Sequence record: KP869111
Direction: 5' to 3' (one strand)
Length of the DNA: 64,000 nucleotides
DNA from: Escherichia coli O157 typing phage 13
Shown here: positions 1-64,000 of the stretch, one piece after another
How the letters are laid out: every line of letters begins with the position of its first letter
How positions within the stretch are numbered: the first letter of the stretch is position 1
Position numbers and translations under genes: made by a program
Notes under the pieces: model-generated
Database searches by the model: none
What the model saw: only the letters and a program-made list of their open reading frames with translations
What the model was told of the DNA's origin: nothing

Positions 1-231
1 CAACTGAGCAATCGAATCACGTCGCTGATAGTCTTCACCATCAATATCAACCTGACGTCCGTCCATACGCAGCATTTCTTTAAAGTGGACGATGTAATAT
101 TTACCTTGCTTTTGGAGGATATGACAAGACTGGTAAAGGACTTTATCCTTGTTATTAGCGATGCCCATACGGGTTAGAGTCTCTTTGACTTTCAGAAAAT
201 CTTCAGGGTTCTTCAATTTAATTTCAATCAT
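1..231 (-). CDS. regA: Translational repressor RegA, N-terminal part (gene continues beyond window start)
   Basis: Reverse complement of 229-231 is ATG followed by MIEIKLKNPEDFLKVKE, matching the recalled T4 RegA N-terminus; sits directly downstream of gene 62 as in T4. Not in the ORF track because it is truncated. Confidence 0.8.
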   Translation of the reverse strand, partial: MIEIKLKNPEDFLKVKETLTRMGIANNKDKVLYQSCHILQKQGKYYIVHFKEMLRMDGRQVDIDGEDYQRRDSIAQL

Positions 232-233
232 TT

Positions 234-797
234 TTACCATTCCAATGCTAATTTTTTAAATTGTTTTTGTTCTTTTACGTTTTTAGTAACTTCTTTGAGA
301 AATTCATCAGTGACCATGGCCTTCAGTTCTTTAAGGACTATTGGCAGCTTGTTATTTTTTTCAAGGAGCCGCTTATACTCGGTAGCATCATTCATGTTGA
401 TTGTGTAATGTTTCATCAACAGTTTGATAACTAGTAACTCTGAAGTGTCTTCGACTAGTTTAGCCCATTTAGAGAATCGACGACCACGCGGAATTGCCGC
501 CATCATATAGTTGAAGTGCGCTTCATCACTTAATTCAGAACCGACTAAGTTCATCATGTAAACGGCTGGCATACATTCTGGAAACTGGGATAACGAGTTC
601 TCAACCATAAATTTTGAGTAGTCGACCTGAGCAATTGACATAGATTTCTTTTCATTAATAGCATTAATGATTTTAAAGAATTCATTCTCAGGTTTTTCTT
701 TAAACATATCAGCACATTTTTGAATCGCATCAGCGTCATTAGACTTCCATGCAATTTGGTGCTCGTTAAGCTGGACGTCATCATCGAATAAGTTCAT
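234..797 (-). CDS. 62: Clamp loader small subunit gp62
   Basis: 187 aa, same length as T4 gp62; sequence [17 protein letters not shown] resembles recalled T4 gp62; synteny 45-44-62-regA. Confidence 0.93.
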
Positions 798-798
798 A

Positions 799-1761
799 TT
801 ATTTCCAAGTCAGTTCACAGGTCAGTTGAAGAAGCATATACATAACATGTAATTCAATATTACTTGCTAGTCCATGAAACTTATTATTTTCGCCTGCAAT
901 TTCGTAAAGCGAAATAATACTTTTACCAGGTGCAACTTGGTCATAACATTCTGAAACTAATTTATCTATGAACCATGAATAATCTGCAGCATATTTTGGA
1001 GCTAATGCACGAAGTTGTTTGATATCTTTGTTCTTCATTGCTTCGATAACATCAGAGACTGTGCCACGGTCATTAGTTACGATAGACAGAATACCTGCAT
1101 CAAGAACACCTTTAGACGAGTACTGGTCTAATTGGCCAATTGTACGACGAAAGTCTGGGAAGTTCTTTTTAACCAGAGCTGCAACAACTTTCATATCAGC
1201 GATTTCGATATTTTCGTTCTTACAGATTTCAACCATACGATGAATCATTTTCTTCATCATCGAGATTTTATCTTCTTCAGTCGGACGACCGAATTCTATA
1301 ACTCGACAACGGCTACGTAATGGTTCAATAATTCCATCAATGTTGTTGGCAGTAATAATAATAGAACAGTTACTAGAGAATTCTTCCATAAACGTACGAA
1401 GGTGACGTTGTGATTCGGCGAGGCCACTACGGTCAAATTCATCAATAACAATAACTTTAGGCTTGCCTTCCATTGAGACTGAACGAGCGAATGCAGTTAA
1501 CGGACCACGCACAAAATCAATCTTACAATCAGAACCGTTGACGAACATCATTTCGGCATTGATATCATTACATAATGCTTTTGCTACGGTTGTTTTACCT
1601 GTACCAGGAGAAGGAGAGTGCAAAATAATATGAGGAAGTTTTCCTTTAGATACTAAAGACTTGAATGTTTCATGGTCATACGCAGGCAGAATACATTCGT
1701 CAATGGAAGAAGGACGATATTTCTGTTCTAGAATGTGTTCTTTGGAATTGATAGTAATCAT
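799..1761 (-). CDS. 44: Clamp loader large subunit gp44 (AAA+ ATPase)
   Basis: 320 aa; Walker [11 protein letters not shown]; near-identical to recalled T4 gp44 ([18 protein letters not shown]). Confidence 0.95.
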
Positions 1762-1786
1762 GTAATTTTCCTCATTATCATTAAAC

Positions 1787-1804
1787 TGGAGGATTTCTCC
1801 TCCA
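1787..1804 (-). other. Stable hairpin between genes 45 and 44
   Basis: Minus strand TGGAGGA-GAAA-TCCTCCA (7-bp stem, GNRA-type loop) about 25 nt upstream of the gene 44 ATG. Confidence 0.45.
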
Positions 1805-1836
1805 TAATCGTATCACATTAAACGTAAATCTTTGTC

Positions 1837-2523
1837 TTAGAAGTCGTGAGTAGAATCGGCTTCCATTGCAATAACATAACTTACTTGAGAGCTTTCAAAC
1901 TTGGCTGCAACTTTATCACCAGCTCCCCACAACATTACTTTATAGTTACCTGGCTGGATTTTCATATTAGCCATATTGATTACAAAGTTAAAGTTATTAG
2001 AACCATCATAATCGGTAAGAGTCAAAGAATACTTAGGACGAGTTAGTCCGGAATCTTCAACTTTATTGTAACCGTTGATAACAATTTTACCATCTTTATT
2101 TGTAATAGCAATTGTATCAATCTGGAGACCACGTGAAACTCGAAGCAATTGTTGAAGGTCTTCAGCTTTAATTTCAGTAATCACAGAAGCCACCGGGAAT
2201 TGAATTGGCTTATTAGGAAAAACAATGGTGCTCTTGTCGGCAGCAGGCCAATAAACTGTGGAACGTGTATCTGCAATTTTAATATTGCCATCGGTGTGCA
2301 TTGAAATTTCAGCATCATCAGACACTAGACTCAAAATGCTTAAGAAGCTATTCAAATCATAAAGTGCTACGTCAAAATCAATTTCATCGGAGATATTTGC
2401 TTCTGCATAAGTGGTGCCATTAACTGCACGGGTCATAATAAATTTACCTTGACTCAGCAGAATGCCGGAGTTAATAGAGGCAAAGTTTTTCAGAATAGCG
2501 ATAGTATCTTTAGACAGTTTCAT
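1837..2523 (-). CDS. 45: Sliding clamp gp45
   Basis: Track ORF 1837-2538 begins with a TTG; the ATG at 2523 preceded by AAGGAAA gives MKLSKDT, matching recalled T4 gp45 (228 aa). Confidence 0.92.
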   Translation of the reverse strand: MKLSKDTIAILKNFASINSGILLSQGKFIMTRAVNGTTYAEANISDEIDFDVALYDLNSFLSILSLVSDDAEISMHTDGNIKIADTRSTVYWPAADKSTIVFPNKPIQFPVASVITEIKAEDLQQLLRVSRGLQIDTIAITNKDGKIVINGYNKVEDSGLTRPKYSLTLTDYDGSNNFNFVINMANMKIQPGNYKVMLWGAGDKVAAKFESSQVSYVIAMEADSTHDF

Positions 2524-2565
2524 TTTATTTCCTTTCAAGACAATTCAAAGTTTATAACAAATTTA

Positions 2566-2982
2566 TTATGCAGCAACCATCTGCTTTTTAATAGCTTCAG
2601 GCAGTGATTCAATATATTCTGGAATTTTAGAAGCAACAATTTCGCCAGCTGCAATTAATTGTTCATCGGCATCAACACAGTAGAAATCTTCCAGACGCTC
2701 AGAACCATCTTTATCAAGAACGATTTTTCCACCTGCTTCAATAGAATCTTTATAGTGCTTACGCATCAGATGAATCCACATATCAGATACATCGTTATCA
2801 ATAAAACCATAAATCATAAAACGAGTTTCTTGTGGCAAAGATTGAAGCTTTTTAGCACTTGCGTCATCACAATGCAGGACCCATGCTTTACGAACACGAT
2901 TATGGTTATGCGGGTTAGCGTCAGTACGGATAGAAGTAACTTTCAGATCAGCAGCAGTGAAACCTTTAGCAGTAGTAAACAT
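2566..2982 (-). CDS. rpbA: RNA polymerase-binding protein RpbA (by synteny and size)
   Basis: 138 aa ORF between gene 45 and the 45.2-like ORF, the T4 rpbA position; sequence not independently verified. Confidence 0.6.
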   Translation of the reverse strand: MFTTAKGFTAADLKVTSIRTDANPHNHNRVRKAWVLHCDDASAKKLQSLPQETRFMIYGFIDNDVSDMWIHLMRKHYKDSIEAGGKIVLDKDGSERLEDFYCVDADEQLIAAGEIVASKIPEYIESLPEAIKKQMVAA

Positions 2983-2994
2983 ATTATTTCTCTC

Positions 2995-3195
2995 TTATTC
3001 GTAGAAGTCAGTAACTGTCCATGCGGAATTGCGATTAGACATTATTTTATTATACTCATCTTTAAAAGCAGATTTGAGCATTTGTTCAGTAACAATATGT
3101 TCTTCACCTGAAAACGTATTGGTCAAAACATATTTTTTAATTTCAGGGACAACAAGAAGATGTTGTCCGGTTGAATACTCCATGTTGTTCTCCAT
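2995..3195 (-). CDS. Hypothetical protein (T4 45.2 position)
   Basis: 66 aa ORF between gene 46 and rpbA; T4 45.2 is about 62 aa. Confidence 0.5.
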   Translation of the reverse strand: MENNMEYSTGQHLLVVPEIKKYVLTNTFSGEEHIVTEQMLKSAFKDEYNKIMSNRNSAWTVTDFYE

Positions 3196-3237
3196 TTAAT
3201 TTGATGTGGTCATTATAACCACATCGTGTTAAAGCGT

Positions 3238-4926
3238 TTATGAAACAGTCATTACAGTAAATCGTCCAACTTTGCTCATTTGAAGATGTTGTCCATAACG
3301 TTGAGGGTCATGGTCTCTATGAGAAATAATGAACACGTTAGTATTTTGTAAACTTCCAAGAATGGTATCTATAGCCTTAACAGCCTCAGAATCTACAGCG
3401 CCGTCAAAAACTTCGTCAAGAATAAGAGTGTTGATTTTAACACCAGAGACCTTTTCAGCAATATCTCGCCATGTAAACAACAATGCGATATCGATACGTG
3501 CCTTTTCACCTTGACTAAATGAAGCATAACTAAAATCTTCACGACCACGTGATTTTATAGATTCATTGAATTCTTCATCAATAGAAAACACGTAATCGGC
3601 TTCCATGATTTTAAGATAATGGTTAATCTGCTTGTTGAACAGAGGCACATATTTTTTAATGATAGCACCTTTAATACCAGAATCTTTTAACATATCTGTG
3701 ATAATACCACGATGGTATTTTTCAAGAACGATATCCGATTTTGTTTTAATGATTTTATCAAGTTCTTTTTGAAGCAAAGCTATCTCATCGGCATGGTCGA
3801 TAAATTCCGCCGAGGCTTGTTCTATTGCAGCTTTAACTTTCTTAGCTTTATCAATAGTGGCAATCATTGCTTGTTTCTTGGTACGAATATCAGATGCAAG
3901 GTCCTGCTTAGTCTTAACATTAGCTCTATATTCGTCCACTAGGACACTCAGATTATCTCTGTGGCAGGTAAGTTGCTCGAATGAGTGATTACATTCATGA
4001 AGCTTATCGGTAATCTTAGAGACAATAGGGTCACCCTGGTGCAACTGTGATGCGCAAGTAGGACATGTACCGCCATCATGATACATCTTAATAACTTTGT
4101 TATATGAGTCAATTTTAGATTTAATCAAGAATGCTTCTTGTCCTATCTTGTTGAATGCCTCAGTAGGGTCTTCGTCAAGAACGATATTAAGTAGACGCTC
4201 GTTAGCTTCTTCGATTTCTGCTTTTAATGACCGAGCTTCTTTGGCTAGGTCGTCGTACATATTCTGTAGACGCGCTACATTATCACCAGATAATTTCTTT
4301 TGACGTTCGATGTTCTCATTATAAATCTTAATTTGTTGGATAATACCATCTTTCTTGGCATCGAGAACTTGTCCCTGGGAATTAAGTTCTCGAACTTGAG
4401 ACTTATTGATTTTATCCATTTCAGCGAGTGTGCCAACTTCTAATAAGTCTTCAACAAGCTTTCTGCGAGCAGGGGTGCTAAGAGCCATGAAAGGGGTATA
4501 CCCTGCCGTCCCAAGCACAACGATTTGTTTAAAAGACGCGTATGACATTCCGATGCTACGTTCAAATTCTTCTTGGAAGTCACGACTGCTGGCAGATTCA
4601 TCAAGACGAACACCGTCAACGGAGATTTCGAAAATATTGGGCTTTTGGCCACGTTTAATGAAGTATTTTTTACCATCGAATTCCATCCAAAGCTCAACTA
4701 AGAGCTCTTTCTTGTTCGTGCTATTAATGATTTGTCCTTTCTTAACATCACGAAATGGTTTACCGAAAAGTCCGAAAGTGATGGCTTCTAACATCGTAGA
4801 TTTACCACCGCCGTTTTTACCAGTGATTAATGTCTTTTGGACTTTATCTAATTGGATATCAATAGGATTCCCACCTACCGACATGATGTTTTGATAACGA
4901 ACACGATTTAATTTAAATGATTTCAT
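3238..4926 (-). CDS. 46: Recombination endonuclease subunit gp46 (Rad50/SbcC-like ATPase)
   Basis: 562 aa; Walker A GKNGGGKST near N-terminus, long coiled-coil middle, C-terminal signature; matches recalled T4 gp46 (560 aa). Confidence 0.95.
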   Translation of the reverse strand: MKSFKLNRVRYQNIMSVGGNPIDIQLDKVQKTLITGKNGGGKSTMLEAITFGLFGKPFRDVKKGQIINSTNKKELLVELWMEFDGKKYFIKRGQKPNIFEISVDGVRLDESASSRDFQEEFERSIGMSYASFKQIVVLGTAGYTPFMALSTPARRKLVEDLLEVGTLAEMDKINKSQVRELNSQGQVLDAKKDGIIQQIKIYNENIERQKKLSGDNVARLQNMYDDLAKEARSLKAEIEEANERLLNIVLDEDPTEAFNKIGQEAFLIKSKIDSYNKVIKMYHDGGTCPTCASQLHQGDPIVSKITDKLHECNHSFEQLTCHRDNLSVLVDEYRANVKTKQDLASDIRTKKQAMIATIDKAKKVKAAIEQASAEFIDHADEIALLQKELDKIIKTKSDIVLEKYHRGIITDMLKDSGIKGAIIKKYVPLFNKQINHYLKIMEADYVFSIDEEFNESIKSRGREDFSYASFSQGEKARIDIALLFTWRDIAEKVSGVKINTLILDEVFDGAVDSEAVKAIDTILGSLQNTNVFIISHRDHDPQRYGQHLQMSKVGRFTVMTVS

Positions 4927-5162
4927 ATGTATTCTCTTCGAATGAAGTCCTCTACATATTTTAACATGTCATCTCTATCAGCAAAATACTCATCTAGTTC
5001 TGCATACATAACAACACCCGGTGCGTACTCACAGGTAACATACATTGTTCCAAAGAAACGAGGAGTTGTCTCCTCATAATTCTCAGTCCATTCAACGATA
5101 CCAATATAACCGTCACCAATACTAAATTCGTGACGATGGATTTCATAGTCAGTCTTCGTCAT
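4923..5162 (-). CDS. Hypothetical small protein
   Basis: Track ORF 4923-5171; ATG at 5162 has a GAGGA Shine-Dalgarno 8 nt upstream; stop overlaps gene 46 start (ATGA). Confidence 0.5.
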   Translation of the reverse strand: MTKTDYEIHRHEFSIGDGYIGIVEWTENYEETTPRFFGTMYVTCEYAPGVVMYAELDEYFADRDDMLKYVEDFIRREYI

Positions 5163-5406
5163 TATACGCATCCTCGATACATGCTTCAGCCATTTTAAGA
5201 ATAGAGCCAGGAGTATCGTTGTCCATTATATTAAAGCTAAATTCAATAGCCCAGTCGGTACAGACATGAACGGCTTTAACTTCATTGCCTTCAACGCGTA
5301 ATGGCTCAATCCAATACTTGATAGTGTTCTCGAATCCATCATCATCTTTAACGTCTATTTCAACTTCAAGCCCAAGCCCGGCATTGTTAAATTCATCTAA
5401 AGTCAT
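5149..5406 (-). CDS. Hypothetical acidic protein
   Basis: 85 aa ORF, start overlaps gene 47 stop; acidic composition; translationally coupled chain 47 to 46. Confidence 0.5.
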   Translation of the reverse strand: MTLDEFNNAGLGLEVEIDVKDDDGFENTIKYWIEPLRVEGNEVKAVHVCTDWAIEFSFNIMDNDTPGSILKMAEACIEDAYNDED

Positions 5407-6422
5407 TGTGTTGCCTCAATATAAAGTTCGTTAGAATATTTGACCAGCGCTTCTCTGTCTTCGTCTGAGATATCTGGAATCGCGTCAATATATTCTTTAA
5501 TGATATCTTGAAGTGATTTAATCTCGATTTCCTGGTCGTCATCAGATTCAACACTGTTATCAACTTTAGAAACCATACGAAGAGAGTGAACTACTTTTTC
5601 AAGTTCAGATTCAAACTTAGTCAACTCTGAATCAATTTCTGATACTATAACACGTACGGCTAGATTAGTATAATCAGAATAATTGATTTTGCCTTTAAAC
5701 GGATAAGTGATTCTTCGATGCCATGTTGTTTCATTAGGAATAAATTCCATACGTTCAACATCAGTGTCAAATACCCAGAATCCACGCGGGTCGTTCTCAT
5801 CACCTGCAGTAAGGGTCCACGGTGTTCCAATATATTTGACGTTAGCAGCTTCAGAGATTGTGTGGAAGTGGCCTGACCAGACTTGTTTATAAGTCTTTAA
5901 GAAATCAGGTTCAAGCCCATGAGACTTCATCCCTTTATAGAAATAAAAGCCGTTCAGTTCCCAGTGCCCAACACAATACGCAGCAGAAGAAGTCTTGATG
6001 TGCTCTAAGATTTCACCTGTATTTTCTTCACACATCCATGGAACGATATCAATCAGACATCCGTCAAAATCTACAGTAGTCGGATGCTCATAAATAGTAA
6101 AGTTTTCAAATTGAGTTAACAATTCAGAAACAGTGTTAGGTGTTATTGTATTCTTAAACGCCATGTCATGGTTTCCTATCGTGACATGAACGTGAATGCC
6201 TGCTTTAGAAATCATATCAACGATTTCACGATTGAATTCCATTGTACGATGTGTTATTGCTTTACGGACGTCAAACCAATCACCGTACTGAATCCAAGTT
6301 TTAATCCCGTGTTTCTTAGAGTATTCAATTGCTTGTCGAATACCATCACGTTGAATATCTTGAACCCATGGGTCGTCTTGTTTGACTCCGATATGGAAGT
6401 CGCCTAAGTGCAAAATTTTCAT
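5403..6422 (-). CDS. 47: Recombination endonuclease subunit gp47 (Mre11/SbcD-like phosphoesterase)
   Basis: 339 aa, same as T4 gp47; MKILHLGDFHIG and GNHD phosphoesterase motifs. Confidence 0.95.
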   Translation of the reverse strand: MKILHLGDFHIGVKQDDPWVQDIQRDGIRQAIEYSKKHGIKTWIQYGDWFDVRKAITHRTMEFNREIVDMISKAGIHVHVTIGNHDMAFKNTITPNTVSELLTQFENFTIYEHPTTVDFDGCLIDIVPWMCEENTGEILEHIKTSSAAYCVGHWELNGFYFYKGMKSHGLEPDFLKTYKQVWSGHFHTISEAANVKYIGTPWTLTAGDENDPRGFWVFDTDVERMEFIPNETTWHRRITYPFKGKINYSDYTNLAVRVIVSEIDSELTKFESELEKVVHSLRMVSKVDNSVESDDDQEIEIKSLQDIIKEYIDAIPDISDEDREALVKYSNELYIEATQ

Positions 6423-6436
6423 ATTATTTCCTCATT

Positions 6437-6469
6437 AGTTAATTCATTTTATCATCCGTTTATAAAGCA
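6437..6469 (-). promoter_or_regulatory. Putative MotA-dependent middle promoter for gene 47
   Basis: Minus strand reads TTTGCTTTATA (MotA-box-like) then 9-11 nt then TAAAAT (-10), 24 nt upstream of the gene 47 ATG. Confidence 0.4.
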
Positions 6470-6492
6470 AAAAAGGAACTCCGAAGAGTTCC
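6465..6492 (-). terminator. Rho-independent terminator (UUCG tetraloop hairpin plus U-run)
   Basis: Minus strand GGAACTC-TTCG-GAGTTCC followed by TTTTTT; lies immediately after the 57-aa ORF stop. Confidence 0.7.
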
Positions 6493-6665
6493 TATCCACA
6501 TAGTACACCGTACAGAGGCTCATTTGAACTTTTAAATCGAATTGGCTTGTACGTAATAGTTCCTTCGGCTTTAGCTTTATCATAAGACTCTTTAAAACGT
6601 CTCATTCTTTCTGCTTTGCCTTTACGGATTTTATCGAAATTTTCAGAAGTCGGGATGTTCGTCAT
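6492..6665 (-). CDS. Small basic protein, 57 aa (not in ORF track)
   Basis: Hand-translated: MTNIPTSENFDKIRKGKAERMRRFKESYDKAKAEGTITYKPIRFKSSNEPLYGVLCG; GAGGTG Shine-Dalgarno 6-9 nt upstream of ATG; stop abuts the terminator hairpin. Confidence 0.5.
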   Translation of the reverse strand: MTNIPTSENFDKIRKGKAERMRRFKESYDKAKAEGTITYKPIRFKSSNEPLYGVLCG

Positions 6666-6704
6666 GCATAAGCACCTCTCAGAAAATGCCTAAATCAATT
6701 TCTC

Positions 6705-6926
6705 TCATCGTTTCCACCATTTCTTAACTTGAAATGAATCGGCCCACACGAGTTGTTTTGGGTCTGCCTTTACAATAGGCGGACAAATTTCTGTAATAGA
6801 ACCGTCGTGATATTCCTTTTCAGAAATTTTAACACAAAGAGGACCTCCCAATTTAAGGGTGAACCCTGCGTTCAGCTTCAGACGTTTAAACTTTGTTTGA
6901 ACTAGCGCCATTAATGATGTCCTCAA
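6705..6926 (-). CDS. Hypothetical protein
   Basis: 73 aa ORF in the 47-55 interval; overlaps the 3' end of the upstream ORF, so start is uncertain. Confidence 0.4.
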   Translation of the reverse strand: MRTSLMALVQTKFKRLKLNAGFTLKLGGPLCVKISEKEYHDGSITEICPPIVKADPKQLVWADSFQVKKWWKR

Positions 6927-7209
6927 TAGCCTGACGAGTAGTAACCCACTGGATTTTAATTAACTTGTCATTGTATGGTTGTCGTAGAATATCCCGAGAT
7001 TTCTTAATAGCATATTCGTAAGCTTCGAAGTTGTTTTGAATTGCTGCTTCTTGAGCATGAGCATAAAGACGGTTTAGTTCAAAACGATTCTTTTTAAGAA
7101 TCTTTTCGGATTTTTTACGTGCTTCAGCTTCATTTTTCTTTTGGATTTCTTGTAGCATTTTAGCTACTGCATCTTCTGCTTCTTTATTTTCAATAATCTC
7201 GGTAGTCAT
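6886..7209 (-). CDS. Hypothetical protein
   Basis: 107 aa ORF; charged, helical-looking composition. Confidence 0.5.
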   Translation of the reverse strand: MTTEIIENKEAEDAVAKMLQEIQKKNEAEARKKSEKILKKNRFELNRLYAHAQEAAIQNNFEAYEYAIKKSRDILRQPYNDKLIKIQWVTTRQAIEDIINGASSNKV

Positions 7210-7210
7210 A

Positions 7211-7420
7211 TTATCTCATTAAATTAAAATAAAAACGTCCATCCTCTTCAATACAGAACTCATACTCAACTGGAGTCCCATTTATCGAAAATGACACGTC
7301 ATGTGGGTTCAAAGGGTCGATGTCAAAATTAATTTTAAATTCACGACCCAACAGTTTTACCAAATAAGGGATTGCTTCGTCAAAAGGTTCTTCTAAGTAG
7401 TTAGAGATGTCAATTGTCAT
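7211..7420 (-). CDS. Hypothetical protein
   Basis: Track ORF 7211-7504 overlaps gene 55; internal ATG near 7420-7426 gives about 70 aa starting [15 protein letters not shown]. Confidence 0.4.
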
Positions 7421-7967
7421 CCTCATATAAAAAATCCAAACTAGGCGAATCGCTAACAACTTCCTTCTTTTCAGCCCCAGGAGCTTTATAAGCGGATTCT
7501 TCATAATGCGTCATTTTATCGTAGATGTCTTGAATAAACGTTTCATCTACTAACGCTACCATATCATCGTCATGACTGTCGTAGACATTATGAACGAAGT
7601 AACTATATTTCTTTGCAACTTCCTTACGTTCTTTTTTGATACGTTGGACAAAAGCATTAAAACAAGCTCGAGTTATGTATGCATGTGGGTTATTGTACTT
7701 AGTTTCGTCGAAATTATGAAGTCCCTTAATAGAGGCTTCAATCCCATCTGCAATCATCTCCTGCTTCCAAGACTGGGTATATCCTGAAAAGTTGAAACGT
7801 TTGGACAGGCCTTCGGCGATAAGCATAATTGCTAAACCGATGGTATCATTCTGACGAATAATTTTGTTTGGGTCTTTATTATTTAAGAGCTCCTTTTTCC
7901 ACTCGATTATAGCGGCGAGAAGCTCTTTATTATTCACATAGTTATTTTTAGGTTTTTGTTCAGTCAT
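7410..7967 (-). CDS. 55: Late-transcription sigma factor gp55
   Basis: Track ORF starts with TTG at 7985; ATG at 7967 preceded by AAGAGGT gives 185 aa, exactly the T4 gp55 length; sequence matches recalled gp55 ([13 protein letters not shown]...[39 protein letters not shown]). Confidence 0.92.
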
Positions 7968-8039
7968 AAGTACCTCTTGGCTCAATTCATAGGTCTATTA
8001 TATCATAATATTTAGAGACCTATCTTAAAGCACGAGATA

Positions 8040-8309
8040 CTATCGGAGCAAACAATAAGCCTGAAACACTTTTTCCATTAAACGTTTGAACTCATGGATA
8101 TCGATATAAAGCTCAGTAAGACCTGCATTATAAAGAAAATCTAAAAAGTTCTCATGTGTTTCGTTATAGTCGCCTTCGTTTAATTGAGATACATGAGTTT
8201 CCCAAAAACCAACACCTTTAACGAATGGAAAATACGTGACTTTCATGTATTCGTCAACATAAAATTCGCCCAGCTTTTCTTCAGTTATACTGATTCGAGT
8301 TAATTTCAT
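8040..8309 (-). CDS. Hypothetical protein
   Basis: 89 aa ORF, ATG start, ATGA overlap with upstream ORF. Confidence 0.5.
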   Translation of the reverse strand: MKLTRISITEEKLGEFYVDEYMKVTYFPFVKGVGFWETHVSQLNEGDYNETHENFLDFLYNAGLTELYIDIHEFKRLMEKVFQAYCLLR

Positions 8310-8533
8310 TCTAGTTCCTTTGCTGCTTCAAGAGCAGCATCCAGCGAATCAAATTGGTCAACGAAATCAATATTCAACGCATCGTCAACCGTAGCATATA
8401 ACCACCATTGTTTGAATTCGTATTCAAGAATAAATCCAGGACCTTCAATCTGAGGAAGACCTAGGCTATTTGTACCAACTTCGTAACCAGCTAGACGCAG
8501 GTCATTAATCAAAGTTTCTGTTAATACGCTCAT
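8306..8533 (-). CDS. Hypothetical acidic protein
   Basis: 75 aa ORF, ATGA-coupled to neighbours. Confidence 0.5.
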   Translation of the reverse strand: MSVLTETLINDLRLAGYEVGTNSLGLPQIEGPGFILEYEFKQWWLYATVDDALNIDFVDQFDSLDAALEAAKELE

Positions 8534-8862
8534 TTTGCCGCCTTAACAATTTTCAGGTCAACGAATTTTTTCTTACGTTGATTTTTCATACGACGGATAG
8601 TCTTTTCAGAGATTTCATGTTTCTGATAAGCTTTAGATTCAACACCAAATGCAGCAACGTCAAATTCAGAAAGAATATATTGTACTAGAATTTCACGAAT
8701 AGAATTACGTCCAATTTTCTGGTCGTGTTTTTGCATGATTTCATAAAGACGGAATTCCCACGCATCAAGAACTTGAGGAGTAACAATATTGCCAGATTCC
8801 AGAAGAGCAACAACTTTATCGAAAGCGAAAGAATTAACTACGTTTTTGATTTTAGTAGACAT
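8530..8862 (-). CDS. Hypothetical protein
   Basis: Track ORF 8530-8901; ATG at 8862 has a strong GAGGAA Shine-Dalgarno; basic C-terminus. Confidence 0.5.
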   Translation of the reverse strand: MSTKIKNVVNSFAFDKVVALLESGNIVTPQVLDAWEFRLYEIMQKHDQKIGRNSIREILVQYILSEFDVAAFGVESKAYQKHEISEKTIRRMKNQRKKKFVDLKIVKAAK

Positions 8863-8928
8863 ATTATTTTCCTCGGTTATTTTATTATCCAACGAGGGCA
8901 TTATACTCTGCTCTCAAGAGTCTGTACA

Positions 8929-9168
8929 CTATTTTTTAAGCATGAAAAGCAAGTAATTTGTATCGCGTGGGCTGATATCGACACCCATATCAAAGATACC
9001 TTTATATATTGGGTATTTGTTTTCGGTTGTATCGAAGCTGAAACTATTTCCATCACAACTAACAGTAATAGCATCTGTTAAAATGTCATACTCAATCCTA
9101 ACAATTGAATCCCCAATTTTAACGTCGAGGTGTTTTTTGAATTTGATAAAATCTAATTCTTGGGCCAT
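8929..9168 (-). CDS. Hypothetical protein
   Basis: 79 aa; GAGGAA Shine-Dalgarno before ATG at 9168. Confidence 0.5.
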   Translation of the reverse strand: MAQELDFIKFKKHLDVKIGDSIVRIEYDILTDAITVSCDGNSFSFDTTENKYPIYKGIFDMGVDISPRDTNYLLFMLKK

Positions 9169-9231
9169 GATATTTTCCTCATTTTAAGACGATAGGAAGT
9201 CATGTTATTATCTTCCTATCGTTGTATATTA

Positions 9232-9432
9232 TTAACCGAACTTTTTAGCGCCTTTCCAGCCTTCGTACATAACTGCGCAAGTCAATAGCACGGCATGTTG
9301 GCATTCTTTGTATTTGTAAATCCAGAACCAGCGTAAAAAGTCTTCATCCTCAACACCGTTGAGTTTCATATTGGCAAAGAATTCGGCACGTTCTTCACGA
9401 AGTTGCCATGACACAATATTTTCAGGATTCAT
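9232..9432 (-). CDS. Hypothetical protein
   Basis: Track ORF 9232-9444 starts with GTG; ATG at 9432 overlaps upstream stop (ATGA). Confidence 0.45.
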   Translation of the reverse strand: MNPENIVSWQLREERAEFFANMKLNGVEDEDFLRWFWIYKYKECQHAVLLTCAVMYEGWKGAKKFG

Positions 9433-9563
9433 TTTGTGTTCCACGCCCCATTTTCATCGATGAACTTAATCCAGTCATTTACAGACCATTTAGTTGTATC
9501 ACCCTTTGGATTAACATTTAAAGTATATAATCCCTGCTTAAAAAGCATTCGTTTGATATTCAT
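9429..9563 (-). CDS. Hypothetical small protein (start uncertain)
   Basis: Track ORF 9429-9656 overlaps upstream gene; ATG at 9563 with GAGGA gives 44 aa. Confidence 0.3.
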   Translation of the reverse strand: MNIKRMLFKQGLYTLNVNPKGDTTKWSVNDWIKFIDENGAWNTK

Positions 9564-9570
9564 AATTTCC

Positions 9571-9864
9571 TCAACTGTAACGATAACATTCGTTAGCTTT
9601 ACGTTTGGCTTCAGTATGAGAAGTATTATAATCATACTCTTCTTTACTGTAAACATCTTTTTTCAACTTACGAACTTCTTTGCGGAGTTGTCGATTCATT
9701 TCGTTCTTGACTTCAGAATCAACGCCTTTCATACGCTTCCATTTATCAGAGCGGAATATGTTTTCAACCATGTCTTTGTGGCTAACACCGTCAGGAGCTT
9801 TACGTTTACCAAAATAGTCATAATCGCGAACTTTCAAATCTTTACGACGATACGTTTTACCCAT
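9571..9864 (-). CDS. Hypothetical highly basic protein
   Basis: Track ORF 9571-9891 starts with TTG; ATG at 9864 with GAGGT Shine-Dalgarno; Lys/Arg-rich. Confidence 0.5.
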   Translation of the reverse strand: MGKTYRRKDLKVRDYDYFGKRKAPDGVSHKDMVENIFRSDKWKRMKGVDSEVKNEMNRQLRKEVRKLKKDVYSKEEYDYNTSHTEAKRKANECYRYS

Positions 9865-9871
9865 AAGTACC

Positions 9872-10120
9872 TCAGAGGTTGATTGATACAACGCGTTTGA
9901 TAAAATTCACTTCACTTACTGAAAGGTCTTTAAGACCGATTGATTCTAAACGCTGAGTAAGCGTCAACATCGGGATATAATCCCAATGAGTTTTATTTGC
10001 TTGATAAGTACGAACGCCATTAGCAATTTCAACATGCAAATCGGAAATGGTAACGAATACCGGACGTTCGTCATTAACTTTAAGGGTTAGAACAACTTTC
10101 TTTGAATCTAAACTAATCAT
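9872..10120 (-). CDS. Hypothetical protein
   Basis: 82 aa, ATGA overlap with upstream ORF. Confidence 0.5.
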   Translation of the reverse strand: MISLDSKKVVLTLKVNDERPVFVTISDLHVEIANGVRTYQANKTHWDYIPMLTLTQRLESIGLKDLSVSEVNFIKRVVSINL

Positions 10121-10299
10121 GACTTAATTTCCTTCGCAATTGAACAGAAGATACCACGGTCACAAAGCATTTCACCAATTTCTGGATATTTGATTGAACG
10201 GTACCAAACATCCAGGCTTGAAACTCTGGTTATCTGTACTGCATTACCGTTGACAGAATAGTACTGGTCAACCTTAATTTCTTTATCTTCAATTGTCAT
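10117..10299 (-). CDS. Hypothetical small protein
   Basis: Track ORF 10117-10338; ATG at 10299 has a GAGGAA Shine-Dalgarno; first gene after the early promoter at 10329-10357. Confidence 0.45.
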   Translation of the reverse strand: MTIEDKEIKVDQYYSVNGNAVQITRVSSLDVWYRSIKYPEIGEMLCDRGIFCSIAKEIKS

Positions 10300-10328
10300 T
10301 TTATTTTCCTCTGTGGTAGATGGTGTTA

Positions 10329-10357
10329 ATCTTAACATATCTATCGAGGATGTAAAC
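10329..10357 (-). promoter_or_regulatory. T4-type early promoter (GTTTAC-N17-TAAGAT)
   Basis: Minus strand GTTTAC at 10357-10352, 17-nt spacer, TAAGAT at 10334-10329. Confidence 0.55.
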
Positions 10358-10439
10358 TGGTTTTATGAAAATATTTTTGATTTGAGAGGGGCACAAGGAG
10401 ATAGTGAAGTGAAGATTCCAATGGATTATATTAGAAATG

Positions 10440-10467
10440 AGATAAAGAAGACCAGGCGGCACCTGGT
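10440..10467 (-). terminator. Rho-independent terminator after the nrdH-like gene
   Basis: Minus strand GACCAGG-TGCCG-CCTGGTC followed by TTCTTTATCT; directly 3' of the nrdH-like stop. Confidence 0.6.
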
Positions 10468-10790
10468 CAATCTTCTATGATATCAGAGTCGTATCCTAAT
10501 GAAATCAAGGACTTTTTAAACTCTGCAATATTCTTTTGTTTCTTATCATTTAAAAATATGACAGGATAACGAATATTAAGTGAAGTGAATCCTGCACGTT
10601 TAGCAAGAGATACGATTAAAGGTCGGTCATATTCAATCTTACCATTATTAGTGAGGACTTTATAAAATGTATAAGGAGCATTGAGCTCCTTTAAAAGTTT
10701 TGTAACAGTATAACATCCTGGACAACGTCCTACTTCTTCAGGGATGCCATAAATTTCAATCTTGTTCTTTAAGTTCGAGTTTTGTTCCAC
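10467..10790 (-). CDS. nrdH: Glutaredoxin-like protein NrdH (probable GTG start)
   Basis: C-terminal 100 aa of track ORF 10467-10919 contains the redox motif CPGC (VGRCPGCYTVTKLL); the N-terminal part of the track ORF overlaps the neighbouring gene and is hydrophobic junk; GTG at 10790 has an AAGGA Shine-Dalgarno. Track and label coordinates disagree by 1 nt here. Confidence 0.6.
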   Translation of the reverse strand: MEQNSNLKNKIEIYGIPEEVGRCPGCYTVTKLLKELNAPYTFYKVLTNNGKIEYDRPLIVSLAKRAGFTSLNIRYPVIFLNDKKQKNIAEFKKSLISLGYDSDIIED

Positions 10791-11073
10791 GAGAAATAAT
10801 TCCTTGGTAAGCCCAATAAGGAGGATTAACAGAATCCTCGCCAGAGTTTTCTTCAGGAAAATAAACCTGGATAACAAATCCAGATGCATCAAAGGTAAAA
10901 TAAACCGTAGGCAGTTCACCTAACAATTCGGCACGAGCATTAATTTCTTCGAGATCTCGTTCACGTCCAGCCCAAAAACTAGGATTTAGATTACATTCGT
11001 AAAAATAATAGTCATTACCGAACATATCAAACCCCTTCCAACTCTCTACCACATACCGCTCAAAACTAATCAT
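10756..11073 (-). CDS. Hypothetical protein
   Basis: 105 aa ORF with ATG start. Confidence 0.5.
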   Translation of the reverse strand: MISFERYVVESWKGFDMFGNDYYFYECNLNPSFWAGRERDLEEINARAELLGELPTVYFTFDASGFVIQVYFPEENSGEDSVNPPYWAYQGIISRGTKLELKEQD

Positions 11074-11075
11074 AA

Positions 11076-11291
11076 TTAAGCCTTTTTATCAAGAACAGAA
11101 TTCAGTTTATTAGTAATTTTGTCCAAACGTTCATTGAATTCGCTGGAGGATAAACCCTTTTCCGGAGAAATTAAACTAATCACGAAAAATACACCAGTAA
11201 AAGGAATAAGAAAAATAGCTCCAACTGCCATAAACAAAAAGAACGTTACAGTTGTAAGAAAATCAGCTAAACCTTTACGAAATTTATACAT
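11076..11291 (-). CDS. Hypothetical small membrane protein
   Basis: 71 aa; hydrophobic stretch FFLFMAVGAIFLIPFTGVFFVISLI. Confidence 0.5.
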   Translation of the reverse strand: MYKFRKGLADFLTTVTFFLFMAVGAIFLIPFTGVFFVISLISPEKGLSSSEFNERLDKITNKLNSVLDKKA

Positions 11292-11402
11292 ATTTACCCT
11301 TAATTAATTAACCAAGCATTGATAAGCAAACCATATTGCGAATAAAATTCTGGACCAAAATGAAAAATCATATCATTTATAGTATCCATAATGTAGTTCA
11401 AT

Positions 11403-11873
11403 TTAATCATGTTTCCACACCCCATTGGTATTCGACCAAAGTCGCTGATTATCTGATCCTCGCCACAGTTTTTTGGTCGGAAGATTTTTCTCATACTTCC
11501 CATCAATAATAACATCAACATATTTAAGCATTTCTAGTTGTTTAATATCTTCAAACTTATATCCTGTCCACAACCAAATGCTTTTATTGGGATAAATATT
11601 TTTTACTGTTTGAACAATGCAATGAACAACATCTCTATTATCAGGATAGAGAGGGTCGCCTCCGGTTATAGTCAATCCTTCTATATAATCATTATTCAAA
11701 CATTCAATTAATTGTTCTAGTGTCTCTCCAGTGAATGGAGCACCATTTCTAGCGTTCCATGTTGATTTATTATAACACCCTTCACATTTATGCAAACAAC
11801 CTGTAACGAAAAGAACGACCCTGCAACCAGGGCCATTCACAAAATCGCAAGGATAAAATCTATCATAATTCAT
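11403..11873 (-). CDS. nrdG: Anaerobic ribonucleotide reductase activating protein NrdG (radical SAM)
   Basis: 156 aa, same as T4 NrdG; cysteine cluster CLHKCEGCYN typical of glycyl-radical activases. Confidence 0.9.
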   Translation of the reverse strand: MNYDRFYPCDFVNGPGCRVVLFVTGCLHKCEGCYNKSTWNARNGAPFTGETLEQLIECLNNDYIEGLTITGGDPLYPDNRDVVHCIVQTVKNIYPNKSIWLWTGYKFEDIKQLEMLKYVDVIIDGKYEKNLPTKKLWRGSDNQRLWSNTNGVWKHD

Positions 11874-13687
11874 TGGTGTTTAACCCTATGCATGATTTCT
11901 TTATTTTTACCGAGATTAAATCCGCGTTCGTTCGGATTTCCCAAATAACCGCATGTTCTTCTTATGGTGTTCATCTTTTTAGGATCAGTTTCTCCGCAAA
12001 CTGAACAAACAAATCCGTTTTCAGTAGGAGTCATTTCATGGGTACTTCCACATGTAAAACATTTATCTACTGGCATATTAACACCAAAATAATCTAAATG
12101 TTGTGCAGCATAATCCCAGACAGCCTCAAGTCCCTTTAAATTGTTTTTCATATCTGGAAGTTCAACATAAGAAATGTGACCACCTGTCGCAATGAAATGA
12201 TATGGCGCTTCACGAGAAATCTTTTCAAACGGAGTAATATTTTCTTCTACTGAAACATGGAAACTATTAGTGTACCAGCCTTTATCTGTAACATCTTTTA
12301 CACTTCCATATTTTTCTGTGTCTAGTTTACAGAAACGATAACAAAGGTTTTCAGCAGGTGTAGAATACAAGCTAAAAGCAAACCCAGTTCTTTCAGTCCA
12401 TTGTTTAAGAAGAGCATTCATTTTAGTTAAAATTTCTTGTCCAATATCACGTCCGACAAGAATATTCAATTCGTGGATACCAATGTATCCTAAAGACACT
12501 GAACTTCTACCGTTTTTAAATAACTCAATTATGTCGTCATCAGGTTTAAGACGAACCCCGAATGCACCTTCTTGGTAAAGAATAGGAGCAACAGTCGCTT
12601 TAACTCCTTTTAAGGAACTAATTCTACACATCAAGGCTTCAAAACACAGATCCATACGTTCATTGAATAATTCAACAAATTTCTGTTCATTGAACTGTGT
12701 TCCAATATAAGAATCTAATGCGATACGAGGAAGATTCAGTGTTACAACACCGAGATTATTACGTCCATCAAGAATTTCATTACCAGTCGAATCTTTCCAT
12801 ACGCTCAAGAAACTACGGCAACCCATTGGAGAAACTGGAACTGAAGAACCAGTAATAGCTTTATTATTCTTAGCTGAAATAATATCAGGATACATTCTTT
12901 TGCTTGCGCACTCTAGAGCAAGCTGCTTAATATCATAGTTCGGATCGTCTTTATAAAGATTAACACCTTCTTCAACGAACATAACAAGCTTAGGGAAAAT
13001 AGGAGTTATTCCATCACGACCAAGACCTTTAATGCGGTTTTTAAGAATTGCCTTCTGAATCATTCGTTCAGTCCAATCGGCCCCCGTACCAAATGTAATT
13101 GTTACAAAAGGTGTTTGTCCGTTTGAACTAAAGAGAGTATTTACTTCATATTCATAAGCTTGGAACGCGTCATAGACATCTTTTTCTGTTTTGGATTGAG
13201 CATAATTCAACGCATCAGCGATTTGCCATTTTTCCGCATCTTCAACATGTTTAGCGTATGTGCGTTTAACATAAGGAGAAAGAACTTTATCGACATTTGC
13301 AAATGTAGTTCCGCCATACTGATGTGAAGCAACTTGTGCAGTAATTTGTGCCATAATTGCAGTAGCAACACCAATCGATTTAGGCGTTTCAATTTGAGCA
13401 TTGCCTAATTTAAATCCGTTCTCAAGCATCCCCTTTAAATCGACTAAACAACAATTAGTAAACGGAAGAGCAGGAGAATAATCAATATCATGCATGTGGA
13501 TAATTCCACTTTCATGCGCATTCATAATAAAAGACGGGACCATATTTTTGGCAATGTGCTTAGACACAATACCAGCCATAAGGTCCCGTTGAGTTGGAAA
13601 AACACGAGAATCTTTATTAGCATTCTCGTTTAAAAGGTCTTTATTAGTTTTATGAATTAATCCTTCAATTTCTTTTTCAATTTTCAT
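11870..13687 (-). CDS. nrdD: Anaerobic ribonucleoside-triphosphate reductase NrdD (uninterrupted, no intron)
   Basis: 605 aa, the T4 NrdD length; C-terminal Zn-ribbon CFTCGSTHE...CSVCG and glycyl radical region RTCGYLG. Confidence 0.95.
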   Translation of the reverse strand: MKIEKEIEGLIHKTNKDLLNENANKDSRVFPTQRDLMAGIVSKHIAKNMVPSFIMNAHESGIIHMHDIDYSPALPFTNCCLVDLKGMLENGFKLGNAQIETPKSIGVATAIMAQITAQVASHQYGGTTFANVDKVLSPYVKRTYAKHVEDAEKWQIADALNYAQSKTEKDVYDAFQAYEYEVNTLFSSNGQTPFVTITFGTGADWTERMIQKAILKNRIKGLGRDGITPIFPKLVMFVEEGVNLYKDDPNYDIKQLALECASKRMYPDIISAKNNKAITGSSVPVSPMGCRSFLSVWKDSTGNEILDGRNNLGVVTLNLPRIALDSYIGTQFNEQKFVELFNERMDLCFEALMCRISSLKGVKATVAPILYQEGAFGVRLKPDDDIIELFKNGRSSVSLGYIGIHELNILVGRDIGQEILTKMNALLKQWTERTGFAFSLYSTPAENLCYRFCKLDTEKYGSVKDVTDKGWYTNSFHVSVEENITPFEKISREAPYHFIATGGHISYVELPDMKNNLKGLEAVWDYAAQHLDYFGVNMPVDKCFTCGSTHEMTPTENGFVCSVCGETDPKKMNTIRRTCGYLGNPNERGFNLGKNKEIMHRVKHQ

Positions 13688-14157
13688 TTTAAACTCTTTC
13701 TAAGCTGCTTTTTGAATGAAGCTATTAATTGTGTTTTAGTATCAGATTCATTATATTCAAATCCTCTTTGAAGCATCTCAGTCATCATTTCCTCTTTACC
13801 TAGTCTTGAGAACTCTTTAGTTTTGTCTGGAACAAAATTAGGATGGATATTATTATCAGAATAATCTTGTTTCAAATAAGCAAGAAGAGCTTCAAGCCAT
13901 TCGAGGTAATCAACGTTTTGACCTTTAAGACCAGAACGGTTGAACTTATGCTTCATTTGACCTTCTGCTGCATTGCACAGGTTACATAGTAAACCACGAA
14001 CCTTACCAGCTTTTGGCCCGTTTAATTCATGGTCGTGGTCAAGATGGTTACCTTGAACATCAGGGTCTAATTCACGGTGGCAAATAGGACACTTACCATT
14101 CTGTGCATCATAAAATTTTTGTTTTTCTTCTTTATATTTTGCGCCTGATAATAACAT
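13684..14157 (-). CDS. 49: Endonuclease VII (Holliday junction resolvase) gp49
   Basis: 157 aa; near-identical to recalled T4 gp49 (NGKCxICxREL...HLDHDHELNGPKAGKVRGLLCNLCNAAEGQMKHKFNRSGLKGQ). Confidence 0.93.
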   Translation of the reverse strand: MLLSGAKYKEEKQKFYDAQNGKCPICHRELDPDVQGNHLDHDHELNGPKAGKVRGLLCNLCNAAEGQMKHKFNRSGLKGQNVDYLEWLEALLAYLKQDYSDNNIHPNFVPDKTKEFSRLGKEEMMTEMLQRGFEYNESDTKTQLIASFKKQLRKSLK

Positions 14158-14163
14158 GATAAA

Positions 14164-14186
14164 CCCTTACCTTAAATAGATAAGGG
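14164..14186 (-). promoter_or_regulatory. Hairpin sequestering the gene 49 ribosome-binding site
   Basis: Minus strand CCCTTA-(11 nt loop)-TAAGGG; the 3' arm TAAGGG lies 6 nt upstream of the gene 49 ATG. Confidence 0.55.
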
Positions 14187-14194
14187 TATTTATA
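14187..14194 (-). promoter_or_regulatory. Late promoter TATAAATA for gene 49
   Basis: Exact TATAAATA on the minus strand immediately 5' of the hairpin; a transcript initiating here would lack the 5' arm. Confidence 0.6.
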
Positions 14195-14384
14195 ATTTAG
14201 TAAACGTTATAAAAGTCTCGATGGAAACGCTTATACTGACGAATCATTCTTTTAGTAGGACGAGTTTCTGAAATAATTGAAGTCCTCATATTTGGATTGT
14301 TTGGGGCCCAATCATAATAAATTTCCAGGATTTTTGCCCATTTTTTCTTTCGCCATAAAATAGTTCAGTTTTCATAATAAGCCC

Positions 14385-14798
14385 TTAACTTAAACGTCTT
14401 TCTAAATATTCAATGTATTCCGCGGCGGCTTGCATCAGATTACCTTCATAACCGTCATTATTTTCTTGACCGGCTAATTTAGCTAAAGCATAAGAAATAC
14501 GTTCACCTTCGAATTCGCCAAGACCACCATCACAAACTACTTGGTCAATTTCTTCGAGTTCATCTATTGAATGGGATTCCCAGAAGCACCAAAGAGAAGT
14601 ATCACGGTCATAGATGCAAAGTTTCTCACCTGTGTTCAACATCACTTCGATAATGCCATGGTCGCCATAACCATCTTCGGTAGTAGTACCAATTACCTTG
14701 ATGATTGTTCCTTTCTTTAATTCAGGAAACTTGACTTGTAGTTCTTCATCTTCTTTAACAATCTTGAACCATTTACCGCGAGTTTCAGAAATATTCAT
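14385..14798 (-). CDS. Hypothetical protein
   Basis: Track ORF 14385-14936; ATG at 14798 gives 137 aa (MNISETRGKWFKIVK...); the upstream part overlaps the neighbouring small ORF. Confidence 0.5.
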   Translation of the reverse strand: MNISETRGKWFKIVKEDEELQVKFPELKKGTIIKVIGTTTEDGYGDHGIIEVMLNTGEKLCIYDRDTSLWCFWESHSIDELEEIDQVVCDGGLGEFEGERISYALAKLAGQENNDGYEGNLMQAAAEYIEYLERRLS

Positions 14799-14799
14799 A

Positions 14800-14970
14800 T
14801 CAATATTCTCTATAAAAGTTACGATGAGAACGTTTAGCTTTGCGAAGCTGACGTTTAGTAGGACGAACTGTAAATGGTTGTCCAGAGAAAAAATTCGGAT
14901 CGGTTTTAATAAGCAAATACCAATCATGTTTGCCATTTTTTAATAAACGGTACAATAATTTAACTTGCAT
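14800..14970 (-). CDS. Hypothetical small basic protein
   Basis: Track ORF starts with TTG at 14997; ATG at 14970 with GGAAGAG upstream; 56 aa with a basic C-terminus. Confidence 0.4.
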   Translation of the reverse strand: MQVKLLYRLLKNGKHDWYLLIKTDPNFFSGQPFTVRPTKRQLRKAKRSHRNFYREY

Positions 14971-15019
14971 AATAATCTCTTCCCATTTCCATATCAATTA
15001 ATTCATTTATTGAAGGTTC

Positions 15020-15049
15020 ATCATAACACGTTTCTTCGTCGTTGTAAAC
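15020..15049 (-). promoter_or_regulatory. T4-type early promoter (GTTTAC-N18-TATGAT)
   Basis: Minus strand GTTTAC at 15049-15044 and TATGAT at 15025-15020; two hairpins lie just upstream at about 15046-15098. Confidence 0.5.
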
Positions 15050-15098
15050 TGTTTCGACGTCTGGCTCGACCGTCTCCCATCGAGCCGAATACCACGGT

Positions 15099-15455
15099 TT
15101 AACCGCGGAGTTTATTGATCTCTTCATAATCAACCCAGGATTCTAGCCCAGATGGCAAATCAGATTCAATTTCCCAAAGAAGCTCTTCAATGGCTTGCAG
15201 GCGATTATATTCTTCAACGGTAATGGTAACCATTGGTGCAACCGGTTCTGCCTTTTTAACAATCATATCGTTCATCAGGATGTAAAGGTCATCACGAACG
15301 ACAGTGTCGTTCCAACCCCATGATTTGGCTTCATAAGCTAATGATGAAGGGAGCACATTTAAAACTTCAATAATAGTTGGAGCATCAGGACCAAGTTCAT
15401 TGGCACAAACTTCGTATACATCTTGGAAATCTTTAAGATTTAATGAATATGTCAT
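15099..15455 (-). CDS. Hypothetical protein
   Basis: 118 aa, ATGA overlap with the nrdC stop. Confidence 0.5.
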   Translation of the reverse strand: MTYSLNLKDFQDVYEVCANELGPDAPTIIEVLNVLPSSLAYEAKSWGWNDTVVRDDLYILMNDMIVKKAEPVAPMVTITVEEYNRLQAIEELLWEIESDLPSGLESWVDYEEINKLRG

Positions 15456-15715
15456 TTAAAATATTCTCGTAGTTGGTCAAAGCCACCGATCGAAGTTCCA
15501 TCAGGAGCAAACACTTGAGGCATAGTCAATCCAACTTGTGATTCACGTCCAAGCTTAACCAGAAGCTCAGCAATTTTCTCATCATCAAAAACACCTTTTT
15601 CTGGCATAACGTTAATGAATTCGAATGGTTGTTTCTTAACAGTCAGCAATCGTTTCGCATTATCACAATAAATGCATTTATGAATAGTAGAGTCATACCC
15701 GTACACTTTAAACAT
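15452..15715 (-). CDS. nrdC: Thioredoxin/glutaredoxin NrdC
   Basis: ATG at 15715 preceded by AAAGGAAAA gives MFKVYGYDSTIHKCIYCDNAKRLL (CxxC motif), matching recalled T4 NrdC (87 aa). Confidence 0.85.
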   Translation of the reverse strand: MFKVYGYDSTIHKCIYCDNAKRLLTVKKQPFEFINVMPEKGVFDDEKIAELLVKLGRESQVGLTMPQVFAPDGTSIGGFDQLREYFK

Positions 15716-16121
15716 TATTTTTCCTTTCATCGATTAAATATGCAACGCCAAATACAATACATGTAATAAAACCTGTGATACAGATAGAAACCAACAACAC
15801 TGTACCAAAGAACCAAATCAGGTTATCTTTAGTAGTTTGTTTTATATCCATCTCACGAATTTCTATAGCTATAGTATCACCTTTATTCAGAAGCGTATAA
15901 AACGACGGTGATACATGCCTGTCAAAAACTCGTCCTTGCTCATCTTTATAGACTGCAATAAATTCTAATTTAGAATATTTTCCTGTAGATTGACCTGAGA
16001 TTAATTCCACTACCTCCACAGGAATTACTTTAGTTTCCATGTAAGTATTCTGACTGTTCCAAATGAATGGAATAATAGCAAAAACTAAAGCTGCGATAAA
16101 ACAACGAAGGCTATATCTCAT
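15708..16121 (-). CDS. Hypothetical membrane protein (N- and C-terminal transmembrane segments)
   Basis: 137 aa; hydrophobic N-terminus CFIAALVFAIIPFIW and C-terminal LIWFFGTVLLVSICITGFITCIVFGVAYLI. Confidence 0.5.
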   Translation of the reverse strand: MRYSLRCFIAALVFAIIPFIWNSQNTYMETKVIPVEVVELISGQSTGKYSKLEFIAVYKDEQGRVFDRHVSPSFYTLLNKGDTIAIEIREMDIKQTTKDNLIWFFGTVLLVSICITGFITCIVFGVAYLIDERKNNV

Positions 16122-16426
16122 TATAATGTTCTCTCAAATTTGTGGAAGCATTTACGGCATTTCAATTTCAAGTTATCACTGGTCCAGTTAACCAGTTGGA
16201 CTTGGATAGTTCCACATTCCGGACATGGATGTTTTGCTGCCGATTTGGCAGCATTTTCACGTCGTTCAACCATTTTCATGATTTCGTTCCATGCTGGAGG
16301 AACGAACTCTTCTTCACCGTGGATTTTATCTCGCTGAACAAATTCAATCTTTGAACTATCGTCAATAAACTTAACCAAGCGGTGATTAGTGTTCATATCA
16401 ATATCCTCTAAAAGACGTAGTTTCAT
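16121..16426 (-). CDS. Hypothetical zinc-ribbon protein
   Basis: 101 aa; CPECG...CRKC four-cysteine motif at the C-terminus. Confidence 0.5.
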   Translation of the reverse strand: MKLRLLEDIDMNTNHRLVKFIDDSSKIEFVQRDKIHGEEEFVPPAWNEIMKMVERRENAAKSAAKHPCPECGTIQVQLVNWTSDNLKLKCRKCFHKFERTL

Positions 16427-17370
16427 TATAACACCTCAATGGCATTTCGTAAACCATCCGCTTTCGCATTCAGAGCTTTTAACGATTTAGTCTGTTCTTT
16501 AATCTGGGCTTCGACTTCTTTCAGACGAGATTTGAGATATTCGCGTTCTTCGGCCATGATATCGACCTTTTCTGCTTTAGGTTCTTTAATAGGCTTAAAC
16601 ACATTAGGGTTCTTCAGTTTAATTTTAATTCGAGAACTGAATAACATTGAACCGTTATCTTCGGTTTCGTCGAACATTTCAACAACATCCATAGTCTGTA
16701 ACATCATGCGAAGTTTATAAGACAGAGAACGAATGGTTTTGTTGCGCTTATTAATTTCTTCGGCTTTCATGGTACCGAGATTACGTGAGTAATAATAAGG
16801 AACCTGGATATCAATTGATAACGATGCGTTACCATTACCAGTTGGTTTGAATACTGCAGTAACCCAATCTTTAACATGAACTTTATTTGTACGACCATCG
16901 CCGCCTGTGAATAATTTACGTGAATGTTTAAAAAGCATATTCACTTGGTTATTGAATTCACAAGCAAATTTATCAGCAAATTTAGTTTCAGGAATGGTGG
17001 AGAACCAATCAGCTAAATGAGTCTTTTTAACATCATTAACAATAGTGAATTCAACCAAATCGGTTTTAGATGTCACAGATTTAATAAAGCTCGGTTTCAT
17101 AAAGTTTTTAATGTTATCACGAGCCACAGTAGAAGATAATAAACGAGAACGTTTGAACCATTGAAGCAACGTCCCTAATGAATGAGAATATGCATTTTGA
17201 GTATCTTTACAGATATGATTTTCTTGGCCTGTGTATGTACCAAAATCGCGAAGAATACCACTTACTACATCTCGGTGTGGAACATCAAATCCTAATGAAC
17301 CAGAAGCACGTTGGGCATGAACGTTAGCGATAAGACCTGCAAAGTATTCAATGTAATGTGAACGTGTCAT
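16426..17370 (-). CDS. Hypothetical protein with C-terminal coiled coil (tandem set member 1)
   Basis: 314 aa; ATG with AGGAAAA Shine-Dalgarno; C-terminal heptad-like segment EEREYLKSRLKEVEAQIKEQTKSLKALNAKADGLRNAIEVL; own early promoter upstream. Confidence 0.6.
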   Translation of the reverse strand: MTRSHYIEYFAGLIANVHAQRASGSLGFDVPHRDVVSGILRDFGTYTGQENHICKDTQNAYSHSLGTLLQWFKRSRLLSSTVARDNIKNFMKPSFIKSVTSKTDLVEFTIVNDVKKTHLADWFSTIPETKFADKFACEFNNQVNMLFKHSRKLFTGGDGRTNKVHVKDWVTAVFKPTGNGNASLSIDIQVPYYYSRNLGTMKAEEINKRNKTIRSLSYKLRMMLQTMDVVEMFDETEDNGSMLFSSRIKIKLKNPNVFKPIKEPKAEKVDIMAEEREYLKSRLKEVEAQIKEQTKSLKALNAKADGLRNAIEVL

Positions 17371-17398
17371 AATATTTTCCTCTCGTTAAGATAGATTC

Positions 17399-17428
17399 AT
17401 TATACTCCAACCATCCTTGGTTGTAAAC
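17399..17428 (-). promoter_or_regulatory. T4-type early promoter inside a repeated cassette
   Basis: Minus strand GTTTAC (17428-17423), 18-nt spacer, TATAAT (17404-17399); 26-nt block TATACTCCAACCATCCTTGGTTGTA repeated at 18422-18447. Confidence 0.6.
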
Positions 17429-17432
17429 TATT

Positions 17433-18392
17433 TTATGATTTTAACGCATTCATTGCGTTAAAAAGTTTAGAATACTGCAACTGGAGATTCGTTACAACAC
17501 TTTGAGCATCACGAAGCTTAGCTTGTGCTTTGTCAAGTTCAACAGACAGTTGGTCCATAGTGGCCTTGATTTGATTGTAATGGTAATCTTCGGCCGGAAG
17601 AAGGTCATTAGAAACATTTAGTTTTACTGCAGACAGTTTGCACACATTTGGCAAACCTTTAAACATTGATTTACCCGAAGTAGAATAAGCACTTAGGACT
17701 TCGGCCTGTTCAATTGGGGTCCCAGTAAGCGATGCTTCAAACAATGCATTTTCCTTTTTAAGATTTTGATAATATTCGGAGTCTTTGTGCCACCATGGCG
17801 CAGGAACCTTTTTACCAATAGATACACGAGCCTGGATAGCGATATGGCCCTTATTCTTGATAAGGTCGATAATATTAAGCTCACGAGAATAAATCGCTTT
17901 AATCTGGTGGATATTATCACCTAAAACTTCCAACGCTTGGTGGAATACACGAGCGACATTATCATTCTTAGGTTTATACGTAAGAGTGAACTCATTCTCA
18001 CTGATAACCATGATTTCCAACTTATCGTAAGTATATTTCAAATGTTTCATGTTAATTGCTTGAGGACGAATACGAGAAGCAATGGCCATCAGATTGTTAA
18101 GGTTATTCCGGAACTGCTTAGCGAAATATTGTCCTTCACCGCCAATACAAAAATTACGAAGTTTCTGTTTGGCCAATAAACGGCTGAACTCACCATTTTT
18201 AATGAACTCTTTAACGGGTGTGTTAGTAACGCATTCAAATTGAGTAAACTTACGAGAAGTAATCCCATAATATGAACAGATTTCCTCAATCTCTTCAGGA
18301 GTCTTTACAGGCATACGGATAGGATTAGGTCCTGGAGTATATGCGTTCGAGGTAAATTCTTTGATAAGTTCTCTACGTGTAATAAAAGCCAT
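17433..18392 (-). CDS. Hypothetical protein with C-terminal coiled coil (tandem set member 2)
   Basis: 319 aa; GAGGAA Shine-Dalgarno; C-terminal coiled coil MDQLSVELDKAQAKLRDAQSVVTNLQLQYSKLFNAMNALKS. Confidence 0.6.
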   Translation of the reverse strand: MAFITRRELIKEFTSNAYTPGPNPIRMPVKTPEEIEEICSYYGITSRKFTQFECVTNTPVKEFIKNGEFSRLLAKQKLRNFCIGGEGQYFAKQFRNNLNNLMAIASRIRPQAINMKHLKYTYDKLEIMVISENEFTLTYKPKNDNVARVFHQALEVLGDNIHQIKAIYSRELNIIDLIKNKGHIAIQARVSIGKKVPAPWWHKDSEYYQNLKKENALFEASLTGTPIEQAEVLSAYSTSGKSMFKGLPNVCKLSAVKLNVSNDLLPAEDYHYNQIKATMDQLSVELDKAQAKLRDAQSVVTNLQLQYSKLFNAMNALKS

Positions 18393-18419
18393 TTTATATT
18401 CCTCATGTTGAAAAATTTA

Positions 18420-18448
18420 TTATACTCCAACCATCCTTGGTTGTACAT
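18420..18448 (-). promoter_or_regulatory. Early promoter-like cassette (repeat of 17399-17428)
   Basis: TATAAT at 18425-18420 and TGTACA 17 nt upstream; 25 of 26 nt identical to the cassette at 17401-17426. Confidence 0.5.
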
Positions 18449-19443
18449 CATTCCTTAAGAAGTTTTACTACCTGAATAAGATTAGCTCGTTCTGTTTTAT
18501 TTTTACCGTTTAAGCCTGCTAATCGTGAGATTTCATCGTCAGTCTGTTGAATAGTTACATTAAGTTCGTTAATCAAAGCTTCAAAGTATTTGATTTGCTC
18601 AGCATGTTTTGATTCAAATTTCTGAACCGGAATAACGTCTTGGTTCAGTTCATCAATAAGGTCTTTAAGAGCATCTTCTTGGTTGATATCATATTCAACT
18701 TCTTTTATTTCTTCAACGAGCTCGTCTTTATATCTAACGTCTTTTAGTCCTGGAGCTGGTCCTGAAATCTCTTCTTTAAGAGTACAAACATACCCAATAC
18801 GGTATCCAACGCCGTCTCGCTTGATATCAACTTCGTCGATAAATCCACAATGTTTAAGTCCAGAGCCGATTATGTCAAAATATCCTTGACGTCGTCCTTC
18901 AAACGTTACACGAACTACTAAGACGGTTTTGCCACCGACCTTTTGAAGCTCACATTTATAAAAGTTTGTTGAACCTGAATAACATGGATGAGTTTTAAAG
19001 TTCATCTGACGATCTAGGCCCATTTGTAAACGTGCTGTTACGGCCATAAAACGTGTTTGGTTCTCGTTAAGATGAGCAACAATCCATTTCAAAGGCATTT
19101 TACCCTGTTCACGGCCGAACAAATCAGTACGTCCTAGATTACGCAGGATGTTGTTAGAGTTAATCATCGACAGAACGTTAAGTTTATTCAGCGCGCTGAA
19201 GATTCCATCAGCCATTGATTTTCCATAACCTTTACACGCTTTAATAAGTGCTCGCGGCAGATTAGTATAGATTTCAGACGGCATATGAAAATCAAATTTA
19301 CTAGTCAGTAATTGATGAACTTGGATAGCAATTTGCTCATAATTAAGTGCTCTGCGATCGTTATGGTCTTTAAACCATACTTTAATCTGTGAAGCACATA
19401 AACCGTTAATTTCATGTTTTACCGCATCAGATGTAATGCTCAT
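18448..19443 (-). CDS. Hypothetical protein with C-terminal coiled coil (tandem set member 3)
   Basis: 331 aa; GAGGAA Shine-Dalgarno; C-terminal coiled coil KYFEALINELNVTIQQTDDEISRLAGLNGKNKTERANLIQVVKLLKE. Confidence 0.6.
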   Translation of the reverse strand: MSITSDAVKHEINGLCASQIKVWFKDHNDRRALNYEQIAIQVHQLLTSKFDFHMPSEIYTNLPRALIKACKGYGKSMADGIFSALNKLNVLSMINSNNILRNLGRTDLFGREQGKMPLKWIVAHLNENQTRFMAVTARLQMGLDRQMNFKTHPCYSGSTNFYKCELQKVGGKTVLVVRVTFEGRRQGYFDIIGSGLKHCGFIDEVDIKRDGVGYRIGYVCTLKEEISGPAPGLKDVRYKDELVEEIKEVEYDINQEDALKDLIDELNQDVIPVQKFESKHAEQIKYFEALINELNVTIQQTDDEISRLAGLNGKNKTERANLIQVVKLLKE

Positions 19444-19505
19444 AACTATTTCCTCGGATTGAATTGGAACTCAAAACCATTATAACCCGTCCTTGGGTAA
19501 AGCGT

Positions 19506-20033
19506 TTATGCGTGAACCGACTTTAAACGTTCTTCAAATTTCCGAAGAGTACTAATACGTTCTGCTTTCTGTTTTGTATAGTTTGCAATACGTTCTGAAG
19601 TGAGAGCGTATCGTTCGTTTACTGTTTCTTTCATGAAGTCAGGGATTTCACGAGAAGCTTTAATTTCATCAAACTTATCGAGTACTGCCTGGTCTTCAGC
19701 AATTAAATTTTCGTACATCTCGATATCTTTCTTGATGAAGTCGATATCTTCCTGGGTTACTTTGGATAAACGAGATGCTTTATCCTTTTTGTACTGCTCG
19801 TTAGTTTCACGAGACCAGAATAATGTACGTTTTTTGTTAGTGTTTTTGTAGACTTCCACAATTCCAACTGAATCGATGATAACAATCCAATTCCAGCGAG
19901 ATTTGAAAATCTGACCTCCGTCCACGGTAATCTCGTTACCATAAGCAATGTCATTAAAGAACTTACTTTGTGCTTCGGATTTAAATTTACCGTCGTTATA
20001 ATTTACCAGGTTGAAAATATCTTTAGCGTTCAT
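19506..20033 (-). CDS. Hypothetical protein with C-terminal coiled coil
   Basis: 175 aa; GGAGGT Shine-Dalgarno; charged helical C-terminal half. Confidence 0.55.
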   Translation of the reverse strand: MNAKDIFNLVNYNDGKFKSEAQSKFFNDIAYGNEITVDGGQIFKSRWNWIVIIDSVGIVEVYKNTNKKRTLFWSRETNEQYKKDKASRLSKVTQEDIDFIKKDIEMYENLIAEDQAVLDKFDEIKASREIPDFMKETVNERYALTSERIANYTKQKAERISTLRKFEERLKSVHA

Positions 20034-20060
20034 GTTTTACCTCCAGTAGTTGATAGGTCT

Positions 20061-20089
20061 ATAATAACATAACCATAGACCTTGTAAAC
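20061..20089 (-). promoter_or_regulatory. T4-type early promoter with flanking inverted repeat
   Basis: Minus strand GTTTAC (20089-20084), 17-nt spacer, TATTAT (20066-20061); inverted repeat AGGTCTAT/ATAGACCT at 20055-20062 and 20075-20082. Confidence 0.5.
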
Positions 20090-20091
20090 AA

Positions 20092-20379
20092 CTAAAAGAA
20101 ACTTTTTTCGGTATTTTTTCCACTGAACCAAACAGACTTCGGGATTTTTTGTAATTTTTCAGATTTAAGTTTCTCTTCCTGTTCTTTCTTATATACACCC
20201 TTGTCGTACTGGAGCATCTCTATGACATTCTTTTGCAAACGATCTAAGGTAATTAAGGCTTTAGTTTTTCCTTTCAAGGAAGAGTCCTGGCGAACCTCCT
20301 CGCTATATTGCATTGTAGAACTAACCATACGATGAGCATAGAGTTCGACTGCGGCTTTAATTTTTTGCATAAAATCCAT
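20092..20379 (-). CDS. Hypothetical protein
   Basis: 95 aa; strong AAAGAGGA Shine-Dalgarno before ATG at 20379. Confidence 0.5.
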   Translation of the reverse strand: MDFMQKIKAAVELYAHRMVSSTMQYSEEVRQDSSLKGKTKALITLDRLQKNVIEMLQYDKGVYKKEQEEKLKSEKLQKIPKSVWFSGKNTEKSFF

Positions 20380-20517
20380 AACATATCCTCTTTGATTTGT
20401 ACATCATTATTTTTAAATATTTCTATGCCCTCAGTAGGTTCCTGGTGTCCTTCTTTGAGGTAAGCCATATGATTATTCATCTTTATGGCTTTTGTTACCT
20501 CAGAACTTCCTATAAGC

Positions 20518-21498
20518 TTATTTCAGTAAAGTAACTTCCGAGATTTCTTCCCAACCATCTTTATCAGTTGAAATAAAATCTGCTACATAAAGAGCCGTAC
20601 GTAATGATACATTGCGAAGACGAGATACGTTAGCCTTCATCCAGGACAATGCTTTATACGTTTCTGCATCCGTCAGACCACGTTTCTGCATCATGTCAGT
20701 AGATAATATTACATCTTCAACTCGAACCATAATCTCTTCATTAGAGTGTACTCCAAGGTCGAGATACACTGAACGAGATACTAAAGCTTGAAGGTGTGGA
20801 GCAAGTTTCGAACCCCGTTCTAACTCTTTATCGATATCAACGTTTGTAATGAAAACGATAGTACCTTCAAACTCAAATTCTTTATCAATACCCTTATCCT
20901 CGAGATAAGATGACGCAGTGCTCCAACAAACTTTGCGTTTATCTCCGGTATCTAATGCTGCTTTAAGAAGGTTCAGGATGTCCATATCTGAGAATACGTC
21001 AACGTCATCGATTAAGAGAACGCTGTCTTCATCACGGTTGAGCCAAAGTTGTTCGTAAAGGCCAATACCAGAGATTTTACCATTAATGCTTTTGTATTTG
21101 ATGAAACCATTATCATTAGCATTATTAAGTGCTTTATCCAGAGAATACGTCTTACCAATACCAGCTGCACCTGAAATAATGAGTGAACGAATTTTGCCAT
21201 CGATAATGCCATTCGTCATCATGTTCATTACTTTAAAGCGTTTGTTGATACGGGTTTTCATATCTTCAGTGCTTTCAACAACTGCAACTGGTGATGTCTC
21301 AACTCCTTCCATTACGATGTCTGATTTGAAGACCCATACTCCACGTTCAGAACCATCAATCATAACGAAAATTTTACCATCACCTAAGTGGGAACATTCA
21401 GGATTAAGCTTTGCCGGGAACCAGGTCTTTGTGGCAACATAAGAACCAGAGATTTCGTTATTACGATAGATACCTTTTTTGATTTGAACGTTGAACAT
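20518..21498 (-). CDS. Putative AAA+/P-loop ATPase with an N-terminal domain of unknown function
   Basis: Track ORF 20518-21519; ATG at 21498 has a GGAGA Shine-Dalgarno; Walker A ISGAAGIGKTYS, Walker B VLLIDDVDVF, sensor-like IVFITN. Confidence 0.6.
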   Translation of the reverse strand: MFNVQIKKGIYRNNEISGSYVATKTWFPAKLNPECSHLGDGKIFVMIDGSERGVWVFKSDIVMEGVETSPVAVVESTEDMKTRINKRFKVMNMMTNGIIDGKIRSLIISGAAGIGKTYSLDKALNNANDNGFIKYKSINGKISGIGLYEQLWLNRDEDSVLLIDDVDVFSDMDILNLLKAALDTGDKRKVCWSTASSYLEDKGIDKEFEFEGTIVFITNVDIDKELERGSKLAPHLQALVSRSVYLDLGVHSNEEIMVRVEDVILSTDMMQKRGLTDAETYKALSWMKANVSRLRNVSLRTALYVADFISTDKDGWEEISEVTLLK

Positions 21499-21584
21499 TT
21501 TATTCTCCAATTTACTCATTTCGTTTCGATAGGTCTATAGTATCATATCCTAAAAGCATGTACACTACTTTTTAAAAATATTTT

Positions 21585-21611
21585 AACCCCCTAAAGGGAC
21601 CCGAAGGTCCC
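21585..21611 (-). terminator. Terminator-like UUCG-tetraloop hairpin after the secreted-protein gene
   Basis: Minus strand GGGACC-TTCG-GGTCCC followed by TTTAGGGGGTT; immediately 3' of the stop at 21617. Confidence 0.5.
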
Positions 21612-21616
21612 CACAT

Positions 21617-21883
21617 TTACTTATCACACTTAGCAACATAATTAGGCATATCACAGAATACAGAGCGAGTAACTACTCGACCCTTTGACCATGCTTCAGT
21701 TGCTTGTCCGGCCGTGCTATTAATATAGCTTGATTTAATGTTCTCAATACCCTGAGAATGTGATGCATTTACCGAACCGTTAGAAGGCCCAGAAGACTGG
21801 TTACCACCAGCTCCTGCGCCCGTGGTAGCACCAACAGAGAATGCCATCATTACTGCGAATAAACCAATTACTAATTTTTTCAT
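21617..21883 (-). CDS. Small secreted protein (predicted signal peptide)
   Basis: 88 aa; N-terminal MKKLVIGLFAVMMAFSVGA typical signal peptide, then Gly/Ser/Asn-rich linker and a C-terminal region with two Cys. Confidence 0.55.
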   Translation of the reverse strand: MKKLVIGLFAVMMAFSVGATTGAGAGGNQSSGPSNGSVNASHSQGIENIKSSYINSTAGQATEAWSKGRVVTRSVFCDMPNYVAKCDK

Positions 21884-21914
21884 ATTTACCTCAAGTTAAT
21901 GGTTATTTATCTAT

Positions 21915-22904
21915 TTATTTATAGTAAGAATTATGATTTTCGAGATAGACTTGCTCAAGGAAGTCATCCCAGAAACTCATATCTACTTTTTGTTGCATAC
22001 CGTTCTTAGCGGCTTGTTCTGACGCATGTTCAACTTGGTCAACGATATCTTCTAGGAATTCTTGCACAGTTTTAAACGTATGTTTACCAAGCTTAACATC
22101 GAGAATAAATGGAGCATCCTGAAGTGGGTAAACCAGGTCGCCGGTTTTGTAAATTTCCAATAATTGAAGTCCACCACGACATGCATGACTCAATGCTTTC
22201 CAGTCAATACCTTCGTTAGCTTCTGCCTTACGAGCACGTTCGCCATAGTTCTCTTCCAGTTTAACCAGGATGGCATTGAACTCTTTATTGGTTAACGTAT
22301 CTTGGAATTTACGGTCTAACAGATTATAGAATGTTTGCTTACCTGTTTTCTCGTTTTCGGTTTCAACCCATGAAGCAAATTCACCTACAGGCAGAACATT
22401 CTTCATATGTGATAAACGAATTACTGCACCATTATCAAAGTATTGTCCCCATTCATTAGAACGTTTAAGGGCTTGACGAAGAACAGCCAGTCGAGAACCC
22501 TTGACACCGTATTTAGAAGCTTGCTTACGGACATACCCTAAATAAGATTTCATGTTAGTGGTATAGAAACGAGACCTGTTATCTTGAATATACTTCCATA
22601 CATCAGGCAAATCAGATTTAACTACTAGACTTTGTGGAGTGTGAAGCATATCTAATGCGACGGTTTCACCATCTGCAGCTAGTTTAAAGAAATATTTGAG
22701 ACTATATAACTCATGGTCCACGTCGTCTTTTGTGTTCTTAGAAGATGTGTTATTCGTGTTCTTGCTCATGTGTTCTTTAACGTTACCGGTCAAGATATCA
22801 CGAGCATGAGGGACATAAATTTCTTTAAAATCGACGTCAGATTCAGGAGTAGACGTTCCATAAAGGTGGCTACCAAAGTAGCCTTTCATAATTGTTTTCA
22901 TCAT
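21915..22904 (-). CDS. Putative Pol-beta-superfamily nucleotidyltransferase
   Basis: 329 aa; N-terminal GS-x3-GT-x4-SDVD (YFGSHLYGTSTPESDVDF) plus downstream acidic residue (VALDM); start overlaps the stop of the upstream membrane-protein gene (ATGA). Confidence 0.6.
   Translation of the reverse strand: MMKTIMKGYFGSHLYGTSTPESDVDFKEIYVPHARDILTGNVKEHMSKNTNNTSSKNTKDDVDHELYSLKYFFKLAADGETVALDMLHTPQSLVVKSDLPDVWKYIQDNRSRFYTTNMKSYLGYVRKQASKYGVKGSRLAVLRQALKRSNEWGQYFDNGAVIRLSHMKNVLPVGEFASWVETENEKTGKQTFYNLLDRKFQDTLTNKEFNAILVKLEENYGERARKAEANEGIDWKALSHACRGGLQLLEIYKTGDLVYPLQDAPFILDVKLGKHTFKTVQEFLEDIVDQVEHASEQAAKNGMQQKVDMSFWDDFLEQVYLENHNSYYK
21916..21923 (-). promoter_or_regulatory. Late promoter-like TATAAATA upstream of the secreted-protein gene
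   Basis: Exact TATAAATA on the minus strand overlapping the last codons of the nucleotidyltransferase gene, 33 nt upstream of the ATG at 21883. Confidence 0.45.
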
Positions 22905-23374
22905 TTAGCCTTATATTCAAGAGTAGGACAGACTTTTTCTTTACGAGCTTTAAGGTATTCGCCTATTAATGATTTCTTACGTTCAATAGGCTCAAGTCCA
23001 TTTTTAATTCGTTCTTGGTTTTGCGCAATGAGCTCAATTTCTTTATAATATTTTCTGTCGTTATATTTGTCTAACAACCAAGACGGACCAATTACCAACC
23101 CGGTAGCAATAAAAGCCATGACTGCTACAATTAAAATGCCTACACCAATTGAGGCTGGAACTAATGTCCATAGACTGCTAAAAACAAAGAATTTAGTTAA
23201 AATTTCCTGGCCAATGATTGTGACTGCTGCTAAAATCGCAAATCCAATAATTGAAACAGCCAATACCGGGATTAACGTTTTCCAAAAATAAGCACACAAC
23301 GTTTTCGGACGATTCCATGTACTATTGAACGCGGCATAAATTTTAAAGTGCCAAGAGTTTTCATTGATAATCAT
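22901..23374 (-). CDS. Hypothetical membrane protein (about 3 transmembrane helices)
   Basis: 157 aa; hydrophobic segments LIPVLAVSIIGFAILAAVTII, FFVFSSLWTLVPASIGVGILIVAVMAFIATGLVI; AAGGA Shine-Dalgarno. Confidence 0.55.
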   Translation of the reverse strand: MIINENSWHFKIYAAFNSTWNRPKTLCAYFWKTLIPVLAVSIIGFAILAAVTIIGQEILTKFFVFSSLWTLVPASIGVGILIVAVMAFIATGLVIGPSWLLDKYNDRKYYKEIELIAQNQERIKNGLEPIERKKSLIGEYLKARKEKVCPTLEYKAK

Positions 23375-23383
23375 AATAATTCC

Positions 23384-23914
23384 TTATTTCAAAGTTGGGA
23401 TAATAGAATCGAGATAAGCTTTAAGAGCAACTGCTTCATCTTTGTCTAATGTAACGATATGTTGACGAAGGTCATCAATTTGACGAATAACTACAACATC
23501 GCCATCTTCATAAGAAGGATTAACGCCTAGGACCGTTGTATAGTCAGGGCGGTCCTGATTTGTAATAAAAGCATTACGGCATTTAGCCCATTGAAGTTTG
23601 GCCTTTTTGGCTATTTCAGATTCCATTAATTCTTTCACCTTAGTGACGAATGTTTTCCAATTATTGATAGAAAGGCATTCATCTTCTGTTTCGATATTAA
23701 CCCCACTATAAAGACCGTGATAAAAACGAACTTGAAGGTCTTCATCGATGTTAATTACAGATGCATGGCCTGGCGGATTGAGTTTCAAAATCTTGTCCAG
23801 TTCCATAGGAAGAATAGTAACAGAATCATCTTCTTGTGTCAGAACGTAAGCATAACCACGTTTTTCGATACATAAATCACCAAACAACTCGGTTGTTTCA
23901 ATTACAATTTTCAT
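23384..23914 (-). CDS. Hypothetical protein
   Basis: Track ORF starts with TTG at 23926; ATG at 23914 gives 176 aa (MKIVIETTELFGDL...). Confidence 0.55.
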   Translation of the reverse strand: MKIVIETTELFGDLCIEKRGYAYVLTQEDDSVTILPMELDKILKLNPPGHASVINIDEDLQVRFYHGLYSGVNIETEDECLSINNWKTFVTKVKELMESEIAKKAKLQWAKCRNAFITNQDRPDYTTVLGVNPSYEDGDVVVIRQIDDLRQHIVTLDKDEAVALKAYLDSIIPTLK

Positions 23915-23915
23915 A

Positions 23916-24095
23916 TTATTCACCAATTAAAGTTTCAACAAAATTCACCAAAGCATTCTGGCACGCATCAACCTGATTTTCATAAAAGTCTCCGTTATCA
24001 TTTACCGCGTGATAAGCTACATCATTCAAATCTGAATCGGCTTCACGTAGGTCACGGATAAGGTCCATCAATTTATTAGCTTGTTCACGGGTCAT
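23916..24095 (-). CDS. Small acidic protein, 58 aa (not in ORF track)
   Basis: Hand-translated MTREQANKLMDLIRDLREADSDLNDVAYHAVNDNGDFYENQVDACQNALVNFVETLIGE; ATG overlaps the stop of the upstream small ORF (ATGA). Confidence 0.35.
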   Translation of the reverse strand: MTREQANKLMDLIRDLREADSDLNDVAYHAVNDNGDFYENQVDACQNALVNFVETLIGE

Positions 24096-24202
24096 TTTAC
24101 CATACTCGTTTCAATAAGATTCACTATGCCGTTTACCATGTTATAAGTAAACATCGGATAATTGTATTGTACTACAACATAAGCGATAAGCAAAAGTTTC
24201 AT
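24092..24202 (-). CDS. Small hydrophobic peptide, 37 aa (not in ORF track)
   Basis: Hand-translated MKLLLIAYVVVQYNYPMFTYNMVNGIVNLIETSMVK; GGAGA Shine-Dalgarno 5 nt upstream; first ORF after the early promoter at 24231-24260. Confidence 0.3.
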   Translation of the reverse strand: MKLLLIAYVVVQYNYPMFTYNMVNGIVNLIETSMVK

Positions 24203-24230
24203 TTTGTTCTCCGTTTGTTTTGGTAGGACT

Positions 24231-24260
24231 ACTATAACATAGTCCTACCAAGATGTAAAC
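24231..24260 (-). promoter_or_regulatory. T4-type early promoter inside a palindromic cassette
   Basis: Minus strand GTTTAC (24260-24255), 18-nt spacer, TATAGT (24236-24231); 10-bp inverted repeat GGTAGGACTA/TAGTCCTACC spans 24222-24249; cassette near-identical to 34476-34512. Confidence 0.6.
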
Positions 24261-24466
24261 TACCGATTGTGTTTTAAATGTTGATAAAGTTCTTCAACTT
24301 GTTTTGGGTCTAAAACAATTAGGTCATTTTCTTGGCGAAGATAAATCCATCCCTTATCCCCAGGACCATTTTTACAAAACATTGCCACCATATCATCATC
24401 TTCAGCGCTTTCAGGTAAAAGTTCAAGCACACCGTCTTCAGATTTTCTAGTATAATCGTAAAGCAT
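24260..24466 (-). CDS. Hypothetical small acidic protein
   Basis: Track ORF 24260-24493; ATG at 24466 has a GAGGA Shine-Dalgarno; 68 aa. Confidence 0.45.
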   Translation of the reverse strand: MLYDYTRKSEDGVLELLPESAEDDDMVAMFCKNGPGDKGWIYLRQENDLIVLDPKQVEELYQHLKHNR

Positions 24467-24473
24467 AATATCC

Positions 24474-24653
24474 TCACATAATCTCGTTAACATACATTTG
24501 CAATTCAGTGTGGGCGTCGGCCATCTTTTTCATAGCTCTGTTAATGTCGATGTCTCCATCTTCGCACCCATGAGCATTTTCCCAATCAGATACCGCATTA
24601 GCATACTCTTCAATCAAAAACATCAACTTAGAAATCTTTTCTTTACGTGTCAT
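24474..24653 (-). CDS. Small protein, 59 aa (not in ORF track)
   Basis: Hand-translated MTRKEKISKLMFLIEEYANAVSDWENAHGCEDGDIDINRAMKKMADAHTELQMYVNEIM; GGAGA Shine-Dalgarno; follows the promoter at 24681-24709. Confidence 0.4.
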   Translation of the reverse strand: MTRKEKISKLMFLIEEYANAVSDWENAHGCEDGDIDINRAMKKMADAHTELQMYVNEIM

Positions 24654-24680
24654 AGCGTTCTCCTATAGTAAGTAAGGACT

Positions 24681-24709
24681 ACTATAACACAACCTGAGGA
24701 GAAGTAAAC
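24681..24709 (-). promoter_or_regulatory. T4-type early promoter with anti-Shine-Dalgarno inverted repeat
   Basis: Minus strand GTTTAC (24709-24704), 17-nt spacer, TATAGT (24686-24681); 7-bp inverted repeat TTCTCCT (24658-24664) / AGGAGAA (24697-24703), one arm being the Shine-Dalgarno of the 59-aa ORF. Confidence 0.55.
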
Positions 24710-24715
24710 TGATAG

Positions 24716-24748
24716 ATGCCAAAAAGCCCCAACCATAAGGAAGGGGCT
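24716..24748 (-). terminator. Rho-independent terminator after rI
   Basis: Minus strand AGCCCC-(12 nt loop)-GGGGCT followed by TTTTTG. Confidence 0.6.
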
Positions 24749-24754
24749 AGTAAA

Positions 24755-25057
24755 TTAGATAGATGTAGGCTCTAATTTTATTTTCATGAACTCGGCAAAT
24801 TGTCTGGCAGTTTTTATGCCTTGTTCATGACATTCAAATGCATCATCACAGGGACTATTTTTGTAATGCTTTGCCATATACTTATAGAATTTTTCAGAAT
24901 TCTCGACATTTTGAATTTCAAACAAAGTATATACGTTTTTAATCCCTGATTCCATAAAGTTATCAAAATATGGGTCGATATATGCAGTACCAACGATAGG
25001 AGTTGTTGCTGCAAAAAACCCCAGCATCGCCATGACAGCTATCGCTCTTAAGGCCAT
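24755..25057 (-). CDS. rI: Lysis inhibition regulator rI (membrane-anchored periplasmic protein)
   Basis: 100 aa; signal-anchor then DPYFDNFMESGIKNVYTLFE...CDDAFEC, matching recalled T4 RI (97 aa); AGGAGG Shine-Dalgarno. Confidence 0.8.
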   Translation of the reverse strand: MALRAIAVMAMLGFFAATTPIVGTAYIDPYFDNFMESGIKNVYTLFEIQNVENSEKFYKYMAKHYKNSPCDDAFECHEQGIKTARQFAEFMKIKLEPTSI

Positions 25058-25069
25058 ATAGGCCTCCTG

Positions 25070-25282
25070 TTAATTTTGGCCAGTATTTATTTTTCGCCTT
25101 TGGACGGCCTTAACATCTGTGAGGTATTTTTCCAGCTTGCGCTTGCGTGTATAATCAGCTTTAGAACCAGTTTGACGGATATCCTCGTTTAAATGAGAAA
25201 TAGAATGTCCTAATTCTCTTCGGATTTCATCCAATTGGGTTACAGTAAGATTACGAAGTTGTCTTTCGTTTAATTGCTGCAT
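25070..25282 (-). CDS. Hypothetical protein
   Basis: 70 aa; AAGAGGT Shine-Dalgarno; basic helical composition. Confidence 0.5.
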
Positions 25283-25309
25283 ATATACCTCTTGGTTAGA
25301 TATTAGTAT

Positions 25310-25891
25310 TTATAACAACCCTGTCAAATCATTCCAATGCTTCCGGCATAATGACACGTATCTATCGGTATCACCAATTTCAATTTGACTGCCATCTGTA
25401 ATTGGAAGTCCGTCTTCCGTGACTCTAGCTACCATTGTGGCCTTTTTACCGCAATGACAGACACCTTTAAGTTCAACAAGCTTATCGGCAATAGCCATTA
25501 ATGCTTGAGAACCTTCAAATAGATTACCTTTAAAATCTGTTCGTAGTCCATATGCCATTACTGGCACATTGTATACGTCAACAATACGACTAAGTTGATA
25601 CACCTTTTCAGTAGTTAAGAACTGAGCTTCGTCAACAAATACACAGTGAATATCCTTTTGTGCTGCAGCCCATTTATAGAATTCAAAGATATCCATGTCT
25701 TTTGTAATTATATTGGCATCCTGACGAATACCAATACGAGAGACTATTTCACCTTTTGAATCACGAGTATCAATAGCCGGTTTAAGAACTAATACACCCA
25801 TGCCACGTTCTTTATAGTTATGTGCGGCAGTAAGTAATGAAGAAGACTTACCAGCGTTCATAGCGGCATATGTAAAAATTAAACTAGCCAT
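25310..25891 (-). CDS. tk: Thymidine kinase
   Basis: 193 aa, same as T4 Tk; P-loop MNAGKSSSLL and C-terminal Zn-binding cysteines CHCGKKA...CRKHW; matches recalled T4 Tk. Confidence 0.93.
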   Translation of the reverse strand: MASLIFTYAAMNAGKSSSLLTAAHNYKERGMGVLVLKPAIDTRDSKGEIVSRIGIRQDANIITKDMDIFEFYKWAAAQKDIHCVFVDEAQFLTTEKVYQLSRIVDVYNVPVMAYGLRTDFKGNLFEGSQALMAIADKLVELKGVCHCGKKATMVARVTEDGLPITDGSQIEIGDTDRYVSLCRKHWNDLTGLL

Positions 25892-25900
25892 AAGAGTCCC

Positions 25901-26083
25901 TTATAGTGAATTCACGTAGTCAATGAGTTCTTGTTCTTTCCTGTCAAATGATTCCAACAATGCTTGATATTCTTCATCTGTTAAAGGAGCATATTCATCG
26001 TACGCATTGGTGGCTGCTTGCTCATCCAATAGGTCATGGATAAGTTCGAATAGTTTAGCTTTCTCTTCTTTAGTTAATTTCAT
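25901..26083 (-). CDS. Hypothetical small acidic protein (T4 tk.1 position)
   Basis: 60 aa ORF immediately upstream of tk. Confidence 0.45.
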   Translation of the reverse strand: MKLTKEEKAKLFELIHDLLDEQAATNAYDEYAPLTDEEYQALLESFDRKEQELIDYVNSL

Positions 26084-26286
26084 TTAGGTTCACCTTCTTT
26101 AACGAAATCTGGGTAAGGGTAAAATCCTGAGTAAAACCCTTCACCTTTATGATTGCTACAACCTTTGTTCGAACAGTAACACCAATAATCAAAATCACAA
26201 GCCATTTCGTCATTGCATAAAGCAAAAACTACAGGCCATTCGCATTTTTCGCATTTAGCACCTGTAAGAATTTTTGTTTGACTCAT
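26080..26286 (-). CDS. Hypothetical cysteine-rich small protein
   Basis: Track ORF starts with TTG; ATG at 26286 overlaps upstream stop; 10 Cys in 68 aa (CEKCEW...CNDEMACDFDYWCYCSNKGC). Confidence 0.45.
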   Translation of the reverse strand: MSQTKILTGAKCEKCEWPVVFALCNDEMACDFDYWCYCSNKGCSNHKGEGFYSGFYPYPDFVKEGEPK

Positions 26287-26495
26287 AACCATGTCACCTT
26301 TAAGCAATATTCTTCTACATGTTGTTTACGGCCTTTCTTATCAATAAAGGTATATTCAACGAATGTTCCGATGTAGTCTTTATCTACATCATGTGGACTA
26401 TTAATTGGACATTTGGTACGACAAATGCGTTCCCATTGACGAATAATTACTGCCTTATTCTTTGGGTCATATGGATGTGGATAATGTATATTCAT
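26283..26495 (-). CDS. Hypothetical protein
   Basis: Track ORF starts with TTG; ATG at 26495 (MNIHYPHPYDP...) overlaps upstream stop; 70 aa. Confidence 0.45.
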   Translation of the reverse strand: MNIHYPHPYDPKNKAVIIRQWERICRTKCPINSPHDVDKDYIGTFVEYTFIDKKGRKQHVEEYCLKVTWL

Positions 26496-26989
26496 AATAA
26501 CGGTTCCCAATCAACAATCACAATTTCTAGTTTAGTGGAATACGTATCTAAAATCTCTTCGATGACATCCCAGTTTCCGCCACCGATACCTGCACCAATT
26601 CTTGGCATATAAATTACAGGCTTTGTTATCTTATTCTTTCCGAATTCATTTAATTCTATTATACAATTCATTAAAGCAGAGTACTCAAAATTAGGTCCCG
26701 GCTCAAACTGCGTATAAAGATTAAAGCAATAAGCTTTATGGGTCTTAAAATATTTTTCATAAACCGAATAAGTCCCGAGTTTAGACTCGTCTCCGAATTC
26801 GGTTTGAAGTTTATCGGCTTCCAGAATTTTTGGATAAGCCTTTGCTAATTGTCCTGCCACACCGGCGCCCATTGTATGAAAACAATTACACCCATGAGCA
26901 ATATTATTACCTTTAGAAAACAGGGCGACAATATCGCCCTTGATATAGTTTTTAATCACTTGCTGCAAGTCCTCTAGTATAAGAGTCAA
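26492..26989 (-). CDS. Macrodomain-like protein (candidate ADP-ribose binding/hydrolase); start codon uncertain (TTG/GTG)
   Basis: 165 aa; two glycine-rich loops at macrodomain-like spacing: HTMGAGVAGQLAKAYP and IYMPRIGAGIGGGNW; no in-frame ATG near the N-terminus. Confidence 0.5.
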   Translation of the reverse strand: MTLILEDLQQVIKNYIKGDIVALFSKGNNIAHGCNCFHTMGAGVAGQLAKAYPKILEADKLQTEFGDESKLGTYSVYEKYFKTHKAYCFNLYTQFEPGPNFEYSALMNCIIELNEFGKNKITKPVIYMPRIGAGIGGGNWDVIEEILDTYSTKLEIVIVDWEPLL

Positions 26990-27299
26990 CTAGACGGTCC
27001 ACCATAGAATTGCATGCTGCCTTATCTTTAGGTTCCGCCACCGAGCATTCTAATATTTGCCATTTTTTATAGTATCTTTTAATTAAGGTAGACGCCTTGA
27101 ACCTACTAGACGCCCCATCTTTTTCTCCGTCTTTATACGCGTATAACAATTTTTGTGAAAAATCTACTTTACACTCTTGACTTTTACCACAATAATCAGA
27201 CGCCGTTCTGTTTGTATACTCCGTTACATCAGTATATGTAGTATTAGCAAGAGCGTTAAATGAAACCAAGCTAACTATTAAAGCCAACATTTTGGTCAT
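26952..27299 (-). CDS. Secreted protein with signal peptide (T4 vs position by synteny)
   Basis: 115 aa (the T4 Vs length); N-terminal MTKMLALIVSLVSFNALA signal peptide; four Cys; ATGA-coupled to the upstream gene. Confidence 0.5.
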   Translation of the reverse strand: MTKMLALIVSLVSFNALANTTYTDVTEYTNRTASDYCGKSQECKVDFSQKLLYAYKDGEKDGASSRFKASTLIKRYYKKWQILECSVAEPKDKAACNSMVDRLVDSYTRGLAASD

Positions 27300-27838
27300 T
27301 CTTTTATTTCCAGTAGTTTATTTGATTTAAGGTAATTAGCCTTTTCTAGGACTTCAGAAGCATATTTACTTCCAGCACTTGTCTTCCATCCCGCATTATA
27401 TGAGGATATGGCTTTTCTTATATCCCCGTTATGTATATTTAACCAATAAGAAAATTCGATATAAGCCCATCTGGCTGAATTAGACCGCTTAGATAGCATT
27501 TTCTTAATTTGGGCATCAGTCATATTATAACCAAGCTGGTTAATTCTTGCCCTCATTGTTGGTAGATAGTTTTGGAACATTCCATACGCATGGTGACCTT
27601 TCTTATCTTTAAGATTAATACCGGCAGATGATTCTTGCCATAGTATTGCGGCCATTATGTATCCAAGTCCTTTCTTATGCATATTTTCATGCGTTTTAAA
27701 TTTTCCATCCTTAGAAAACTGTTCCCCAAACTGATAAGCATAATTCAAGTTATCGAGTTGGACATTACTAAAAGTATGCTCGGAGCTATGTGCTGATAAC
27801 GAAAGAGCAAATAGACCAGCGAGTAGTGCTTTTCTCAT
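27296..27838 (-). CDS. Secreted lytic transglycosylase-like protein (SLT domain candidate)
   Basis: 180 aa; signal peptide MRKALLAGLFALSLSAHS; motif AAILWQESSAGINLKDKKGHHAYGMFQ resembles the SLT catalytic Glu-Ser and GLMQ-type motifs. Confidence 0.55.
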   Translation of the reverse strand: MRKALLAGLFALSLSAHSSEHTFSNVQLDNLNYAYQFGEQFSKDGKFKTHENMHKKGLGYIMAAILWQESSAGINLKDKKGHHAYGMFQNYLPTMRARINQLGYNMTDAQIKKMLSKRSNSARWAYIEFSYWLNIHNGDIRKAISSYNAGWKTSAGSKYASEVLEKANYLKSNKLLEIKE

Positions 27839-27846
27839 GTTTACCT

Positions 27847-28305
27847 CTAGATTTTAATCACTGCTTTAGAAGCTTTTCCTGGTAGTCGTTTACTGTTAAT
27901 AATAGCCATTCTGCATTGAAGAGTCTTCATTTTGAATGCTGGATTTTCGCGACAAACTGTAAGTCCTAACCAAAGATTTCCATCAGTTATTTCTAAACGG
28001 CCTGGGCGATATTCGACACCTTCGACAAAATCTTCATCAACATCTGGACGGGCTGGCATTGATAAAAATTCTGCAACTTCTTTAACATGATTTTTTACTT
28101 TATGAAATAATTCAAAAACGTAATTCTCATCTATTTCTCTCTGGATGGCACGATCTAAGAGATGTTGAGAATACTTGATATGAAAGCCTGGTAGTCCAAG
28201 AGACTTTGCAGCATCTTTTATACTGGCATTTATTTTGCGGAACTCCGTTTCAAAGATTCGACGGAGTTTATTGCGGCGGATAAAAACGTCTGAATTGATA
28301 GTCAT
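27847..28305 (-). CDS. regB: Endoribonuclease RegB
   Basis: 152 aa; MTINSDVFIRRNKLRR...YSQHLLDRAIQREIDE...GVEYRPGRLEITDGNLWLG...LQCRMAIINS.RLPGKASKAVIK matches recalled T4 RegB (153 aa). Confidence 0.75.
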   Translation of the reverse strand: MTINSDVFIRRNKLRRIFETEFRKINASIKDAAKSLGLPGFHIKYSQHLLDRAIQREIDENYVFELFHKVKNHVKEVAEFLSMPARPDVDEDFVEGVEYRPGRLEITDGNLWLGLTVCRENPAFKMKTLQCRMAIINSKRLPGKASKAVIKI

Positions 28306-28313
28306 TTTGATTT

Positions 28314-28354
28314 CTCCTCTAGTTGACAGGTCTATAGTAACACAACTAGAGGAG
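28314..28354 (-). promoter_or_regulatory. 12-bp inverted repeat sequestering the regB Shine-Dalgarno
   Basis: CTCCTCTAGTTG (28314-28325) and CAACTAGAGGAG (28343-28354); on the mRNA the 3' arm carries GAGGAG 8 nt before the regB ATG. Confidence 0.55.
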
Positions 28355-28362
28355 AAGTAAAC
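28334..28362 (-). promoter_or_regulatory. T4-type early promoter located within the regB hairpin
   Basis: Minus strand GTTTAC (28362-28357), 17-nt spacer, TACTAT (28339-28334); -10 lies in the loop of the inverted repeat. Confidence 0.55.
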
Positions 28363-28661
28363 TACTCTTTGAAAGGAATTAACTTTTTAACTGCTTTAGA
28401 TACTTCGTCACGAACCTGGTGGAAGTTCTTGAGCTGTTCAAGGCGTTGTTCGTAATACGCAATCTCATCTTCTTCAAGACAATCGTCAGCGTCTTCTTTC
28501 AGATATGCCTTGTACTCATTAAAGAGGGCCCATAGGCGGTTCTCAAAGTCATCAAGGCTTTGAATTTTCTTGTGCTTCGGAACAAGGCCAAAAGGATTGC
28601 TTTCAGTTATGCGTCGAGATGCTTCATAATGAGTTCCAAAGCCTGATAGGATTTGAGCCAT
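28362..28661 (-). CDS. Hypothetical protein
   Basis: Track ORF 28362-28703; ATG at 28661 overlaps upstream stop; 99 aa. Confidence 0.5.
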
Positions 28662-28906
28662 TAGTATTTTTCCTCTGGTTGAAATACCGCACGACAAGCC
28701 CACATACTAGCTTCCTTTAGGCGTTCTTTAGCACAGTTCAATTGGGACAAAGCTGTCAAAGCTTCAGGAGTATTCGCAGACAACGCTTCTTCCGCCAAGG
28801 CATCGAAAATAAGCCCTAATCGAACTTCTGCATCTTTAATAGCGTTCACTTTACCGATTTTATCATCGGTATGCGGCTTGTAGCCTTTGATGTCTTCAAT
28901 CGACAT
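28661..28906 (-). CDS. Hypothetical protein
   Basis: Track ORF 28661-29074; ATG at 28906 with GAGGAA Shine-Dalgarno gives 81 aa ([16 protein letters not shown]...). Confidence 0.45.
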
Positions 28907-29120
28907 AAGGAATTTCCTCATCGGTGGCAAGGTCATATTCGACCAATTGGATAGGCTCATTAATACCATATCCACGTACAGTGATATCGGTTGTCGGATA
29001 TTTTCCAGTAATATCACCCATTCTAAATGCTTCAGTGAATGATTGCTCGCCTGAGCAACTAAACCAGGCGGCAAAACATTTTAAAACATCTTCAGACCCT
29101 TCTATAATCAATTTAGCCAT
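28896..29120 (-). CDS. Hypothetical protein
   Basis: 74 aa ORF; start abuts the stop of the glycyl-radical cofactor gene. Confidence 0.45.
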   Translation of the reverse strand: MAKLIIEGSEDVLKCFAAWFSCSGEQSFTEAFRMGDITGKYPTTDITVRGYGINEPIQLVEYDLATDEEIPYVD

Positions 29121-29482
29121 TATAGACTCTCAGTAAAGGTACGAGCGATAACGTCGCGCTGCTGTTCCGGGGTCAGAGAGTTAAAGCGAACTGCATAACC
29201 GGATACACGGATGGTCAGCTGTGGATATTTTTCCGGATGCTTAACTGCATCTTCCAGAGTTTCGCGACGCAGAACGTTAACGTTCAGATGTTGACCACCT
29301 TCAATTTTAACTTTAGGTTGATGTTCAATTTCAATTTCACGGGCATTCAAACCGTAGAAAATTTCCGGGTCTACAATAGCGTCTTCTTTAAAAGTCTTAG
29401 AGACGATAATCCGGGCTTGAGTACCGTCTTCAAAATAAATAGTGCCTTTATGTGCACCTTCAAGAATTTGATATGCTTTCAT
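29120..29482 (-). CDS. Autonomous glycyl radical cofactor (GrcA/YfiD-like)
   Basis: 120 aa; C-terminal glycyl radical motif [25 protein letters not shown]; T4 is known to encode a YfiD homologue in this region. Confidence 0.8.
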
Positions 29483-29488
29483 ATAACC

Positions 29489-29797
29489 TCAATTAGAAAA
29501 TAAATTTATCCAAGTTTTTTCTTTAATCAAAAATGGGTCAGAACTAAACGCCATTAAACTTTGAGTGATTAATCCCTTAAATGGCCCATCAATAAATTCC
29601 ATTTTGAAATGCGGAATACTAGTCATCAACCGTGCGTTAGGAGCAGTACAAAGAACCTGCTGCCCTGCGAACGGACCTTTAGTCAAACGGTATCGTTTAG
29701 GTTTAAAATGGTAAATCTCGTAATTTTCTACAAGAGCCCTTTTATTGCATACTGGGCTGTTATAACAATATTCAAAAACTTCAATAGTGGTCATCAT
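29489..29797 (-). CDS. Hypothetical protein
   Basis: 102 aa; ATGA overlap with upstream gene. Confidence 0.5.
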   Translation of the reverse strand: MMTTIEVFEYCYNSPVCNKRALVENYEIYHFKPKRYRLTKGPFAGQQVLCTAPNARLMTSIPHFKMEFIDGPFKGLITQSLMAFSSDPFLIKEKTWINLFSN

Positions 29798-30333
29798 TGC
29801 ATTCCAATCACAAAAAATTGAGGACGAGCATTACCGCCGATGCAATATTTGCTTTTGCAGCAGTACTGTACTGTTTTAATATGGACATTGTAAATCTTAT
29901 CCATATCAGGAGCTTTAATAGGCTCGTCAATTATATACAGAATACGAGAAAGCGTTAATCCACGGAATTTAGAACCTTCATTGCCAATAAAACTACGAAC
30001 AGAATCAGTAAATAAACGGAATCGAATATCATCGCTAGAATAACGAGAAAATTCTTTTTCAATGTTACCAGCAGAAATTTTAGCATAAGCTGAAGTATTA
30101 GAAAGAACAATAACTGTTCCGCCATCATACAGCCAATTAGCAGCAAAGTTAGTCACAGCAATTGATTTACCGGATTGTCTGCCACCGTCTAAACGAAGTG
30201 TACAGTACTGCTTGAGTACGTCTTCAAACGGTGGGATATAACCGTTCTTACAAATTTCTTCTACTCTAGCATCAGAATGGTGTGTAAAAGCATTCATCAG
30301 GGATAGATAAGGTCCAGTTAAAAATGTTCTCAT
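29794..30333 (-). CDS. Small P-loop NTPase-like protein
   Basis: 179 aa; Walker A-like LDGGRQSGKS and Walker B-like RILYIIDEP. Confidence 0.5.
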   Translation of the reverse strand: MRTFLTGPYLSLMNAFTHHSDARVEEICKNGYIPPFEDVLKQYCTLRLDGGRQSGKSIAVTNFAANWLYDGGTVIVLSNTSAYAKISAGNIEKEFSRYSSDDIRFRLFTDSVRSFIGNEGSKFRGLTLSRILYIIDEPIKAPDMDKIYNVHIKTVQYCCKSKYCIGGNARPQFFVIGMQ

Positions 30334-30369
30334 TTAGTTTCTCTTTTATGTTGGGCCATTCCGTGGCAC

Positions 30370-30399
30370 ATGTTAGGTCCTTCGACTCGCTATGTAAAC
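30370..30399 (-). promoter_or_regulatory. Early promoter-like element (GTTTAC-N18-TAACAT)
   Basis: Minus strand GTTTAC at 30399-30394 and TAACAT at 30375-30370, within the 173-nt noncoding gap 30334-30506. Confidence 0.4.
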
Positions 30400-30506
30400 C
30401 CATTACCGCACTTGGGCTCGACATTATTACAGGTTGGAAAAGGTACATCACTCAGAGGACTCGACGTTCATGAGGAGAGGTTGCGTTTCCCTTTATTAGG
30501 CAAGAA

Positions 30507-30932
30507 TTATACTCTAGGCTTTTGAGCTTGTTTGGTATTGGATTCCCATGCGGCTTTGGTAATTTTGTTAGTGGCATAACCAAAGGCATTAGATAGAACA
30601 CCTTTAGAGTTGAATACATCCAATCCAATAAGTACACCGGCTGTGTTAAATTTAGGAGCAAAGTACGCATTAGTTTTAGAAAGAGCTTTTTTCAATTCNN
30701 NNNNNNNNNNNNNNNNNNNNNNNNNNNNNNNNNNNNNNNNNNNNNNNNNNNNNNNNNNNNNNNNNNNNNNNNNNNNNNNNNNNNNNNNNNNNNNAGGGTC
30801 TTGAACCAAACCATCAAAAACGCCTTTACTATTTACTTTATATGTTACTTTGGGATTTTTACCTTCTTCGATAGCAGCTTTCTGTTCCGCAGATAATGTA
30901 ACTTCAGTGATAAACTCCTGATATGTTTTCAT
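30507..30932 (-). CDS. Internal head protein-like (capsid targeting sequence); interior masked by N-run
   Basis: Starts MKTYQEFITEV, the T4 internal-protein capsid-targeting leader; 96 N (30699-30794) inside the ORF. Confidence 0.6.
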   Translation of the reverse strand: MKTYQEFITEVTLSAEQKAAIEEGKNPKVTYKVNSKGVFDGLVQDPXXXXXXXXXXXXXXXXXXXXXXXXXXXXXXXXELKKALSKTNAYFAPKFNTAGVLIGLDVFNSKGVLSNAFGYATNKITKAAWESNTKQAQKPRV

Positions 30933-30940
30933 TTTGTTCC

Positions 30941-31354
30941 TTAGTAAATTGATTTACCATAGTATTTGTACCAAGTCGGACGTTGAGCAATTTTTTCATC
31001 TAAGCGTGCTTGACTTATCGCAATGGACGCTTCGGACGGGACGTAATTATTACGAAATTCTACAGGAATGTCGGAAATATCCTGGACTGTCGTGTCCTTG
31101 ATTTTGAAACCACGTTTCAAGCATTCGGCGATTAGCTCGATTTGACGTAAACGTAAAAATTCGAGTTTGTCGTAAAAGAATGTTACGTGACCTGTGCCTA
31201 AGATAAATGTTGGAGAGATTTTAAAATCCTTTACACGTTTACCGTTTTGAACATGTTTACGGACTGCACCAAATACGCGTGGTAATTCACGATACTCAGC
31301 CATAAGATGTTGGTCGGACAGTTCAGAAACAAGTGTTAAATTGATACGAGTCAT
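30941..31354 (-). CDS. denV: Endonuclease V (pyrimidine dimer DNA glycosylase) DenV
   Basis: Track ORF 30941-31366; ATG at 31354 gives [35 protein letters not shown], near-identical to recalled T4 DenV (138 aa). Confidence 0.9.
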
Positions 31355-31381
31355 AATTTCCTCCAAGTAGTTGATGAATGT

Positions 31382-31411
31382 ATAGTATCAAAACTCTTGG
31401 AGGAAGTAAAC
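31382..31411 (-). promoter_or_regulatory. T4-type early promoter upstream of denV
   Basis: Minus strand GTTTAC (31411-31406), 18-nt spacer, TACTAT (31387-31382). Confidence 0.5.
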
Positions 31412-31412
31412 A

Positions 31413-31694
31413 CTATTTTTCTGAAGCGCCTGAAATATATTTTTCAAGACGTTGTTTCATCAGCGAGCCGTTCTTAGCGATTTCTTCCGGTTTATCGCAC
31501 ATACGCAACAAGGCTTCAAGCTTAACGATATCACTGGTGCGCTCAAATTTGCGAGTATCTATCTTACTGGCAAGTTCAGAAATACGTGCTAATAGACTTT
31601 CAGCTTCAACCAAAGCTGCACCTAGCTTAGTTGCAAATGTGTCAGTAGCTTCGTTAAGAATAGATTCTGATAAAAATTCACTATATGTTTTCAT
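31413..31694 (-). CDS. Internal head protein-like (capsid targeting sequence)
   Basis: ATG at 31694 overlaps the e stop (ATGA) and gives [11 protein letters not shown]..., 93 aa. Confidence 0.55.
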
Positions 31695-32179
31695 ATATAC
31701 GCTTTCCAAGTTCCTGTTTTAAATGTTGAGATTACGCGTTTCGCTCGATTAGGTGTCTGACGGTACCATTTAGATTGGGCTAGATTTACTGCCGCTTCAT
31801 CCCAACGTTTCTGTTGAAGCATACGAAGAGAATTAGTAAAACCAGCGACGCCTGCTACACCCATTTGGAAGACCATATTGACCAATGCACATCGACGAAC
31901 CGCATCTAAAGAATCATATACCGGTTTAAGTTTAGCATTACCCAAGATTCCGCGAACGGCTTTATCAACGTCTTCATTAAATAGCTTTTCAGCCTCATCA
32001 AGGGTAATTGTACCGTTGCATTTACGTCCGATCATTCTGTCAAGTTCAGCTTTAGCTACGGCTAAAGACGGGTTCTTTGTTACTAAATGGCCTATGCCAA
32101 TCGTCCAAAAGCCTTCAGTGTCTTTGTATAAAGTCAGTCTAAGACCTTCGTCATTACGAAGCATTTCAAATATATTCAT
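31691..32179 (-). CDS. e: Lysozyme (endolysin) e
   Basis: Track ORF 31691-32191; ATG at 32179 preceded by GGGAGGT gives [31 protein letters not shown], near-identical to recalled T4 lysozyme. Confidence 0.93.
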
Positions 32180-32180
32180 A

Positions 32181-32206
32181 ATACCTCCCACGTTTATAGG
32201 AGGTAT
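32181..32206 (-). promoter_or_regulatory. Hairpin sequestering the e gene Shine-Dalgarno, with late-promoter-like sequence in the loop
   Basis: Minus strand ATACCTCC-TATAAACGTG-GGAGGTAT; the 3' arm is the Shine-Dalgarno; loop reads TATAAACG (6/8 match to TATAAATA). Confidence 0.5.
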
Positions 32207-32213
32207 TTATTAC

Positions 32214-32669
32214 TTATAGGATGGTAGTGAGCACCTTATATAATGATTTACCCATTACATATTCCCATTGAGAAGGTTTAATTAAAGCGAATGCATCAAA
32301 TTCAGGAATCTGTCGTCCGTCTGGGAATGTATGATAGGAATTACAAACACTGTTTCTGAATTGCTCGTGCTCTACAGGGATGGTATATAGGAACAGATGA
32401 ATATTCTTATTGTCTGAGTAATGATGTTCACCTAGGTCTTTCAGGAAGGCAGGGTCATATTGTGTAAACCCAGTTTCTTCTTCGCATTCACGAATAGCGG
32501 CTTCAATAGGAGATTCGCCAGGTTCGACACGGCCTTTAGGAATATCCCACCGATGAGTTAATGCACCTTTAGGACGAGAACCAGTTACACGCCCCATGAA
32601 TAACTCTTTATCTTCGGTAAGGAAAATAATACCGGCTGATAGCTCTTTCACTTTATTTTTCTTACTCAT
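32214..32669 (-). CDS. nudE: Nudix hydrolase NudE
   Basis: 151 aa, the T4 NudE length; Nudix box GRVEPGESPIEAAIRECEEETG. Confidence 0.85.
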   Translation of the reverse strand: MSKKNKVKELSAGIIFLTEDKELFMGRVTGSRPKGALTHRWDIPKGRVEPGESPIEAAIRECEEETGFTQYDPAFLKDLGEHHYSDNKNIHLFLYTIPVEHEQFRNSVCNSYHTFPDGRQIPEFDAFALIKPSQWEYVMGKSLYKVLTTIL

Positions 32670-32988
32670 CANNNNNNNNNNNNNNNNNNNNNNNNNNNNN
32701 NNNNNNNNNNNNNNNNNNNNNNNNNNNNNNNNNNNNNNNNNNNNNNNNTCGGTCCCATGATTTGGCCATTAATTCGGACATAAATTCTTCAATGCGCGTT
32801 TCTTTAGATGGACTTTCACTATTAGAGACCGCAAGTTTGTAATCTGCAATAGGACAGAACATATCAAGGTCCGTATTAAGGTCGTCTTTGATTTTTTCTT
32901 CTGACACATCTTTATCGTATGTGTACAGATAACTATCACATGATTCTGATTTAATGTAAATTGCTATACTCATCTCAAATTCCTGCAT
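32662..32988 (-). CDS. Hypothetical protein (C-terminal part masked by N-run)
   Basis: 108 aa track ORF; 77 N (32672-32748) cover its 3' end and the nudE 5' leader, so the true end is unknown. Confidence 0.35.
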   Translation of the reverse strand: MQEFEMSIAIYIKSESCDSYLYTYDKDVSEEKIKDDLNTDLDMFCPIADYKLAVSNSESPSKETRIEEFMSELMAKSWDRXXXXXXXXXXXXXXXXXXXXXXXXXXDE

Positions 32989-33461
32989 TCGGTAATAAAA
33001 CGTTCAACTTCATTATTCTTGGCCTTTATCTTGTCTTTATGTTCTTGTAAACTACTTTTAATAAGATTAATAATGATGGCGGCGGTACCGCCGCCAATGA
33101 TGCCACCAACAACACTTATGATACTAGATGCTAATAAGATAGCAATAATATCAACAAAACTGAAAGAACTCACCTTAGTACTAAAAAACCATACCGACGG
33201 TGCAAATATAATCCATCCTGTTATCCATTGGCACTTATTGAAAAACTTTTCAAGATCAGCTTGAGTTGTTCGTATTACTTCATCGATAGGTTGATATCCA
33301 TTAATGTATCTGTTCACAATAATACCTGCTGGCTGGTCGATTTTAAATTCTTGGCAAATACGTTTCACTAAGTAGGATGGACATCCTGTCCAATCTACTG
33401 AATAGTATGAAATACCTTCATTGCCATCGTCTATATTAGACCAATATGTTTTGTTAATCAT
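32970..33461 (-). CDS. Hypothetical membrane protein
   Basis: 163 aa; hydrophobic segments WITGWIIFAPSVWFF and IIAILLASSIISVVGGIIGGGTAAIIINLI. Confidence 0.5.
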   Translation of the reverse strand: MINKTYWSNIDDGNEGISYYSVDWTGCPSYLVKRICQEFKIDQPAGIIVNRYINGYQPIDEVIRTTQADLEKFFNKCQWITGWIIFAPSVWFFSTKVSSFSFVDIIAILLASSIISVVGGIIGGGTAAIIINLIKSSLQEHKDKIKAKNNEVERFITECRNLR

Positions 33462-34147
33462 TACCAGCCTTCCATAGGGAATTCCAGATAAACTTGGGTA
33501 TTGACACGAATTTCATTGGTAATCTTTTTAACTCGGTCTGTATTACGAGATACACGTCCGAACCAACGCCATCCATTACTAATTGCACGAGAACCAGTGT
33601 GCCATGTTTGCCAATCAAACTGAAGAAGAGTACGATCTGGAGCTTCCCATTTCTCTAGTTCGCCTTTTTCGATTTTTTCGAGGACTTCTTTGTGCCACTG
33701 GCGATAGATAAGTTCGCCATCAGGAATCTGACTGAACTCTGCAGTTCCTGTTGCAAAATGAGTAGGACACACATCAGCGTTAACAAGACCAAGAATATGT
33801 TCAGACAAATAGCGAGGATTGTCATAGTCAGGTTGTCCTGCAGTAATAAAATGTTGACCAACCGGAATATCCGGGCGTGGTACGTCATCATGGTGATAAC
33901 CAGGAATAGCAGGATACCAACCAGGCATCAGCATATGGACTCGTGAATCAAATACTACATCCGAGTCTTTCCAATCGTCAGGGAGATTTTGGATAAAGCT
34001 ACGAGTAATTGGACCGCCGTTATCAAAAGCAAAATTCAAATCGCAATTAAAGAACATAGGCTCGTTTTTAATCTGGTCATTTTTAATCGCATGAGCAAAA
34101 CCACCTACTGCACGAGCTTGACTATTAAACACTTTAGAACTATTCAT
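33461..34147 (-). CDS. Hypothetical protein (possible metal-dependent oxygenase-like fold, unverified)
   Basis: 228 aa; His/Asp-rich segment PGYHHDDVPRPD and later WHTGSR; no confident family assignment from sequence alone. Confidence 0.5.
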   Translation of the reverse strand: MNSSKVFNSQARAVGGFAHAIKNDQIKNEPMFFNCDLNFAFDNGGPITRSFIQNLPDDWKDSDVVFDSRVHMLMPGWYPAIPGYHHDDVPRPDIPVGQHFITAGQPDYDNPRYLSEHILGLVNADVCPTHFATGTAEFSQIPDGELIYRQWHKEVLEKIEKGELEKWEAPDRTLLQFDWQTWHTGSRAISNGWRWFGRVSRNTDRVKKITNEIRVNTQVYLEFPMEGW

Positions 34148-34148
34148 A

Positions 34149-34454
34149 TTATTTTCCTCGACATTCTTTAATGAAATTTTCTAGATTGGTAGATTCAATA
34201 GCTTTTTTACGAGCTTCTGCGTGTTCTTCTTCAGACAATTTACATTTATAATTGACCCAGACGTTATGGTCGAAACTAGTCGTGGCATATAATAACAATG
34301 CTCCAACGAATAGCAAAAACGGCGATAAGAATACAAAACCAGGAACACCATCCATACTGTAAGCCTTTTGTAATACTGCAACAGAAAGAGCTGCGTAAAA
34401 AAGTGATACAAATATTGTTAAAAGACCAATTCGGTTGGTTTCGCCTAATTTCAT
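34149..34454 (-). CDS. Hypothetical membrane protein
   Basis: 101 aa; two hydrophobic helices then a charged C-terminus; first gene after the promoter at 34483-34512. Confidence 0.5.
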   Translation of the reverse strand: MKLGETNRIGLLTIFVSLFYAALSVAVLQKAYSMDGVPGFVFLSPFLLFVGALLLYATTSFDHNVWVNYKCKLSEEEHAEARKKAIESTNLENFIKECRGK

Positions 34455-34482
34455 AATATTCTCCTCATGTTTTAATAGGACT

Positions 34483-34512
34483 ACTATAACATAGCCCTAT
34501 CAAGATGTAAAC
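34483..34512 (-). promoter_or_regulatory. T4-type early promoter inside a palindromic cassette (copy of 24222-24260)
   Basis: Minus strand GTTTACATCTTGATAGGGCTATGTTATAGTAGTCCTA; 35 of 37 nt identical to the cassette at 24222-24260. Confidence 0.6.
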
Positions 34513-34515
34513 TAC

Positions 34516-34803
34516 TTACAGAAGAGTTTTTGCAATAATTTTAAGCTGAGCTACAGAAATATGCTTAGCTTTAAACAGTGCGGTCTCTTCAGCCGGAGAG
34601 ATAACAATAGTAGCGCCATCTTTCTTAGCAGACCATCCATCCCCTAAGTAAACAGTACCTTTTACTTCTTCGCCGTCAACCAGACTAATCATTGGTTTAC
34701 CCTCACGTCCTTTATTTGCTTTAATAACTTCGGAAGTAAGGGTTGCTTCGGTCAGAGTAGAAACGTTAGCAACAGGTGATATAAATTCTTTATAGGTTTT
34801 CAT
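34516..34803 (-). CDS. ipI: Internal protein I-like (capsid targeting sequence)
   Basis: 95 aa (the T4 IPI precursor length); starts MKTYKEFISPV with a TLTE-A protease-type site; sits next to 57B as ipI does in T4. Confidence 0.6.
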   Translation of the reverse strand: MKTYKEFISPVANVSTLTEATLTSEVIKANKGREGKPMISLVDGEEVKGTVYLGDGWSAKKDGATIVISPAEETALFKAKHISVAQLKIIAKTLL

Positions 34804-34837
34804 TTTATTTCCTTGAGGTTGTTTATTTGATAGGATG

Positions 34838-34867
34838 ATAGTATCACACCATCATACTTATGTAAAC
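34838..34867 (-). promoter_or_regulatory. T4-type early promoter upstream of the ipI-like gene
   Basis: Minus strand GTTTAC (34867-34862), 18-nt spacer, TACTAT (34843-34838). Confidence 0.5.
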
Positions 34868-34880
34868 TGTTTTGTGAAAA

Positions 34881-35566
<686 letters not shown>

Positions 35567-35570
35567 TTTA

Positions 35571-36305
35571 TTACCTTAAGATTGTTTCAATTTTAGAATA
35601 AAGCTCTTCTAAAGAGCCGTCGTTTGTAATAACTAAATCGCCTTCTTCAATAGGCAACCCAGCTTCTGTAATATGTTTATCAGTGGATTCCGTACCAGAG
35701 CGAACCACATGAATAACTGTAGCACCCATCGCTCTAGCGGTTTCCATTTCATGGACTTGGCGTGTATCGGTTACAACATAGTAATCGAAATCACTTCCAA
35801 TATAATCCATATAGTTTAATGCAAAAAGTTTAACCCAATACATACGGTCAAATAAATTAACGACAACATCCGTACCGAGGGCTTGCATAAGACGGCGGAT
35901 TGACCATGTGTCGTTGATATTATTTATAGCTTCACGCAGGGCTTCATACGGTTTAATATCTAGATATGAATACCCACCTTCTAAGGATGATAATACTTTA
36001 ACATTATTAATTGGTAAATATTGACTTTGTAAATAAATTAGCGCTTCTTCCAATAATTCAATAACATCCAACTTATTGAGATTTAATGGTGTTTCACGGT
36101 CATATCCGACACCTTCAAAGTATTCGTATTTCAACTCTGTGAATACATTAGGGTTTTCGGCATGTTTACGTCCCCAGGCTATTGCTAGAGCGTCTTTAAT
36201 CGGATATGCCAATTGGTATTTTACGGATTTAAAGTTTGAATTGATGTAATCAGCAGTGGTGTCTTTACCACTACGTTTGACGCCACTTAAAAAGATTAGC
36301 TCCAT
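35571..36305 (-). CDS. 1: Deoxynucleoside monophosphate kinase gp1
   Basis: 244 aa; MELIFLSGVKRSGKDTTADY... matches recalled T4 gp1 (241 aa). Confidence 0.93.
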   Translation of the reverse strand: MELIFLSGVKRSGKDTTADYINSNFKSVKYQLAYPIKDALAIAWGRKHAENPNVFTELKYEYFEGVGYDRETPLNLNKLDVIELLEEALIYLQSQYLPINNVKVLSSLEGGYSYLDIKPYEALREAINNINDTWSIRRLMQALGTDVVVNLFDRMYWVKLFALNYMDYIGSDFDYYVVTDTRQVHEMETARAMGATVIHVVRSGTESTDKHITEAGLPIEEGDLVITNDGSLEELYSKIETILR

Positions 36306-36358
36306 AGGTTTTCCTCATATAATTTATGAGTGATTATAACATACGGAGCTAGAAGCGA

Positions 36359-36943
36359 TTAACGCAAGGAAGGGTGTCTAGAAATGGATTTAGATTCGAC
36401 TGCTTGACGTGGTTGTTGAGATACAATGACTTCACCATCCTTTTCTATCGTCATATACGCATAGTGAATAGTTGCTACGCACGTAACGGCAGGGTCAGAA
36501 TCTTCAGTGTAACTAAATTCAATTTCGCTCAGATCGGAAATCCATGGTTTATAGAAATTTGCCGTCAAAACTACTTCTGTCTTATTGTTATTTAAAATGT
36601 GCAAAGTAACAAACTCAGGACCATCGGAGTGGGCAGTATTATGTCCGGTTATATAGTTATTAGTGCTGAGCATCCATTTATACATGTTCATCCAGGACGT
36701 CATGTCTTCATCAACTATAAATCGTACAATAAAAGGGTCGTATTCAAATGTGGTGCCTGCACGCATTGCACGTCCTAACCCCATTGTGCCTGTCACAGTT
36801 TCAACAACAGGAATTCTCACACCTGGCAACGGTGCCGTTTGAGCATTGAGCACAAAACCCGAAGTTCGTGTACTATCTGGGATATCCACAACAAAGTTTG
36901 TTATATTTGTTTGGTTAAAAATCTGTCTCGTTGGACGAGTCAT
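36359..36943 (-). CDS. 3: Tail completion and sheath stabilizer protein gp3
   Basis: Track ORF starts with GTG at 36949; ATG at 36943 with GAGGTG Shine-Dalgarno; synteny 1-3-2-4. Confidence 0.8.
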   Translation of the reverse strand: MTRPTRQIFNQTNITNFVVDIPDSTRTSGFVLNAQTAPLPGVRIPVVETVTGTMGLGRAMRAGTTFEYDPFIVRFIVDEDMTSWMNMYKWMLSTNNYITGHNTAHSDGPEFVTLHILNNNKTEVVLTANFYKPWISDLSEIEFSYTEDSDPAVTCVATIHYAYMTIEKDGEVIVSQQPRQAVESKSISRHPSLR

Positions 36944-37045
36944 AAGCACCTCAAAAACGCTTTAATAAAAATGCAGTATAATGGTTTTAGGTCTCTTCCA
37001 TTAATCTGGTTCAACAGAATATCAGAAGAACGGAAGAGAATAGAA

Positions 37046-37867
37046 TTAAGATTTCCAAACAGTATTCGCAGAGAAACGTTTTCCTTTTGACATAAATTGC
37101 TGAGTAGGTAACATGATTATGTTAGCCCAGTCTTTAGGAGCTATTTCTGTTATTGTTCCTCTAATGTGGCCTGGCAGGTATGCTTTAATCATTTTGTCCG
37201 CACCTTGAAATCCTTTCACCTTGCTCCAGTCTATCTTCAACTTTGTGTTATTAGTAATAGTAGTTGTGCTAGCATATTGCTTCAGCAATTCTTCAAGAAA
37301 CTGTTGTCGTGCTTTAGGTGGGATATAGTGCAAGTTTAACCCATACATCAAATTATGTTTACCTAATCCTAAATAAATAATCAAAGGATATCTGTCCCAA
37401 TACGGCAGAGTATCTTTATGTTTAGCATCATACACGTAAGTATAAATTTTGCCTGGCGTAGGCTTGACTACTTTATGACCTTTTACACTTTTCTTAATTG
37501 TTTCAACAAACCACTTAGATGATTTGTTGTTTACTGCTGCGCCTTCATTTCTAATCTTTTCTCGTATTGAACTGCGAAACGAGTTTATCATCAGAAGTTG
37601 ACGTTCTTGCTTATTGAGTTTATTTTTAGGTTTAGATTCAAGCGTTTCAATTTTCTGTGCAGTCTTAATAGATGATGCATATCTAGACATTGCAGATGTA
37701 AACGACGAGTATTTTATTCCTTTTGATTCTGCAAATGCTTTTGCAGTGATTCCTTTCTCTTTAGCTTTCTTGTATTCTAATCCTATCTCAATCCATTTTC
37801 TTTCATTCATAGACTGAGCAATCTTAGGGGCTTGTACGCCTTCAGATATAATTTGGAATATGCTCAT
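37046..37867 (-). CDS. 2: DNA end protector protein gp2
   Basis: 273 aa (T4 gp2 is 274 aa); basic protein; AAGGGGT Shine-Dalgarno; synteny. Confidence 0.85.
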
Positions 37868-37869
37868 AA

Positions 37870-38319
37870 TTACCCCTTGTATCCGAGTTTTCTAAGACCA
37901 TCTTCGGTTAGAACTCGAAATTTTATATTTCTCTTTTCAGCAACAGCTGAGGCAGCTTTCCATTTGTCACAGTTCACAGACCAGGTATATATTTCATTCA
38001 TATAACGTTTCTTTGCTGCGGTAGTAAGATTTGCGGGCTTAATAGGTGGTTGAGTTTCTTTCTTTGGTTTTATTTCTACAAAGAACTCTTGACCTGATGC
38101 ATCTTTCATCCATATGTCCATATAGTATCGACGTTTCTTACCTTCAGCATTACAAAAATATGGAATTACTGCTGTTTCACTACCCCATGCAATAATTTCT
38201 GGATTTTTATCCAACCATTCGAAAAAGAATTTTTCCCAGTTTGAACGATACGTTATTTTGGTATGGTCTCCACGGTATTTTTTTAAATTTTTTGGGACCC
38301 ATTTACCAGAGTAGGCCAT
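37870..38319 (-). CDS. 4: Head completion protein gp4
   Basis: Track ORF 37870-38463; ATG at 38319 preceded by AGGAGGA gives [18 protein letters not shown]..., matching recalled T4 gp4 (150 aa). Confidence 0.9.
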
Positions 38320-38330
38320 GTTGTCCTCCT

Positions 38331-38338
38331 TATAAATA
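38331..38338 (+). promoter_or_regulatory. Late promoter TATAAATA (for gene 53)
   Basis: Exact TATAAATA 43 nt upstream of the gene 53 start. Confidence 0.7.
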
Positions 38339-38345
38339 GTATTAT

Positions 38346-38353
38346 TATTTATA
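38346..38353 (-). promoter_or_regulatory. Late promoter TATAAATA on minus strand (for gene 4)
   Basis: Exact TATAAATA on the minus strand about 27 nt upstream of the gene 4 ATG; divergent with the gene 53 late promoter. Confidence 0.65.
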
Positions 38354-38380
38354 CCAATTTCATATTGGAAGGAGACTATC

Positions 38381-38956
38381 TTGTTATTTACATTCTTCGA
38401 CCCAATAGGATATAGTGCTAAAACAGTTGATAAGAATGCACCTACTATTCCTATGACAGACATATTTCGTAACTATAAAGAGTACTTTAAGCGTGTGGCT
38501 GCCAATTATAGATTACGTTCTTATTATATTAAAGGCTCTCCGCGTCCTGAAGAACTAGCGAATATCATTTATGGCAACCCTCAATTATACTGGGTCCTTT
38601 TGATGTGCAACGATAACTACGACCCGTATTATGGTTGGATTACATCTCAGGAAGCAGCGTATCAAGCTTCTATTCAGAAATATGCTAATGCTGGCGGCGA
38701 CCAAGTTCTTTATCATATTAATGAAAATCGTGAGAAATTTTACAATTTGGTTTCATATCCGGACGAGCCTTTAGTGTGGTATGATAAAGGTGATGAAGCT
38801 CGTAAGTATCCGCAATATAAAGGACCTTTAGCTGCAGTAGATACTTATGAAGCTGCAGTATTAGATAATGAAAAACTTCGTAAAATAAAAATTGTTGCAA
38901 AAGAAGATATAAACTCGTTTATCACAGATTTGATTCGTGAGATGGAGATTGCATAA
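38381..38956 (+). CDS. 53: Baseplate wedge protein gp53 (TTG start)
   Basis: 191 aa; MLFTFFDPIGYSAKTV... matches recalled T4 gp53; start codon is TTG with GGAAGGAGA Shine-Dalgarno; no in-frame ATG nearby. Confidence 0.9.
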   Translation: MLFTFFDPIGYSAKTVDKNAPTIPMTDIFRNYKEYFKRVAANYRLRSYYIKGSPRPEELANIIYGNPQLYWVLLMCNDNYDPYYGWITSQEAAYQASIQKYANAGGDQVLYHINENREKFYNLVSYPDEPLVWYDKGDEARKYPQYKGPLAAVDTYEAAVLDNEKLRKIKIVAKEDINSFITDLIREMEIA

Positions 38957-40689
38957 TGGAAATGATTAGCAGTAGCCTTAATTGGTTCGTGGGTGTTGTC
39001 GAGGACAGAATGGACCCATTAAAACAAGGGCGAGTTCGAGTTCGAGTCGTTGGTCTTCATCCAGCACAGAGAGCACAAGGTGATGTACAAGGTATTCCTA
39101 CAGAAAAACTTCCATGGATGACTGTTATTCAACCTATTACGTCTGCATCAATGTCAGGTATTGGTGGTTCTGTTACAGGTCCTGTTGAAGGAACTCGAGT
39201 ATATGGTCATTTCTTAGACAAATGGAAAACAAACGGGATTGTACTTGGTACATACGGCGGAATCGTACGTGAAAAGCCTAATAGACTTGAAGGTTTTTCA
39301 GACCCGACAGGCCAGTATCCGCGACGTTTAGGTAATGATACGAACGTATTAAACCAAGGTGGTGAAGCTGGTTATTATTCAAACTCTAACGTAATTCAAG
39401 ATAACAACTTGGATTATGGTATAAACCCGGATGATACAGATTTAGCAAATATTCCGGAAGATGATGACCCTAATTTTACAATAACAGAAATGTTACGTCG
39501 TGACGAAGGTCTTCGTGATAAAGTGTATTGGGACCATCTCGGATATCCTACCGTAGGTATTGGACACCTTATAGTAATGGAAAAAACCCGAGATATGTCT
39601 AGAATTAATAAATTGTTATCCGATCAAGTAGGGCGTGAAGTAACAGGAAATCCTGGGACTATTACATTAGAAGAAGCAACAGCGTTATTTGAGAAAGACC
39701 TTGCTAAGATGCAGAAAGACATTCGTTCTAATTCTAAAGTAGGTCCTGTTTATGCTAAAATGAACAGATCTCGCCAAATGGCATTAGAAAACATGTGCTT
39801 CCAAATGGGCGTTGGTGGTGTAGCAAAATTCAATACTATGCTTAAAGCAATGGCCGAAGGCGATTGGAAAACTGCATACAAATCTGGACGCGATTCATTA
39901 TGGTTCCAACAGACTAAAGGGCGTGCTTCACGTGTAACAACAATTATTTTAACCGGTAACATGGAATCATACGGTGTTCCTGTTAAAACACCGCCTTCAC
40001 CAGGAGTTGGTGCTGATTTAGTTACTAGAAATACCGATCCGGAAGACCCTGCTGGTCCTCCTGTTCCATTAGATTCACGTATCCTTTTTAAAGAACCTGA
40101 ATCAAGTTATCGTGGTGAGTATCCATACGTTCATGCTATGGAAACAGAAAGTGGTCATATCCAAGAGTTTGACGATACTCCAGGTAATGAACGTTATCGC
40201 TTAGTTCATCCAACAGGGTCATATGAGGAAGTTTCTCCGTCTGGGCGTCGTACTCGTAAAACTGTAGAAGACCTTTTTGACATCACTAATGGTGATGGGA
40301 ACTTCTTGATTTCTGGCGATAAGCTTGTTAACGTTGGTGCTAATGAAATATATTATAACATGGCAGACCGCCTCCATCAAATAGACGGCAATGACACAAT
40401 CTTTATTCGTGGTAACCAATCTAAAACTGTTGAAGGCGATGGAACTCTTTACGTTAAGGGTAATATCAAAATAGTTGTTGACGGAAATGCAGATATTCTT
40501 GTTAAAGGTGATGCTAAAACTCAGGTCGAAGGGAATCATGATTACACCGTCAACGGAAACGTTAAATGGACTGTTAATGGTAATGTTGATATGACTGTTG
40601 CCGGTGATTGGGCAGAAAGAATGTCTACAATGAGCTCAGTAGCTTCAGGACAATACACTGTTGACGGATCTCGTATTGATATTGGGTAA
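38956..40689 (+). CDS. 5: Baseplate hub subunit and tail lysozyme gp5
   Basis: 577 aa (T4 gp5 is 575 aa); central lysozyme domain and C-terminal beta-helix VxGxxxxx repeats. Confidence 0.95.
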   Translation: MEMISSSLNWFVGVVEDRMDPLKQGRVRVRVVGLHPAQRAQGDVQGIPTEKLPWMTVIQPITSASMSGIGGSVTGPVEGTRVYGHFLDKWKTNGIVLGTYGGIVREKPNRLEGFSDPTGQYPRRLGNDTNVLNQGGEAGYYSNSNVIQDNNLDYGINPDDTDLANIPEDDDPNFTITEMLRRDEGLRDKVYWDHLGYPTVGIGHLIVMEKTRDMSRINKLLSDQVGREVTGNPGTITLEEATALFEKDLAKMQKDIRSNSKVGPVYAKMNRSRQMALENMCFQMGVGGVAKFNTMLKAMAEGDWKTAYKSGRDSLWFQQTKGRASRVTTIILTGNMESYGVPVKTPPSPGVGADLVTRNTDPEDPAGPPVPLDSRILFKEPESSYRGEYPYVHAMETESGHIQEFDDTPGNERYRLVHPTGSYEEVSPSGRRTRKTVEDLFDITNGDGNFLISGDKLVNVGANEIYYNMADRLHQIDGNDTIFIRGNQSKTVEGDGTLYVKGNIKIVVDGNADILVKGDAKTQVEGNHDYTVNGNVKWTVNGNVDMTVAGDWAERMSTMSSVASGQYTVDGSRIDIG

Positions 40690-40692
40690 TAT

Positions 40693-41208
40693 ATGGCACA
40701 AATACTTCCTTTAAATACCGACTTAGGAGAAGACATGGAAGGGGCGTCTATTGACGTCCTTTTTACTCCACAGTTAGAAACAACCGAAACTTTAGTGTCA
40801 ATAAATATAACAGATTATGAACCGACACAAGGCATTACGGTAGACGGCAATCGTTTATATGGAACATATGAAAGTGTGTTTAGCTTTTCTTCGGATGCAT
40901 TGAAATACCGATTAAATGATGATTTTGAAACAGCATCTTCATGGGATGATTTACCAAAAGATGAATCCACACAGTTATATTTGTGGAGAGCTCCTCAGAA
41001 TCTTCGTAAAGTGTTTAGTTATACGGTTGAAATGATTTATAACTACCAAGAAGAAAGTTCATCAGGCGGTTCTAGAAGTGACTCTGGTACAGAACCTCCA
41101 CCGGCTCCAGTACAAAAAACTCTTACTAAGGTTTATACAAAAACTATAGTAGGAAATTGGAGCAAATGGGCTCATCAATTACGAAACTATGTTTATGTGA
41201 GGCCGTGA
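40693..41208 (+). CDS. 5.1: Conserved hypothetical protein (T4 5.1 position)
   Basis: 171 aa ORF between genes 5 and 5.4. Confidence 0.6.
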
Positions 41209-41210
41209 AA

Positions 41211-41504
41211 ATGTCTGGCTTAAGTTACGACAAGTGCGTTACAACAGGTCATGAAGCATGGCCTCCTACTGTAATAAATGCTTCCCAATCTAAAGTATTC
41301 ACCGGCGGTATTCCTGTTCTTGTAGCAGGAGACCAAATAACACCTCATACAGAAATTAAAAAACCATACGAGACTCATGGAGGTGTTACTGAACCTCGTA
41401 CATCTAAAGTATACGTCACCGGTAAAAAGGCCGTTCAAATGGCTGACCCAATTTCATGCGGGGATACTGTTTCTCAGGCCTCGTCAAAAGTCTTTATAAA
41501 ATAG
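41211..41504 (+). CDS. 5.4: PAAR-repeat baseplate spike tip protein gp5.4
   Basis: Track ORF 41157-41504; ATG at 41211 gives [21 protein letters not shown]..., matching recalled T4 gp5.4 (97 aa). Confidence 0.85.
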
Positions 41505-41512
41505 GAATTAAA

Positions 41513-43486
41513 ATGGCAAACACTCCTGTAAATTATCAATTAACCCGAACAGCGAATGCTATTCCCGAGATTTTTATCGGGGGCACATTTGCCGAAATCA
41601 AACAGAACATTATCGAATGGCTCCATGGACAGAATGAATTTCTTGACTATGATTTTGAAGGTTCACGCTTAAACGTATTGTGCGACCTTTTAGCATATAA
41701 CACTCTTTACATCCAACAGTTCAGTAATAGTGCAGTGTATGAAAGTTTTATGCGCACTGCAAACTTGCGTAGCTCTGTTGTACAAGCGGCTCAAGATAAC
41801 GGATATCTGCCTTCATCTAAATCAGCAGCACAAACAGAAATTATGCTCACATGTACGGATGCGTTAAATAGAAACTATATCACCATTCCACGTGGCACTC
41901 GTTTCTTAGCATATGCTAAAGATACTTCTGTTAACCCATATAACTTTGTTTCTACTGAAGATGTCATTGTAGTTAAAGACAAAAATAACCAATATTTCCC
42001 ACGTCTTAGATTAGCTCAGGGACGTATTGTTCGTACTGAATTAACATTTGATAAATTAAAACCTATCATTATTCGTGATAAGAACATTGACCGTAATTTA
42101 GTTAAGTTGTACGTTGATGGAGCAGAATGGATTAACTGGACTCGTAAGTCGATGGTTCACGCTGGTTCTACGTCAACAATCTATTATATGCGTGAAACAG
42201 TTGATGGGAACACCGAATTTTATTTTGGTGAAGGCGAAATCTCTATTAACACATCAGAAGGTGCGTTAACATCCAACTATATTGGTGGCCTTAAACCTGT
42301 TCAGGGTTCTAAAATCGTAATTGAGTATATTTCTACTAATGGCGCAGATGCTAACGGTGCTGTAGGATTTTCTTATGCTGATACATTAGCTAATATCACG
42401 GTAATCGATATTAATGAGAACCCTAGCAATAACCCAGACTTTGTCGGGGCCGATGGCGGCGGCGACCCTGAAGATATTGAACGTATTCGAGAATTAGGCA
42501 CAATTAAACGCGAAACTCAACAACGTTGTGTAACCGCTTCCGACTATGACACATTCGTCTCTGAGCGGTTTGGTTCTATTATTCAAGCAGTTCAAACATT
42601 CACAGATTCGTCTAAACCTGGGTATGCATACATTGCTGCTAAGCCTAAATCTGGATTGTATTTGACTTCTGTCCAACGTGATGATATCAAAAACTATTTG
42701 AATGATTATAACTTAGGGACTATTACACCTGTTGTTATTTCGCCTGATTATTTGTTTATCAAAATGAATATCAAAGTTACGTACGCGTTGAATAAACTCC
42801 AAGAATCAGAACAATATCTTGAAGGGCAAATTATTAATAAAATTGACCGATATTATATTGAAGATGTAGAAATTTTTAACTCATCGTTTGCAAAATCTAA
42901 AATGCTAACTTATGTCGATGATGCAGATATTTCTATTATTGGTTCTTCAGCTACTATTCAAATGGTTCGCGAAGTACAGAACTTTTATAAAACGCCTGAG
43001 GCCGGTATTAAATACAATAATCAGATTAAAGATAGATCGATGGAATCTAATATATTCTCGTTTGATTCGCACAGACCTAATCCAGAAAATGCAAACGAAA
43101 CTATTAAATACGGTGTTCGCATAGTATCTTCTGACCGTAATGACCGTGGCATAGGTCAAGTTATTATTGGTCCATTTGCAGATGGCGATGTTGTTGAAAA
43201 CGAAAATATACAACCTTATACAGGTAATGATTTTAATAAACTTACTGTTACTGACGGACGAAACAAATACTATTCAATTGGTGAGGTGAATTATCCTGCC
43301 GATTCGATTTATTGGAACATTGCTAAAATTGACCTCACTTCAGACCGTTTTGAAGTTCAGACAATTGAACTTTATTCCGACCCTGCAGATGATATTATTT
43401 TTACAAAGGATGGTTCTTTAATCGTATTCGAAAATGACTTACGTCCTCAGTACTTAACTATAGATTTGGAGCCTATTTCACAATGA
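41513..43486 (+). CDS. 6: Baseplate wedge protein gp6
   Basis: Track ORF 41456-43486; ATG at 41513 gives MANTPVNYQLTRTANAIPEIFIGG..., matching recalled T4 gp6 (660 aa). Confidence 0.93.
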   Translation: MANTPVNYQLTRTANAIPEIFIGGTFAEIKQNIIEWLHGQNEFLDYDFEGSRLNVLCDLLAYNTLYIQQFSNSAVYESFMRTANLRSSVVQAAQDNGYLPSSKSAAQTEIMLTCTDALNRNYITIPRGTRFLAYAKDTSVNPYNFVSTEDVIVVKDKNNQYFPRLRLAQGRIVRTELTFDKLKPIIIRDKNIDRNLVKLYVDGAEWINWTRKSMVHAGSTSTIYYMRETVDGNTEFYFGEGEISINTSEGALTSNYIGGLKPVQGSKIVIEYISTNGADANGAVGFSYADTLANITVIDINENPSNNPDFVGADGGGDPEDIERIRELGTIKRETQQRCVTASDYDTFVSERFGSIIQAVQTFTDSSKPGYAYIAAKPKSGLYLTSVQRDDIKNYLNDYNLGTITPVVISPDYLFIKMNIKVTYALNKLQESEQYLEGQIINKIDRYYIEDVEIFNSSFAKSKMLTYVDDADISIIGSSATIQMVREVQNFYKTPEAGIKYNNQIKDRSMESNIFSFDSHRPNPENANETIKYGVRIVSSDRNDRGIGQVIIGPFADGDVVENENIQPYTGNDFNKLTVTDGRNKYYSIGEVNYPADSIYWNIAKIDLTSDRFEVQTIELYSDPADDIIFTKDGSLIVFENDLRPQYLTIDLEPISQ

Positions 43487-46400
43487 CAGTAAAAGCGCCA
43501 GCAGTCACAAGTCTCAGAATATCCAAGTTGTCCGCTAACCAAGTTCAAATACGCTGGGATGACGTTGGTGCTAATTTCTACTATTTCGTAGAAATCGCTG
43601 AGACTAAAACGGCAGACGGGGAAATAATTCCCCCTGCCAGCTACAGATGGATAAATTTAGGATATACCCCTAATAACAACTGGTTCGAAAGTAGCTTAGA
43701 CCCATTAACTTCTTATATTATTCGTGTATCAACTGCCGCTGAAGGCTTCGAGAGATCTGATTGGGTATATACCGAAATATTTGAATCATTTCAGACTAAC
43801 GCGTATACATTTCAACATATGATTGAAATGCAATTGGCTAACACTTTTATTAGAGAAAAATTTACAAATAACAACATGGCTTATGTCGATTTTAATAACG
43901 ACACTATAATGGCAGCTCTAATGAATGAATCGTTCCAATTTAGCCCTGCTTATGCAGATATTTCATCTATTAAAAATTTCATTATTGGCGAAAATGAGTA
44001 TCATGAAATTCAAGGTTCGATTCAACAGGTGTGTCATGATATAAACCGTGTTTATTTGATGGAATCCGAAGGAATTCTTTATTTGTTTGAACGGTATCAG
44101 CCTGTGGTTAAAGTCTCTAATGATAAGGGACAAACCTGGAAATCGGTTAAATTGTTTAATGACCGTGTAGGGTACCCTGTATCAAGAACAGTGTATTACC
44201 AGACAGATTACACCACGTATGTTCTTGGGTATGATAAATTATTTTACGGCCGTAAATCAACTGACGTTCGTTGGTCTGCTGATGATGTGAGATTTAGTTC
44301 TCAAGATATAACATTTGCTAAAATTGGTGACCAGTTAAATTTAGGATTTGATGTAGAAATATTTGGTAACTACGCATCATTACCTGCTAACGTGTCACGT
44401 ATTGCAGAAGCTATCGTTTGCAATGACGATTATGTGTACGTCGCTGCTCGAGATAAAGTTCGTTTTATTAAAACTAGTAATGCCCCTATCGATTCAGACC
44501 CGTTATCTCCGACGTATTCCGAACGTTTGTTTGAACAAGAAACATTTAACATCACAGGTAACCCTAAGGCAGTTTGTTATAAAATGGATTCTGTCGGCGG
44601 TAAAATATTTGCACTGATTATCGGTGAAGTTGTTAATCTTAATGACGACCCGAGGACCACTCCTATTGTTGATTCTGCTGATAAGGGTATTTACGTTCTA
44701 GACCATGATGCTGGCACATTTAAACGTGTGTTTGGTAATACTGAAGAAGAACGCCGTCGTATTGAACCTGGGTACACCAGTATGTCTACTGATGGTGTTG
44801 AGTTATCTATTTCATCTAGTAATTTTAAATTTCTAGAATCGGATATTGTTGATGACCCAAAAACGCAAATCAAGTACGGTTTAATCGGTGCTGTTAAATA
44901 TGAGTATCCTCGCGAATGGTTGGCTGATAAACATTATCATATGATGGCATTTATTTCAACTGAAGACTCTCAATGGGAATCGTTCACTCCTCAACCGATG
45001 GAATACTATGCTGAGCCATTCTTTAGTTATTCTAGAAAGTCTGGTACTCGTTGTTGGATTAATAACTCAGACAAGGCCGTTGTAATTTATTCTGATTTAC
45101 TTTACACTAAGGTTATTGAGAATCATCCACTTAGTTCTTCAGACCGTGAAGTTCATGAATATTGGAAGGACGGTGACTGTACAATAGTGATGCCTAACGT
45201 GGATTTCACCGGATTTAAAAAATATGCATCCGGCATGATTTTCTATAAATCATCAGGTGAGATTATTTCTTATTATGATTTTAGTTATCGTGTTAGAGAT
45301 AATGTTTCTATAATTTGGAAGCCTACTAATATATTCTTAACAGCATCATTACAAAACCAAGAAAAAGATACCACATGGACTCCTGTAGAAGAGAATGGTA
45401 TTGCAGACCCAGATTTACGTCCATTGCTCACTACAATGATGCCGGAGTCTTATCTTTTAGATAATACAAACTTTGAAGCGTTCTGCGAGGCTTATATTCA
45501 GTATCTTTCTGACGGTTATGGGACCCATTATAACAACCTTTTGAATCTTATTAAAAATCAATATCCGCGCGAAGAACATGCGTGGGAATACTTATGGTCT
45601 GAGATTTATAAACGAAACATTTACTTAAACGCCGAAAAACGCGATTTAGTGTCTCGTTTCTTTGAATCAAGAAGTTATGACTTCTATTCAACTAAAGGAA
45701 CTGAAGCATCATATAAATTCTTGTTTAAAGTGCTTTATAACGAAGATGTTGAAATTGAAATTGAATCTAGTTCCGGGACCGAATATGATATCATCATTGA
45801 ATCTGATTCGTTGACAGAAGATTTGGTCGGACAAACCATATACACCGCTACAGGACGTTGTAATGTGACGTATATCGAGAGAAGTTACTCTAAAGGTAAA
45901 TTACAATGGACTGTAACAATTCACAACCTCTTAGGTCGTTTAATCCAAGGACAGGAAGTTAAAGCTGAAAGACTCCCTGGTTTTGAAGGTGAAATTGTTC
46001 GTGGTATTAAAGGTAAAGAGCTTTCTCAGAACAACATCGATTACATAAATCGTGGTAGAGCATACTACGTAATGAAGATTAAATCTAAACTTCCGTCATC
46101 TCGTTGGAAATCAGACGTATTACGTTTTGTTCATCCGGTTGGATTTGGATTTATCGCAATTACCCTTCTCACAATGTTTATTAACACCGGATTAACACTT
46201 AAACATGTTGAAACCATTATTAATAAATACAAAAACTATAAGTGGGATTCTGGATTACCGACTAAATATGCAGACCGAGTGGCTAAATTAGACCCACAAG
46301 GAAATGTTGAGTTTGACCCTATTACAGGTAAAGCGATATATGAAATAGGCCCTATGGCTGGTCAAGATTATCCATTGCCTGAAGATTATAACGCTGAAAA

Positions 46401-46581
46401 CAATAACTCCATATTTCAAGGTCAACTTCCATCGGAACGACGTAAACTGATGAGCCCATTATTTGATGCGTCCGGAACAACATTCTCTAGATTTAGAGAT
46501 TTGGTTGAACAACGGTTAATCGATAATGTAGGAAATCCAAGAGACCCCGTGAATCCACCACAGGTTAAATTAGATGAATGA
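43483..46581 (+). CDS. 7: Baseplate wedge initiator gp7
   Basis: 1032 aa, identical length to T4 gp7; synteny. Confidence 0.95.
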   Translation: MTVKAPAVTSLRISKLSANQVQIRWDDVGANFYYFVEIAETKTADGEIIPPASYRWINLGYTPNNNWFESSLDPLTSYIIRVSTAAEGFERSDWVYTEIFESFQTNAYTFQHMIEMQLANTFIREKFTNNNMAYVDFNNDTIMAALMNESFQFSPAYADISSIKNFIIGENEYHEIQGSIQQVCHDINRVYLMESEGILYLFERYQPVVKVSNDKGQTWKSVKLFNDRVGYPVSRTVYYQTDYTTYVLGYDKLFYGRKSTDVRWSADDVRFSSQDITFAKIGDQLNLGFDVEIFGNYASLPANVSRIAEAIVCNDDYVYVAARDKVRFIKTSNAPIDSDPLSPTYSERLFEQETFNITGNPKAVCYKMDSVGGKIFALIIGEVVNLNDDPRTTPIVDSADKGIYVLDHDAGTFKRVFGNTEEERRRIEPGYTSMSTDGVELSISSSNFKFLESDIVDDPKTQIKYGLIGAVKYEYPREWLADKHYHMMAFISTEDSQWESFTPQPMEYYAEPFFSYSRKSGTRCWINNSDKAVVIYSDLLYTKVIENHPLSSSDREVHEYWKDGDCTIVMPNVDFTGFKKYASGMIFYKSSGEIISYYDFSYRVRDNVSIIWKPTNIFLTASLQNQEKDTTWTPVEENGIADPDLRPLLTTMMPESYLLDNTNFEAFCEAYIQYLSDGYGTHYNNLLNLIKNQYPREEHAWEYLWSEIYKRNIYLNAEKRDLVSRFFESRSYDFYSTKGTEASYKFLFKVLYNEDVEIEIESSSGTEYDIIIESDSLTEDLVGQTIYTATGRCNVTYIERSYSKGKLQWTVTIHNLLGRLIQGQEVKAERLPGFEGEIVRGIKGKELSQNNIDYINRGRAYYVMKIKSKLPSSRWKSDVLRFVHPVGFGFIAITLLTMFINTGLTLKHVETIINKYKNYKWDSGLPTKYADRVAKLDPQGNVEFDPITGKAIYEIGPMAGQDYPLPEDYNAENNNSIFQGQLPSERRKLMSPLFDASGTTFSRFRDLVEQRLIDNVGNPRDPVNPPQVKLDE

Positions 46582-47578
46582 TTCAAGTGTTATCTATCGT
46601 GCAATAGTTACATCAAAATTTAGAACAGAGAAAATGCTGAATTTTTATAATTCAGTTGGGGATGGAGATGATAAGAACTCCATTTATATTACGTTTGGAC
46701 GTTCAGAGCCTTGGGCGTCAAATGAAAATGAGGTGGGCTTCGCCCCACCTTATCCTACAGATTCTGTTCTTGGTGTTACTGATATGTGGACCCATATGAT
46801 GGGTACCGTTAAAGTTTTACCTTCAATGTTAGATTCTGTTATTCCTAGACGTGATTGGGGAGATGTGCGATATCCAGACCCTTACACGTTTAGAATTAAC
46901 GATATAGTCGCATGTAATACTGCTCCGTACAACGCGACAGAAGTTGGAGCTGGTTGGTTAATTTACCGTTGTTTAGATGTCCCTGACGTAGGGCTCTGTT
47001 CAATAGAATCTTTAGATAATAAAGATGAATGTCTTAAATTAGGTGGTAAATGGACTCCGTCTGTTCGTTCTATGTCTCCTCCTGAAGGCAGAGGCGATGC
47101 TAATGGGGTCATCGAAACAGGTGATGGATATATTTGGGAATATCTTTATGAGATTCCTGCTGATGTGTCAATTAACCGTTGCACTAACGAATATCTTGTA
47201 GTTCCATGGCCGGAAGAAATTAAAGAAGACCCCACCCGTTGGGGATATGAAAATAACTTAACTTGGCAACAAGATGACTACGGTTTGATTTACCGTGTTA
47301 AAGCTAATACGATGCGGTTTAAAGCATATTTTGATTCTGTTTATTTCCCTGAGGCAGCTTTGCCTGGTAACAAGGGTTTTAGACAGATATCAATTATCGC
47401 AAACCCGTTAGAAGCTAAGAAAAATCCAAATGACCCTAATGTTAAAGCAGAAAAGGATTATTACGACCCTAGAGACCTGCAACGTCATTCCGGTGAAATG
47501 ATTTATATGGAAAACCGACCACCTGTTATTATGGCAATGGACCAAACAGAAGAAATTAACATTTTGTTTATGTTTTAA
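46574..47578 (+). CDS. 8: Baseplate wedge protein gp8
   Basis: 334 aa, identical length to T4 gp8; synteny. Confidence 0.95.
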   Translation: MNDSSVIYRAIVTSKFRTEKMLNFYNSVGDGDDKNSIYITFGRSEPWASNENEVGFAPPYPTDSVLGVTDMWTHMMGTVKVLPSMLDSVIPRRDWGDVRYPDPYTFRINDIVACNTAPYNATEVGAGWLIYRCLDVPDVGLCSIESLDNKDECLKLGGKWTPSVRSMSPPEGRGDANGVIETGDGYIWEYLYEIPADVSINRCTNEYLVVPWPEEIKEDPTRWGYENNLTWQQDDYGLIYRVKANTMRFKAYFDSVYFPEAALPGNKGFRQISIIANPLEAKKNPNDPNVKAEKDYYDPRDLQRHSGEMIYMENRPPVIMAMDQTEEINILFMF

Positions 47579-47581
47579 TTA

Positions 47582-47606
47582 GGGAGCCTTCGGGCTCCCA
47601 TTTTTG
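47582..47606 (+). terminator. Rho-independent terminator after gene 8
   Basis: GGGAGCC-TTCG-GGCTCCC followed by ATTTTTG. Confidence 0.7.
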
Positions 47607-47610
47607 TATC

Positions 47611-47618
47611 TATAAATA
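47611..47618 (+). promoter_or_regulatory. Late promoter TATAAATA (for gene 9)
   Basis: Exact TATAAATA 33 nt upstream of the gene 9 ATG. Confidence 0.7.
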
Positions 47619-47650
47619 GAATATAATATCGGACAACAAAAGGCAGAATT

Positions 47651-48523
47651 ATGGCATTTTTTAAGCAAACTCCTAAACAATTAATCGATACCGGCGAAAT
47701 TGGTAATGCCTCAACAGGTGATATCTTATTCGACGGTGGTAATAAAATAAATGACGATATCAACGCTATTTACAATGCATTTGGCGATCAACGTAAAATG
47801 GCCGTAGCAGATGGAACCGGACCTACAGGTCAAACTATTCATGCCACAGGTTATTATCAAAAAGGAAAGGCAGCCGATTATCAAACTCCTATTAAACCCG
47901 GCACCATGCATGATATTGATGCTTCTGATGGCGGTGTGATTGTTATTATTGACCGTCCTGAATTAGGTGACTCTGTAGAATTCATAAACTCTAATGGGTC
48001 TATTTCTGTTAACAATCCTTTAAGTATCCAAGTAACTGATGGTTCGATTAAAGGTGTTCTTAATAATCTTGTTATTTCCACCCCTTATACCCATGTTGTT
48101 CTTCGTTGTGTTGAACTTAATGGGCCAACTTCAGTATGGAATTATTCTACTGATAGCATGTTTGGGCAGAAAGAATCTCCTGTCGATGGGACTTGGAGTC
48201 TTACAGGAAACACAGTTTCTATTCCTCTGTTTTATCGCACGGATTATAACATGGCCAAATTGCTTGTTACATGCCAATCCGCCGACGGTAGAAAAATAAA
48301 AACATGCGAAATAAATATTCTAATAGATACAATTAACTCAGAAGTTCTTTCTACCGAATTTGCAGTAATGCGAGTTGGTAATGTAGATGAAACCGACGAG
48401 ATTGCTAATATTAGCTTTAGTATTATTAACAACTTTGCTACTATGACGATTACATCCGATATTATTGGATTACGTTCGGCAGTTAAAATTATCTCAACTC
48501 AGAAAATTGGGGTCGCTCAATAA
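47651..48523 (+). CDS. 9: Baseplate wedge tail fiber connector gp9
   Basis: 290 aa; KQLIDTGEIGNASTGDILFDGGNKIN matches recalled T4 gp9 (288 aa). Confidence 0.93.
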   Translation: MAFFKQTPKQLIDTGEIGNASTGDILFDGGNKINDDINAIYNAFGDQRKMAVADGTGPTGQTIHATGYYQKGKAADYQTPIKPGTMHDIDASDGGVIVIIDRPELGDSVEFINSNGSISVNNPLSIQVTDGSIKGVLNNLVISTPYTHVVLRCVELNGPTSVWNYSTDSMFGQKESPVDGTWSLTGNTVSIPLFYRTDYNMAKLLVTCQSADGRKIKTCEINILIDTINSEVLSTEFAVMRVGNVDETDEIANISFSIINNFATMTITSDIIGLRSAVKIISTQKIGVAQ

Positions 48524-50328
48524 TGAAACAAAATATTAAAATTGGTAACGTCGTTGATGACGGACAAGGCGATTACCTTCGTCGAGGTGGTGAAAAAATA
48601 AATGAGAACTTTGACGAAATCTATTATGAATTAGGTGATGGTGAAGTTCCTTATGCAGCTGGTGCATGGAAGACTTATGATGCGGCTGATGGTCTTAATC
48701 TTAAGGCTGCTTGGGGTAAATCTTATGCAATTAATACTACTTCTGGGCGAGTTTCGGTAAATCTTCCTAAAGGGACAATTGCAGACTATAATAAAGTTAT
48801 TCGTGCTCGTGACGTATTTGCAACTTGGAACATTAACCCTGTTACTTTAATTCCGGCAAACGGAGACACGATTAAAGGTTCTTCATCTCCGGTAGAAATT
48901 AACGTTCAGTTCTCTGATTTAGAATTAGTTTATTGTGCTCCTGGACGTTGGGAATACATCAAGAACAAACAAATTGATAAAATAGTTAGCTCTGACATTA
49001 GTAATGTTGCTCGTAGAGAATATCTTGTTGAAACCCAAGGTCAGACCGATTTCATGGATGTTTTTAACGGGACCTCTTATAACGTTAACAACATTCGCGT
49101 AAAACATCGTGGCAACGAATTGTATTATGGTGATGTATTCAGTGATAATAGTGATTTTGGTTCTCCGGGCGCTAATCCTGGTGAACTGGTTGCACTCGAT
49201 GGATTTAATATTAGATTACGCCAACCATGTAATGTTGGGGACACTGTACAAATTGAGACATTCCTAGACGGTGTTTCTCAGTGGCGTAGTTCATATACTC
49301 GTCGCCAAGTTCGCATTTTAGATAGTAAATTGACTGCTAAAAAGTCTATTGACGGAAGTATTTACGTCACTGATTTGAGTACGTTCAGGTCTATTCCATT
49401 TACAGCATTTGGTATTAATCCTACGGAACCACCTAACCCGAATTCATTAGAAGTTCGCTTCAATGGTATTCTCCAAGAATTAGCTGGTACTGTTGGAACT
49501 CCTATTTTCCGTTGTGAAGGTGTGGATGCTGATTCTGAAGAGTCATGCGCTAATCTCGGTGGGACATGGACTCAATCGTATACAGATTATGCGATTGAAT
49601 ATACTGATAATATCCCTAGCGCAATTCTGTTTGACCGTCAATTTGAAGACCAAGACATTATTACCATAACATGGTTTAATAACGATTTAGGAACTCTTCT
49701 TGAAATGGAAGAAATTCTTGATGTCGCTGATGAGAAATATGTTTCTCAAGGGTCTAACATTGAAATTACTGGTGACGTTGCATTAACCGATTTCGATAAA
49801 ATTGGATGGCCTAATGTAGAACCTGTTCCTAAGTATGAACGTGAATTCTCGACTATCTCAGCAATATTTGACACAATTTATCCTGTTGGGACTATTTACG
49901 AAAATGCTGTTAACCCTAATAATCCGGCCACTTATTTAGGTTTTGGTTCATGGAAAATTTGGGGGCAAGGCAAAGTATTAGCAGGTTGGAATGACGACGC
50001 GTCGGATCCTAATTTTGCATTAAATAATAATGACCTTGACGTCAATGGTAACCCTACTCATACCGCAGGTGGTACCGTTGGTGTAACAACCATCACATTA
50101 GAAAATGCTGATTTACCGGCTACACAAACCGATGAAAAGGTTCTTATTTCTGATGATAATGGTACAGTAATTATAGGCGGCTGCCAATATGACCCGGATG
50201 AAGAAGGTCCTATTTACACTAAATATCGTGAAGACCATGCAAAGACTAATGGATCTCATGTTCCAGCGCGTTCTATAACTAATATTCAGCCATCTATAAC
50301 TGTATACCGTTGGGTAAGGATTGCATAA
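48523..50328 (+). CDS. 10: Baseplate wedge subunit and tail pin gp10
   Basis: 601 aa (T4 gp10 is 602 aa); synteny. Confidence 0.93.
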
Positions 50329-50987
50329 TGACTGTACTTAATACAAAGGCGGGAGTTATTTCCCGTCATGCTGATTTTTTGAATTACAGAAAAAATCCAG
50401 ATCAAATTGATGTTTTAAACAACCAAGCTGTAGGTTCCGTGACTATTTCTCAGTTAGCTCGCGGTTTTTATGATGCTAACGTAGAATCTGCAATAAATGA
50501 TGTCCATAATATGGCACGAGCTGATATTGGTACTGTTGTCACAAACACTTCAGGCGTATCGCCTGAAGGTACAGCACAAGTTGATTATTGGACTTTTTCT
50601 GGTGATGTTCTCGACGATACTTTGGCCCCTGGAACGCCGGTCGTTATTAACGTATTTGGACTTGCTGTTAAAGCAACAATCGGTATGACTGATAACGAAT
50701 TAACGGCACAAGTTCGTATAGCTTTACAAGAAGCCATTGCTAATCAAATCGCTATTTCTTCTTATAAAGACCATCCGTCCGAAGGTAATAAACTTCAGGT
50801 GACATATTTAGATAACCAACGTCATGTGTTGCCAACATATGCTTCGTTTGGTGTAACAATTTCGCAAGAAATTTTGTCTGAAGCAAAATCCGGATACGGA
50901 ACATGGAATTTACTGGGTGCCCAAACGGTTACTCTTGATAACCATAATACTCCTACCGTTTTCTACCACTTTGTGAGAGCCTCATGA
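50328..50987 (+). CDS. 11: Baseplate wedge subunit and tail pin gp11
   Basis: Track ORF 50310-50987; ATG at 50328 overlaps the gp10 stop and gives 219 aa, the T4 gp11 length. Confidence 0.9.
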
Positions 50988-52639
50988 GTAATAACAATAC
51001 ATACCAACACGTTTCAAACGAATCCATTTACGTTGAATTCGACCCTACGGGGTCGAATTTTCCAGATACAGTCACTAATGTCCAAGCCGCATTAGCTGCT
51101 ATTTCTCCTTCAGGTGTTAATGGTGTACCGGAAGCAACAACTACTACACCAGGAATTATTCAAATAGCTACTCCACAAGAAGTTATTGATGGACTAGATA
51201 ATAGTAAAGCTGTTACTCCGGCATCACTGAATGCTCGTCTACAATATCCTAATGCAACCGAAACTCAATATGGCTTAACTCGTTATGCTACTGAAGATGA
51301 AGCAGTAACAGGAACTATTGACGATGCATCAATTACTCCGCTTAAATTGAATCAAAAAATAGACAATGTATTCCAGACAAAAGTGTCAACAGAAGCATCA
51401 AATGGTGTAATTAAAATTTCGACTTCTGCTGCGGCATTAGCCGGTTCTGACGATACGACGGCAATGACTCCGTTAAAAACGCAACAATTGGCAATTAAAC
51501 TTATTTCGCAAATTGCTCCAAATAATAGTGACGCCACTGAATCTATTACCGGTGTTGTTCGTTTGGCTACAGTTGCTCAAGCGCAACAAGGCACCCTGCG
51601 TGAAGGCTATGCAATTTCACCTTATACCTTTATGAATTCAGTAGCATCAGAAACTAATAAAGGTGTCGTTAAACTAGGGACACAGACTGAAGTAAATAGT
51701 AACAACTCTTCAGTTGTAGTGACCGGCGCAACATTAAACGNNNNNNNNNNNNNNNNNNNNNNNNNNNNNNNNNNNNNNNNNNNNNNNNNNNNNNNNNNNN
51801 NNNNNNNNNNNNNNCGTGGGGCTACAACTTCTTTACGTGGAGTTGTTCGTTTAACTACACAAGCTGGTAGCCAATCAGGTGGTGATGGTTCTTCTGCCCT
51901 TGCTTGGAATGCTGATGTTATCCACCAACGAGGCGGACAAACTATTAATGGCACGCTTCGCATTAATAATACGTTGACTGTTGGTTCTGGTGGCGCTAAT
52001 ATAACGGGTAATGTCAATATGACCGGTGGTTATATTCAAGGCAATCGTATTGTGACTCAAAATGAATTAGACCGAATTCTCCCAGTTGGCGCTATTACAA
52101 TGTGGGCTGCAGATAGTTTACCGAGTTCTGACTGGCGCTTCTGTCACGGTGGGACCGTTTCTGCTTCAGAATGTCCGGTATATGCTTCCAGAATTGGGAC
52201 ACGATATGGCGGTAGTTCTTCTAACCCAGGCTTGCCTGATATGCGTGGATTATTTGTTCGCGGCTCAGGTCGTGGCTCTCACTTAACAAATCCAAATGTT
52301 AATGGTAATGACCAGTTTGGTAAGCCTAGATTAGGTGTAGGTTGTACCGGTGGATATGTCGGTGAAGTGCAAAAACAACAGATGTCATATCATAAGCATG
52401 CTGGCGGTTTTGGTGAACATGATGATTCTGGAGCATTCGGTAATACCCGTAGATCAAATTTTGTTGGTACACGTAAAGGACTTGACTGGGATAACCGTTC
52501 ATACTTCACCAATGACGGATATGAAATTGACCCGGCATCACAACGAAATTCCAAATATACATTAAATCGTCCTGAATTAATTGGAAATGAAACACGTCCA
52601 TGGAACATTTCTTTAAACTATATCATTAAGGTAAAATAA
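50984..52639 (+). CDS. 12: Short tail fiber gp12 (interior partly masked by N-run)
   Basis: 551 aa including 74 N (51741-51814); synteny between gp11 and wac; repetitive Gly/Thr-rich fibre sequence. Confidence 0.88.
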
Positions 52640-54087
52640 TGGCTGATATAACTCTGGTAGATTTACCATATGTTGACGGCCCGCCAGACGCGGGTCAGAG
52701 TCGTATTGAATGGATTAAAAACGATGAAGAAATAACAGGTGCTGACACAAAATACGGTTCTGAAGGTGTAATGAACCGTCCTATTGTTGAAGTTCAACGT
52801 AACGTAGAAGCGTTAGATGTTAATATTAAAACTATAGCATCTTCTTTGAATACGGCCAATGAAGATATCAAAGCTATTCAAGGTATTTTAGATGTTTCTG
52901 GGGATGTTGATGCTCTTGCACAGATAGGCCAGAACACCCAAGATATTGATGTCATTAAAGTCACAGTTCAAACCCATGCTAGTGAATTGAATGATTTGAA
53001 TGAACATATTGATGCGAATACTGATGATATTGGTGTTTATAATCAGGAAAAAGATTCAGTTTATAGAACGGTTCGTAACGACCTGCTTTGGATTAAAAAT
53101 GAATTAGGACAATATACTGGTCAAGATATTAATGGGGTTCCTACTCCAGGAAATGATAGCACTGGTATGAAACGCCGTATTATGACTAATAGCTCCGTAA
53201 TTGTTGACCACGGTGTTCGATTAACTGATCTAGAAACTAAATTTGCTGATTCTGACGTCGGCTCTTTAACTACTGAAGTCGAACACTTGCGCGAAGAAAT
53301 GGGACCTCGCACTTCTTTCACTACTCCAGTGTTTAGTCGTCTTTCCAGTATTGATTTAACTTTGTCGCGTCAAAATGCTGACTTGGATGGCATTAAACAG
53401 TCTATTGGGTATCCTAATACGACTTCTATTATTACTACCACTAATGCAAATAGTTCAGCAATAAACGACATTAATCTTGAGCTCAATCAATCAGGTGGTA
53501 TTAAACCTCGTTTGACTACAGTAGAAACTGCCATTGGCGCTGATGATTTGCCTACTACAATCCAAGGACGTATTAAACTCAATACTGATGCTATCGGAGC
53601 ATTGAACACTGTTGTCGGCTCTGATTCTTCGTCAGGACTGCGTTTTAATGTGTCATGGTTAAATAACGTAGTTGGTGTTGACGCTTCAGGCGGAAAACCG
53701 GAACCAGACGGCTCTTTGCTTTATCGTACTCGAGAGCTTGAAGGAACTATCAGTGGGATGAGTAATGACATTCAGAACATTCAAACTGATGTTGGGACTA
53801 CTTCCACAGGAATTAAGGGTTCTGTAAACACATTAAATACTCTTATAAATGGCACCAACCCAAATGGTTCGACTGTTGAAGAACGCGGTATATTGCCTAC
53901 AGTTAAAAGTCATGATACGACAATTAATGGTTTAACTTCTAGAATTGCTACTCTTGAAACTGACTTGGCCGCTGCAGAAGCTGAAATCCAAACTCTTAAG
54001 GACGCTGGATATATTGAAGATGCTCCTTCAGACGGTAAATTCTATGTTCGCAAAGATGGTGCATGGGTTGAACTTCCTACAGCTTAA
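52639..54087 (+). CDS. wac: Fibritin (whisker antigen control) Wac
   Basis: 482 aa; coiled-coil heptads and foldon-like C-terminus GYIEDAPSDGKFYVRKDGAWVELPTA; matches recalled T4 fibritin. Confidence 0.9.
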   Translation: MADITLVDLPYVDGPPDAGQSRIEWIKNDEEITGADTKYGSEGVMNRPIVEVQRNVEALDVNIKTIASSLNTANEDIKAIQGILDVSGDVDALAQIGQNTQDIDVIKVTVQTHASELNDLNEHIDANTDDIGVYNQEKDSVYRTVRNDLLWIKNELGQYTGQDINGVPTPGNDSTGMKRRIMTNSSVIVDHGVRLTDLETKFADSDVGSLTTEVEHLREEMGPRTSFTTPVFSRLSSIDLTLSRQNADLDGIKQSIGYPNTTSIITTTNANSSAINDINLELNQSGGIKPRLTTVETAIGADDLPTTIQGRIKLNTDAIGALNTVVGSDSSSGLRFNVSWLNNVVGVDASGGKPEPDGSLLYRTRELEGTISGMSNDIQNIQTDVGTTSTGIKGSVNTLNTLINGTNPNGSTVEERGILPTVKSHDTTINGLTSRIATLETDLAAAEAEIQTLKDAGYIEDAPSDGKFYVRKDGAWVELPTA

Positions 54088-54093
54088 TGAAAA

Positions 54094-54107
54094 GGGCCTT
54101 CGGGCCC
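54094..54107 (+). other. UUCG-tetraloop hairpin after wac (weak terminator or RNA stability element)
   Basis: GGGCC-TTCG-GGCCC; no strong downstream U-run. Confidence 0.45.
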
Positions 54108-54119
54108 TAAAGGATTTAT

Positions 54120-55046
54120 ATGTCAGGTTATAATGCACAAAACCCTAAAGAATTAAAGGATGTAATATTACGTCGTTTAGGCGCTCCTATTGTAAATGTT
54201 GAATTAACTACGGACCAAATTTATGATTGTATTTCACGAGCGTTAGAACTTTATGGCGAATACCATTTTGACGGGTTGAATAAAGGTTTCCATGTATTTT
54301 TTGTTGATGACGAAGAAAAATACCGTCACGGCGTATTTGATATGCGTGGTTCTAATGTATTTGCCGTAACAAGAATTATAAGAACAAATGTTGGCTCTAT
54401 TACTTCAATGGATGGTAATGCAACTTATCCATGGTTCACCGATTTCCTTTTAGGAATGGCTGGTGTTTCAGGTGGTATGGGTAGTAATTGTGGTAAATTC
54501 TACGGTCCGAACGCTTTTGGCGCTGACCTCGGGTATTATTCTCAATTAGTATCTTATATGGGTATGCTTCAAGATATGATTGCTCCTCTTCCAGATTTTT
54601 GGTTTAACTCTGCAAACGAGCAATTAAAAGTAATGGGTAACTTTAGACAAAAAGATGTCATTATCGTTGAATCGTATGTTCGCTCTTATATCGAGACCCA
54701 TAAGATGGTAGGAAATACAGTAGGGTACGGACAGGTCGGTCCTCGTGATTCATGGTCTATTTCTGAACGTTATGATAATCCAGACCATAATTTGGTCGGA
54801 CGTCGAGTTGGTGAAGATCCTGCAACTAAACAAGGCGCATATAACAACCGCTGGGTTAAAGATTATGCAACTGCATTAGCTAAAGAGCTTAATGGACAAA
54901 TTCTTGCTAAACATCAAGGTATGATGTTACCGGGTGGCGTCACTGTTGATGGTGTTCGATTAATTGAAGAAGCTCGTTTAGAGAAAGAAGCTTTACGAGA
55001 AGAGTTATATTTACTGGACCCTCCTGCAGGTATTTTGGTAGGTTAA
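54120..55046 (+). CDS. 13: Neck protein gp13
   Basis: 308 aa (T4 gp13 is 309 aa); synteny. Confidence 0.93.
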
Positions 55047-55047
55047 T

Positions 55048-55812
55048 ATGGCAACTTATGATAAAAATCTTTTCGCCAAACTAGAAAATCGTGGTGGGTA
55101 TTCTAAAACTAATGAAACCGAGATTTTAAACAAATATGTGAATTTTAATAATTACGAGAATAGTCAGACATTAGCTGATGTTCTAGTGGCAGAAAGCATA
55201 CAGATGCGCGGTATTGAATGTTTTTATGTTCCACGTGAATATGTTGCCGTGGACCTTATCTTTGGTGAGGACCTTAAAAATAAATTTACTAAAGCATGGA
55301 AATTTGCTGCATATCTGAACTCTTTTGAAGGTTATGAAGGAGCGAAATCGTTCTTCAGCAACTTCGGAATGCAAGTTCAAGACGAAGTTACATTATCTAT
55401 TAACCCAGGTCTTTTCAAACACCAGGTCAACAATCAGGAGCCCAAGGAAGGTGATTTAATATACTTCCCAATGGACAACAGTTTGTTTGAGATTAACTGG
55501 GTTGAACCATATGACCCATTCTATCAAGTAGGTAAAAATGCGATTCGTAAAATTACTGCAGGCAAGTTTATTTACTCTGGCGAAGAAATCAATCCGGTGC
55601 TTCAGAAAAATGAAGGTATCAATATACCTGAATTTAGTGACTTGGAACTTAACCCTGTTAGAAATCTTGACGGTATCCATGACATTAATATCGATGAATA
55701 TTCTGAAGTTGAGCAAATCAATTCAGAGGCAAGTGAATACGTTGAGCCGTATGTAGTAGTTAACAACCGTGGTAGACAAAATTCACCATTTGACGATGGG
55801 TTTATGAATTAA
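55048..55812 (+). CDS. 14: Neck protein gp14
   Basis: 254 aa (T4 gp14 is 256 aa); synteny. Confidence 0.93.
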
Positions 55813-55861
55813 TAAATAGATAAGATAAAGCAAACACCGGTCGAAAGGCCGGTTAGGAGAA

Positions 55862-56686
55862 ATGATGTTTGGTTATTTTTACAACTCGTCGTTCAGGCGA
55901 TATATCACAATGATGGGCGATTTGTTTTCAAATATCCAAGTTAACCGTCAATTGTCTACAGGCAATAAATTAATTAGAGTTCCTATCACGTATGCATCTA
56001 AAGAGCACTTTATGATGAAACTTAATAAATGGACCTCTATAAACTCACAAGAAGATGTGGCTAAAGTCGAAACTATCCTACCACGTATAAATCTCCAAAT
56101 GGTAGATTTCGTTTATAACCCGACGTTTAAAACGAATATATTGAATAACTCTCTTTTGAGTAAATCGACTAAGGATATTGTAGACCAATACAACCCATCA
56201 CCAATTAAAATGATTTTTGAACTGAGCATCTTTACTCGTTATGAAGATGATATGTTCCAAATCGTTGAGCAAATTATTCCATATTTTCAGCCACATTTTA
56301 ATACGACTATGATTGAGCAATATGGGCAGGATATTCCATTTGAAAGGGATATTAAGGTCGTATGGATGGCTGCGGCAATGGATGAACAAATAGATGGTGA
56401 TAATTTATCCCGTAGACGTTTAGAGTGGTCATTAACATTTGAAGTAAATGGATGGATGTATCCTCCGGTAGGCGCAGCAGAAGGTCTTATTAAAACGACT
56501 TATCTTGATTTTCATGCTAATGAACGAGACCTTCAAACAGCCGAAAGCGTTTTTGAATCAGTTGATACAGAAATTAAACCGAGAGACGTTGAAGTACAAG
56601 ATTGGAATGGTGAAGTTGAACAAACTTATACTCATGATATTCCAATTCCGACTCCACCAACCCCTCCTGGTCCTAGAAAACAATAA
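55862..56686 (+). CDS. 15: Tail sheath stabilizer and completion protein gp15
   Basis: 274 aa (T4 gp15 is 272 aa); synteny. Confidence 0.93.
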   Translation: MMFGYFYNSSFRRYITMMGDLFSNIQVNRQLSTGNKLIRVPITYASKEHFMMKLNKWTSINSQEDVAKVETILPRINLQMVDFVYNPTFKTNILNNSLLSKSTKDIVDQYNPSPIKMIFELSIFTRYEDDMFQIVEQIIPYFQPHFNTTMIEQYGQDIPFERDIKVVWMAAAMDEQIDGDNLSRRRLEWSLTFEVNGWMYPPVGAAEGLIKTTYLDFHANERDLQTAESVFESVDTEIKPRDVEVQDWNGEVEQTYTHDIPIPTPPTPPGPRKQ

Positions 56687-59012
<2,326 letters not shown>

Positions 59013-59039
59013 AAATAAAGCAAATTAAGAGGAATTAAA

Positions 59040-61022
59040 ATGTCACTTCTCTCTCCGGGCGTTGAGCTCAAAGAAACTACCGTACAGAGTACTGTAGTTA
59101 ATAACTCCACTGGTACTGCTGCCCTGGCTGGAAAATTCCAATGGGGCCCTGCATTCCAGATTAAACAAATCACTGATGAAGTTGCATTAGTTGATATGTT
59201 TGGTACTCCTAATACGGATACAGCAGATTATTTCATGTCTGCTATGAACTTCCTTCAATATGGTAATGACCTTCGTGTTGTACGCGCAGTTGACCGTGAT
59301 ACTGCTAAGAACTCATCTCCTGTAGCAGGCAATATTGAATTCACAATCTCTGCTGCTGGTAGTAACTATGCAGTTGGTGATAAAATTATCGTTAAGTATT
59401 TGACCGAAACTGTTGAAGCAGATGGTTATGTCACTTCGGTTGATGTCGATGGTAAAATTCTTAACATTTATATCCCAACCGGTAAAATTATTGCTCGTGC
59501 AAAAGAAATTAATGAATATCCGGCATTGGGTTCTAACTGGACCGCCGAAGTTGCCAGTTCTTCTTCTGGACTTTCTGGCGTTATTACAATTGGTTCTATC
59601 GTAACCGATTCGGGTATTCTGTTAACTGAAGTTGAAACTTCTGAAGAAGCTATTACTTCTCTAACTTTCCAAGAATCTATTAAAAAATATGGTGTCCCAG
59701 GCGTAGTTGCTCTTTATCCTGGTGAACTTGGCGACCAGCTCGAAATTGAAATCGTATCTAAAGCAGACTACGACAAAGGTGCTTCAGCCCAGTTAAAAAT
59801 TTATCCTGATGGTGGTACTCGCGCATCTACTGCTAAAGCAATCTTTGGGTATGGCCCACAAACTGATGACCAATATGCAATTATAGTTCGTCGTAACGAT
59901 GCTGTAGTTCAGAGCGTAGTTCTTTCTACTAAACGTGGTGAACGCGATATTTATGGTAGTAATATCTTTATTGATGATTTCTTTGCTAAAGGTGCAAGCA
60001 ATTATATTTTCGCTACTGCACAAGGTTGGCCAAAAGGTTTCTCTGGCGTAATCAAACTGGGTGGTGGCTTATCATCTAATGAAACGGTTGACGCTGGTGA
60101 TTTAATGGAAGCTTGGGATTTGTTTGCTGACCGCGAATCTGTTAATGCGCAGTTGTTTATTGCCGGTTCTTGTGCAGGTGAATCTTTAGAAGTTGCTTCT
60201 ACAGTTCAGAAACATGTTGTAGCAATTGGTGATTCTCGCCAAGATTGCTTGGTTCTTTGCTCACCACCACGTTCAACTATAGTCGGTATTCCTGTTAATC
60301 GTGCAGTTGATAATCTGGTTGATTGGCGTACTGCATCAGGAACTTACACTGATAATAACTTTAATGTAAGTTCTACTTATGCTGCTATTGACGGTAACTA
60401 TAAATATCAATATGACAAATATAATGACGTGAATCGTTGGGTTCCGTTAGCTGCTGATATTGCAGGTCTTTGTGCCCGTACAGACAATATTTCTCAGCCT
60501 TGGATGTCTCCGGCCGGTTATAACCGTGGACAAATTCTTAACGTTATTAAGCTTGCAATTGAAACTCGTCAACCACAACGTGATCGTTTGTATCAGGAAG
60601 CTATTAACCCTGTTACTGGTACCGGCGGTGACGGATATGTTCTGTATGGTGATAAAACTGCCACTTCCGTTCCTTCACCATTTGACCGTATTAACGTTCG
60701 TCGTTTGTTCAATATGGTTAAAACGAACATTGGTTCAGCATCTAAATATCGCCTGTTTGAATTGAACAACGCATTTACCCGTTCTTCTTTCCGTACAGAG
60801 ACTTCTCAATATCTACAGGGTATTAAAGCTCTCGGTGGTGTATATAACTTTAAAGTTGTTTGTGATACTACCAATAACACCCCAGCAGTTATCGACCGTA
60901 ATGAATTTGTAGCTACTTTCTACTTACAACCTGCCCGCTCGATAAATTATATTACGTTGAACTTTGTAGCAACAGCAACTGGTGCCGATTTCGACGAACT
61001 GATTGGTGCTGTAGGTGGTTAA
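59040..61022 (+). CDS. 18: Tail sheath protein gp18
   Basis: 660 aa (T4 gp18 is 659 aa); synteny. Confidence 0.95.
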   Translation: MSLLSPGVELKETTVQSTVVNNSTGTAALAGKFQWGPAFQIKQITDEVALVDMFGTPNTDTADYFMSAMNFLQYGNDLRVVRAVDRDTAKNSSPVAGNIEFTISAAGSNYAVGDKIIVKYLTETVEADGYVTSVDVDGKILNIYIPTGKIIARAKEINEYPALGSNWTAEVASSSSGLSGVITIGSIVTDSGILLTEVETSEEAITSLTFQESIKKYGVPGVVALYPGELGDQLEIEIVSKADYDKGASAQLKIYPDGGTRASTAKAIFGYGPQTDDQYAIIVRRNDAVVQSVVLSTKRGERDIYGSNIFIDDFFAKGASNYIFATAQGWPKGFSGVIKLGGGLSSNETVDAGDLMEAWDLFADRESVNAQLFIAGSCAGESLEVASTVQKHVVAIGDSRQDCLVLCSPPRSTIVGIPVNRAVDNLVDWRTASGTYTDNNFNVSSTYAAIDGNYKYQYDKYNDVNRWVPLAADIAGLCARTDNISQPWMSPAGYNRGQILNVIKLAIETRQPQRDRLYQEAINPVTGTGGDGYVLYGDKTATSVPSPFDRINVRRLFNMVKTNIGSASKYRLFELNNAFTRSSFRTETSQYLQGIKALGGVYNFKVVCDTTNNTPAVIDRNEFVATFYLQPARSINYITLNFVATATGADFDELIGAVGG

Positions 61023-61054
61023 TAAGACGCCTGATGGGCTATTTCGGTAGCCCA

Positions 61055-61062
61055 TATAAATA
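61055..61062 (+). promoter_or_regulatory. Late promoter TATAAATA (for gene 19), preceded by a hairpin
   Basis: Hairpin GGGCTA-TTTCGG-TAGCCC at about 61036-61053, then exact TATAAATA. Confidence 0.7.
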
Positions 61063-61134
61063 TACTATATCGTTTAAAAATTAATTCTATGGGCATCAGG
61101 TTAATCCTAAGCCCATATTACTACAGAGGCTAAT

Positions 61135-61626
61135 ATGTTTGTAGATGACGTAACTCGTGCCTTCGAATCTGGTGATTTCGCTCGCCCTAACCTGTTCGAA
61201 GTAGAAATCTCTTATCTTGGGCAAAACTTTAGCTTCCAGTGTCGTGCTACGGCTCTTCCTGCTGCGATCGTTGAAAAGGTTCCTGTTTCTTATATGAACC
61301 GTAAAATTAATGTGGCTGGTGACCGTACATTCGATGATTGGACTATTACAGTAATGAACGACGATGCTCATAGCATTCGTCAGAAATTTGTTGATTGGCA
61401 AGGTATTGCAGCAGGACAAGGTAATGAAATTACCGGTGGTAAACCTGCTGAATATAAAAAGACTGCTATCGTTCGTCAATTTGCTCGTGATGCTAAAACG
61501 GTCACTAAAGAAGTTGAAATTGTCGGCTTGTGGCCTACTAACGTTGGTGAAGTATCTCTTGACTGGGACAGTAATAACGAGATTGAAACGTTCGAAGTAA
61601 CTCTTGCTCTTGATTGGTGGGAATAA
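61135..61626 (+). CDS. 19: Tail tube protein gp19
   Basis: 163 aa; MFVDDVTRAFESGDFARPNLF... about 88 percent identical to recalled T4 gp19. Confidence 0.95.
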   Translation: MFVDDVTRAFESGDFARPNLFEVEISYLGQNFSFQCRATALPAAIVEKVPVSYMNRKINVAGDRTFDDWTITVMNDDAHSIRQKFVDWQGIAAGQGNEITGGKPAEYKKTAIVRQFARDAKTVTKEVEIVGLWPTNVGEVSLDWDSNNEIETFEVTLALDWWE

Positions 61627-61635
61627 TCTGGTTGG

Positions 61636-61649
61636 GGAGAAATCCCCAG
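61636..61649 (+). other. GAAA-tetraloop hairpin after gene 19
   Basis: GGGGA-GAAA-TCCCC. Confidence 0.45.
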
Positions 61650-61674
61650 CTTCCCGTGATGACGGAGAAGTCCA

Positions 61675-61682
61675 TATAAATA
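61675..61682 (+). promoter_or_regulatory. Late promoter TATAAATA (for gene 20)
   Basis: Exact TATAAATA 28 nt upstream of the gene 20 ATG. Confidence 0.7.
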
Positions 61683-61710
61683 TAACTATAATTCCCATTC
61701 GGAGAATACA

Positions 61711-63282
61711 ATGAAATTTAATATCTTAAGTTTGTTTGCTCCATGGGCAAAAATGGACGAACGTGATTACAAAGACCAAGAAAAAGAAAATTTAGAATCG
61801 ATCACCGCACCAAAATTAGACGACGGCGCTAAAGAATACGAAGTATCTGAAAATGAAGCACAGCAAACATATAATGCTATGTTTCAGAGAATGTTCGGTA
61901 GCCAAGAACCAGGGCTCAAATCAACGCGTGAATTAATCGATACGTATCGAAATTTGATGACGAACTATGAAGTGGATAATGCAGTCTCTGAAATAGTTTC
62001 CGATGCTATCGTATATGAAGATGATACAGAAGTCGTTTCTATAAATTTAGACAACACAAAATTTAGTCCAAATATCAAATCAATGATGTTGGATGAATTT
62101 AACGAAGTGTTAAATCATTTATCTTTCCAACGTAAAGGTTCAGACCATTTTAGACGTTGGTACGTAGATTCTCGAATTTTCTTCCATAAAATTATTGACC
62201 CTAAACGCCCTAAAGAAGGTATTAAAGAGCTTCGTCGTTTAGACCCACGTCAAGTTCAATATGTCCGTGAAGTTATTACAACCACTGAAGCTGGTGTTAA
62301 AATAGTCAAGGGTTATAAAGAATATTTCATTTATGACACATCACACGAATCTTATGCTTGTGATGGTCGCATATATGAAGCTGGCACAAAAATAAAAATC
62401 CCTAAAGCCGCGATTGTTTATGCCCATTCTGGTTTAGTTGATTGTTGTGGTAAAAATATCATTGGTTATTTGCATCGGGCTATTAAGCCGGCGAACCAAT
62501 TAAAACTTCTTGAAGATGCAGTCGTAATTTATCGTATTACTCGTGCTCCCGATCGTCGTGTATGGTACGTTGATACAGGTAATATGCCTTCAAGAAAAGC
62601 AGCAGAACATATGCAACATGTTATGAATACGATGAAAAACCGTATTGCATATGATGCTACTACAGGCAAGATTAAAAACCAGCAGCATATTATGTCGATG
62701 ACCGAAGATTATTGGTTACAACGACGTGATGGTAAAGCAGTAACAGAAGTTGATACATTACCAGGTGCAGATAATACCGGAAATATGGAAGATGTACGTT
62801 GGTTCCGTAATGCGCTTTATATGGCTTTACGTATTCCTATTACCCGTATTCCAAGTGACCAAGGTGGTATACAGTTTGATGCTGGTACTTCTATTACACG
62901 AGATGAATTATCATTTGGTAAATTTATTCGTGAGCTGCAACATAAATTTGAAGAGATATTCCTAGACCCGCTTAAAACTAATTTAATTCTTAAAGGAATT
63001 ATTACAGAAGATGAGTGGAATGATGAAATAAATAATATTAAGATAAAATTTCATCGGGATAGTTATTTCTCGGAATTAAAGGATGCTGAGATTCTGGAGC
63101 GTCGCATTAATATGCTTCAGATGGCCGAACCATTTATTGGTAAATATATTTCTCACAGAACAGCTATGAAAGATATTCTTCAGATGTCTGACGAGGAAAT
63201 TGAACAAGAGGCTAAGCAAATTGAAGAAGAGTCGAAAGAGGCTCGTTTCCAAGACCCCGACCAAGAACAAGAGGATTTTTAA
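61711..63282 (+). CDS. 20: Portal vertex protein gp20
   Basis: 523 aa (T4 gp20 is 524 aa); synteny. Confidence 0.95.
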
Positions 63283-63512
63283 TGGACGATTTAATTCAAG
63301 CTATTAAATCAAACGACCTCGTTGCTACTCGAAAGTTTTTTGAAAGTGCAATGGCAGAAAAAACGGTTCGTTTGATTGAAGCACGCAAAGCAGAAATCGC
63401 TTCTCAATTTTTGATTGAAGGCGAAGAACCTGAAGAAGAAAAGAAAGCTTCGGAAGACGACGCTGATGAAGGCGATGACGACGAAGACGAAGATGATGAG
63501 GACGATGAATAA
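63282..63512 (+). CDS. 67: Prohead core protein gp67
   Basis: 76 aa with a highly acidic C-terminus ([18 protein letters not shown]); synteny. Confidence 0.8.
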
Positions 63513-63937
63513 TGTATCTTATCCCTGAATCTTATGAATTGGTACTCGAAAATGTCGAAGCACTTATTCCTGAAGCACAGGGCCGAATCGATGCATTGTC
63601 TTCTGCTCTCGATATTGACGATATAAATACTATTATCGAGAACATGCTTGAAACTGAAACGGATTTAGCTGTTGCAATGGCTTCCATTATTAATGAAGAA
63701 CAGTTAAACGAGTTTATCGTTAAACATGTTTCTTCTCGTGGTGAAGTCACCCGCACTAAAGACCGTAAAACTCGTGAACGTAACGCGTTCCAAACAACCG
63801 GTCTTTCTAAAGCAAAACGTAGACAAATCGCTCGTAAGGTCGTTAAAGCTAAAAAAGCTAACCCTTCAGGCCAAGTTAAAGGCTTGCGTAAGCGTAAAAA
63901 AGCTCTTAAACGTCGTAAAGCATTAGGATTAAGCTAA
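63512..63937 (+). CDS. 68: Prohead core protein gp68
   Basis: 141 aa, identical length to T4 gp68; basic C-terminus; synteny. Confidence 0.85.
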
Positions 63938-64000
63938 TGAATAAACCCGAGTTACTTATTGAAACTTGGGGTCAACCCGGTGAGATTATTGATGGCGTTC
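63937..64000 (+). CDS. 21: Prohead core scaffold protein and protease gp21, N-terminal fragment (continues beyond window)
   Basis: ATG overlapping the gp68 stop gives [21 protein letters not shown], matching recalled T4 gp21 N-terminus. Confidence 0.75.
   Translation, partial: MNKPELLIETWGQPGEIIDGV

Follow-up and report, generated by a model that had tools for sequence, protein, structure and literature searches.

The PeSL elements described in T4-type phages are composite, combining an early promoter of the TTTACW-N17-TAYWAT type with a stem-loop (Arbiol, 2010, PMC2839356; Comeau, 2014, PMC4122927). In T4 itself, early RNA was reported for the orthologues or paralogues of all four small ORFs considered here; the protein products of a-gt.2, mobD.3, mobD.4 and tk.1 were identified by mass spectrometry, while those of mobD.2 and mobD.2a went undetected in the proteome (PMC9697503). 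Knock-downs of T4 a-gt.2, mobD.2, mobD.2a, mobD.3 and mobD.4 were scored as 'Not Fit', i.e., as having no fitness cost in the laboratory host (PMC11879866), and T4 tolerates deletion of the block nrdC.11-mobD.3 (PMC9825161). The counterparts of the four ORFs in T4 and RB69 are long-named genes.

We analysed a window of 64,000 nucleotides from Escherichia coli O157 typing phage 13 (KP869111), with a G+C content of 37.5%, whose regions in question are matched at 100% by E. coli O157 typing phages 3 and 6 (Mosigvirus, RB69-like). The first-pass annotation of this window had proposed four ORFs of less than 60 aa omitted from its ORF track. Rereading of the sequence found all four on the minus strand, at exactly the proposed coordinates; the lengths of 57 and 59 aa given for two of them were right, whereas the coupled pair, listed as 37 and 58 aa, measures 36 and 59 aa. 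Their omission arises from a 60-aa display cut-off, yet they are not unannotated, as each is a CDS of RefSeq NC_041863.1 (gp189, 6492-6665; gp230, 24474-24653; gp228, 24092-24202; gp227, 23916-24095). We are nearly certain that they are real, already catalogued genes, namely a-gt.2, mobD.2a, mobD.2 and a tk.1-like DUF7438 paralogue, respectively; since all four already carry annotations and names, the initial finding is sound, but not new. The best explanation as a whole, to which we assign a probability of roughly 0.8, is that they are real and that a T-even (Mosigvirus) phage expresses them as accessory micro-genes.

The a-gt.2 orthologue (FDG79_gp189, 6492..6665, minus strand) encodes a basic protein of 57 aa (pI 9.8), which matches Pfam DUF5486 over residues 9-57 with 97.3 bits (gathering cut-off 27) and phrog_2140. 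It shares 74% amino-acid identity with T4 a-gt.2 (NP_049675), including the C-terminal motif EGTITYK.I.F.SSNEPLYGVLCG, and in both phages it is positioned after a-gt.3, a neighbor also found upstream in ATK47, RB14 and JS10. The length of 57 aa is that of RB14, JS10 and others, whereas T4 a-gt.2 is annotated with six more residues at its N-terminus. The gene is the final cistron of a unit ordered 55 / a-gt.5 / a-gt.4 / a-gt.3 / a-gt.2. Unlike T4, typing phage 13 possesses neither a-gt nor mobB, so that a terminator and gene 47 directly follow a-gt.2. This intrinsic terminator (6474..6493, minus strand), recognized by terminator scan and folding, consists of an 8-bp stem that begins within the a-gt.2 stop codon, a UUCG loop and a U-run (-13.9 kcal/mol, z -4.04). 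It had been correctly noted before, and the same hairpin is annotated as a terminator in the record of phage ATK47. The Shine-Dalgarno (SD) motif GAGGTG (6673..6678, minus strand; sequence and SD scan) lies 7 nt before the ATG, while the 39-nt gap separating a-gt.2 from the upstream gene holds no promoter-like site. The AF2 model, of low confidence (pLDDT 65.8), combines a helix (residues 7-34) with a beta-hairpin (39-54) and returned zero matches in a fold search. This small basic protein may bind nucleic acid or a protein.

The mobD.2a orthologue (FDG79_gp230, 24474..24653, minus strand), named after its RB69 counterpart, encodes an acidic protein of 59 aa (pI 4.8) assigned to Pfam DUF7438 (61 bits, gathering cut-off 25) and phrog_2758. 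It is preceded by an early-type promoter, GTTTACT-N16-TATAGT, with a TG-extended -10 (24681..24709, minus strand); its ATG lies about 21 nt downstream of the inferred start site, with the SD motif GGAGA 5 nt ahead, so that both SD motifs listed at first pass, GAGGTG and GGAGA, are present. Upstream of the promoter, after rI, folding identified a terminator-like hairpin with a U-run (24720..24748, minus strand), which a simple terminator scan missed because of its internal loop. The second cistron of this unit is the DUF7189 gene RB69ORF107c (24260..24466, minus strand; 68 aa, dN/dS 0.22).

A second promoter unit begins with the mobD.2 orthologue (FDG79_gp228, 24092..24202, minus strand), encoding a hydrophobic protein of 36 aa (GRAVY 0.77) which matches the phrog_3515 profile (E 1e-20) and is 65% identical to T4 MobD.2 (NP_049712). 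It has a GGAGAA SD motif and the early-type promoter GTTTACA-N17-TATAGT, again with a TG-extended -10 (24231..24260, minus strand). The assertion that all four ORFs sit directly downstream of early promoters thus stands for 24474-24653 (24709->24681) and 24092-24202 (24260->24231), but not for 23916-24095, a second cistron, nor for a-gt.2. The 24260 promoter is accompanied by a PeSL-type stem-loop, a perfect 13-bp inverted repeat that spans the -10 element (24220..24251, minus strand; -20.6 kcal/mol, z -4.18, as stable in 0 of 200 shuffles) and is possible only in read-through RNA arriving from upstream. Near-identical copies of the cassette occur three times in the window (24207-24261, 24658-24710 and 34459-34513), along with weaker ones. 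A related contig (L008) is colinear to the cassette at 24207-24261, diverges right inside it and is unrelated beyond, and phage PhAPEC2 has a rearranged block in which additional ORFs are annotated. The cassettes thereby show the features of PeSL, i.e., a sigma-70-type early promoter joined to a stable stem-loop, repetition in hyperplastic regions, variable small ORFs on their flanks, and location at breakpoints where close relatives differ by indels or shuffling. They differ in that the -10 TATAGT is one mismatch away from the published T4/PST consensus and the stem spans the -10 instead of lying ahead of the promoter, a comparison made with the published consensus and description. Both mobD.2a and mobD.2 head a conserved early cassette of PeSL type, with its stem-loop, that the host sigma-70 RNA polymerase recognises.

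The next cistron, the DUF7438 paralogue called 'tk.1' in RB69 (FDG79_gp227, 23916..24095, minus strand), encodes an acidic protein of 59 aa (pI 4.1) with 57.2 bits to Pfam DUF7438 (gathering cut-off 25) and membership in phrog_4859. The 4-nt ATGA overlap reported between the two genes is real; the downstream SD is weak (GAG), and mobD.1 starts 1 nt past the end of the gene. It is translated through ATGA coupling to mobD.2. In T4, too, mobD.2 lies behind the same early promoter cassette (DNA conserved by about 70-73%) and is tightly coupled to the following gene, yet this gene is mobD.1 instead of a DUF7438 gene, and the typing phage 13 copy of mobD.2 has two additional C-terminal residues. Such an arrangement raises the question of whether mobD.2 is mainly a leader cistron, whose translation, maybe including the nascent peptide, feeds ribosomes to the weakly initiating next gene, the free peptide being functionless. 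The mobD.2 stop indeed overlaps the next ATG (ATGA or TAATG) in seven of the seven phages examined, the partner is DUF7438 in typing phage 13 and mobD.1 in T4, whereas phages of Klebsiella, Kosakonia and Aeromonas have a DksA-like zinc-finger gene there, and the weak GAG and the undetected T4 peptide point the same way. The non-detection is, however, weak evidence, since tryptic mass spectrometry easily misses a peptide this short and hydrophobic, with two K/R residues. Moreover, simple coupling needs no conservation of amino acids, whereas those of mobD.2 are strongly conserved (core VQYNYPMFTYNLVN kept in 7/7 phages aligned, omega 0.08 vs T4), and we find it unlikely that mobD.2 serves mainly as a leader. 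We favor a conserved hydrophobic peptide that would be translated in tandem with any gene placed downstream.

DUF7438 recurs in this region. The window contains three copies, the third being the tk.1 orthologue (FDG79_gp234, 25901..26083, minus strand; 58 bits), which at 60 aa lies just at the ORF-track cut-off. T4 has four, the Pfam family being matched there by mobD.3, mobD.4, tk.1 and the full-length mobD.2a; gene number and order are not alike in the two phages. Both 59-aa ORFs display the N-terminal T.E(Q/K)..K(L/I)..L(I/V) pattern, the C-terminal L..(F/Y)(L/V)(E/N) helix, the acidic pI and the length of about 60 aa typical for the family, even though paralogues are 21-37% identical and only E4, L12 and L49 are invariant. 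This pattern suggests a hydrophobic scaffold that has been kept while surfaces diverged. The AF2 model of 23916-24095 is a helical hairpin (H3-30 / H39-58, pLDDT 72.7), and the matches of a DUF7438 model in BFVD were uncharacterised phage proteins only. Over its full length, the hairpin is most similar in fold to Rop/Rom (TM 0.76-0.83) and to Aqs1, an anti-activator from a phage, with Foldseek E values of at least 1, i.e., statistically insignificant. With ColE1 Rop/Rom, like Aqs1 a small dimer of helical hairpins, it shares the predicted two-helix hairpin and the size (TM 0.76-0.83 to Rop variants), and with Aqs1 of phage DMS3, which blocks host regulators, the status of a small early phage protein; neither has a sequence relationship with DUF7438, so that this is analogy, not membership. 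The helical hairpin is a generic fold.

From these data we propose that DUF7438 proteins are acidic helical hairpins of about 60 aa, probably pairing as Rop-like four-helix bundles, that would be synthesised in the first minutes of infection and whose most likely action is to bind host proteins and neutralise them; if so, they would be accessory host-takeover or counter-defence factors needed in some hosts only. A host-takeover or anti-defence role, suggested at first pass for all four micro-proteins, is plausible for these candidates, while the more specific assignment of host-factor binding is tentative and possible rather than probable. The T4 dispensability data are consistent with an accessory, host-specific role and do not show one; knock-downs without a phenotype would be expected just as well of genes whose role is trivial or redundant.

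The same genes could instead serve the phage's own programme, e.g., lysis timing together with the adjacent rI and rI.1, or phage gene regulation. In both T4 and typing phage 13 the DUF7438 and mobD.2 genes are found on the flanks of rI, rI.1 and tk, and the hydrophobicity of mobD.2 is common among lysis-related small proteins. Yet the gene content of the block is highly variable, with 23916-24095 confined to 154 records of Mosigvirus-type phages, recombination breakpoints fall at promoter cassettes, and the T4 knock-downs had no fitness effect, a pattern of accessory hyperplastic-region genes and not of core programme genes (PMC2839356; PMC4122927). We therefore hold this alternative to be quite improbable and retain the accessory micro-gene reading.

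That the four frames encode proteins is seen from their variation. Two of the checks named by the first-pass annotation, frame conservation and the synonymous/non-synonymous pattern, turned out in its favor: the frames are intact in 815 (6492, tblastn), 639 (24474), 837 (24092, from many host genera) and 154 (23916) phage records, and purifying selection acts on all (dN/dS 0.04-0.24). Individual values are 0.12-0.20 for a-gt.2 (vs Tequatrovirus), 0.04 for mobD.2a (variable sites by codon position 3/1/23), 0.24 for mobD.2 within Mosigvirus and 0.15 for the tk.1-like gene (5/6/21). Compared with T4, synonymous sites are near saturation, yet 65-74% of residues are retained. It could be argued that these are merely chance, untranslated frames in AT-rich intergenic DNA, as the low G+C of the window, the many spurious 25-60-aa frames in six-frame ORF lists and the T4 mass spectrometry that missed mobD.2 and mobD.2a would allow. 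Against this stand the concentration of changes at third codon positions, the retention of residues despite synonymous near-saturation, the hundreds of genomes with intact frames, the matches to curated Pfam families above cut-off, the rarity of SD-preceded ORFs of such size when the two gaps are shuffled by mononucleotide (P ~0.0008 and ~0.0006) and the protein-level detection, in T4, of a-gt.2 and of two DUF7438 paralogues, mobD.3 and mobD.4. The selection and conservation data effectively refute the chance-frame explanation, which we rate as very improbable. On comparative grounds, purifying selection, frame conservation and Pfam/PHROG membership support the four ORFs as genuine protein-coding micro-genes.

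Finally, the labels 'helicase loader' (phrog_4859) and 'head maturation protease' (phrog_17354), repeated in RefSeq (gp227 as helicase loader) and several GenBank records, are almost certainly wrong for 23916-24095 and the a-gt.2 homologues, as the proteins are 59 and 57 aa long, Pfam, read up to E = 1, yields DUF7438 and DUF5486 alone and neither a gp59 or AAA+ domain nor that of a prohead protease, and searches of PDB sequences and of folds matched no loader or protease. For 23916-24095, neither the T4 gp59 N/C domains nor a DnaC/DnaI-type AAA+ domain were found (Pfam, E up to 1), no PDB sequence matched at E <1, and the two-helix hairpin had no loader match. For a-gt.2, which matches DUF5486 only, the phrog_17354 match is limited to profile positions 29-62, the a-gt.2-like C-terminal part. 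The source of the 'protease' label is found in the 62-aa chimeric ORFs P0052 and P0055, in which an N-terminal segment unrelated to a-gt.2, presumably resembling a prohead-protease (T4 gp21) fragment, is joined to the a-gt.2 middle; the a-gt.2-like part alone matches 6492-6665.

The suspicion that more such genes may exist elsewhere was borne out, as four further CDSs shorter than 60 aa appear in the RefSeq annotation between the start of the window and 25 kb (9429-9563, 14197-14289, 14286-14375 and 14800-14970).

All four small ORFs proposed in the first-pass annotation were found at the coordinates given for them, on the minus strand. They correspond to a-gt.2 (6492-6665, 57 aa, RefSeq gp189), mobD.2a (24474-24653, 59 aa, gp230), mobD.2 (24092-24202, 36 aa, gp228) and a gene resembling the one named 'tk.1' in RB69 (23916-24095, 59 aa, gp227). 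The lengths of the first two had been stated correctly, while mobD.2 had been given as 37 aa and the 'tk.1'-like ORF as 58 aa. The Shine-Dalgarno (SD) motifs described for these ORFs are present, the ATGA overlap of mobD.2 and the 'tk.1'-like gene is real, and a-gt.2 is followed by a terminator whose 8-bp stem carries a UUCG loop and precedes a U-run (-13.9 kcal/mol, z -4.0). When the mononucleotides of the two inter-gene intervals were shuffled 5000 times, ATG ORFs of such size preceded by an SD appeared with P of ~0.0008 and ~0.0006. The ORFs are indeed missing from the default ORF list, solely because of its 60-aa cut-off; in RefSeq, 4/4 are annotated CDSs. The four micro-genes are already known and annotated, and no gene is added here beyond public annotation. 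The earlier observation is essentially right, save for two lengths and the promoter claimed for a-gt.2, and shows that a sequence-only reader is able to find real micro-genes in a T4-type early region. The most widespread of the four, mobD.2, is left without annotation in the original RB69 record (AY303349; locus L010, 1094-1259), and in roughly one third of 25 sampled phage records its tblastn match has no underlying CDS.

Judged from frame conservation and purifying selection, the four ORFs are protein-coding. Of the checks that had been suggested for them, conservation of the frames and the synonymous/non-synonymous pattern across related phages were carried out; the frames are kept and selection is purifying. 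By tblastn, mostly at full coverage, the frame was recovered in 815 phage records for a-gt.2, 639 for mobD.2a, 837 for mobD.2 and 154 for 23916-24095. An alignment of ten Mosigvirus sequences shows 3/1/23 variable sites at the three codon positions for mobD.2a (dN/dS 0.04), 5/6/21 for the 'tk.1'-like gene (dN/dS 0.15) and 4/0/4 for mobD.2 (dN/dS 0.24), with no frame breaks in any of the three. The dN/dS of mobD.2 refers to within-group pairs only, as a one-codon indel makes comparisons of the E. coli-phage group with other phages invalid; against T4, its pS is 0.73, pN 0.19 and omega 0.08. For a-gt.2, dN/dS ranges from 0.12 to 0.20 against Tequatrovirus relatives, and against Dhakavirus-type relatives the synonymous sites are saturated and the C-terminal half is nearly invariant.

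We found by megablast that O157 typing phages 3 and 6 (NC_041863.1 and NC_041864.1), RB69-like T-even phages of the genus Mosigvirus, are 100% identical to the window at 6000-8000 and 23500-25000. Around the micro-ORFs, the minus-strand genes keep the T4 order: 45, 46, 47, a-gt.x, 55, nrdG/D, 49, pin, nrdC.x, mobD.x, rI, tk, vs, regB. A window position x corresponds to 117970 - x in NC_041863.1, a conversion valid for positions 1-25000; colinearity with this record ends at ~25 kb, and the record has ~8 kb extra. This ~8-kb segment of typing phage 3, including its tRNA genes, is absent from the window, in which neither tRNA genes nor Rfam families were found. The region at ~25000-64000 resembles typing phage 6 in having no tRNA or Rfam match, and the two are distinguished by indels of ~160-170 nt.

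The a-gt.2 protein matches Pfam DUF5486 at 97 bits and phrog_2140, and shares 74% identity with its T4 counterpart; mobD.2 belongs to phrog_3515 and its product is 65% identical to T4 MobD.2. The other two proteins, named mobD.2a and 'tk.1' in the curated RB69 annotation, both score above the cut-off for Pfam DUF7438. Their similarity in a direct BLASTP comparison is not significant, and their kinship rests on this common Pfam profile. The same profile is matched by T4 mobD.3, mobD.4 and tk.1 and by the tk.1 orthologue of the window (25901-26083, minus strand, 60 aa), the third of three DUF7438 paralogues here versus four in T4. In the window, the rI-tk locus has DUF7438 members on either side. 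When eight members were aligned (three from the window, four from T4 and one homologue from databases), the 23916-24095 protein shared 21-37% identity with the others and only E4, L12 and L49 proved invariant, with hydrophobic heptad positions conserved. In the T4 reference (NC_000866 26994-27166), mobD.2a encodes 38 aa and its C-terminal part goes on in another frame (MFFSG...MVDAHTKLQNFIENVI); it looks like a frameshift-truncated DUF7438 gene. The re-sequenced T4 (OZ209023 1198-1371) possesses an intact 57-aa ORF, assigned to phrog_2758 and to DUF7438 at 56.5 bits.

Propagated functional labels on these tiny proteins are not trustworthy. There is no support for 'helicase loader' on 23916-24095 (phrog_4859, RefSeq gp227), a 59-aa protein with DUF7438 as its sole match and neither a loader domain nor a loader fold. 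Likewise, 'head maturation protease' for a-gt.2 homologues appears to stem from 62-aa chimeric ORFs, of which only the a-gt.2-like part matches 6492-6665. These chimeras (proteins P0052 and P0055 of Citrobacter phage CF1 and relatives) have an unrelated N-terminal segment and appear to be the origin of the label that several GenBank records now give to plain a-gt.2 proteins.

The minus strand harbors a series of T4-early-type promoters (GTTTAC-N16/17-TAnnnT, with SD and ATG ~20-30 nt downstream), located at 34867, 34512, 31411, 28362, 24709, 24260, 20089, 17428 and 16454. All four ORFs had been placed directly downstream of early promoters. This holds for mobD.2a, preceded by promoter 24709->24681, and for mobD.2, preceded by 24260->24231, both with a TG-extended -10 element, but not for the remaining two. 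The 'tk.1'-like gene lacks its own promoter, is joined to mobD.2 by ATGA coupling and is followed by the mobD.1 start 1 nt past its stop. In turn, a-gt.2 is the last of the overlapping series 55, a-gt.5, a-gt.4, a-gt.3, a-gt.2, and no promoter-like site was found in the 39 nt between a-gt.3 and 6492-6665.

The 14-mer GTTATAGTAGTCCT is present in three exact copies (0.45 expected), and near-identical early-promoter cassettes of ~55 nt, of the form AGTTTACATCTTGGTAGGACTATGTTATAGTAGTCCTACC...GGAGAA, are found at 24207-24261, 24658-24710 and 34459-34513, with a weaker copy at 28312-28363; a DNA search detected 5-7 cassette-matching places per related genome. A perfect inverted repeat of 13 bp (-20.6 kcal/mol, z -4.2) surrounds the -10 element of the 24260 cassette. 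The cassette stems can form in read-through RNA alone. In cassettes 28362 and 31411 (28290-28365 and 31340-31415, minus strand), the promoter spacer pairs with the SD downstream in stems of 14 bp and 10 bp, respectively (z ~-3.9), which would therefore mask the ribosome-binding site in read-through transcripts and not in promoter-proximal ones. The same architecture characterizes the promoter-early stem-loop (PeSL) cassettes of T4-type hyperplastic regions (PMC2839356, PMC4122927). A related metagenomic contig (L008, IMGVR_UViG_2706795553_000001) is colinear with the window through mobD.2a and a DUF7189 gene and then unrelated from inside the promoter/stem-loop cassette (24250 downward), which suggests a recombination breakpoint within the cassette; a break at this place agrees with the PeSL architecture.

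The product of mobD.2 is hydrophobic (GRAVY 0.77) and has the conserved core VQYNYPMFTYNLVN. In 7/7 phages of different genera the mobD.2 stop overlaps the next ATG, and the identity of the next gene varies. A rival reading would make mobD.2 mainly a cis-acting leader cistron. In Klebsiella and Kosakonia T4-like phages the mobD.2 homologue is translationally coupled to a gene with a DksA-like zinc-finger annotation. In an Aeromonas phage the same-sized gene after the homologue is labelled only 'hypothetical', and the homologue itself is unannotated. The loci of these phages are L027 292-665, L028 277-674 and L029 301-665.

A time-resolved transcriptome and proteome study assigned all T4 counterparts to the early RNA class; at the protein level, a-gt.2 was detected in the late, mobD.3 and mobD.4 in the early and tk.1 in the middle class, and no protein class is given for mobD.2, mobD.2a or mobD.5 (PMC9697503, supplement files 4 and 6). 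Knock-downs of T4 a-gt.2, mobD.2, mobD.2a, mobD.3 and mobD.4 by dCas13d were scored as 'Not Fit', i.e., without fitness cost in the laboratory host (PMC11879866, supplement file 15), and a genome-reduction study reported that viable T4 mutants can lose the large fragment nrdC.11-mobD.3 (PMC9825161). In the literature searched by gene and DUF names, the sole mention was that of mobD.3 as the end of this deletable block. What is established is that the micro-genes are conserved and under selection, that their T4 relatives are transcribed early and that several of these relatives are detected as protein.

The basic a-gt.2 protein (pI 9.8) was modeled as a long helix (7-34) with a C-terminal β-hairpin at a modest pLDDT of 65.8, and Foldseek retrieved no matching PDB fold. 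DUF7438 proteins are acidic (pI 4.1-4.8) and their model is a two-helix hairpin (H3-30, H39-58; pLDDT 72.7). Against the PDB, Foldseek returned only generic helical hairpins for it (E >= 1, none significant); the best full-length fold analogues, none of them significant, are Rop/Rom variants (TM 0.76-0.83), together with the phage anti-activator Aqs1. Only uncharacterised phage proteins were recovered from BFVD, and PDB sequence searches with three of the proteins yielded nothing below E = 0.7. When 1.84 billion representative proteins were searched with a DUF7438 profile, 8 matches were obtained: 7 tiny proteins or fragments, and a 632-aa protein (P0057) that was discarded as a spurious match to a low-complexity repeat; no domain fusions hinting at DUF7438 function were seen among these representatives. 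A scan of IMG/VR yielded three near-identical loci and no others.

We infer that the four micro-genes would encode accessory factors acting early in infection, and the putative host-takeover or anti-defence role suggested in the first-pass annotation is a reasonable reading. For DUF7438, we propose dimeric helical-bundle binders that would titrate host or defence proteins, with a probability of about 0.35. This proposal is based on four grounds: synthesis is early, the divergent paralogues occur in several copies and share a conserved scaffold, the genes lie in an accessory block prone to recombination, and they are dispensable in a laboratory host. Alternatively, the micro-genes could act in lysis or regulation within the phage's own programme. 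T-even genomes may hold three to four tandem or dispersed DUF7438 copies, each a predicted Rop-like acidic hairpin and each putatively neutralising different host defence or housekeeping proteins. In turn, mobD.2 may be a putative 34-36-aa 'driver' micro-protein of T4-like phages, found in 837 genomes from many host genera, which travels with a mobile early-promoter cassette and whose translation is always coupled to that of an exchangeable cargo gene. If true, mobD.2 would act as a modular unit for expressing accessory genes of recent acquisition. That both hold together, DUF7438 being an unrecognised, rapidly diversifying early-inhibitor family and mobD.2 the near-universal 'driver' of such a unit, we consider rather unlikely. 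What the four ORFs still offer is a pointer; these families occur in hundreds of sequenced coliphages, therapeutic candidates included. The multi-copy DUF7438 family and mobD.2, a promoter-linked, always-coupled peptide, are both concrete candidates for screens of host interactions.

A census of other small ORFs covered window positions 1-25000, since the mapping to NC_041863.1 fails past ~25 kb. Between nrdG and a 55.8-like gene, a 36-aa ORF (11300-11410, minus strand) without RefSeq annotation for this phage was recovered by tblastn in 683 phage records, with identities of 84-100%. Its DNA is ~90-95% conserved between genera, indels that are not multiples of three occur (T4 -1, G3F7 +5, EP02SG -4) and no RNA-structure signal was found at this position; it is either a candidate protein-coding ORF or a conserved non-coding element. 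RefSeq further annotates a pair of minus-strand micro-ORFs that overlap by ATGA (14197-14289, 30 aa, and 14286-14375, 29 aa). The 30-aa ORF covers DUF7279 profile positions 32-53, and the 29-aa ORF has no Pfam match and resembles the N-terminal DUF7279 part by eye. The two ORFs look like halves of a split DUF7279 paralogue, and an intact 56-aa DUF7279 gene (14800-14970) is located 500 nt upstream.

Follow-up and report, generated by a model that had tools for sequence, protein, structure and literature searches.

Several described systems bear on the intergenic sites considered here. The published early-promoter consensus of phages T4 and RB69 comprises GTTTAC at -36 to -31, a spacer of 17±1, TGn with TAnnnT, and C at -3 to -1 (PMC1524935, PMC2988021). 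The nearest cassette type is the PeSL of RB49/phi1, T4/PST and KVP40/nt-1 (Arbiol et al. 2010; Comeau et al. 2014). Arbiol et al. found that the commonest PeSL layouts place the stem-loop between the promoter boxes or overlapping the -10, and the crossovers that they located lay either within the stem-loop or on the stretch from the -10 to the SD/ATG (PMC2839356). Direct repeats also flank the ip genes of T-even phages, according to Repoila et al. (1994) as cited in PMC4122927.

Our analysis covered one 64-kb stretch of DNA (the window), which belongs to a Mosigvirus; E. coli O157 typing phages 3 and 6 are almost identical to it. We conclude that its sites very probably serve a T4-like coliphage of the RB69 group as immediate-early promoters for the host polymerase and come in short repeated, recombining promoter/stem-loop cassettes. 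The feature is real, and the cassette type is one already known as PeSLs.

Comparison with known promoters and cassettes

The window's predicted promoters show no essential difference from the early promoters of T4 and RB69. Common to both are the -35, the spacer, TGn/TAnnnT, an A-rich UP-like region and C at -3 to -1, as well as intergenic positions on the coding strand of the early region; a few copies in the window carry GTGTAC, ATGTAC or GTTTGC. With PeSLs, the window shares the order of parts (stop codon or terminator, mildly AT-rich stretch, sigma70-type promoter, stem-loop, SD, ATG), the concentration in hyperplastic regions at indel or replacement breakpoints, and crossovers that fall within the stem-loop or somewhere from the -10 to the ATG. 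The window's stems, in contrast, are not of the G4...C4 type and lack T-runs after them, roughly every second cassette lacks a significant stem, and most cassettes are conserved-position promoters of known early genes rather than ORFan flanks. The resemblance to PeSLs proposed in a first-pass annotation holds for layout and junction positions, which agree with Arbiol et al., with the qualification that strong stem-loops mark only a subset. That annotation also had the cassettes flanking small novel ORFs; most of them instead stand before conserved T4 orthologues. The T-even ip-gene repeats match the window in locus (ipI and its neighbours) and in kind of repeat, and the GenBank record of ATK47 notes a '43 bp direct repeat'. 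The slot adjoining ipI holds gp098 or ip7, or is empty, depending on the Mosigvirus. Unlike the ip-gene repeats, the window's family reaches far past this locus and has members from gene 55 through to 57B.

In the mechanism we propose, unmodified host sigma70 RNA polymerase would recognise the sites in the first minutes of infection through the -35 GTTTAC, the TGn-extended -10 TAnnnT, the A-rich UP-like region and a conserved start region, (A)G(A/T)CCTATCAAC. Each cassette, of 55-170 bp, would consist of an upstream stop codon or terminator hairpin, the promoter, often a -10-spanning stem-loop, an SD and an ATG. Because such a compact cassette stands before each gene or short gene group, each would have its own expression module.

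Early-promoter motifs in the window

Scanning the window for GTTTAC-N16-19-TANNNT, we found 13 matches on the minus strand (9625-34867) and 1 on the plus strand. These 14 matches compare with 3.75±1.64 expected on both strands, and 0 of 100 shuffles reached 14; motif density is thus above shuffled expectation. The T4-type motif is ~4-fold enriched overall, almost entirely on the coding strand of the early region, and the same bias was seen in typing phage 3 (23 sites versus 1 by strand) and T4 (21 versus 0). A generic TTGACA/TATAAT scan, by comparison, showed no enrichment (75 versus 69 expected, and 77 versus 68), so it is the T4-type motif in particular that gives the signal. A matrix of two blocks (one for the -35, one for the extended -10; threshold of at least 16 bits) returned 15 minus-strand and 0 plus-strand sites versus 0.4 in shuffles, a result that is partly circular because training used 12 of the same sites. 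The matrix added sites 8929 and 21565 (GTGTAC), 11797 (GTTTGC) and 32961 (ATTTAC, 16.3 bits, with a poor -10, GATAGT, within gp252); site 18448 (ATGTAC) was weak by this measure, at 11 bits. The earlier count of at least 14 GTTTAC sites accordingly needs these -35 variants, as exact GTTTAC occurs at only 13.

The sites lie 20-45 nt 5' of an SD and ATG (Table 1), and T4 early-promoter positions are matched at 55.6, nrdC.8, nrdC.10, mobD.2, regB, denV and ipI. Among the genes at orthologous positions, regB is described as having an early promoter of the usual kind (PMC3014915), and transcripts of denV and mobD.5 have been probed by primer extension (PMC1702504). The T4 early architecture assigned to the sites was correct, since they match the published T4/RB69 consensus at orthologous positions on the coding strand. 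From this consensus and the T4 orthology we infer that the cassettes act as promoters in the present phage. The layout at T4 55.6 is the same as in the window's 55.6-like cassette, and T4 also has a site matching the one in nrdG, which is possibly an internal promoter for nrdD. The 56-aa ORF behind its cassette has no T4 match. Two of the GTTTAC sites are intragenic, 9654 (inside coding sequence) and 16454 (across the gp217/gp216 junction); function of the latter is doubtful because transcription is predicted to start within the ORF that follows. The -10 hexamer at 30370-30399 is poor (TAACAT), and this site is a doubtful promoter. The region 5' of gene 55 is not a strict early-promoter cassette, because GTTTAC is absent.

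Table 1. Cassettes, promoter-like sites and their parts in the window
Feature	Position	Strand	Details
Region 5' of gene 55	7968..8039	-	ATAGGTCT..TATAAT..AGACCTAT stem, repeat D5; z=-1.0
55.2-like ORF cassette	8863..8929	-	TAG stop overlaps -35 variant GTGTAC; N18, TATAAT, SD, ATG
Intragenic promoter-like site	9625..9654	-	GTTTAC-N18-TATAAT within 55.5-like ORF, 5' of 55.4-like ORF
Full cassette 5' of 55.6-like ORF	10300..10468	-	Terminator, AT-rich stretch, promoter, SD, ATG
55.6-like cassette, promoter	10329-10357	-	GTTTAC-N17-TAAGAT
55.6-like cassette, terminator	10450-10468	-	Hairpin, then T-run
Site within nrdG	11769..11797	-	GTTTGC-N17-TATAAT
Cassette 5' of 56-aa ORF	14971..15098	-	Promoter GTTTAC-N18-TATGAT at 15020-15049
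56-aa ORF cassette, hairpin	15063-15086	-	Without T-run
nrdC.3-like/nrdC.2-like junction site	16425..16454	-	GTTTAC-N18-TATAAT
Minimal nrdC.3-like cassette	17371..17432	-	62 bp; GTTTAC, AACCA-AGGA-TGGTT hairpin in spacer, TATAAT
Near-copy of 17371..17432	18393..18448	-	Degraded -35 ATGTAC; repeat D15
Minimal nrdC.8-like cassette	20034..20091	-	GTTTAC-N17-TATTAT; AGGTCTAT/ATAGACCT stem across -10
Full nrdC.10-like cassette	21499..21616	-	AT-rich stretch; GTGTAC-N17-TACTAT at 21537-21565
nrdC.10-like cassette, hairpin	~21585-21613	-	GC-rich, plus T-run
Minimal mobD.2-like cassette	24203..24260	-	13-bp stem 24239-24251 / 24220-24232 across -10; z=-6.1
Full cassette	24654..24754	-	GTTTACTTCTCCTC-..-TATAGT at 24681-24709, SD, ATG
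24654..24754 cassette, terminator	24720-24748	-	AGCCCC..GGGGCT, then TTTTT
regB cassette	28306..28362	-	GTTTAC, 5' arm TTCTCCTCTAGTTG (28343-28356) in spacer, TACTAT
regB 3' arm	28312-28325	-	CAACTAGAGGAGAA; includes Shine-Dalgarno; stem z=-4.9
Weak site 5' of vs.8-like gene	30370..30399	-	GTTTAC-N18-TAACAT; below matrix threshold
denV cassette	31355..31411	-	GTTTAC, 5' arm TTCCTCCAAG (31396-31405), TACTAT
denV 3' arm	31358-31367	-	CTTGGAGGAA; includes Shine-Dalgarno; stem z=-5.7
Chimeric cassette and deletion junction	34455..34515	-	Crossover within 20-bp core CTATGTTATAGTAGTCCTAT
ipI cassette	34804..34880	-	A-rich upstream; GTTTAC-N18-TACTAT at 34838-34867; stem weak

Repeats, chimeric cassettes and breakpoints

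The largest direct-repeat families in the whole window (D1-D5, D9, D14, D15) are cassettes, and they form subfamilies with identical cores of 20-45 bp beside unrelated flanking genes. The mobD.2-like cassette belongs to the CTATGTTATAGTAGTCCTA(T/C) subfamily (repeat D3), and the genes neighbouring 17371..17432 and 18393..18448 are unrelated between the copies. Three near-identical pairs had been singled out in the first-pass annotation. The 35/37 identity between 24222-24260 and 34476-34512 is correct with the start moved by 2 nt, to 24224-24260; the pair 17401-17426 and 18422-18447 is real, with coordinates out of register by 1 nt; and 24661-24709 and 28321-28362 do share a stretch, GTTTACTTCTCCTC being common to sites 24709 and 28362. 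Because their cores are identical despite unrelated flanks, the cassettes would be substrates for phage homologous recombination. The pathway we infer is unequal exchange between two cassettes, which would delete, insert or swap the intervening genes and leave one functional chimeric cassette each time, which is how Arbiol, Comeau and Krisch see PeSLs working.

We found that two typing-phage-3 cassettes are joined in chimeric form at 34483-34512: the upstream half of the junction is identical to the one adjoining ipI and the downstream half to the one 5' of gp255. Relative to typing phage 3, the 8.47 kb between these parental cassettes, including two tRNA genes, is missing from the window. Judged from sequence, this cassette is most probably the scar left when two copies recombined and 8.5 kb was deleted. 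In the window and phage 6, three junctions are clean chimeras that switch inside the shared core, and further indels with ends in cassettes occur in phage 6, mobillu, EP32a, LF82-41 and ATK47. Cassette intervals, which make up 5.1% of the region, contained 11 of 34 indel breakpoints (binomial p = 5.7e-7) and an end of 9 of 17 indel events (binomial p = 1.1e-5), in a survey of five genomes plus the window that yielded a small number of events, several of them at shared cassettes; the remaining 8 events end neither in a cassette nor next to one.

Could the matches be chance sigma70-like sequence in an AT-rich genome, with no promoter function? The generic scan finding no more than shuffles, and the weak or intragenic sites 30399, 9654 and 16454, would fit, but the idea is scarcely credible given the ~4-fold specific enrichment, the near-exclusive coding strand and the placement 20-45 nt before SD/ATG at positions kept with T4 early promoters. 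It is very improbable, too, that the promoters are real and merely converged on an optimum, with the indels arising from unrelated illegitimate events and the cassettes having no role in gain or loss. The -35 and -10 blocks are indeed under functional constraint, and 8/17 events end away from cassettes; the identical cores, however, cover the spacer and the post--10 region, which vary freely in other equally good promoters, three clean chimeras switch inside the shared core, breakpoints are enriched (p=6e-7), and experiments with RB49/phi1 show such exchanges (PMC2839356). As for the 8.5-kb junction, mis-assembly across repeated cassettes is decidedly unlikely. The window contains two N-runs, so its assembly is gapped, and the junction was absent from all other public records and contigs searched. 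Against this, the shared core of only 20-35 bp is below ordinary read length, independent indels with like junctions occur in five complete genomes, one of them typing phage 6, and a genome that had lost the tRNA region would be about as large as complete ones, for example that of typing phage 6 (160.6 kb).

Stem-loops and the regB/denV helix

Inverted repeats across the -10 had been ascribed to many sites; they are strong in about 6/16, not in most. Stems were significant in only about 40-55% of cassettes (mean z = -2.56, with 12/22 below -2; in T4, mean z = -2.1, with 9/21 below -2). Sense folds, which should be the stabler ones if the stem acts as RNA, were more stable than antisense in T4 (p=0.025) and not significantly so in typing phage 3 (p=0.18). 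A canonical upstream terminator is present in only 3 or 4 cassettes, and the SD is predicted to be occluded in only 2-4 of 15.

Going beyond the first-pass annotation, we found that the promoter spacer of regB and denV contains the 5' stem arm, and that the 3' arm with which it pairs is the Shine-Dalgarno. This helix covaries across T4-like phages, the orthologue sequences being phylogenetically related; its score is 0.375, whereas shuffles score 0.139 and slid controls 0.05-0.13. Cognate arms pair better than non-cognate ones (p<5e-5), and in the alignment 76.8% of cells are paired versus 62.2±2.0 in shuffles, with 53 versus 22 cells changed on both sides. Predicted SD accessibility was 0.10 in read-through RNA versus 0.58 in the own-promoter transcript for denV, and 0.21 versus 0.48 for regB. 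The stem would form only in read-through RNA from upstream promoters; own-promoter transcripts, which lack the 5' arm, should be translatable. This arrangement suggests that regB and denV may be translated only from promoter-proximal transcripts.

The original PeSL reading, that -10-spanning inverted repeats are mainly terminators or attenuators of upstream transcription, draws on one RB49 stem-loop that cut downstream lacZ about as much as rrnB T1 (PMC2839356), and canonical upstream terminators do occur at 10450-10468, about 21585-21613 and 24720-24748. The -10-spanning stems themselves are followed by A-rich rather than U-rich sequence with no T-run, so a terminator role is unsupported for them here; none was called in the terminator scan, and the 3' arms of regB and denV, being the SD itself and covarying with the spacer, speak for a role in translation and not in termination. 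We therefore consider this reading rather unlikely. The repeats might instead act as DNA, by a cruciform or hairpin for promoter opening or recombination (e.g. endonuclease VII) or as a palindrome for a shut-off factor. Crossovers map within the stem-loop core, the mechanism of T4 early-promoter shut-off is unexplained (PMC3014915, PMC2988021), and the strand asymmetry falls short of significance in typing phage 3. Homology alone, however, predicts a crossover in the core, arm sequences vary while pairing is kept, which argues against a sequence-specific protein site, and G·U pairs together with the stabler sense folds of T4 favour RNA; action as DNA is quite improbable.

The regB/denV arrangement resembles the RBS-sequestering hairpins of T4 e, 49, soc and I-TevI, the only genes named as having such devices in a 2010 review, in that the 5' arm precedes the proximal transcription start. 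The internal promoter is late (TATAAATA) in those T4 genes, whereas it is of the early sigma70 type in regB and denV, where the effect on translation is predicted. The canonical e and 49 hairpin devices are also present in the window.

Predicted T4-type early promoters on the minus strand

We found that positions 20000-36000 of the window are 100% identical to Escherichia coli O157 typing phages 3 and 6, members of the T4-like genus Mosigvirus (RB69 group), and 93-98% identical to many other Mosigviruses (megablast). Annotation transferred from the typing phage 3 and 6 records places the minus-strand early region at 6-38 kb and baseplate late genes on the plus strand from 38 kb on. Two runs of N (see table) indicate a gapped assembly. 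Neither an Rfam scan nor a tRNA scan of the window returned a match, and the window holds no tRNA genes.

A search of the whole window for GTTTAC-N16-19-TANNNT gave 13 matches on the minus strand (9625-34867) and one on the plus strand. The first-pass annotation had counted at least 14 GTTTAC sites on the minus strand; the exact number is thus one lower, and both the strand and the gap of 17 or 18 nt between GTTTAC and the hexamer, as in T4-type early promoters, are as it described. It had also proposed comparing motif density with shuffled sequence, and here its reading was borne out: the 14 matches on both strands compare with an expectation of 3.75±1.64, a number reached by 0 of 100 shuffles. 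With a two-block weight matrix (at least 16 bits), we recovered 15 sites on the minus strand, none on the plus strand and 0.4 in shuffles, the added sites carrying variant -35 elements (see table). A generic sigma70 consensus scan of the window showed no enrichment, indicating that the signal is specific to the T4-type motif and that the generic scan is unusable as evidence. In an unbiased repeat search, the cassettes were the top direct-repeat families of all 64 kb. The near-identical pairs reported earlier are real, the 35/37 pair with an offset of 2 nt and the 17401/18422 pair with an offset of 1 nt. Several sites are less typical: site 30399 has a poor -10, site 9654 lies within coding sequence and site 16454 spans a gene junction. 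Typing phage 3 (NC_041863.1) carries 23 cassettes on the coding strand versus 1 on the opposite strand.

Aligned on the -10, the sites yield the consensus.G.t.TGtTAtaAT followed by (A)G(A/T)CCTATCAAC, which includes an extended -10; its TG is present in 12 of the 15 aligned sites (counted from the alignment). Between -60 and -37, AT content is 0.686 versus a background of 0.630 (p=0.009) and A content 0.375 versus 0.328 (p=0.047), an UP-like enrichment that is modest and is missing where a terminator or coding sequence abuts the -35. The cassettes are co-oriented with, and upstream of, early genes and, at 16 bits or more, stay off the late-gene strand. The consensus equals the published early-promoter logo of T4 and RB69, including the C at -3 to -1, and Nolan et al. 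predicted 57 such early promoters in RB69 (PMC1524935). T4 early promoters likewise consist of UP, -35, TGn and -10 elements with extra conserved regions (Hinton, PMC2988021). Together, -35, spacing, extended -10, UP-like region and orientation agree with the T4 early-promoter architecture first suggested for these sites, and their identification as predicted T4-type early promoters is well supported.

In T4, the same elements occupy the corresponding intergenic positions as in the window phage, at 55.6, nrdC.4, nrdC.8, nrdC.10, mobD.2, mobD.5, regB, denV, ipII, ipIII, e.6, e.7, trna.4 and ipI; these T4 positions were taken from sequence and reviews, the T4 RefSeq record annotating no promoters. 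T4 regB has a typical early promoter (PMC3014915), and T4 denV and mobD.5 transcripts have been analysed by primer extension (PMC1702504). In the window, cassettes precede orthologues of 55.2, 55.4, 55.6, nrdC.2, nrdC.3, nrdC.8, nrdC.10, mobD.2, regB, vs.8, denV and ipI, and only two downstream genes have no T4 match. The suggestion that the cassettes flank small novel ORFs does not hold for most of them, whose downstream genes are T4 orthologues.

Other sequence features were observed in the early region. The segment (A)G(A/T)CCTATCAACTAC, which belongs to the 'extra consensus' seen in T4 early promoters, is conserved just 3' of the -10 at sites 20089, 21565, 28362, 31411, 34512 and 34867; it spans the predicted start together with the initial 10 nt of the RNA and is common to the window phage and several T4 promoters. 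Upstream of gene 55 (7968-8039) lies a -10-spanning stem of the cassette repeat family without GTTTAC. Middle-promoter-like sequences with a MotA box (TGCTT/GCTTTA) stand upstream of genes 47, gp219 and 1 (regions 6423-6491, 19444-19505 and 36306-36358), the one at gene 47 directly 3' of a terminator hairpin, in a layout resembling a 'PmSL'.

Features of the early region, in window coordinates
Feature	Position	Strand	Details
Early region	6-38 kb	-	gene order (transferred annotation): gene 55, nrdG/nrdD, 49, pin, nrdC.x, rI, tk, vs, regB, denV, ip gene, e, nudE, ipI, 57B/57A, gene 1
Minimal cassettes, examples			nrdC.3-like, nrdC.8-like, mobD.2-like, regB, denV, gp255
Full cassette	10300-10468		GC-rich hairpin with T-run, AT-rich stretch, promoter
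Full cassette	21499-21616		GC-rich hairpin with T-run, AT-rich stretch, promoter
Full cassette	24654-24754		GC-rich hairpin with T-run, AT-rich stretch, promoter
Cassette with hairpin	14971-15098		no T-run
-35 variant GTGTAC	8929	-	added by matrix scan
-35 variant GTGTAC	21565	-	added by matrix scan
-35 variant GTTTGC	11797	-	added by matrix scan
-35 variant ATTTAC	32961	-	added by matrix scan; inside gp252; poor -10
-35 variant ATGTAC	18448	-	degenerate; weak, 11 bits in matrix scan
N-run, 96 bases	30699-30794		interrupts gp247-like ORF
N-run, 77 bases	32672-32748		interrupts nudE/gp252 region

Stem-loops and the PeSL layout

Minimal cassettes occupy spacers of 55-62 bp, in which the upstream stop codon (TAG/TAA) abuts or overlaps the -35 (TAGTTTAC); the promoter is followed by a Shine-Dalgarno sequence (SD) and ATG 20-32 nt past the predicted start, the stop-to-ATG layout of promoter-early stem-loop cassettes (PeSLs). 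Canonical hairpins with T-runs lie upstream of 3-4 promoters. When we folded the segment from -33 to the ATG against dinucleotide shuffles, 12 of 22 cassettes in typing phage 3 had z<-2 (mean z -2.56), as did 9 of 21 in T4 (mean z -2.1); a comparison of sense with antisense folds, meant to tell a stem in RNA from one in DNA, reached significance for T4 (p=0.025) and not for typing phage 3 (p=0.18). In the window, stems of at least 7-8 bp cross the -10 in about 6 of 16 sites. The earlier statement that 'many' sites carry an inverted repeat across the -10 thus holds in strong form for about six.

The combination of promoter and stable stem-loop is accordingly found in a subset of cassettes only; published work on PeSLs allows for 'degraded' ones. 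In the commonest PeSL layouts the stem overlaps the -10 or lies between the two boxes, with G-T pairs noted (PMC2839356), and the matching stem layout means that the cassettes fit the published PeSL definition. The proposed resemblance to PeSLs is upheld, in that promoter plus stem-loop (in a subset), stop-to-ATG layout and closely similar copies at breakpoints were all found. A terminator role has been proposed for PeSL stems; for the predicted -10-spanning stems of the window it is unsupported. These stems have A-rich sequence 3' and no T-run, and none was called in the terminator scan.

Two further repeats were observed. A hairpin in the promoter spacer, with conserved loop and closing sequence CAAGGA(T/C)G, occurs in the window at 17405-17425, 18425-18445 and 19481-19500 and in T4 in the nrdC.3/.4, nrdC.4/.5 and nrdC.7/.8 spacers, that is, in three consecutive intergenic regions of the window phage and likewise in T4; its stems covary (AACCA/TGGTT, GCCA/TGGC, CCACA/TGTGG, TACCA/TGGTA, CACCA/TGGTG). 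A direct repeat that is not a promoter cassette (14208-14263 and 14811-14866, 73% over 56 nt) lies in the small ORFs gp209 and gp212 flanking pinA.

Probable recombination between cassettes

The window is without 8.47 kb that typing phage 3 carries between ipI and gp255 (NC_041863.1, ~75174-83638), a segment of ~25 ORFs plus tRNA-Met and tRNA-Arg. We found that the cassette at the junction (34483-34512, junction region 34455-34515) is an exact chimera of two typing phage 3 cassettes: its upstream half is that of the cassette adjoining ipI, identical up to ...GGGCTATGTTATAGTAGTCCTAT, and its downstream half that of the cassette upstream of gp255, identical from CTATGTTATAGTAGTCCTATTAAAAC... on. 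From these limits of identity, the switch maps to a 20-bp core containing both the -10 and the stem-loop. The window junction had no match in IMG/VR contigs or among 50,697 phage records, and thus has no independent public confirmation. Typing phage 6 has a different deletion, of 8.1 kb, with a chimeric junction formed from another pair of cassettes; mobillu and EP32a are without the single ORF adjoining ipI, via a third pair; and LF82-41 and ATK47 have another gene (ip7) in the slot adjoining ipI. For ATK47 (KT184309.1, feature 22997-23305), the depositors' note describes ip7 as 'flanked by 43 bp direct repeat along with Ip9' in RB69, indicating that annotators already knew of repeats in the ip locus.

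In alignments to relatives, which the first-pass annotation had suggested for relating cassette boundaries to gene gain and loss, 11 of 34 breakpoints, from 17 distinct indel or replacement events, fell within cassette intervals making up 5.1% of the region (p=5.7e-7), in a survey of six comparisons with few events, several of them via the same cassettes. Of the 17 events, nine have one or both ends in a cassette (p=1.1e-5), and eight end neither in nor beside one. The cores common to cassettes measure 20-54 bp, a likeness that would allow copies to recombine. A terminator, AGCCCC...GGGGCTTTTTGGCAT (window 24720-24748), is itself a dispersed repeat, with typing phage 3 copies at ~30639-30673 and ~31190-31230 (on the reverse complement), and a promoterless GGGGCTTTTTGGCAT copy marks one further indel end (EP32a and LF82-41). 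Tandem gene duplication was rejected as the origin of the near-copies at 17428 and 18448, as the three adjacent ORFs of 314-331 aa are mutually dissimilar.

The breakpoints in the window and its relatives agree with the PeSL model and with experimental mapping of crossovers in RB49/phi1 (PMC2839356). To this model the window contributes a clean scar of recombination, and it lends support from the RB69 branch. Judged from their sequences, the cassettes are T4-type early promoters in a PeSL-like organisation, and the original reading was right in substance. This kind of element is already known, and the early promoters of this phage group are already catalogued. The cassettes explain the coming and going of the e-to-ipI region, including tRNA genes, among near-identical isolates, a variability that matters for comparing or engineering typing and therapeutic phages. 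For annotation, the predicted promoters delimit the group's early transcription units.

A predicted spacer-SD helix at regB and denV

The sole part with some novelty is a covarying helix between promoter spacer and SD at regB and denV. At regB, a 5' arm (TTCTCCTCTAGTTG) occupying the promoter spacer can pair over 14 bp with an SD-containing 3' arm (CAACTAGAGGAGAA); the denV helix, at least 10 bp long, would form between a 5' arm TTCCTCCAAG and a 3' arm CTTGGAGGAA. At both genes the SD and/or AUG would be paired, and the partner arm is located 5' of the proximal start. With this start inferred ~7 nt past the -10, the cassette's own transcript would not contain the 5' arm, and the helix could form in read-through RNA only.

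The helix is kept in orthologous leaders (IMG/VR contigs) despite differing inner sequences: the inner pairs are CTAGTTG/CAACTAG, CTTGACTG/CAGTTAAG, CTTTATG/CATAAAG and TGTAAG/CTTACA at regB, and CCAAG/CTTGG, TGTAG/CTACA, GTTTG/CAAAC and TGTG/CACA at denV. In some denV leaders, a variant helix has a 5' arm that reaches from the end of the -10 into the +1 region. Cognate arms paired better than non-cognate arms (p<5e-5). We anchored the arm alignment on CTCC and GGAG only, a MAFFT alignment of regB leaders having put the arms out of register. In this alignment, paired cells amounted to 76.8% versus 62.2±2.0 in shuffles, and cells with both sides changed to 53 versus 22, such compensatory changes occurring in 8 of the 12 helix pairs; the covariation score was 0.375, whereas shuffles gave 0.139 and slid controls no more than 0.126, with significance overstated by the relatedness of the sequences. 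Predicted SD accessibility for denV was 0.10 in read-through RNA and rose to 0.58 in proximal RNA; for regB the two values were 0.21 and 0.48. Most other cassettes showed no difference in this comparison, and gp218 and gp202 a weak one; SD sequestration as a general cassette property was rejected on these grounds.

A tentative reading, to which we give somewhat less than an even chance, nests the early promoter of regB and denV (and of loci that vary among other T4-like phages, e.g. T4 nrdC.8) in an RNA hairpin formed between the SD and either the spacer or the -10/+1 region, so that translation would proceed solely from the gene's own short-lived early transcript. RNA reading through from early, middle or late promoters upstream would be silent and shielded from RegB cleavage at GGAG. 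The helix is predicted to work like the devices at e, 49, soc and I-TevI but belongs to a different class: in those, the internal promoter is late (TATAAATA) and translation is late only, whereas regB and denV have an early sigma70-type promoter. Two of the classical devices are kept in the window, at gene e (lysozyme, 32180-32213) and gene 49 (endonuclease VII, 14158-14196), both of them combining a late promoter sequence of the TATAAATA type with a stem that sequesters the SD. Because a 2010 review names only e, soc, 49 and I-TevI as hairpin-promoter cases, the putative early-promoter version may be undescribed, our coverage of the older literature not being exhaustive.

If the nested-promoter reading is true, the classical device extends from late to early promoters, and PeSL stem-loops gain a second selected function, insulation of each module's translation, which could explain how cassettes shuffle without disturbing neighbouring genes. 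If functional, the helix bears on the confinement of RegB nuclease synthesis to the first minutes of infection. Neither the cassettes nor the helix overturn current understanding.

Upstream of denV homologues on jumbo-phage contigs (IMG/VR, 345-378 kb; L042, L045, L049 and L050), ~60 nt before position 1501, we observed GGGTTGACTTCGGTCAGCCCTTTTTGCTATAAT, a compact terminator-promoter composite in which the -35 TTGAC lies in the hairpin stem and the T-run serves as the spacer.

Follow-up and report, generated by a model that had tools for sequence, protein, structure and literature searches.

Three adjacent genes and their counterparts in T4

The window analysed here (64,000 nucleotides of Escherichia coli O157 typing phage 13, sequence record KP869111) contains three consecutive genes of similar size, called A, B and C below, which an earlier note had read as a series of independently inserted cassettes. 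The question raised by this locus is whether the three genes are indeed unrelated newcomers or the members of an older array, and what such an array might do for the phage. The phage itself belongs to Mosigvirus and shows 100% identity with E. coli O157 typing phage 3/6. All three open reading frames were confirmed on the minus strand and their coordinates proved exact: 16426–17370 for A (314 aa), 17433–18392 for B (319 aa) and 18448–19443 for C (331 aa). In each case a GAGGA-type ribosome-binding site was located 8 nt upstream of the ATG.

The earlier note matched none of these genes to a T4 protein, but T4 homologues were found for all three. Gene A is the orthologue of T4 nrdC.3, being 58% identical over its full length (314 aa, BLASTP) and matching phrog_1435 over the whole protein (residues 1–314, E = 3.9e-101); PF26897 is precomputed on all homologues. 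Both NrdC.3 and NrdC.4 of T4 are members of phrog_1435, but where T4 has both, the window has only A, and other genera carry NrdC.4 only. A ends on the base with which the nrdC.2 homologue begins, and nrdC.3 and nrdC.2 overlap in the same way in T4. Gene B belongs to the NrdC.5 family (Pfam DUF7235, PF23882; phrog_2351), though as a divergent member. Residues 15–318 aligned with positions 1–307 of the DUF7235 profile at 413.7 bits (E = 6.8e-124), against a Pfam gathering threshold of 30 bits; T4 NrdC.5 scored 420.6 bits on the same model (E = 5.3e-126), and the two proteins were 25% identical over 308 aa (BLASTP). Gene C belongs to the NrdC.6 family (phrog_2257, PF26899), which it matched along residues 1–331 (E = 4.4e-127; 6.4e-126 for T4 NrdC.6). 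By tblastn, 92% of C (residues 27–330) was covered in T4-type phages at 32–33% identity; its linker makes it some 35–50 aa longer than other NrdC.6 proteins. The next gene, D (19506–20033, minus strand, 175 aa), is the orthologue of T4 NrdC.8 (83% identity, phrog_2274).

The order nrdC.8–C.6–C.5–C.4/3–C.2–nrdC was common to Tequatrovirus, Mosigvirus, Gaprivervirus and Dhakavirus, and the slot of B, between the homologues of nrdC.6 and nrdC.4 or nrdC.3, was recognised in T4, VR26, JS10, MN01, MX01, vB_YenM_P8 and F26. Judged by sequence, A, B and C correspond to T4 nrdC.3, nrdC.5 and nrdC.6 as their alleles in Mosigvirus, and they retain the T4 gene order. They form a conserved yet dispensable array within the nrdC–mobD hyperplastic region of T-even-type phages; in T4, nrdC.1–6 can be deleted as one block (PMC9825161). 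The earlier note had set its reading against the prospect that all three were well-characterised, conserved T4 proteins; they are conserved, but a published phenotype exists for NrdC.5 only. The array families and the anti-Dsr1 activity of T4 NrdC.5 were already known, and A–C add Mosigvirus members. Identity to T4 was 58%, 25% and 37% for A, B and C respectively, against 78–90% for EndoVII, NrdC, NrdC.8, NrdC.10 and NrdC.11, which indicates that the array evolves fast beside conserved neighbours.

Relationships among the three families

It had been remarked that A, B and C lack obvious identity to one another, and BLASTP detected no significant pairwise similarity; profile comparison, however, linked A with B. 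The two families were aligned by hhalign over 175–282 columns (probability 89–93.5%, P = 2e-7 to 2e-6), and the match persisted after removal of the last 60 residues, that is, of the coiled coil (90.8%, P = 1.2e-6). When the 142 open reading frames of the window were searched with the B-family HMM, A ranked second (E = 1.4e-4). The C-termini of both families aligned in register, and AlphaFold2 arranged the secondary-structure elements of A and B in one and the same order, in models of low confidence (pLDDT 42 and 46). By these profile comparisons, the A and B families are distant paralogues; the common fold or architecture proposed for them is drawn solely from profiles and secondary structure. 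Gene C gave colinear alignments with A (P = 0.13) and B (P = 0.009) that were not significant, and D had no demonstrable kinship with the families of A, B or C (hhalign, P = 0.1–0.5). From the distant paralogy of A and B it follows that the array is old and has diverged in place. No match to a catalytic or otherwise known domain turned up for A–C in any of the libraries searched, and a search for a relative of solved structure returned none.

Protein layout

In outline all three proteins are built alike: some 220 aa make up the N-terminal part, a linker that varies comes next, and a conserved helix forms the C-terminus. In B and C the linker is hypervariable and about 40 aa long, comprising residues 221–260 in both. 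Among close relatives, identity across the linker of B (17613–17732, minus strand) was 0.28–0.38, compared with 0.87–0.99 elsewhere in the protein, while the corresponding values for C (18664–18783, minus strand) were 0.40–0.43 and 0.75–0.97. The variable stretches of A were weaker and placed elsewhere (residues 21–40 and 261–280).

A C-terminal coiled coil had been ascribed to all three proteins and to the product of D, and the evidence differed between them. In A, the C-terminal heptad helix occupies residues 273–314 (16429–16554, minus strand; AlphaFold2 helix 273–313, pLDDT 68–80), and the 3-4 hydrophobic spacing, read from the sequence, was unbroken from L279 to L314. In B, it occupies residues 268–319 (17436–17591, minus strand; AlphaFold2 helix 268–318, pLDDT 59–80), with unbroken spacing from I275 to L317. 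Both present five to six unbroken heptads by eye, and this helix was the only part of either model with pLDDT of about 60–80. The C-terminus of A aligned end to end with that of the B family, and with that of DUF7235 by way of T4 NrdC.3. A crude heptad-contrast statistic gave shuffle probabilities of 0.075 (A) and 0.015 (B); the signals of C (p = 0.45) and D (p = 0.39) lay within the shuffle range. The best-scoring heptad window fell in the C-terminal tail in all four proteins. A coiled coil may form in A and B; in C the helix of residues 284–308 is interrupted before a second, short one at the terminus. This helical region of C (residues 281–331; 18451–18603, minus strand) is the best-conserved part of its family across four genera; its motif, ...ELN(V/I)TIQQxDDEIxRLxGL...LLK(D/E), recurred in VR26, JS10 and F26 as well as in the T4 copy, which carries a frameshift. 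In the T4 reference strain, the frameshift removes this conserved C-terminus from NrdC.6.

Promoter and hairpin cassettes

The near-identical promoter repeat described previously was borne out and extends far beyond chance expectation, as a 43-nt direct repeat (17390–17432 and 18410–18452, 86% identical) with an exact 27-nt core (17399–17425 and 18419–18445); the two coordinate pairs first given for it were offset by one base relative to each other. Read on the minus strand, each copy has the form (T/G)TACA-N17-TATAAT, and the scores against the sigma-70 consensus were 11/12 (before A) and 10/12 (before B). The copy before A (family D3) has its -35 element, TTTACA, at 17427–17422, the hairpin CAACCA-AGGA-TGGTTG at 17423–17408 and the -10 element, TATAAT, at 17404–17399, with an AT-rich stretch upstream of the -35 (AAATCATAAAATAG). 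The copy before B has TGTACA at 18447–18442, the hairpin at 18443–18428 and TATAAT at 18424–18419; its -35 directly adjoins the C stop codon, and the stretch upstream is coding sequence of C. The 6-bp hairpin in the spacer was predicted at -6.9 kcal/mol in both copies (z = -2.3 before A, -1.9 before B). The stem covaried between genera: among nine distinct cassettes, 84% of cells were paired, against 62% in shuffles (none of 500 reached 84%), and four of the seven stem pairs changed on both sides.

Each gene had been credited with an early promoter of its own, which agrees with the sigma-70-like, N17 layout before A and B but not with the element before C. The latter, a short cassette at 19479–19505 (minus strand), had no properly spaced -35 and was absent from the sigma-70 site scan. 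It comprises CGCTTTA (19504–19498), a 13-nt spacer containing CCAAGGACGG, and TATAAT (19484–19479), which is the layout of a MotA-box middle promoter. Compared with the published consensus and spacing (Hinton 2010, PMC2988021), the box core begins with C instead of T, in the window and T4 alike, and the spacer has 13 nt instead of 12. In sequence as in position, the element is the homologue of T4 CCGCTTTATACCAAGGATGGTATAATGG, the -10 of which lies seven bases upstream of position 53325, the mapped start of the middle promoter PnrdC.7 (Hinton 2010, PMC2988021). Both are situated just downstream of nrdC.8 or its homologue and share sequence that includes an embedded CCAAGGAYGG, and the promoter is conserved at this site in T4, VR26 and JS10. 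With the nrdC.7 homologue moved to a different slot in the window, the predicted middle promoter would directly drive the homologue of nrdC.6.

A second class of cassette precedes D (20052–20108, minus strand; family D2), with -35 TTTACA at 20088–20083 and -10 TATTAT at 20066–20061. Its 11-bp hairpin overlaps the -10 (-13.4 kcal/mol, z = -3.7), and a copy that is 70% identical is found at 21528–21584.

Loss of gene B

Gene B lies exactly between the two identical cores. Among 153 related phage records, B was present in 132, this type of B being restricted to Mosigvirus, while A and C were directly adjacent in the other 21. A chimeric cassette occupied both of the B-less junctions that were read (L129 and L130). 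Some natural Mosigviruses, a minority, have lost B by recombination between the cores, and the absence of B, where seen, is a secondary loss. It follows that B was not needed on the hosts from which those 21 phages were isolated.

Function and alternative explanations

The functional reading begins with T4, where expression of nrdC.5 on its own lets a deletion mutant plate again on cells carrying Dsr1 (Srikant, Guegler & Laub, eLife 2022, PMC9391042); the published evidence for anti-Dsr1 activity is genetic complementation (PMC9391042). Dsr1 is a SIR2-type defence protein with a sensor domain that recognises the phage major capsid protein (PMC12803255). Because T4 NrdC.5 counteracts Dsr1, B is most likely, by analogy, an inhibitor of the anti-Dsr1 type, although its target may differ from Dsr1, given the 25% identity between the two proteins. 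Under the proposed mechanism, B would be made from its strong early promoter and would neutralise a Dsr1-type sensor ahead of the late capsid trigger. The most likely mode would be direct binding, modelled on DSAD1 and DSR2, with the conserved C-terminal coiled coil supplying oligomerisation or avidity, and target specificity being set by the fast-evolving N-terminal part and the linker. A, as the paralogue of B, and C, which has the same layout, would most likely counter other host factors likewise. The explanation as a whole, namely an nrdC.3/5/6 array with cassette-mediated loss of B, an anti-Dsr1-type B, and A and C directed against other host factors, is considered probable, with some reservation.

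Three other explanations were weighed against it. That A, B and C are unrelated orphan cassettes, inserted serially and each bringing its own promoter-early stem-loop, would suit cassettes that resemble such elements and flank B exactly, the presence of B in some close relatives and not in others, and the failure of BLASTP to see similarity among the three. This was the reading of the earlier note, and it is contradicted by the retention of three families in one order across four genera, by the homology of A and B at profile level and by the T4 homologues of all three genes; moreover, the conserved middle promoter that precedes C recurs at the corresponding site of three other phages. Synteny and A–B homology largely refute independent insertion, which is now highly improbable. 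An assembly of A, B, C and perhaps NrdC.8 into a single hetero-oligomeric complex through their C-terminal helices, in place of separate inhibitors with single targets, is hardly more credible. All three proteins do end in a helix with the common motif L-x-x-[AVI]-[ILMV]-x-[LVA]-[LI]-K, that helix is far better conserved than the remainder in each family, and the genes are adjacent, though with early-type promoters for A and B and a middle-type promoter for C. But nrdC.5 of T4 suffices alone against Dsr1, the 21 records without B keep A and C intact, the T4 reference strain has lost the conserved end of NrdC.6, and the complement of partners varies, other genera having NrdC.4 only and T4 both NrdC.3 and NrdC.4.

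It is also unlikely, though less so, that A–C are accessories of host takeover or housekeeping outside immunity (for example, factors that modulate the metabolism, the nucleoid or the envelope of the host), with the Dsr1 phenotype of NrdC.5 being indirect or specific to T4. The connection between NrdC.5 and Dsr1 comes from complementation and not from binding, B is distant from T4 NrdC.5 and dispensable in nature, and domain searches gave no functional hint. Against this stand the restoration of plating by nrdC.5 alone, the presence of other counter-defence genes in the region (pin against Lon, and gp49.2, the product of which, encoded nearby, inhibits OLD; PMC13096335), and a combination of very fast divergence beside conserved neighbours with presence/absence variation that is typical of arms-race genes. 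The anti-Dsr1-type reading was preferred, and a bolder version of it is offered tentatively, with considerable doubt: NrdC.3/4, NrdC.5 and perhaps NrdC.6 might constitute a single, diversifying superfamily of inhibitors binding to the sensors of defence systems, each with a fast-evolving recognition part matched to Dsr1 or related TPR-sensor systems (e.g., Avs7), tethered through a hypervariable linker to a conserved coiled-coil oligomerisation module. The cassettes, with their invariant CCA-AGGA-TGG hairpin, would be the recombination joints at which modules are duplicated, swapped and deleted. If so, the array would be the phage counterpart of a variable immune-receptor locus.

Comparison with known systems

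The cassettes before A and B agree with what has been published on the promoter-early stem-loop (PeSL) elements that T4-type phages carry (Arbiol et al. 2010, PMC2839356; Comeau et al. 2014, PMC4122927), to which they had been likened, and they mediate insertion and deletion on the scale of a module; what did not hold is that the genes between them are independent, unrelated insertions. In common with PeSLs, they have a predicted strong promoter of sigma-70-like type (TTTACW-N17-TAYWAT, the form described for the PST/T4 pair) with a stem-loop between -35 and -10, they are repeated within a hyperplastic region, and they flank a gene that varies among close relatives and leaves a chimeric cassette at the junction. 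They differ in having a hairpin of 5–7 bp with an invariant AGGA loop, kept in four genera, rather than the G-run/C-run terminator of RB49 and phi1; no T-run follows the hairpin. In addition, the genes flanked here are members of conserved families, whereas those of PeSLs are orphan ORFs.

T4 NrdC.5 resembles B in its family assignments (DUF7235, phrog_2351), its slot, its similar size and a C-terminal helix ending KLxNAxNALK. It has an insertion of about 30 aa that B does not, and T4 nrdC.5 abuts nrdC.6 directly, without a promoter cassette, whereas B has a predicted strong early promoter of its own. DSAD1, a phage inhibitor that binds DSR2, is known from Bacillus phages (PMC10973363, PMC10981675, PMC11087589). 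Its target is DSR2 rather than Dsr1, its host group is different and no homology with B is claimed; the analogy is functional only, in that both would be phage proteins disarming a NADase of the SIR2 type that detects a late structural protein through its sensor domain.

The tandem genes and their T4 counterparts

The three tandem ORFs lay exactly where an earlier note had placed them, all on the minus strand: gene A (16426–17370, 314 aa), gene B (17433–18392, 319 aa) and gene C (18448–19443, 331 aa), each with a ribosome-binding site of GAGGA type 8 nt before the ATG. The note had matched none of them to a T4 protein; however, identity, family models and synteny showed their counterparts to be T4 NrdC.3, NrdC.5 and NrdC.6, respectively. 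A was 58% identical to NrdC.3 over its full length, B 25% identical to NrdC.5 over 308 aa, and C 37% identical to NrdC.6 over 139 aa; the flanking EndoVII, NrdC, NrdC.8, NrdC.10 and NrdC.11 were 78–90% identical to T4. The whole Pfam DUF7235 model was matched by B with 414 bits and by T4 NrdC.5 with 421 bits (cut-off 30), and both belong to phrog_2351. A shares phrog_1435 with T4 NrdC.3 and NrdC.4, while C and T4 NrdC.6 share phrog_2257. When the B alignment was run exhaustively in HMMER, only 2 representatives came back, since its profile was too shallow for T4 NrdC.5 to be picked up at library-wide E-values.

Over 16000–20100 the sequence matched Escherichia coli O157 typing phages 3 and 6 at 100% identity, and many other Mosigvirus phages (T4-like, Straboviridae) at 97–98%. 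Synteny with T4 extends from nrdC to nrdC.11, and the order nrdC.8, nrdC.6, nrdC.5, nrdC.4 (or nrdC.3), nrdC.2, nrdC was kept across the genera examined: Tequatrovirus (T4, F26), Mosigvirus (the window), Gaprivervirus (VR26, MN01), Dhakavirus (JS10, MX01) and a Yersinia phage. The gene next to C, gene D (19506–20033), was 83% identical to T4 NrdC.8, and the homologues of NrdC.10 (20518–21519, minus strand) and NrdC.11 (21915–22904, minus strand) were each 78% identical to their T4 counterparts. T4 has two genes of the NrdC.3/NrdC.4 family (nrdC.3 and nrdC.4), whereas the window has one. Within A, positions 16907–17229 were ~90% identical at the DNA level to many Tequatroviruses, while the whole NrdC.3 protein of those phages was 73–76% identical to A (records present in both searches); this comparison indicates that A is a recombination mosaic within the gene (16907–17229).

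Several other features of the locus were observed. A 137-aa ORF (15708–16121, minus strand) in the slot of T4 nrdC.1 was 41% identical to T4 NrdC.7, a predicted membrane protein whose gene lies between nrdC.6 and nrdC.8 in T4; the gene has moved slot between genera. The T4 reference nrdC.6 was frameshifted about 16 codons ahead of its annotated stop (9997–10120 of the T4 piece L001; about 51996–52119 of NC_000866), and the family-conserved NrdC.6 C-terminus (ending in ISIQQYDDEIFRLSGLSSKAKSEREKLIKIVDLLKS and a stop codon) was readable in the +1 frame of what is annotated as 'intergenic' between nrdC.6 and nrdC.5; an intact copy of 295 aa is present in Tequatrovirus F26. A Walker-A motif, GAAGIGKT, was present in the NrdC.10 homologue, whose matches to AAA/STAND-NTPase families were weak and under the Pfam cut-offs; T4 NrdC.11 matched the RlaP nucleotidyltransferase family. 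Many GenBank phage records label all of the array genes 'thioredoxin'. This label appears to derive from the gene names nrdC.x; in domain-library searches A, B, C and D matched no thioredoxin model.

Relationships among the array proteins

The three proteins had been described as lacking obvious identity to each other, and at the level of BLASTP this held, since nothing was found between A, B and C. For A and B, profile comparison told otherwise. Alignment of the A and B families by hhalign gave a probability of 90–93.5% (P = 2e-7 to 2e-6) over 175–282 columns, nearly end to end; the match persisted without the last 60 residues (90.8%, P = 1.2e-6) and so was not a coiled-coil artefact. An HMM of the B family ranked the A ORF second among 142 long ORFs in the window (E = 1.4e-4). 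The C-terminal 50 residues of the two families aligned in register (P = 4e-4), the C-terminus of T4 NrdC.3 corresponded position for position to the end of the DUF7235 model, and the N-termini have M(K)TRxxYIxxF in common. At profile level, the NrdC.3/4 and NrdC.5 families are paralogues.

Comparison of C with the NrdC.3/NrdC.4 family (P = 0.13) and with the NrdC.5 family (P = 0.009) by hhalign gave colinear, non-significant alignments, and D showed no link to the A, B or C families in profile comparison. Neither C nor D could be significantly connected to A or B with full-length, truncated, C-terminal-only or enlarged family profiles. A terminal motif, L-x-x-[AVI]-[ILMV]-x-[LVA]-[LI]-K, was common to A, B and C. 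C also resembled B in size and in being hypervariable over the same positions (221–260), where identity among close relatives was 0.28–0.43, against >85–95% over the rest of both proteins. Between genera, the C-terminal helix was the best conserved part.

A C-terminal coiled coil had been proposed for each of the three. Heptad spacing was unbroken in A (279–314) and B (275–317); in C it ran from 284 to 308, after which came a break containing Gly and then a short helix at the end. On a crude heptad statistic, B was supported (p = 0.015), A was marginal (p = 0.075), and C and D had no support. AlphaFold2 models were poor because the alignments were too shallow (pLDDT 41.9 for B with 7 sequences and 45.8 for A with 25), and pLDDT reached 60–80 only in the long C-terminal helix (B 268–318, A 273–313). 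In the low-confidence models of A and B the elements came in one and the same order (N-terminal helices, long helix, beta hairpin, helix, second beta hairpin, linker and C-terminal helix), and these corresponded along the hhalign alignment. A merged A and B alignment was left out of structure prediction because MAFFT and hhalign disagreed over the N-terminal and middle parts. Foldseek comparison of the low-pLDDT models with BFVD returned only orthologues (NrdC.3 of fPS-65; NrdC.5 of RB69, TM 0.15) and noise. A PDB sequence search with all three family profiles gave nothing below E = 0.1, and searches of Pfam (E up to 5), PADLOC and NCBIfam identified no enzymatic or known domain in the array proteins; the matches were weak, to coiled-coil and unrelated families, and below cut-offs where these are defined.

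Promoter cassettes

The near-identical promoter repeat noticed before A and B proved real, and consists of 43 nt at 86% identity (17390–17432 and 18410–18452) around an exact 27-nt core (17399–17425 and 18419–18445). Its minus-strand sequence is (T/G)TACA ACCAAGGATGGTTGGAG TATAAT, and among the sigma-70-like sites of the 10 kb scanned its two copies ranked first and fifth. The spacer holds a hairpin, CAACCA-AGGA-TGGTTG (-6.9 kcal/mol). The core CCAAGGATGG occurred exactly twice in 64 kb, before A and before B, with a one-mismatch copy before C; it was also found in T4 before nrdC.3, nrdC.4 (as a variant) and nrdC.7, and in VR26 and JS10 before nrdC.4 and nrdC.6. A scan of IMG/VR for CCAAGGATGG-N(0-8)-TATAAT was discarded, having returned mostly chance matches in unrelated contigs.

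Across nine distinct cassettes from four genera, the AGGA loop (17414–17417 and 18434–18437 in the window; also in cassettes of T4 and of two loci from related phages, L007 and L008) and the inner CCA/TGG pairs were invariant, while the outer stem pairs covaried. Paired cells amounted to 84%, against 62% in shuffles (0 of 500 reaching the observed value) and 24–41% in slid controls, and four of seven hairpin pairs changed on both sides, in both cases with a small sample and a self-chosen register. A possible RegB site, GGAG beside the -10 (GGAGUAUAAUG), was not adopted: it fits the published 11-nt consensus GGAGRAYARAA at 8 of 11 positions and would be transcribed by read-through only.

The view that each gene has its own early promoter applied to two of the three. 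The element before C was a short form of the cassette, CGCTTTA-N13-TATAAT, without a properly spaced -35. In its T4 homologue the -10 lies seven bases upstream of 53325, where the MotA-dependent middle promoter PnrdC.7 has its mapped start (PMC2988021); for the MotA box the published consensus is (a/t)(a/t)(a/t)TGCTTtA, at a distance of 12±1 bp from the -10 (PMC2988021). Given this homology and layout, the predicted promoters of A and B are early-type, while that of C is most likely a middle promoter. Cassettes of a second class, 57 nt long and 70% identical to each other, preceded D (20052–20108) and the NrdC.10 homologue (21528–21584); in the copy before D, a strong hairpin of 11 bp overlapped the -10 (-13.4 kcal/mol, z = -3.7).

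Loss of the NrdC.5-family gene

B is flanked exactly by the identical cores, and its presence varied among related phages. In the Mosigviruses WFL6982, G2285 and AV109, A adjoined C and 1020 bp were absent. A 260-nt probe across the A–C junction gave a contiguous match in 21 of 153 records, the remaining 132 being carriers of B; within the AV109–AV118 series, AV112 and AV117 had B while AV109, 110, 114, 115, 116 and 118 did not. Both junctions that were read (WFL6982 and AV109) were chimeric: the common core had on its left the flank of the cassette that precedes B, and on its right that of the cassette that precedes A.

The array had been interpreted as a serial insertion of independent gene cassettes. 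The presence and absence of B fit that account, but gene order is kept across genera, A and B are homologous, and the NrdC.5 family fills the slot in every genus examined. The sequences thus indicate that the B-less state is a secondary loss, through recombination between cassettes. A and B were only ~20% identical in alignment, yet their cassettes were identical at 27 of 27 core positions, which argues that the cassettes have been homogenised or recently acquired and do not go back to an ancient duplication together with the genes.

Putative function and comparison with known systems

Experimental data for these families exist for T4 NrdC.5 only. A deletion mutant of T4 is unable to plate on ECOR17 or on MG1655 with the ECOR17 Dsr1, and nrdC.5, when expressed alone, restores its plating (PMC9391042). 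In a 2026 preprint, Dsr1 is reported to recognise phage major capsid proteins through its TPR sensor domain (PMC12803255). Further counter-defence genes in the neighbourhood are those for Gp49.2, which counters OLD (PMC13096335), and pin, against Lon; T4 nrdC.1–6 can be lost as a block (PMC9825161). A literature search found no paper mentioning DUF7235 and none giving a function for nrdC.3, nrdC.4 or nrdC.6.

From these data we infer that B is probably an early-made inhibitor of a Dsr1-type sensor. Made early, it would most likely bind the sensor before the late capsid trigger, as DSAD1 does with DSR2; its coiled coil would provide oligomerisation and its fast-evolving part specificity. A and C are candidate inhibitors of other host factors, A as a paralogue of B, and C for the layout, context and evolutionary behaviour it has in common. 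Their paralogy with the NrdC.5 family makes NrdC.3 and NrdC.4 direct candidates for further counter-defence genes, and the differing presence of B among very similar Mosigviruses offers a natural experiment on what B protects against.

Three hypothetical proteins, often mis-annotated as 'thioredoxin', can now be placed beside the one member with a known phenotype, T4 NrdC.5 against Dsr1. The array is useful for choosing experiments and will not surprise a specialist. These gene families, the effect on Dsr1, and both the concept and the mechanism of promoter-early stem-loop (PeSL) elements are already published. What appears to be new here is the paralogy between the NrdC.3/4 and NrdC.5 families as seen in profiles, the three-part layout common to A, B and C, the predicted conserved AGGA hairpin inside these particular promoters, and the natural, cassette-bounded loss of an NrdC.5-family gene in about one in seven Mosigvirus records. 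This loss of B corresponds to the published PeSL mechanism, and the deletion junctions illustrate cleanly, in natural phages, how PeSL elements mediate the loss of a gene.

Follow-up and report, generated by a model that had tools for sequence, protein, structure and literature searches.

The window analysed here is a stretch of 64,000 nucleotides from Escherichia coli O157 typing phage 13 (sequence record KP869111), and E. coli O157 typing phage 3/6 (Mosigvirus) shows 100% identity to it. The four open reading frames of the original prediction are all found, side by side on the minus strand: a membrane protein of 157 aa (22901..23374; PHROG 944, E = 3e-53), a nucleotidyltransferase of 329 aa (NTase; 21915..22904), a predicted secreted protein of 88 aa (21617..21883; PHROG 2243) and an AAA+ ATPase of 326 aa (20518..21498; PHROG 1250, E = 6e-162). 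The locus is the nrdC.10-nrdC.11 stretch in the early region of a T4-like Mosigvirus, and the guess that it contained conserved ORFs of the T4 nrdC.10/nrdC.11 type was correct; T4 NrdC.11 and NrdC.10 are the orthologues of the NTase and the ATPase, respectively, each at 78% identity. A literature search found no experiment on either gene, and the PADLOC and NCBIfam libraries provided no informative match for these four proteins. Likewise, single-sequence and profile searches of the PDB with the NTase, its N-terminal domain, the ATPase and the membrane protein retrieved chance-level matches only.

The NTase is a Pol-beta nucleotidyltransferase of the RlaP family, matching PF10127 with E = 5.9e-13 (49.5 bits, for a cutoff of 23), and the same model is precomputed on every close homologue among the matches listed. 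The family is already known, and it is large, with 3242 clusters in a library clustered at 50% identity (E ≤ 1e-3). An initial homologue search gave near-identical sequences only; the diverse relatives compared here were drawn from this clustered library. The N-terminus, MMKTIMKGYFGSHLYGTSTPESDVDF, contains the signature GS-x3-GT-x4-SDVD that had been pointed out, of which G11, S12, S22, D23 and D25 are invariant in the NTase and 87 diverse relatives; the acidic residue proposed downstream is also present, with D61, D63 and D85 conserved in at least 90% of these relatives. The alignment shows that the phage protein has the RlaP Pol-beta core, with its G[GS] loop, its DxD motif and an additional conserved carboxylate. 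D61, D63 and D85 are likewise the candidates for the third metal ligand.

The AF2 model of the NTase (pLDDT 94) is composed of an NTase domain, approximately at residues 1-115, and a helical domain at residues 119-328. This plan is compatible with the published description of PfRlaP, with an N-terminal NTase domain, a C-terminal helical domain and a cleft, the two being compared by description only. The nearest solved folds are Pol-beta NTases, the closest of them being HalB. The model, its solved neighbours and the conservation of the residues all bear out the Pol-beta-type fold with an intact catalytic motif. The PF10127 match covers only residues 7-152, indicating that the C-terminal domain is unlike its counterpart in the cluster-1 enzymes that have been characterised.

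The same motif had led to a comparison with cGAS/DncV-like, minimal and AbiEii-type NTases, in which the enzyme would make or destroy a nucleotide signal within an operon including a membrane effector and the ATPase. However, the GS...DxD motif is common to all enzymes of the Pol-beta superfamily, and it is all that the CD-NTases (cGAS/DncV-like, from CBASS) share with the phage protein. CD-NTase and SMODS models gave no PADLOC match at E ≤ 0.1 and no Pfam match, and the cGAS/DncV-like fold was not among the nearest structural neighbours. AbiEii/MenT models (DUF1814) were not matched in Pfam or PADLOC, and no AbiEi-like neighbour is annotated. The comparison can draw on a weak match to MntA in the motif region, which is sub-threshold (12.9 bits for a cutoff of 60, E = 0.075) and extends over 18 residues only, and there is no HEPN gene adjoining the NTase. 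Neither is there a conserved adjoining effector gene, as would be expected in CBASS; T4 lacks the membrane gene, which elsewhere is often separated from the NTase by inserts or found in loci lacking an NTase (see below), and this also speaks against the membrane-coupled signalling operon that had been suggested. This reading is already largely refuted, and we regard it as extremely unlikely, the least probable of those considered here. ANT(4') kanamycin/aminoglycoside NTases and the NTase-like protein 3c18 use small-molecule acceptors and show no sequence relationship to the phage NTase; the phage locus has no resistance context either.

The membrane protein had been described as having three helices. 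Its hydropathy profile contains hydrophobic blocks at residues ca. 32-55 and 62-102, the latter of 41 residues, so that hydrophobic helices are indeed present, two or three in number, with the third not secure. The conserved positions W8, C27, Y29 and C149 are located in cysteine-containing motifs at the N- and C-terminal ends. As noted before, the gene overlaps that of the NTase in an ATGA stop/start (22901..22904, minus strand; sequence ...GCTAAATGATGAAAACA); the junction reads ...AAATGATGAAA, in which the TGA stop of the membrane protein overlaps the NTase start by 4 nt if translation starts at the first NTase ATG, and by 1 nt at the second ATG, which is the RefSeq start. The membrane gene is found upstream of the NTase in 38 of 40 close T-even-type loci, abutting it in 13 of these 38, and in T4 its position is occupied by mobD. 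In loci found from the membrane-protein side, using a narrower alignment because the broad one had no conserved stretch, 17 of 31 had no NTase nearby, with examples in ICP1-like, Aeromonas and ca. 93-kb phages. In ICP1, the gene after the membrane protein was considered as a possible NTase and, when checked, was not one. The membrane protein is a small, fast-evolving, syntenic neighbour of the NTase rather than a demonstrated partner.

These data also bear on the likeness to Hailong, where HalB is an NTase that synthesises oligodeoxyadenylate, without extending RNA, and whose partner is the channel HalA. HalB (PDB 9dbh) is the closest solved fold to the NTase, which therefore contains a HalB-like NTase fold, at 16% identity; the gene order is the same in both systems, and the frequent upstream position of the membrane gene fits as well. 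The two phage proteins might then form a Hailong-like pair, with an oligonucleotide gating the co-translated membrane protein or a decoy keeping the HalA of the host shut, which we consider highly improbable. Slightly less probable still, for T-even-type phages, is a phage-borne relative working on the Hailong principle, whose short oligonucleotide would control the cysteine-motif membrane protein, for superinfection exclusion or the timing of lysis, or whose decoy would silence oligonucleotide-gated channels of the host. Unlike HalB, the phage NTase is ca. 110 residues longer and belongs to a Pfam family that extends RNA and is not known for protein-primed poly-dA synthesis; Y132 is invariant across the 87 diverse relatives, although this is no proof of priming. 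Moreover, the membrane partner is not obligatory, as illustrated by T4, which has the NTase alone. Hailong chains were not retrieved in the PDB profile and single-sequence searches with the NTase, or with the membrane protein at E ≤ 10.

Between nrdC.11 and nrdC.10 lies the gene for the 88-aa protein, whose MKK and hydrophobic N-terminus are typical of a Sec signal, in agreement with the signal peptide predicted originally, and which contains two C-terminal cysteines. The gene, a sporadic insertion, occurs in 102 phage records, all from Escherichia or Shigella; just two of 40 T-even-type loci contain it, and T4 lacks it. Downstream of it there is a GC-rich hairpin with a UUCG tetraloop (21595..21612, minus strand), which had been taken as a terminator. 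The stem-loop exists (GGGGACC-UUCG-GGUCCC), but its run of U residues is broken (UUUAGGGGGUU) and its folding energy does not stand out from that of shuffled sequences (z = -1.2), indicating that it is a weak terminator in this phage. T4 has a hairpin at the same position after nrdC.11 (GGGAGCC-UUCG-GGCUCCC), which is followed by a proper U-run, U6AU3.

The ATPase conforms to the P-loop ATPase that had been proposed, with an AAA+ core and a helical lid. Its Walker A (GAAGIGKT) and Walker B (LLIDDVD) motifs correspond to GxxGxGKT and hhhhDD patterns that are invariant in 48 homologues; the RefSeq start, at 21498, yields 326 aa, and a longer ORF of 333 aa is also open. Matches in Pfam were weak (AAA_22/AAA_16), whereas Foldseek searches with the AF2 model (pLDDT 90) produced 157 PDB matches at E ≤ 1e-3, the best 50 of these 157 being AAA+ ATPases. 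They are generic AAA+ proteins (NorQ/MoxR, NtrC1, RuvB, RFC), with best TM values of ca. 0.47-0.58, and no specific clade was singled out by Foldseek. The phage protein shares with MoxR/NorQ, NtrC-type, RuvB and clamp-loader ATPases the Walker motifs, the alpha-beta-alpha core and the helical lid, and differs from them in an additional, beta-rich N-terminal domain (residues ca. 1-64).

Upstream of the ATPase gene there is a putative promoter, GTGTACA followed by a 16-nt spacer and TACTAT (21537..21565, minus strand), proposed from its resemblance to T4 early promoters; T4 has GTTTACA-N17-TACTAT at the same position, and a generic sigma-70 scan did not pick up the site. Because the hairpin and this promoter-like site intervene, the ATPase is apparently transcribed separately from the NTase, and the same arrangement occurs in T4. 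This, together with the sporadic occurrence of the 88-aa gene, counters the unity implied when the genes were originally described as one cluster; the four genes are separable. A single functional module, formed by all four genes or at least by the NTase and the ATPase, would be in line with the order membrane gene-NTase-ATPase, conserved across 31 of 40 T-even-type loci as well as in Acinetobacter phages. Nevertheless, the NTase-ATPase gap ranges from 112 to 2281 nt, owing to the insertion of other genes, and the NTase has no ATPase nearby in 8 of 40 close and 35 of 39 distant loci. Conversely, ValKK3 and 37 T4-like loci, marine or other, carry the ATPase but no NTase, and the phyletic counts of the two genes differ. 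We therefore consider such a module very unlikely. The ATPase is independent of the NTase; it and the membrane and 88-aa proteins are neighbours through synteny rather than parts of one machine. Its distant neighbourhoods, which include nrdB and a UvsW-like helicase, suggested no function.

The textbook example of RNA repair as a viral counter-defence is the repair of tRNAs by T4 Pnkp and Rnl1 after cleavage by the anticodon nuclease PrrC, and RloC-type nucleases have been proposed to defeat repair of the T4 type by also excising the wobble nucleotide. T4 NrdC.11 has already been named in the literature as a member of RlaP, within cluster 5. The characterised RlaPs, PfRlaP and PaRlaP from Pseudomonas, add one or two NMPs to the 3'-OH of RNA, with a preference for Mn2+ and for mimics of cleaved tRNA, and do not accept DNA or protein. 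RlaP rescues the aminoacylation of a tRNA that is short of one nucleotide in the anticodon loop and, on one tRNA mimic, favours the 3' end of the cleaved anticodon loop over the acceptor end. It shows little specificity for the NTP and, in total RNA from E. coli, labels RNAs with the sizes of rRNA, tRNA and fragments. It was also predicted that RlaP restores the nucleotides removed by RloC, and its distribution in jumbo phages mirrors that of RNA ligases. The phage NTase has in common with these enzymes the GS...DxD core and, judging from its model and their published description, probably the two-domain plan, with an NTase and a C-terminal helical domain. It differs from them in belonging to cluster 5 instead of cluster 1a, in that the Pfam model fits its N-terminal half only, and in that no ligase gene adjoins it in phages.

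Full-length bacterial relatives of the NTase, with 33-42% identity, are associated with RNA repair; RtcB, Pnkp plus Hen1 or Ro/TROVE were found within 8 kb in 17 of 80 bacterial loci, with no repair neighbour in the other 63, and among the 44 loci whose flanks were complete, 12 had repair genes. In phage phiM19, the NTase homologue is flanked by two RNA-ligase genes. No RNA-repair gene was found within 8 kb of the NTase at the locus of this phage, nor in 79 viral loci; Rnl1, Pnk (Pnkp) and Rnl2 are all encoded in the phage genome, more than 50 kb away from the NTase.

When phages are grouped by host genus, the distribution of the NTase resembles that of Rnl1 and differs from those of the neighbouring genes. 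The counts for NTase, Rnl1 and the gp45 core, which are aggregates by host genus not corrected for shared ancestry, were 286, 287 and 321 in phages of Klebsiella and 59, 54 and 117 in those of Vibrio; for Salmonella they were 35, <45 and 192, and for Synechococcus, <31, <45 and 356. The counts for the ATPase (Klebsiella 149, Vibrio 121) and the membrane protein (Klebsiella 138) did not track those of Rnl1. The nrdC.11-mobD.3 segment can be lost from T4, and one T4 record lacks most of nrdC.11; the gene is thus dispensable in the laboratory, which fits an accessory role.

By analogy with the two Pseudomonas RlaPs, which are the source of the biochemistry, the phage NTase would most likely act on RNA 3' ends and serve in tRNA repair, and we consider counter-defence by an RlaP taking part in this repair to be its most likely role, and a probable one. 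An RloC-type anticodon nuclease of the host would cut and trim the anticodon loop of a tRNA, whose ends would first be healed by the polynucleotide kinase-phosphatase of the phage. The 5' half of the broken tRNA would then be extended by the NTase at its 3'-OH, with one or two nucleotides that need no template, and RNA ligase 1 would restore the full-length tRNA. On this view, the NTase would be an accessory of the classic T4 pathway for tRNA repair, with a counter-defence function. Weighing against this role are the partial fit of the Pfam model, the distance of more than 50 kb between the NTase and the ligases and kinase of the phage, the 79 viral loci with no repair gene within 8 kb, the 63 bacterial loci with no repair neighbour, and the fact that HalB, the closest solved fold, does not extend RNA; the phyletic match to Rnl1, in turn, is limited by the aggregation of the counts.

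The NTase could instead extend or modify RNA 3' ends with a function unrelated to the repair of damage by anticodon nucleases; for example, it might mend or mature the CCA end of phage or host tRNAs, add tails to mRNAs or small RNAs, or poison host tRNAs as MenT toxins do. The relaxed NTP specificity of RlaP and the variety of RNA sizes it labels would agree with this, as would the lack of linkage between the phage gene and ligase genes and its dispensability in the laboratory. Against it stand the preference of RlaP for the cleaved anticodon loop over the acceptor end and the company that the bacterial relatives keep with sealing and healing enzymes (RtcB, Pnkp/Hen1); besides, the MenT/AbiEii models are unmatched, and a scan of the window detected no tRNA genes. 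We judge this alternative unlikely.

If NrdC.11-type RlaPs do replace the lost nucleotide, this replacement would represent a third step in the arms race of T4-like phages, and the step would be widespread, since the gene is present in ca. 1,500 sequenced phages. The restoration of nucleotides was already predicted in the literature and is thus not a new concept here; our analysis clears away the reading of the locus as a signalling operon and adds as context that bacterial RtcB and Pnkp/Hen1 operons hold relatives of the phage clade and that the distribution of the gene follows that of Rnl1. Separately, the label 'thioredoxin', carried by both the NTase and the ATPase in many database records, is wrong.

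All four minus-strand genes of the original prediction are present in the window, encoding a membrane protein (22901-23374; PHROG 944 family), a nucleotidyltransferase (NTase; 21915-22904), an 88-aa protein (21617-21883) and an AAA+ ATPase (20518-21498). Over these 3.1 kb, E. coli O157 typing phages 3 and 6 (Mosigvirus, Tevenvirinae) match the sequence at 100% identity, and many other coliphages at 98% or more. The equivalent interval of T4 contains, in this order, nrdC.10 (325 aa), nrdC.11 (336 aa), mobD and mobD.1, and the suspicion that conserved T4-type ORFs were involved was correct, with 78% identity both for the ATPase versus NrdC.10 and for the NTase versus NrdC.11. The T4 interval has no counterpart of the 88-aa gene, and mobD, encoding an HNH homing endonuclease, occupies the exact position of the membrane gene. 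In our T4 locus, mobD (12430-13209) overlaps the start of nrdC.11, while T2/T6-type phages carry the membrane gene there; T4 mobD looks like a homing-endonuclease insertion that displaced a gene. Directly upstream of the membrane gene in typing phage 13 there is a minus-strand mobD.1/y05I homologue (23384-23926), whose product matches the N- and C-terminal T4_y05I domains of Pfam (E=1e-40 and 1e-19; 'putative transcription factor'). The original prediction is thus a correct account of a known, annotated region.

The start of the NTase, MMKTIMKGYFGSHLYGTSTPESDVDF, contains the exact GS-x3-GT-x4-SDVD pattern that had been described. The protein matches Pfam PF10127 (RlaP, 'RNA repair pathway DNA polymerase beta family') with 49.5 bits, over a threshold of 23, and PHROG 388 with E=4e-126, and its family comprises 3242 clusters (50% identity clustering, E<=1e-3). 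Residues G11, S12, S22, D23, D25, Y132, K236, R243 and G273 are invariant, and D61, D63 and D85 nearly so, when the protein is aligned with 86 diverse relatives (34-52% identity). In the AlphaFold model (pLDDT 94), the NTase domain is N-terminal and is followed by a large helical domain at the C-terminus; Foldseek found no close solved structure, the only matches, all weak, being kanamycin nucleotidyltransferase, 3c18, Hailong HalB and LinB. Enzymes of the cGAS/DncV type were absent from both structure-match lists, PADLOC returned no match for any of the four proteins, and the minimal-NTase signal was limited to a single sub-threshold match of 18 residues. Therefore, the predicted nucleotidyltransferase fold was right, with a confident model and Pol-beta-type matches, but the families proposed for it (cGAS/DncV-like, minimal NTase and AbiEii) were not. 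Together, our results indicate that the NTase belongs to RlaP and is orthologous to T4 NrdC.11. Its reading as a signalling enzyme is unsupported, given the RlaP assignment and no match of the CD-NTase type. The NrdC.10 and NrdC.11 homologues are named 'thioredoxin' in UniRef and in a large share of the phage genomes deposited; Pfam detects no thioredoxin domain in the NTase or the ATPase, and the name was apparently taken from the loci nrdC.10 and nrdC.11, with no homology behind it.

Two RlaPs of Pseudomonas, with genes located between rtcB and rtcA, were characterised in a December 2025 preprint: they attach one or two NMPs (or dNMPs) to RNA 3'-OH ends, prefer Mn2+, favour a 3' end created by anticodon-loop cleavage and do not modify DNA or proteins; when they act before ligation, a tRNA lacking one anticodon-loop nucleotide regains aminoacylation. 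The same preprint assigns T4 NrdC.11 to RlaP cluster 5, with function unknown. Earlier, a comparison of jumbo phages had noted that the distribution of RlaP mirrors that of RNA ligases, and predicted that it puts back nucleotides cut out by RloC-type nucleases. Our literature search found no experiments on nrdC.10 or nrdC.11. A published report on genome-reduced T4 indicates that loss of the nrdC.11-mobD.3 block is tolerated. A T4 record of 159,752 bp (OL964745.1) retains just the last 39 codons of nrdC.11, which is consistent with that loss.

We scanned bacteria, using one genome per species, and obtained 80 loci whose NTase is a full-length relative of the phage enzyme (33-52% identity). In 17 of them, a gene for RtcB, Pnkp with Hen1, or Ro/TROVE was no more than 8 kb away, in most cases on the same strand, and Pfam backed these identities (E 1e-37 to 1e-169); among loci with complete flanks, the figure was 12 of 44. 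The association with RNA repair therefore extends to the clade of the phage enzyme, beyond the Pseudomonas cluster. A contig from an uncultured Nitrosospira (CAADGK010000054.1) carries genes for Ro/TROVE, RtcB, an RlaP-type NTase, Hen1 and Pnkp on one strand within ca. 10 kb, a compact island uniting both RNA-sealing systems; its NTase match, of 1383 nt, is longer than usual. Among phages, the NTase homologue of Sinorhizobium phage phiM19 is flanked by two RNA-ligase genes. Genes for RNA ligase 1, polynucleotide kinase and RNA ligase 2 are also present in typing phage 13; they lie outside the window, each at over 50 kb from the NTase gene.

Record counts by host genus, for which each search gives its top ten genera, point in the same direction. 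For NTase, Rnl1, the core gene gp45, ATPase and membrane protein, respectively, they were 286, 287, 321, 149 and 138 in Klebsiella; 83, 83, 89, 76 and 76 in Shigella; 56, 56, 59, 36 and 36 in Enterobacter; 59, 54, 117, 121 and 86 in Vibrio; and 35, <45, 192, 39 and 26 in Salmonella. Acinetobacter (69, 69, 69 and 72) is outside the membrane-protein top ten, and Synechococcus (<31, <45 and 356) outside those of both the ATPase and the membrane protein. NTase counts track Rnl1 and not the physical neighbours, a parallel that is only supportive because the counts are aggregated by genus and uncorrected for phylogeny. Most likely, the NTase restores nucleotides in the phage: host anticodon nucleases would attack tRNAs and leave trimmed RNA ends, the NTase would add nucleotides back onto them, and phage Pnkp and Rnl1 would then be able to repair the tRNAs. 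This RlaP-type hypothesis is already published; our analysis provides it with a ready-made test case, and corrects a widespread 'thioredoxin' mislabel.

The predicted ATGA coupling is also there, since the junction reads AAATGATGAAA and the membrane-gene stop and the NTase start hence share 4 nt (1 nt with the second NTase ATG, the start preferred by RefSeq). We surveyed 79 viral loci encoding the NTase. Among the 40 with at least 60% NTase identity, the membrane gene is upstream in 38, abutting in 13, with 0.4-1.8 kb inserted in the non-abutting pairs; the ATPase is downstream in 32, at gaps of 112-2281 nt, and the 88-aa gene occurs in two. The corresponding figures for the 39 loci below 60% are five, four and none for membrane gene, ATPase and 88-aa gene. 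Starting from the membrane protein, an NTase was found within 8 kb in 14 of 31 loci, those lacking it being from ICP1-like, ~93-kb and Aeromonas jumbo phages, to which PHROG 944 extends. A pair resembling Hailong, with its HalA channel and HalB NTase, is very improbable: there is no link at the sequence level, T4 lacks the membrane gene, and the two genes are frequently apart and found independently. The same observations leave the proposed membrane-coupled operon unsupported. Likewise, Vibrio phage ValKK3 has the ATPase and no NTase, and 37 T4-like loci, marine or other, have the ATPase by itself, with nrdB and a UvsW-like helicase nearby. What the cluster represents is synteny conserved among T-even-type phages rather than a functional operon.

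The membrane protein is hydrophobic as predicted, but the number of helices, given as three, is less definite (one clear helix plus a 41-residue hydrophobic block, equivalent to two or three). No Pfam family covers it, nor is it similar to any solved chain. Transmembrane segments vary across its family, and the termini are strikingly conserved (N-terminal NSWHxxL...P.SLCxYFWK and C-terminal F[IL]KA[KR]KxKxCPxIEF), with W8, C27, Y29 and C149 invariant, which suggests a metal or disulfide site. The 88-aa protein does have a signal-like N-terminus, and its gene is found in 102 phage records, all from Escherichia/Shigella.

Between the 88-aa and ATPase genes, the stem-loop of the predicted terminator exists (21595-21612; GGGGACC-UUCG-GGUCCC); the U-run is broken and stability is ordinary relative to shuffled sequences. 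The stretch that separates nrdC.10 from nrdC.11 (in T4) or from the 88-aa gene (here) holds, in either phage, a UUCG hairpin and then a promoter-like sequence, GT(T/G)TACA...TACTAT, and for this reason the ATPase is apparently transcribed from a start of its own. The T4 hairpin (ca. 11405-11425 in our T4 locus) also has UUCG on a GC stem, GGGAGCC versus GGGGACC here, so that structure is kept and sequence changed. The ATPase contains the anticipated Walker A and B motifs (GAAGIGKT and LLIDDVD), and its model (pLDDT 90) shows a standard AAA+ core, a lid and an additional N-terminal beta domain; the best structural matches (NorQ/MoxR, NtrC1, RuvB and RFC) are all generic. The N-terminal domain (residues 1-64) is all-beta, the C-terminal helical region (251-307) weakly matches HTH_37 (E=0.0016), and one metagenome source calls a homologue 'XRE-type DNA-binding protein', which may hint at nucleic-acid binding.
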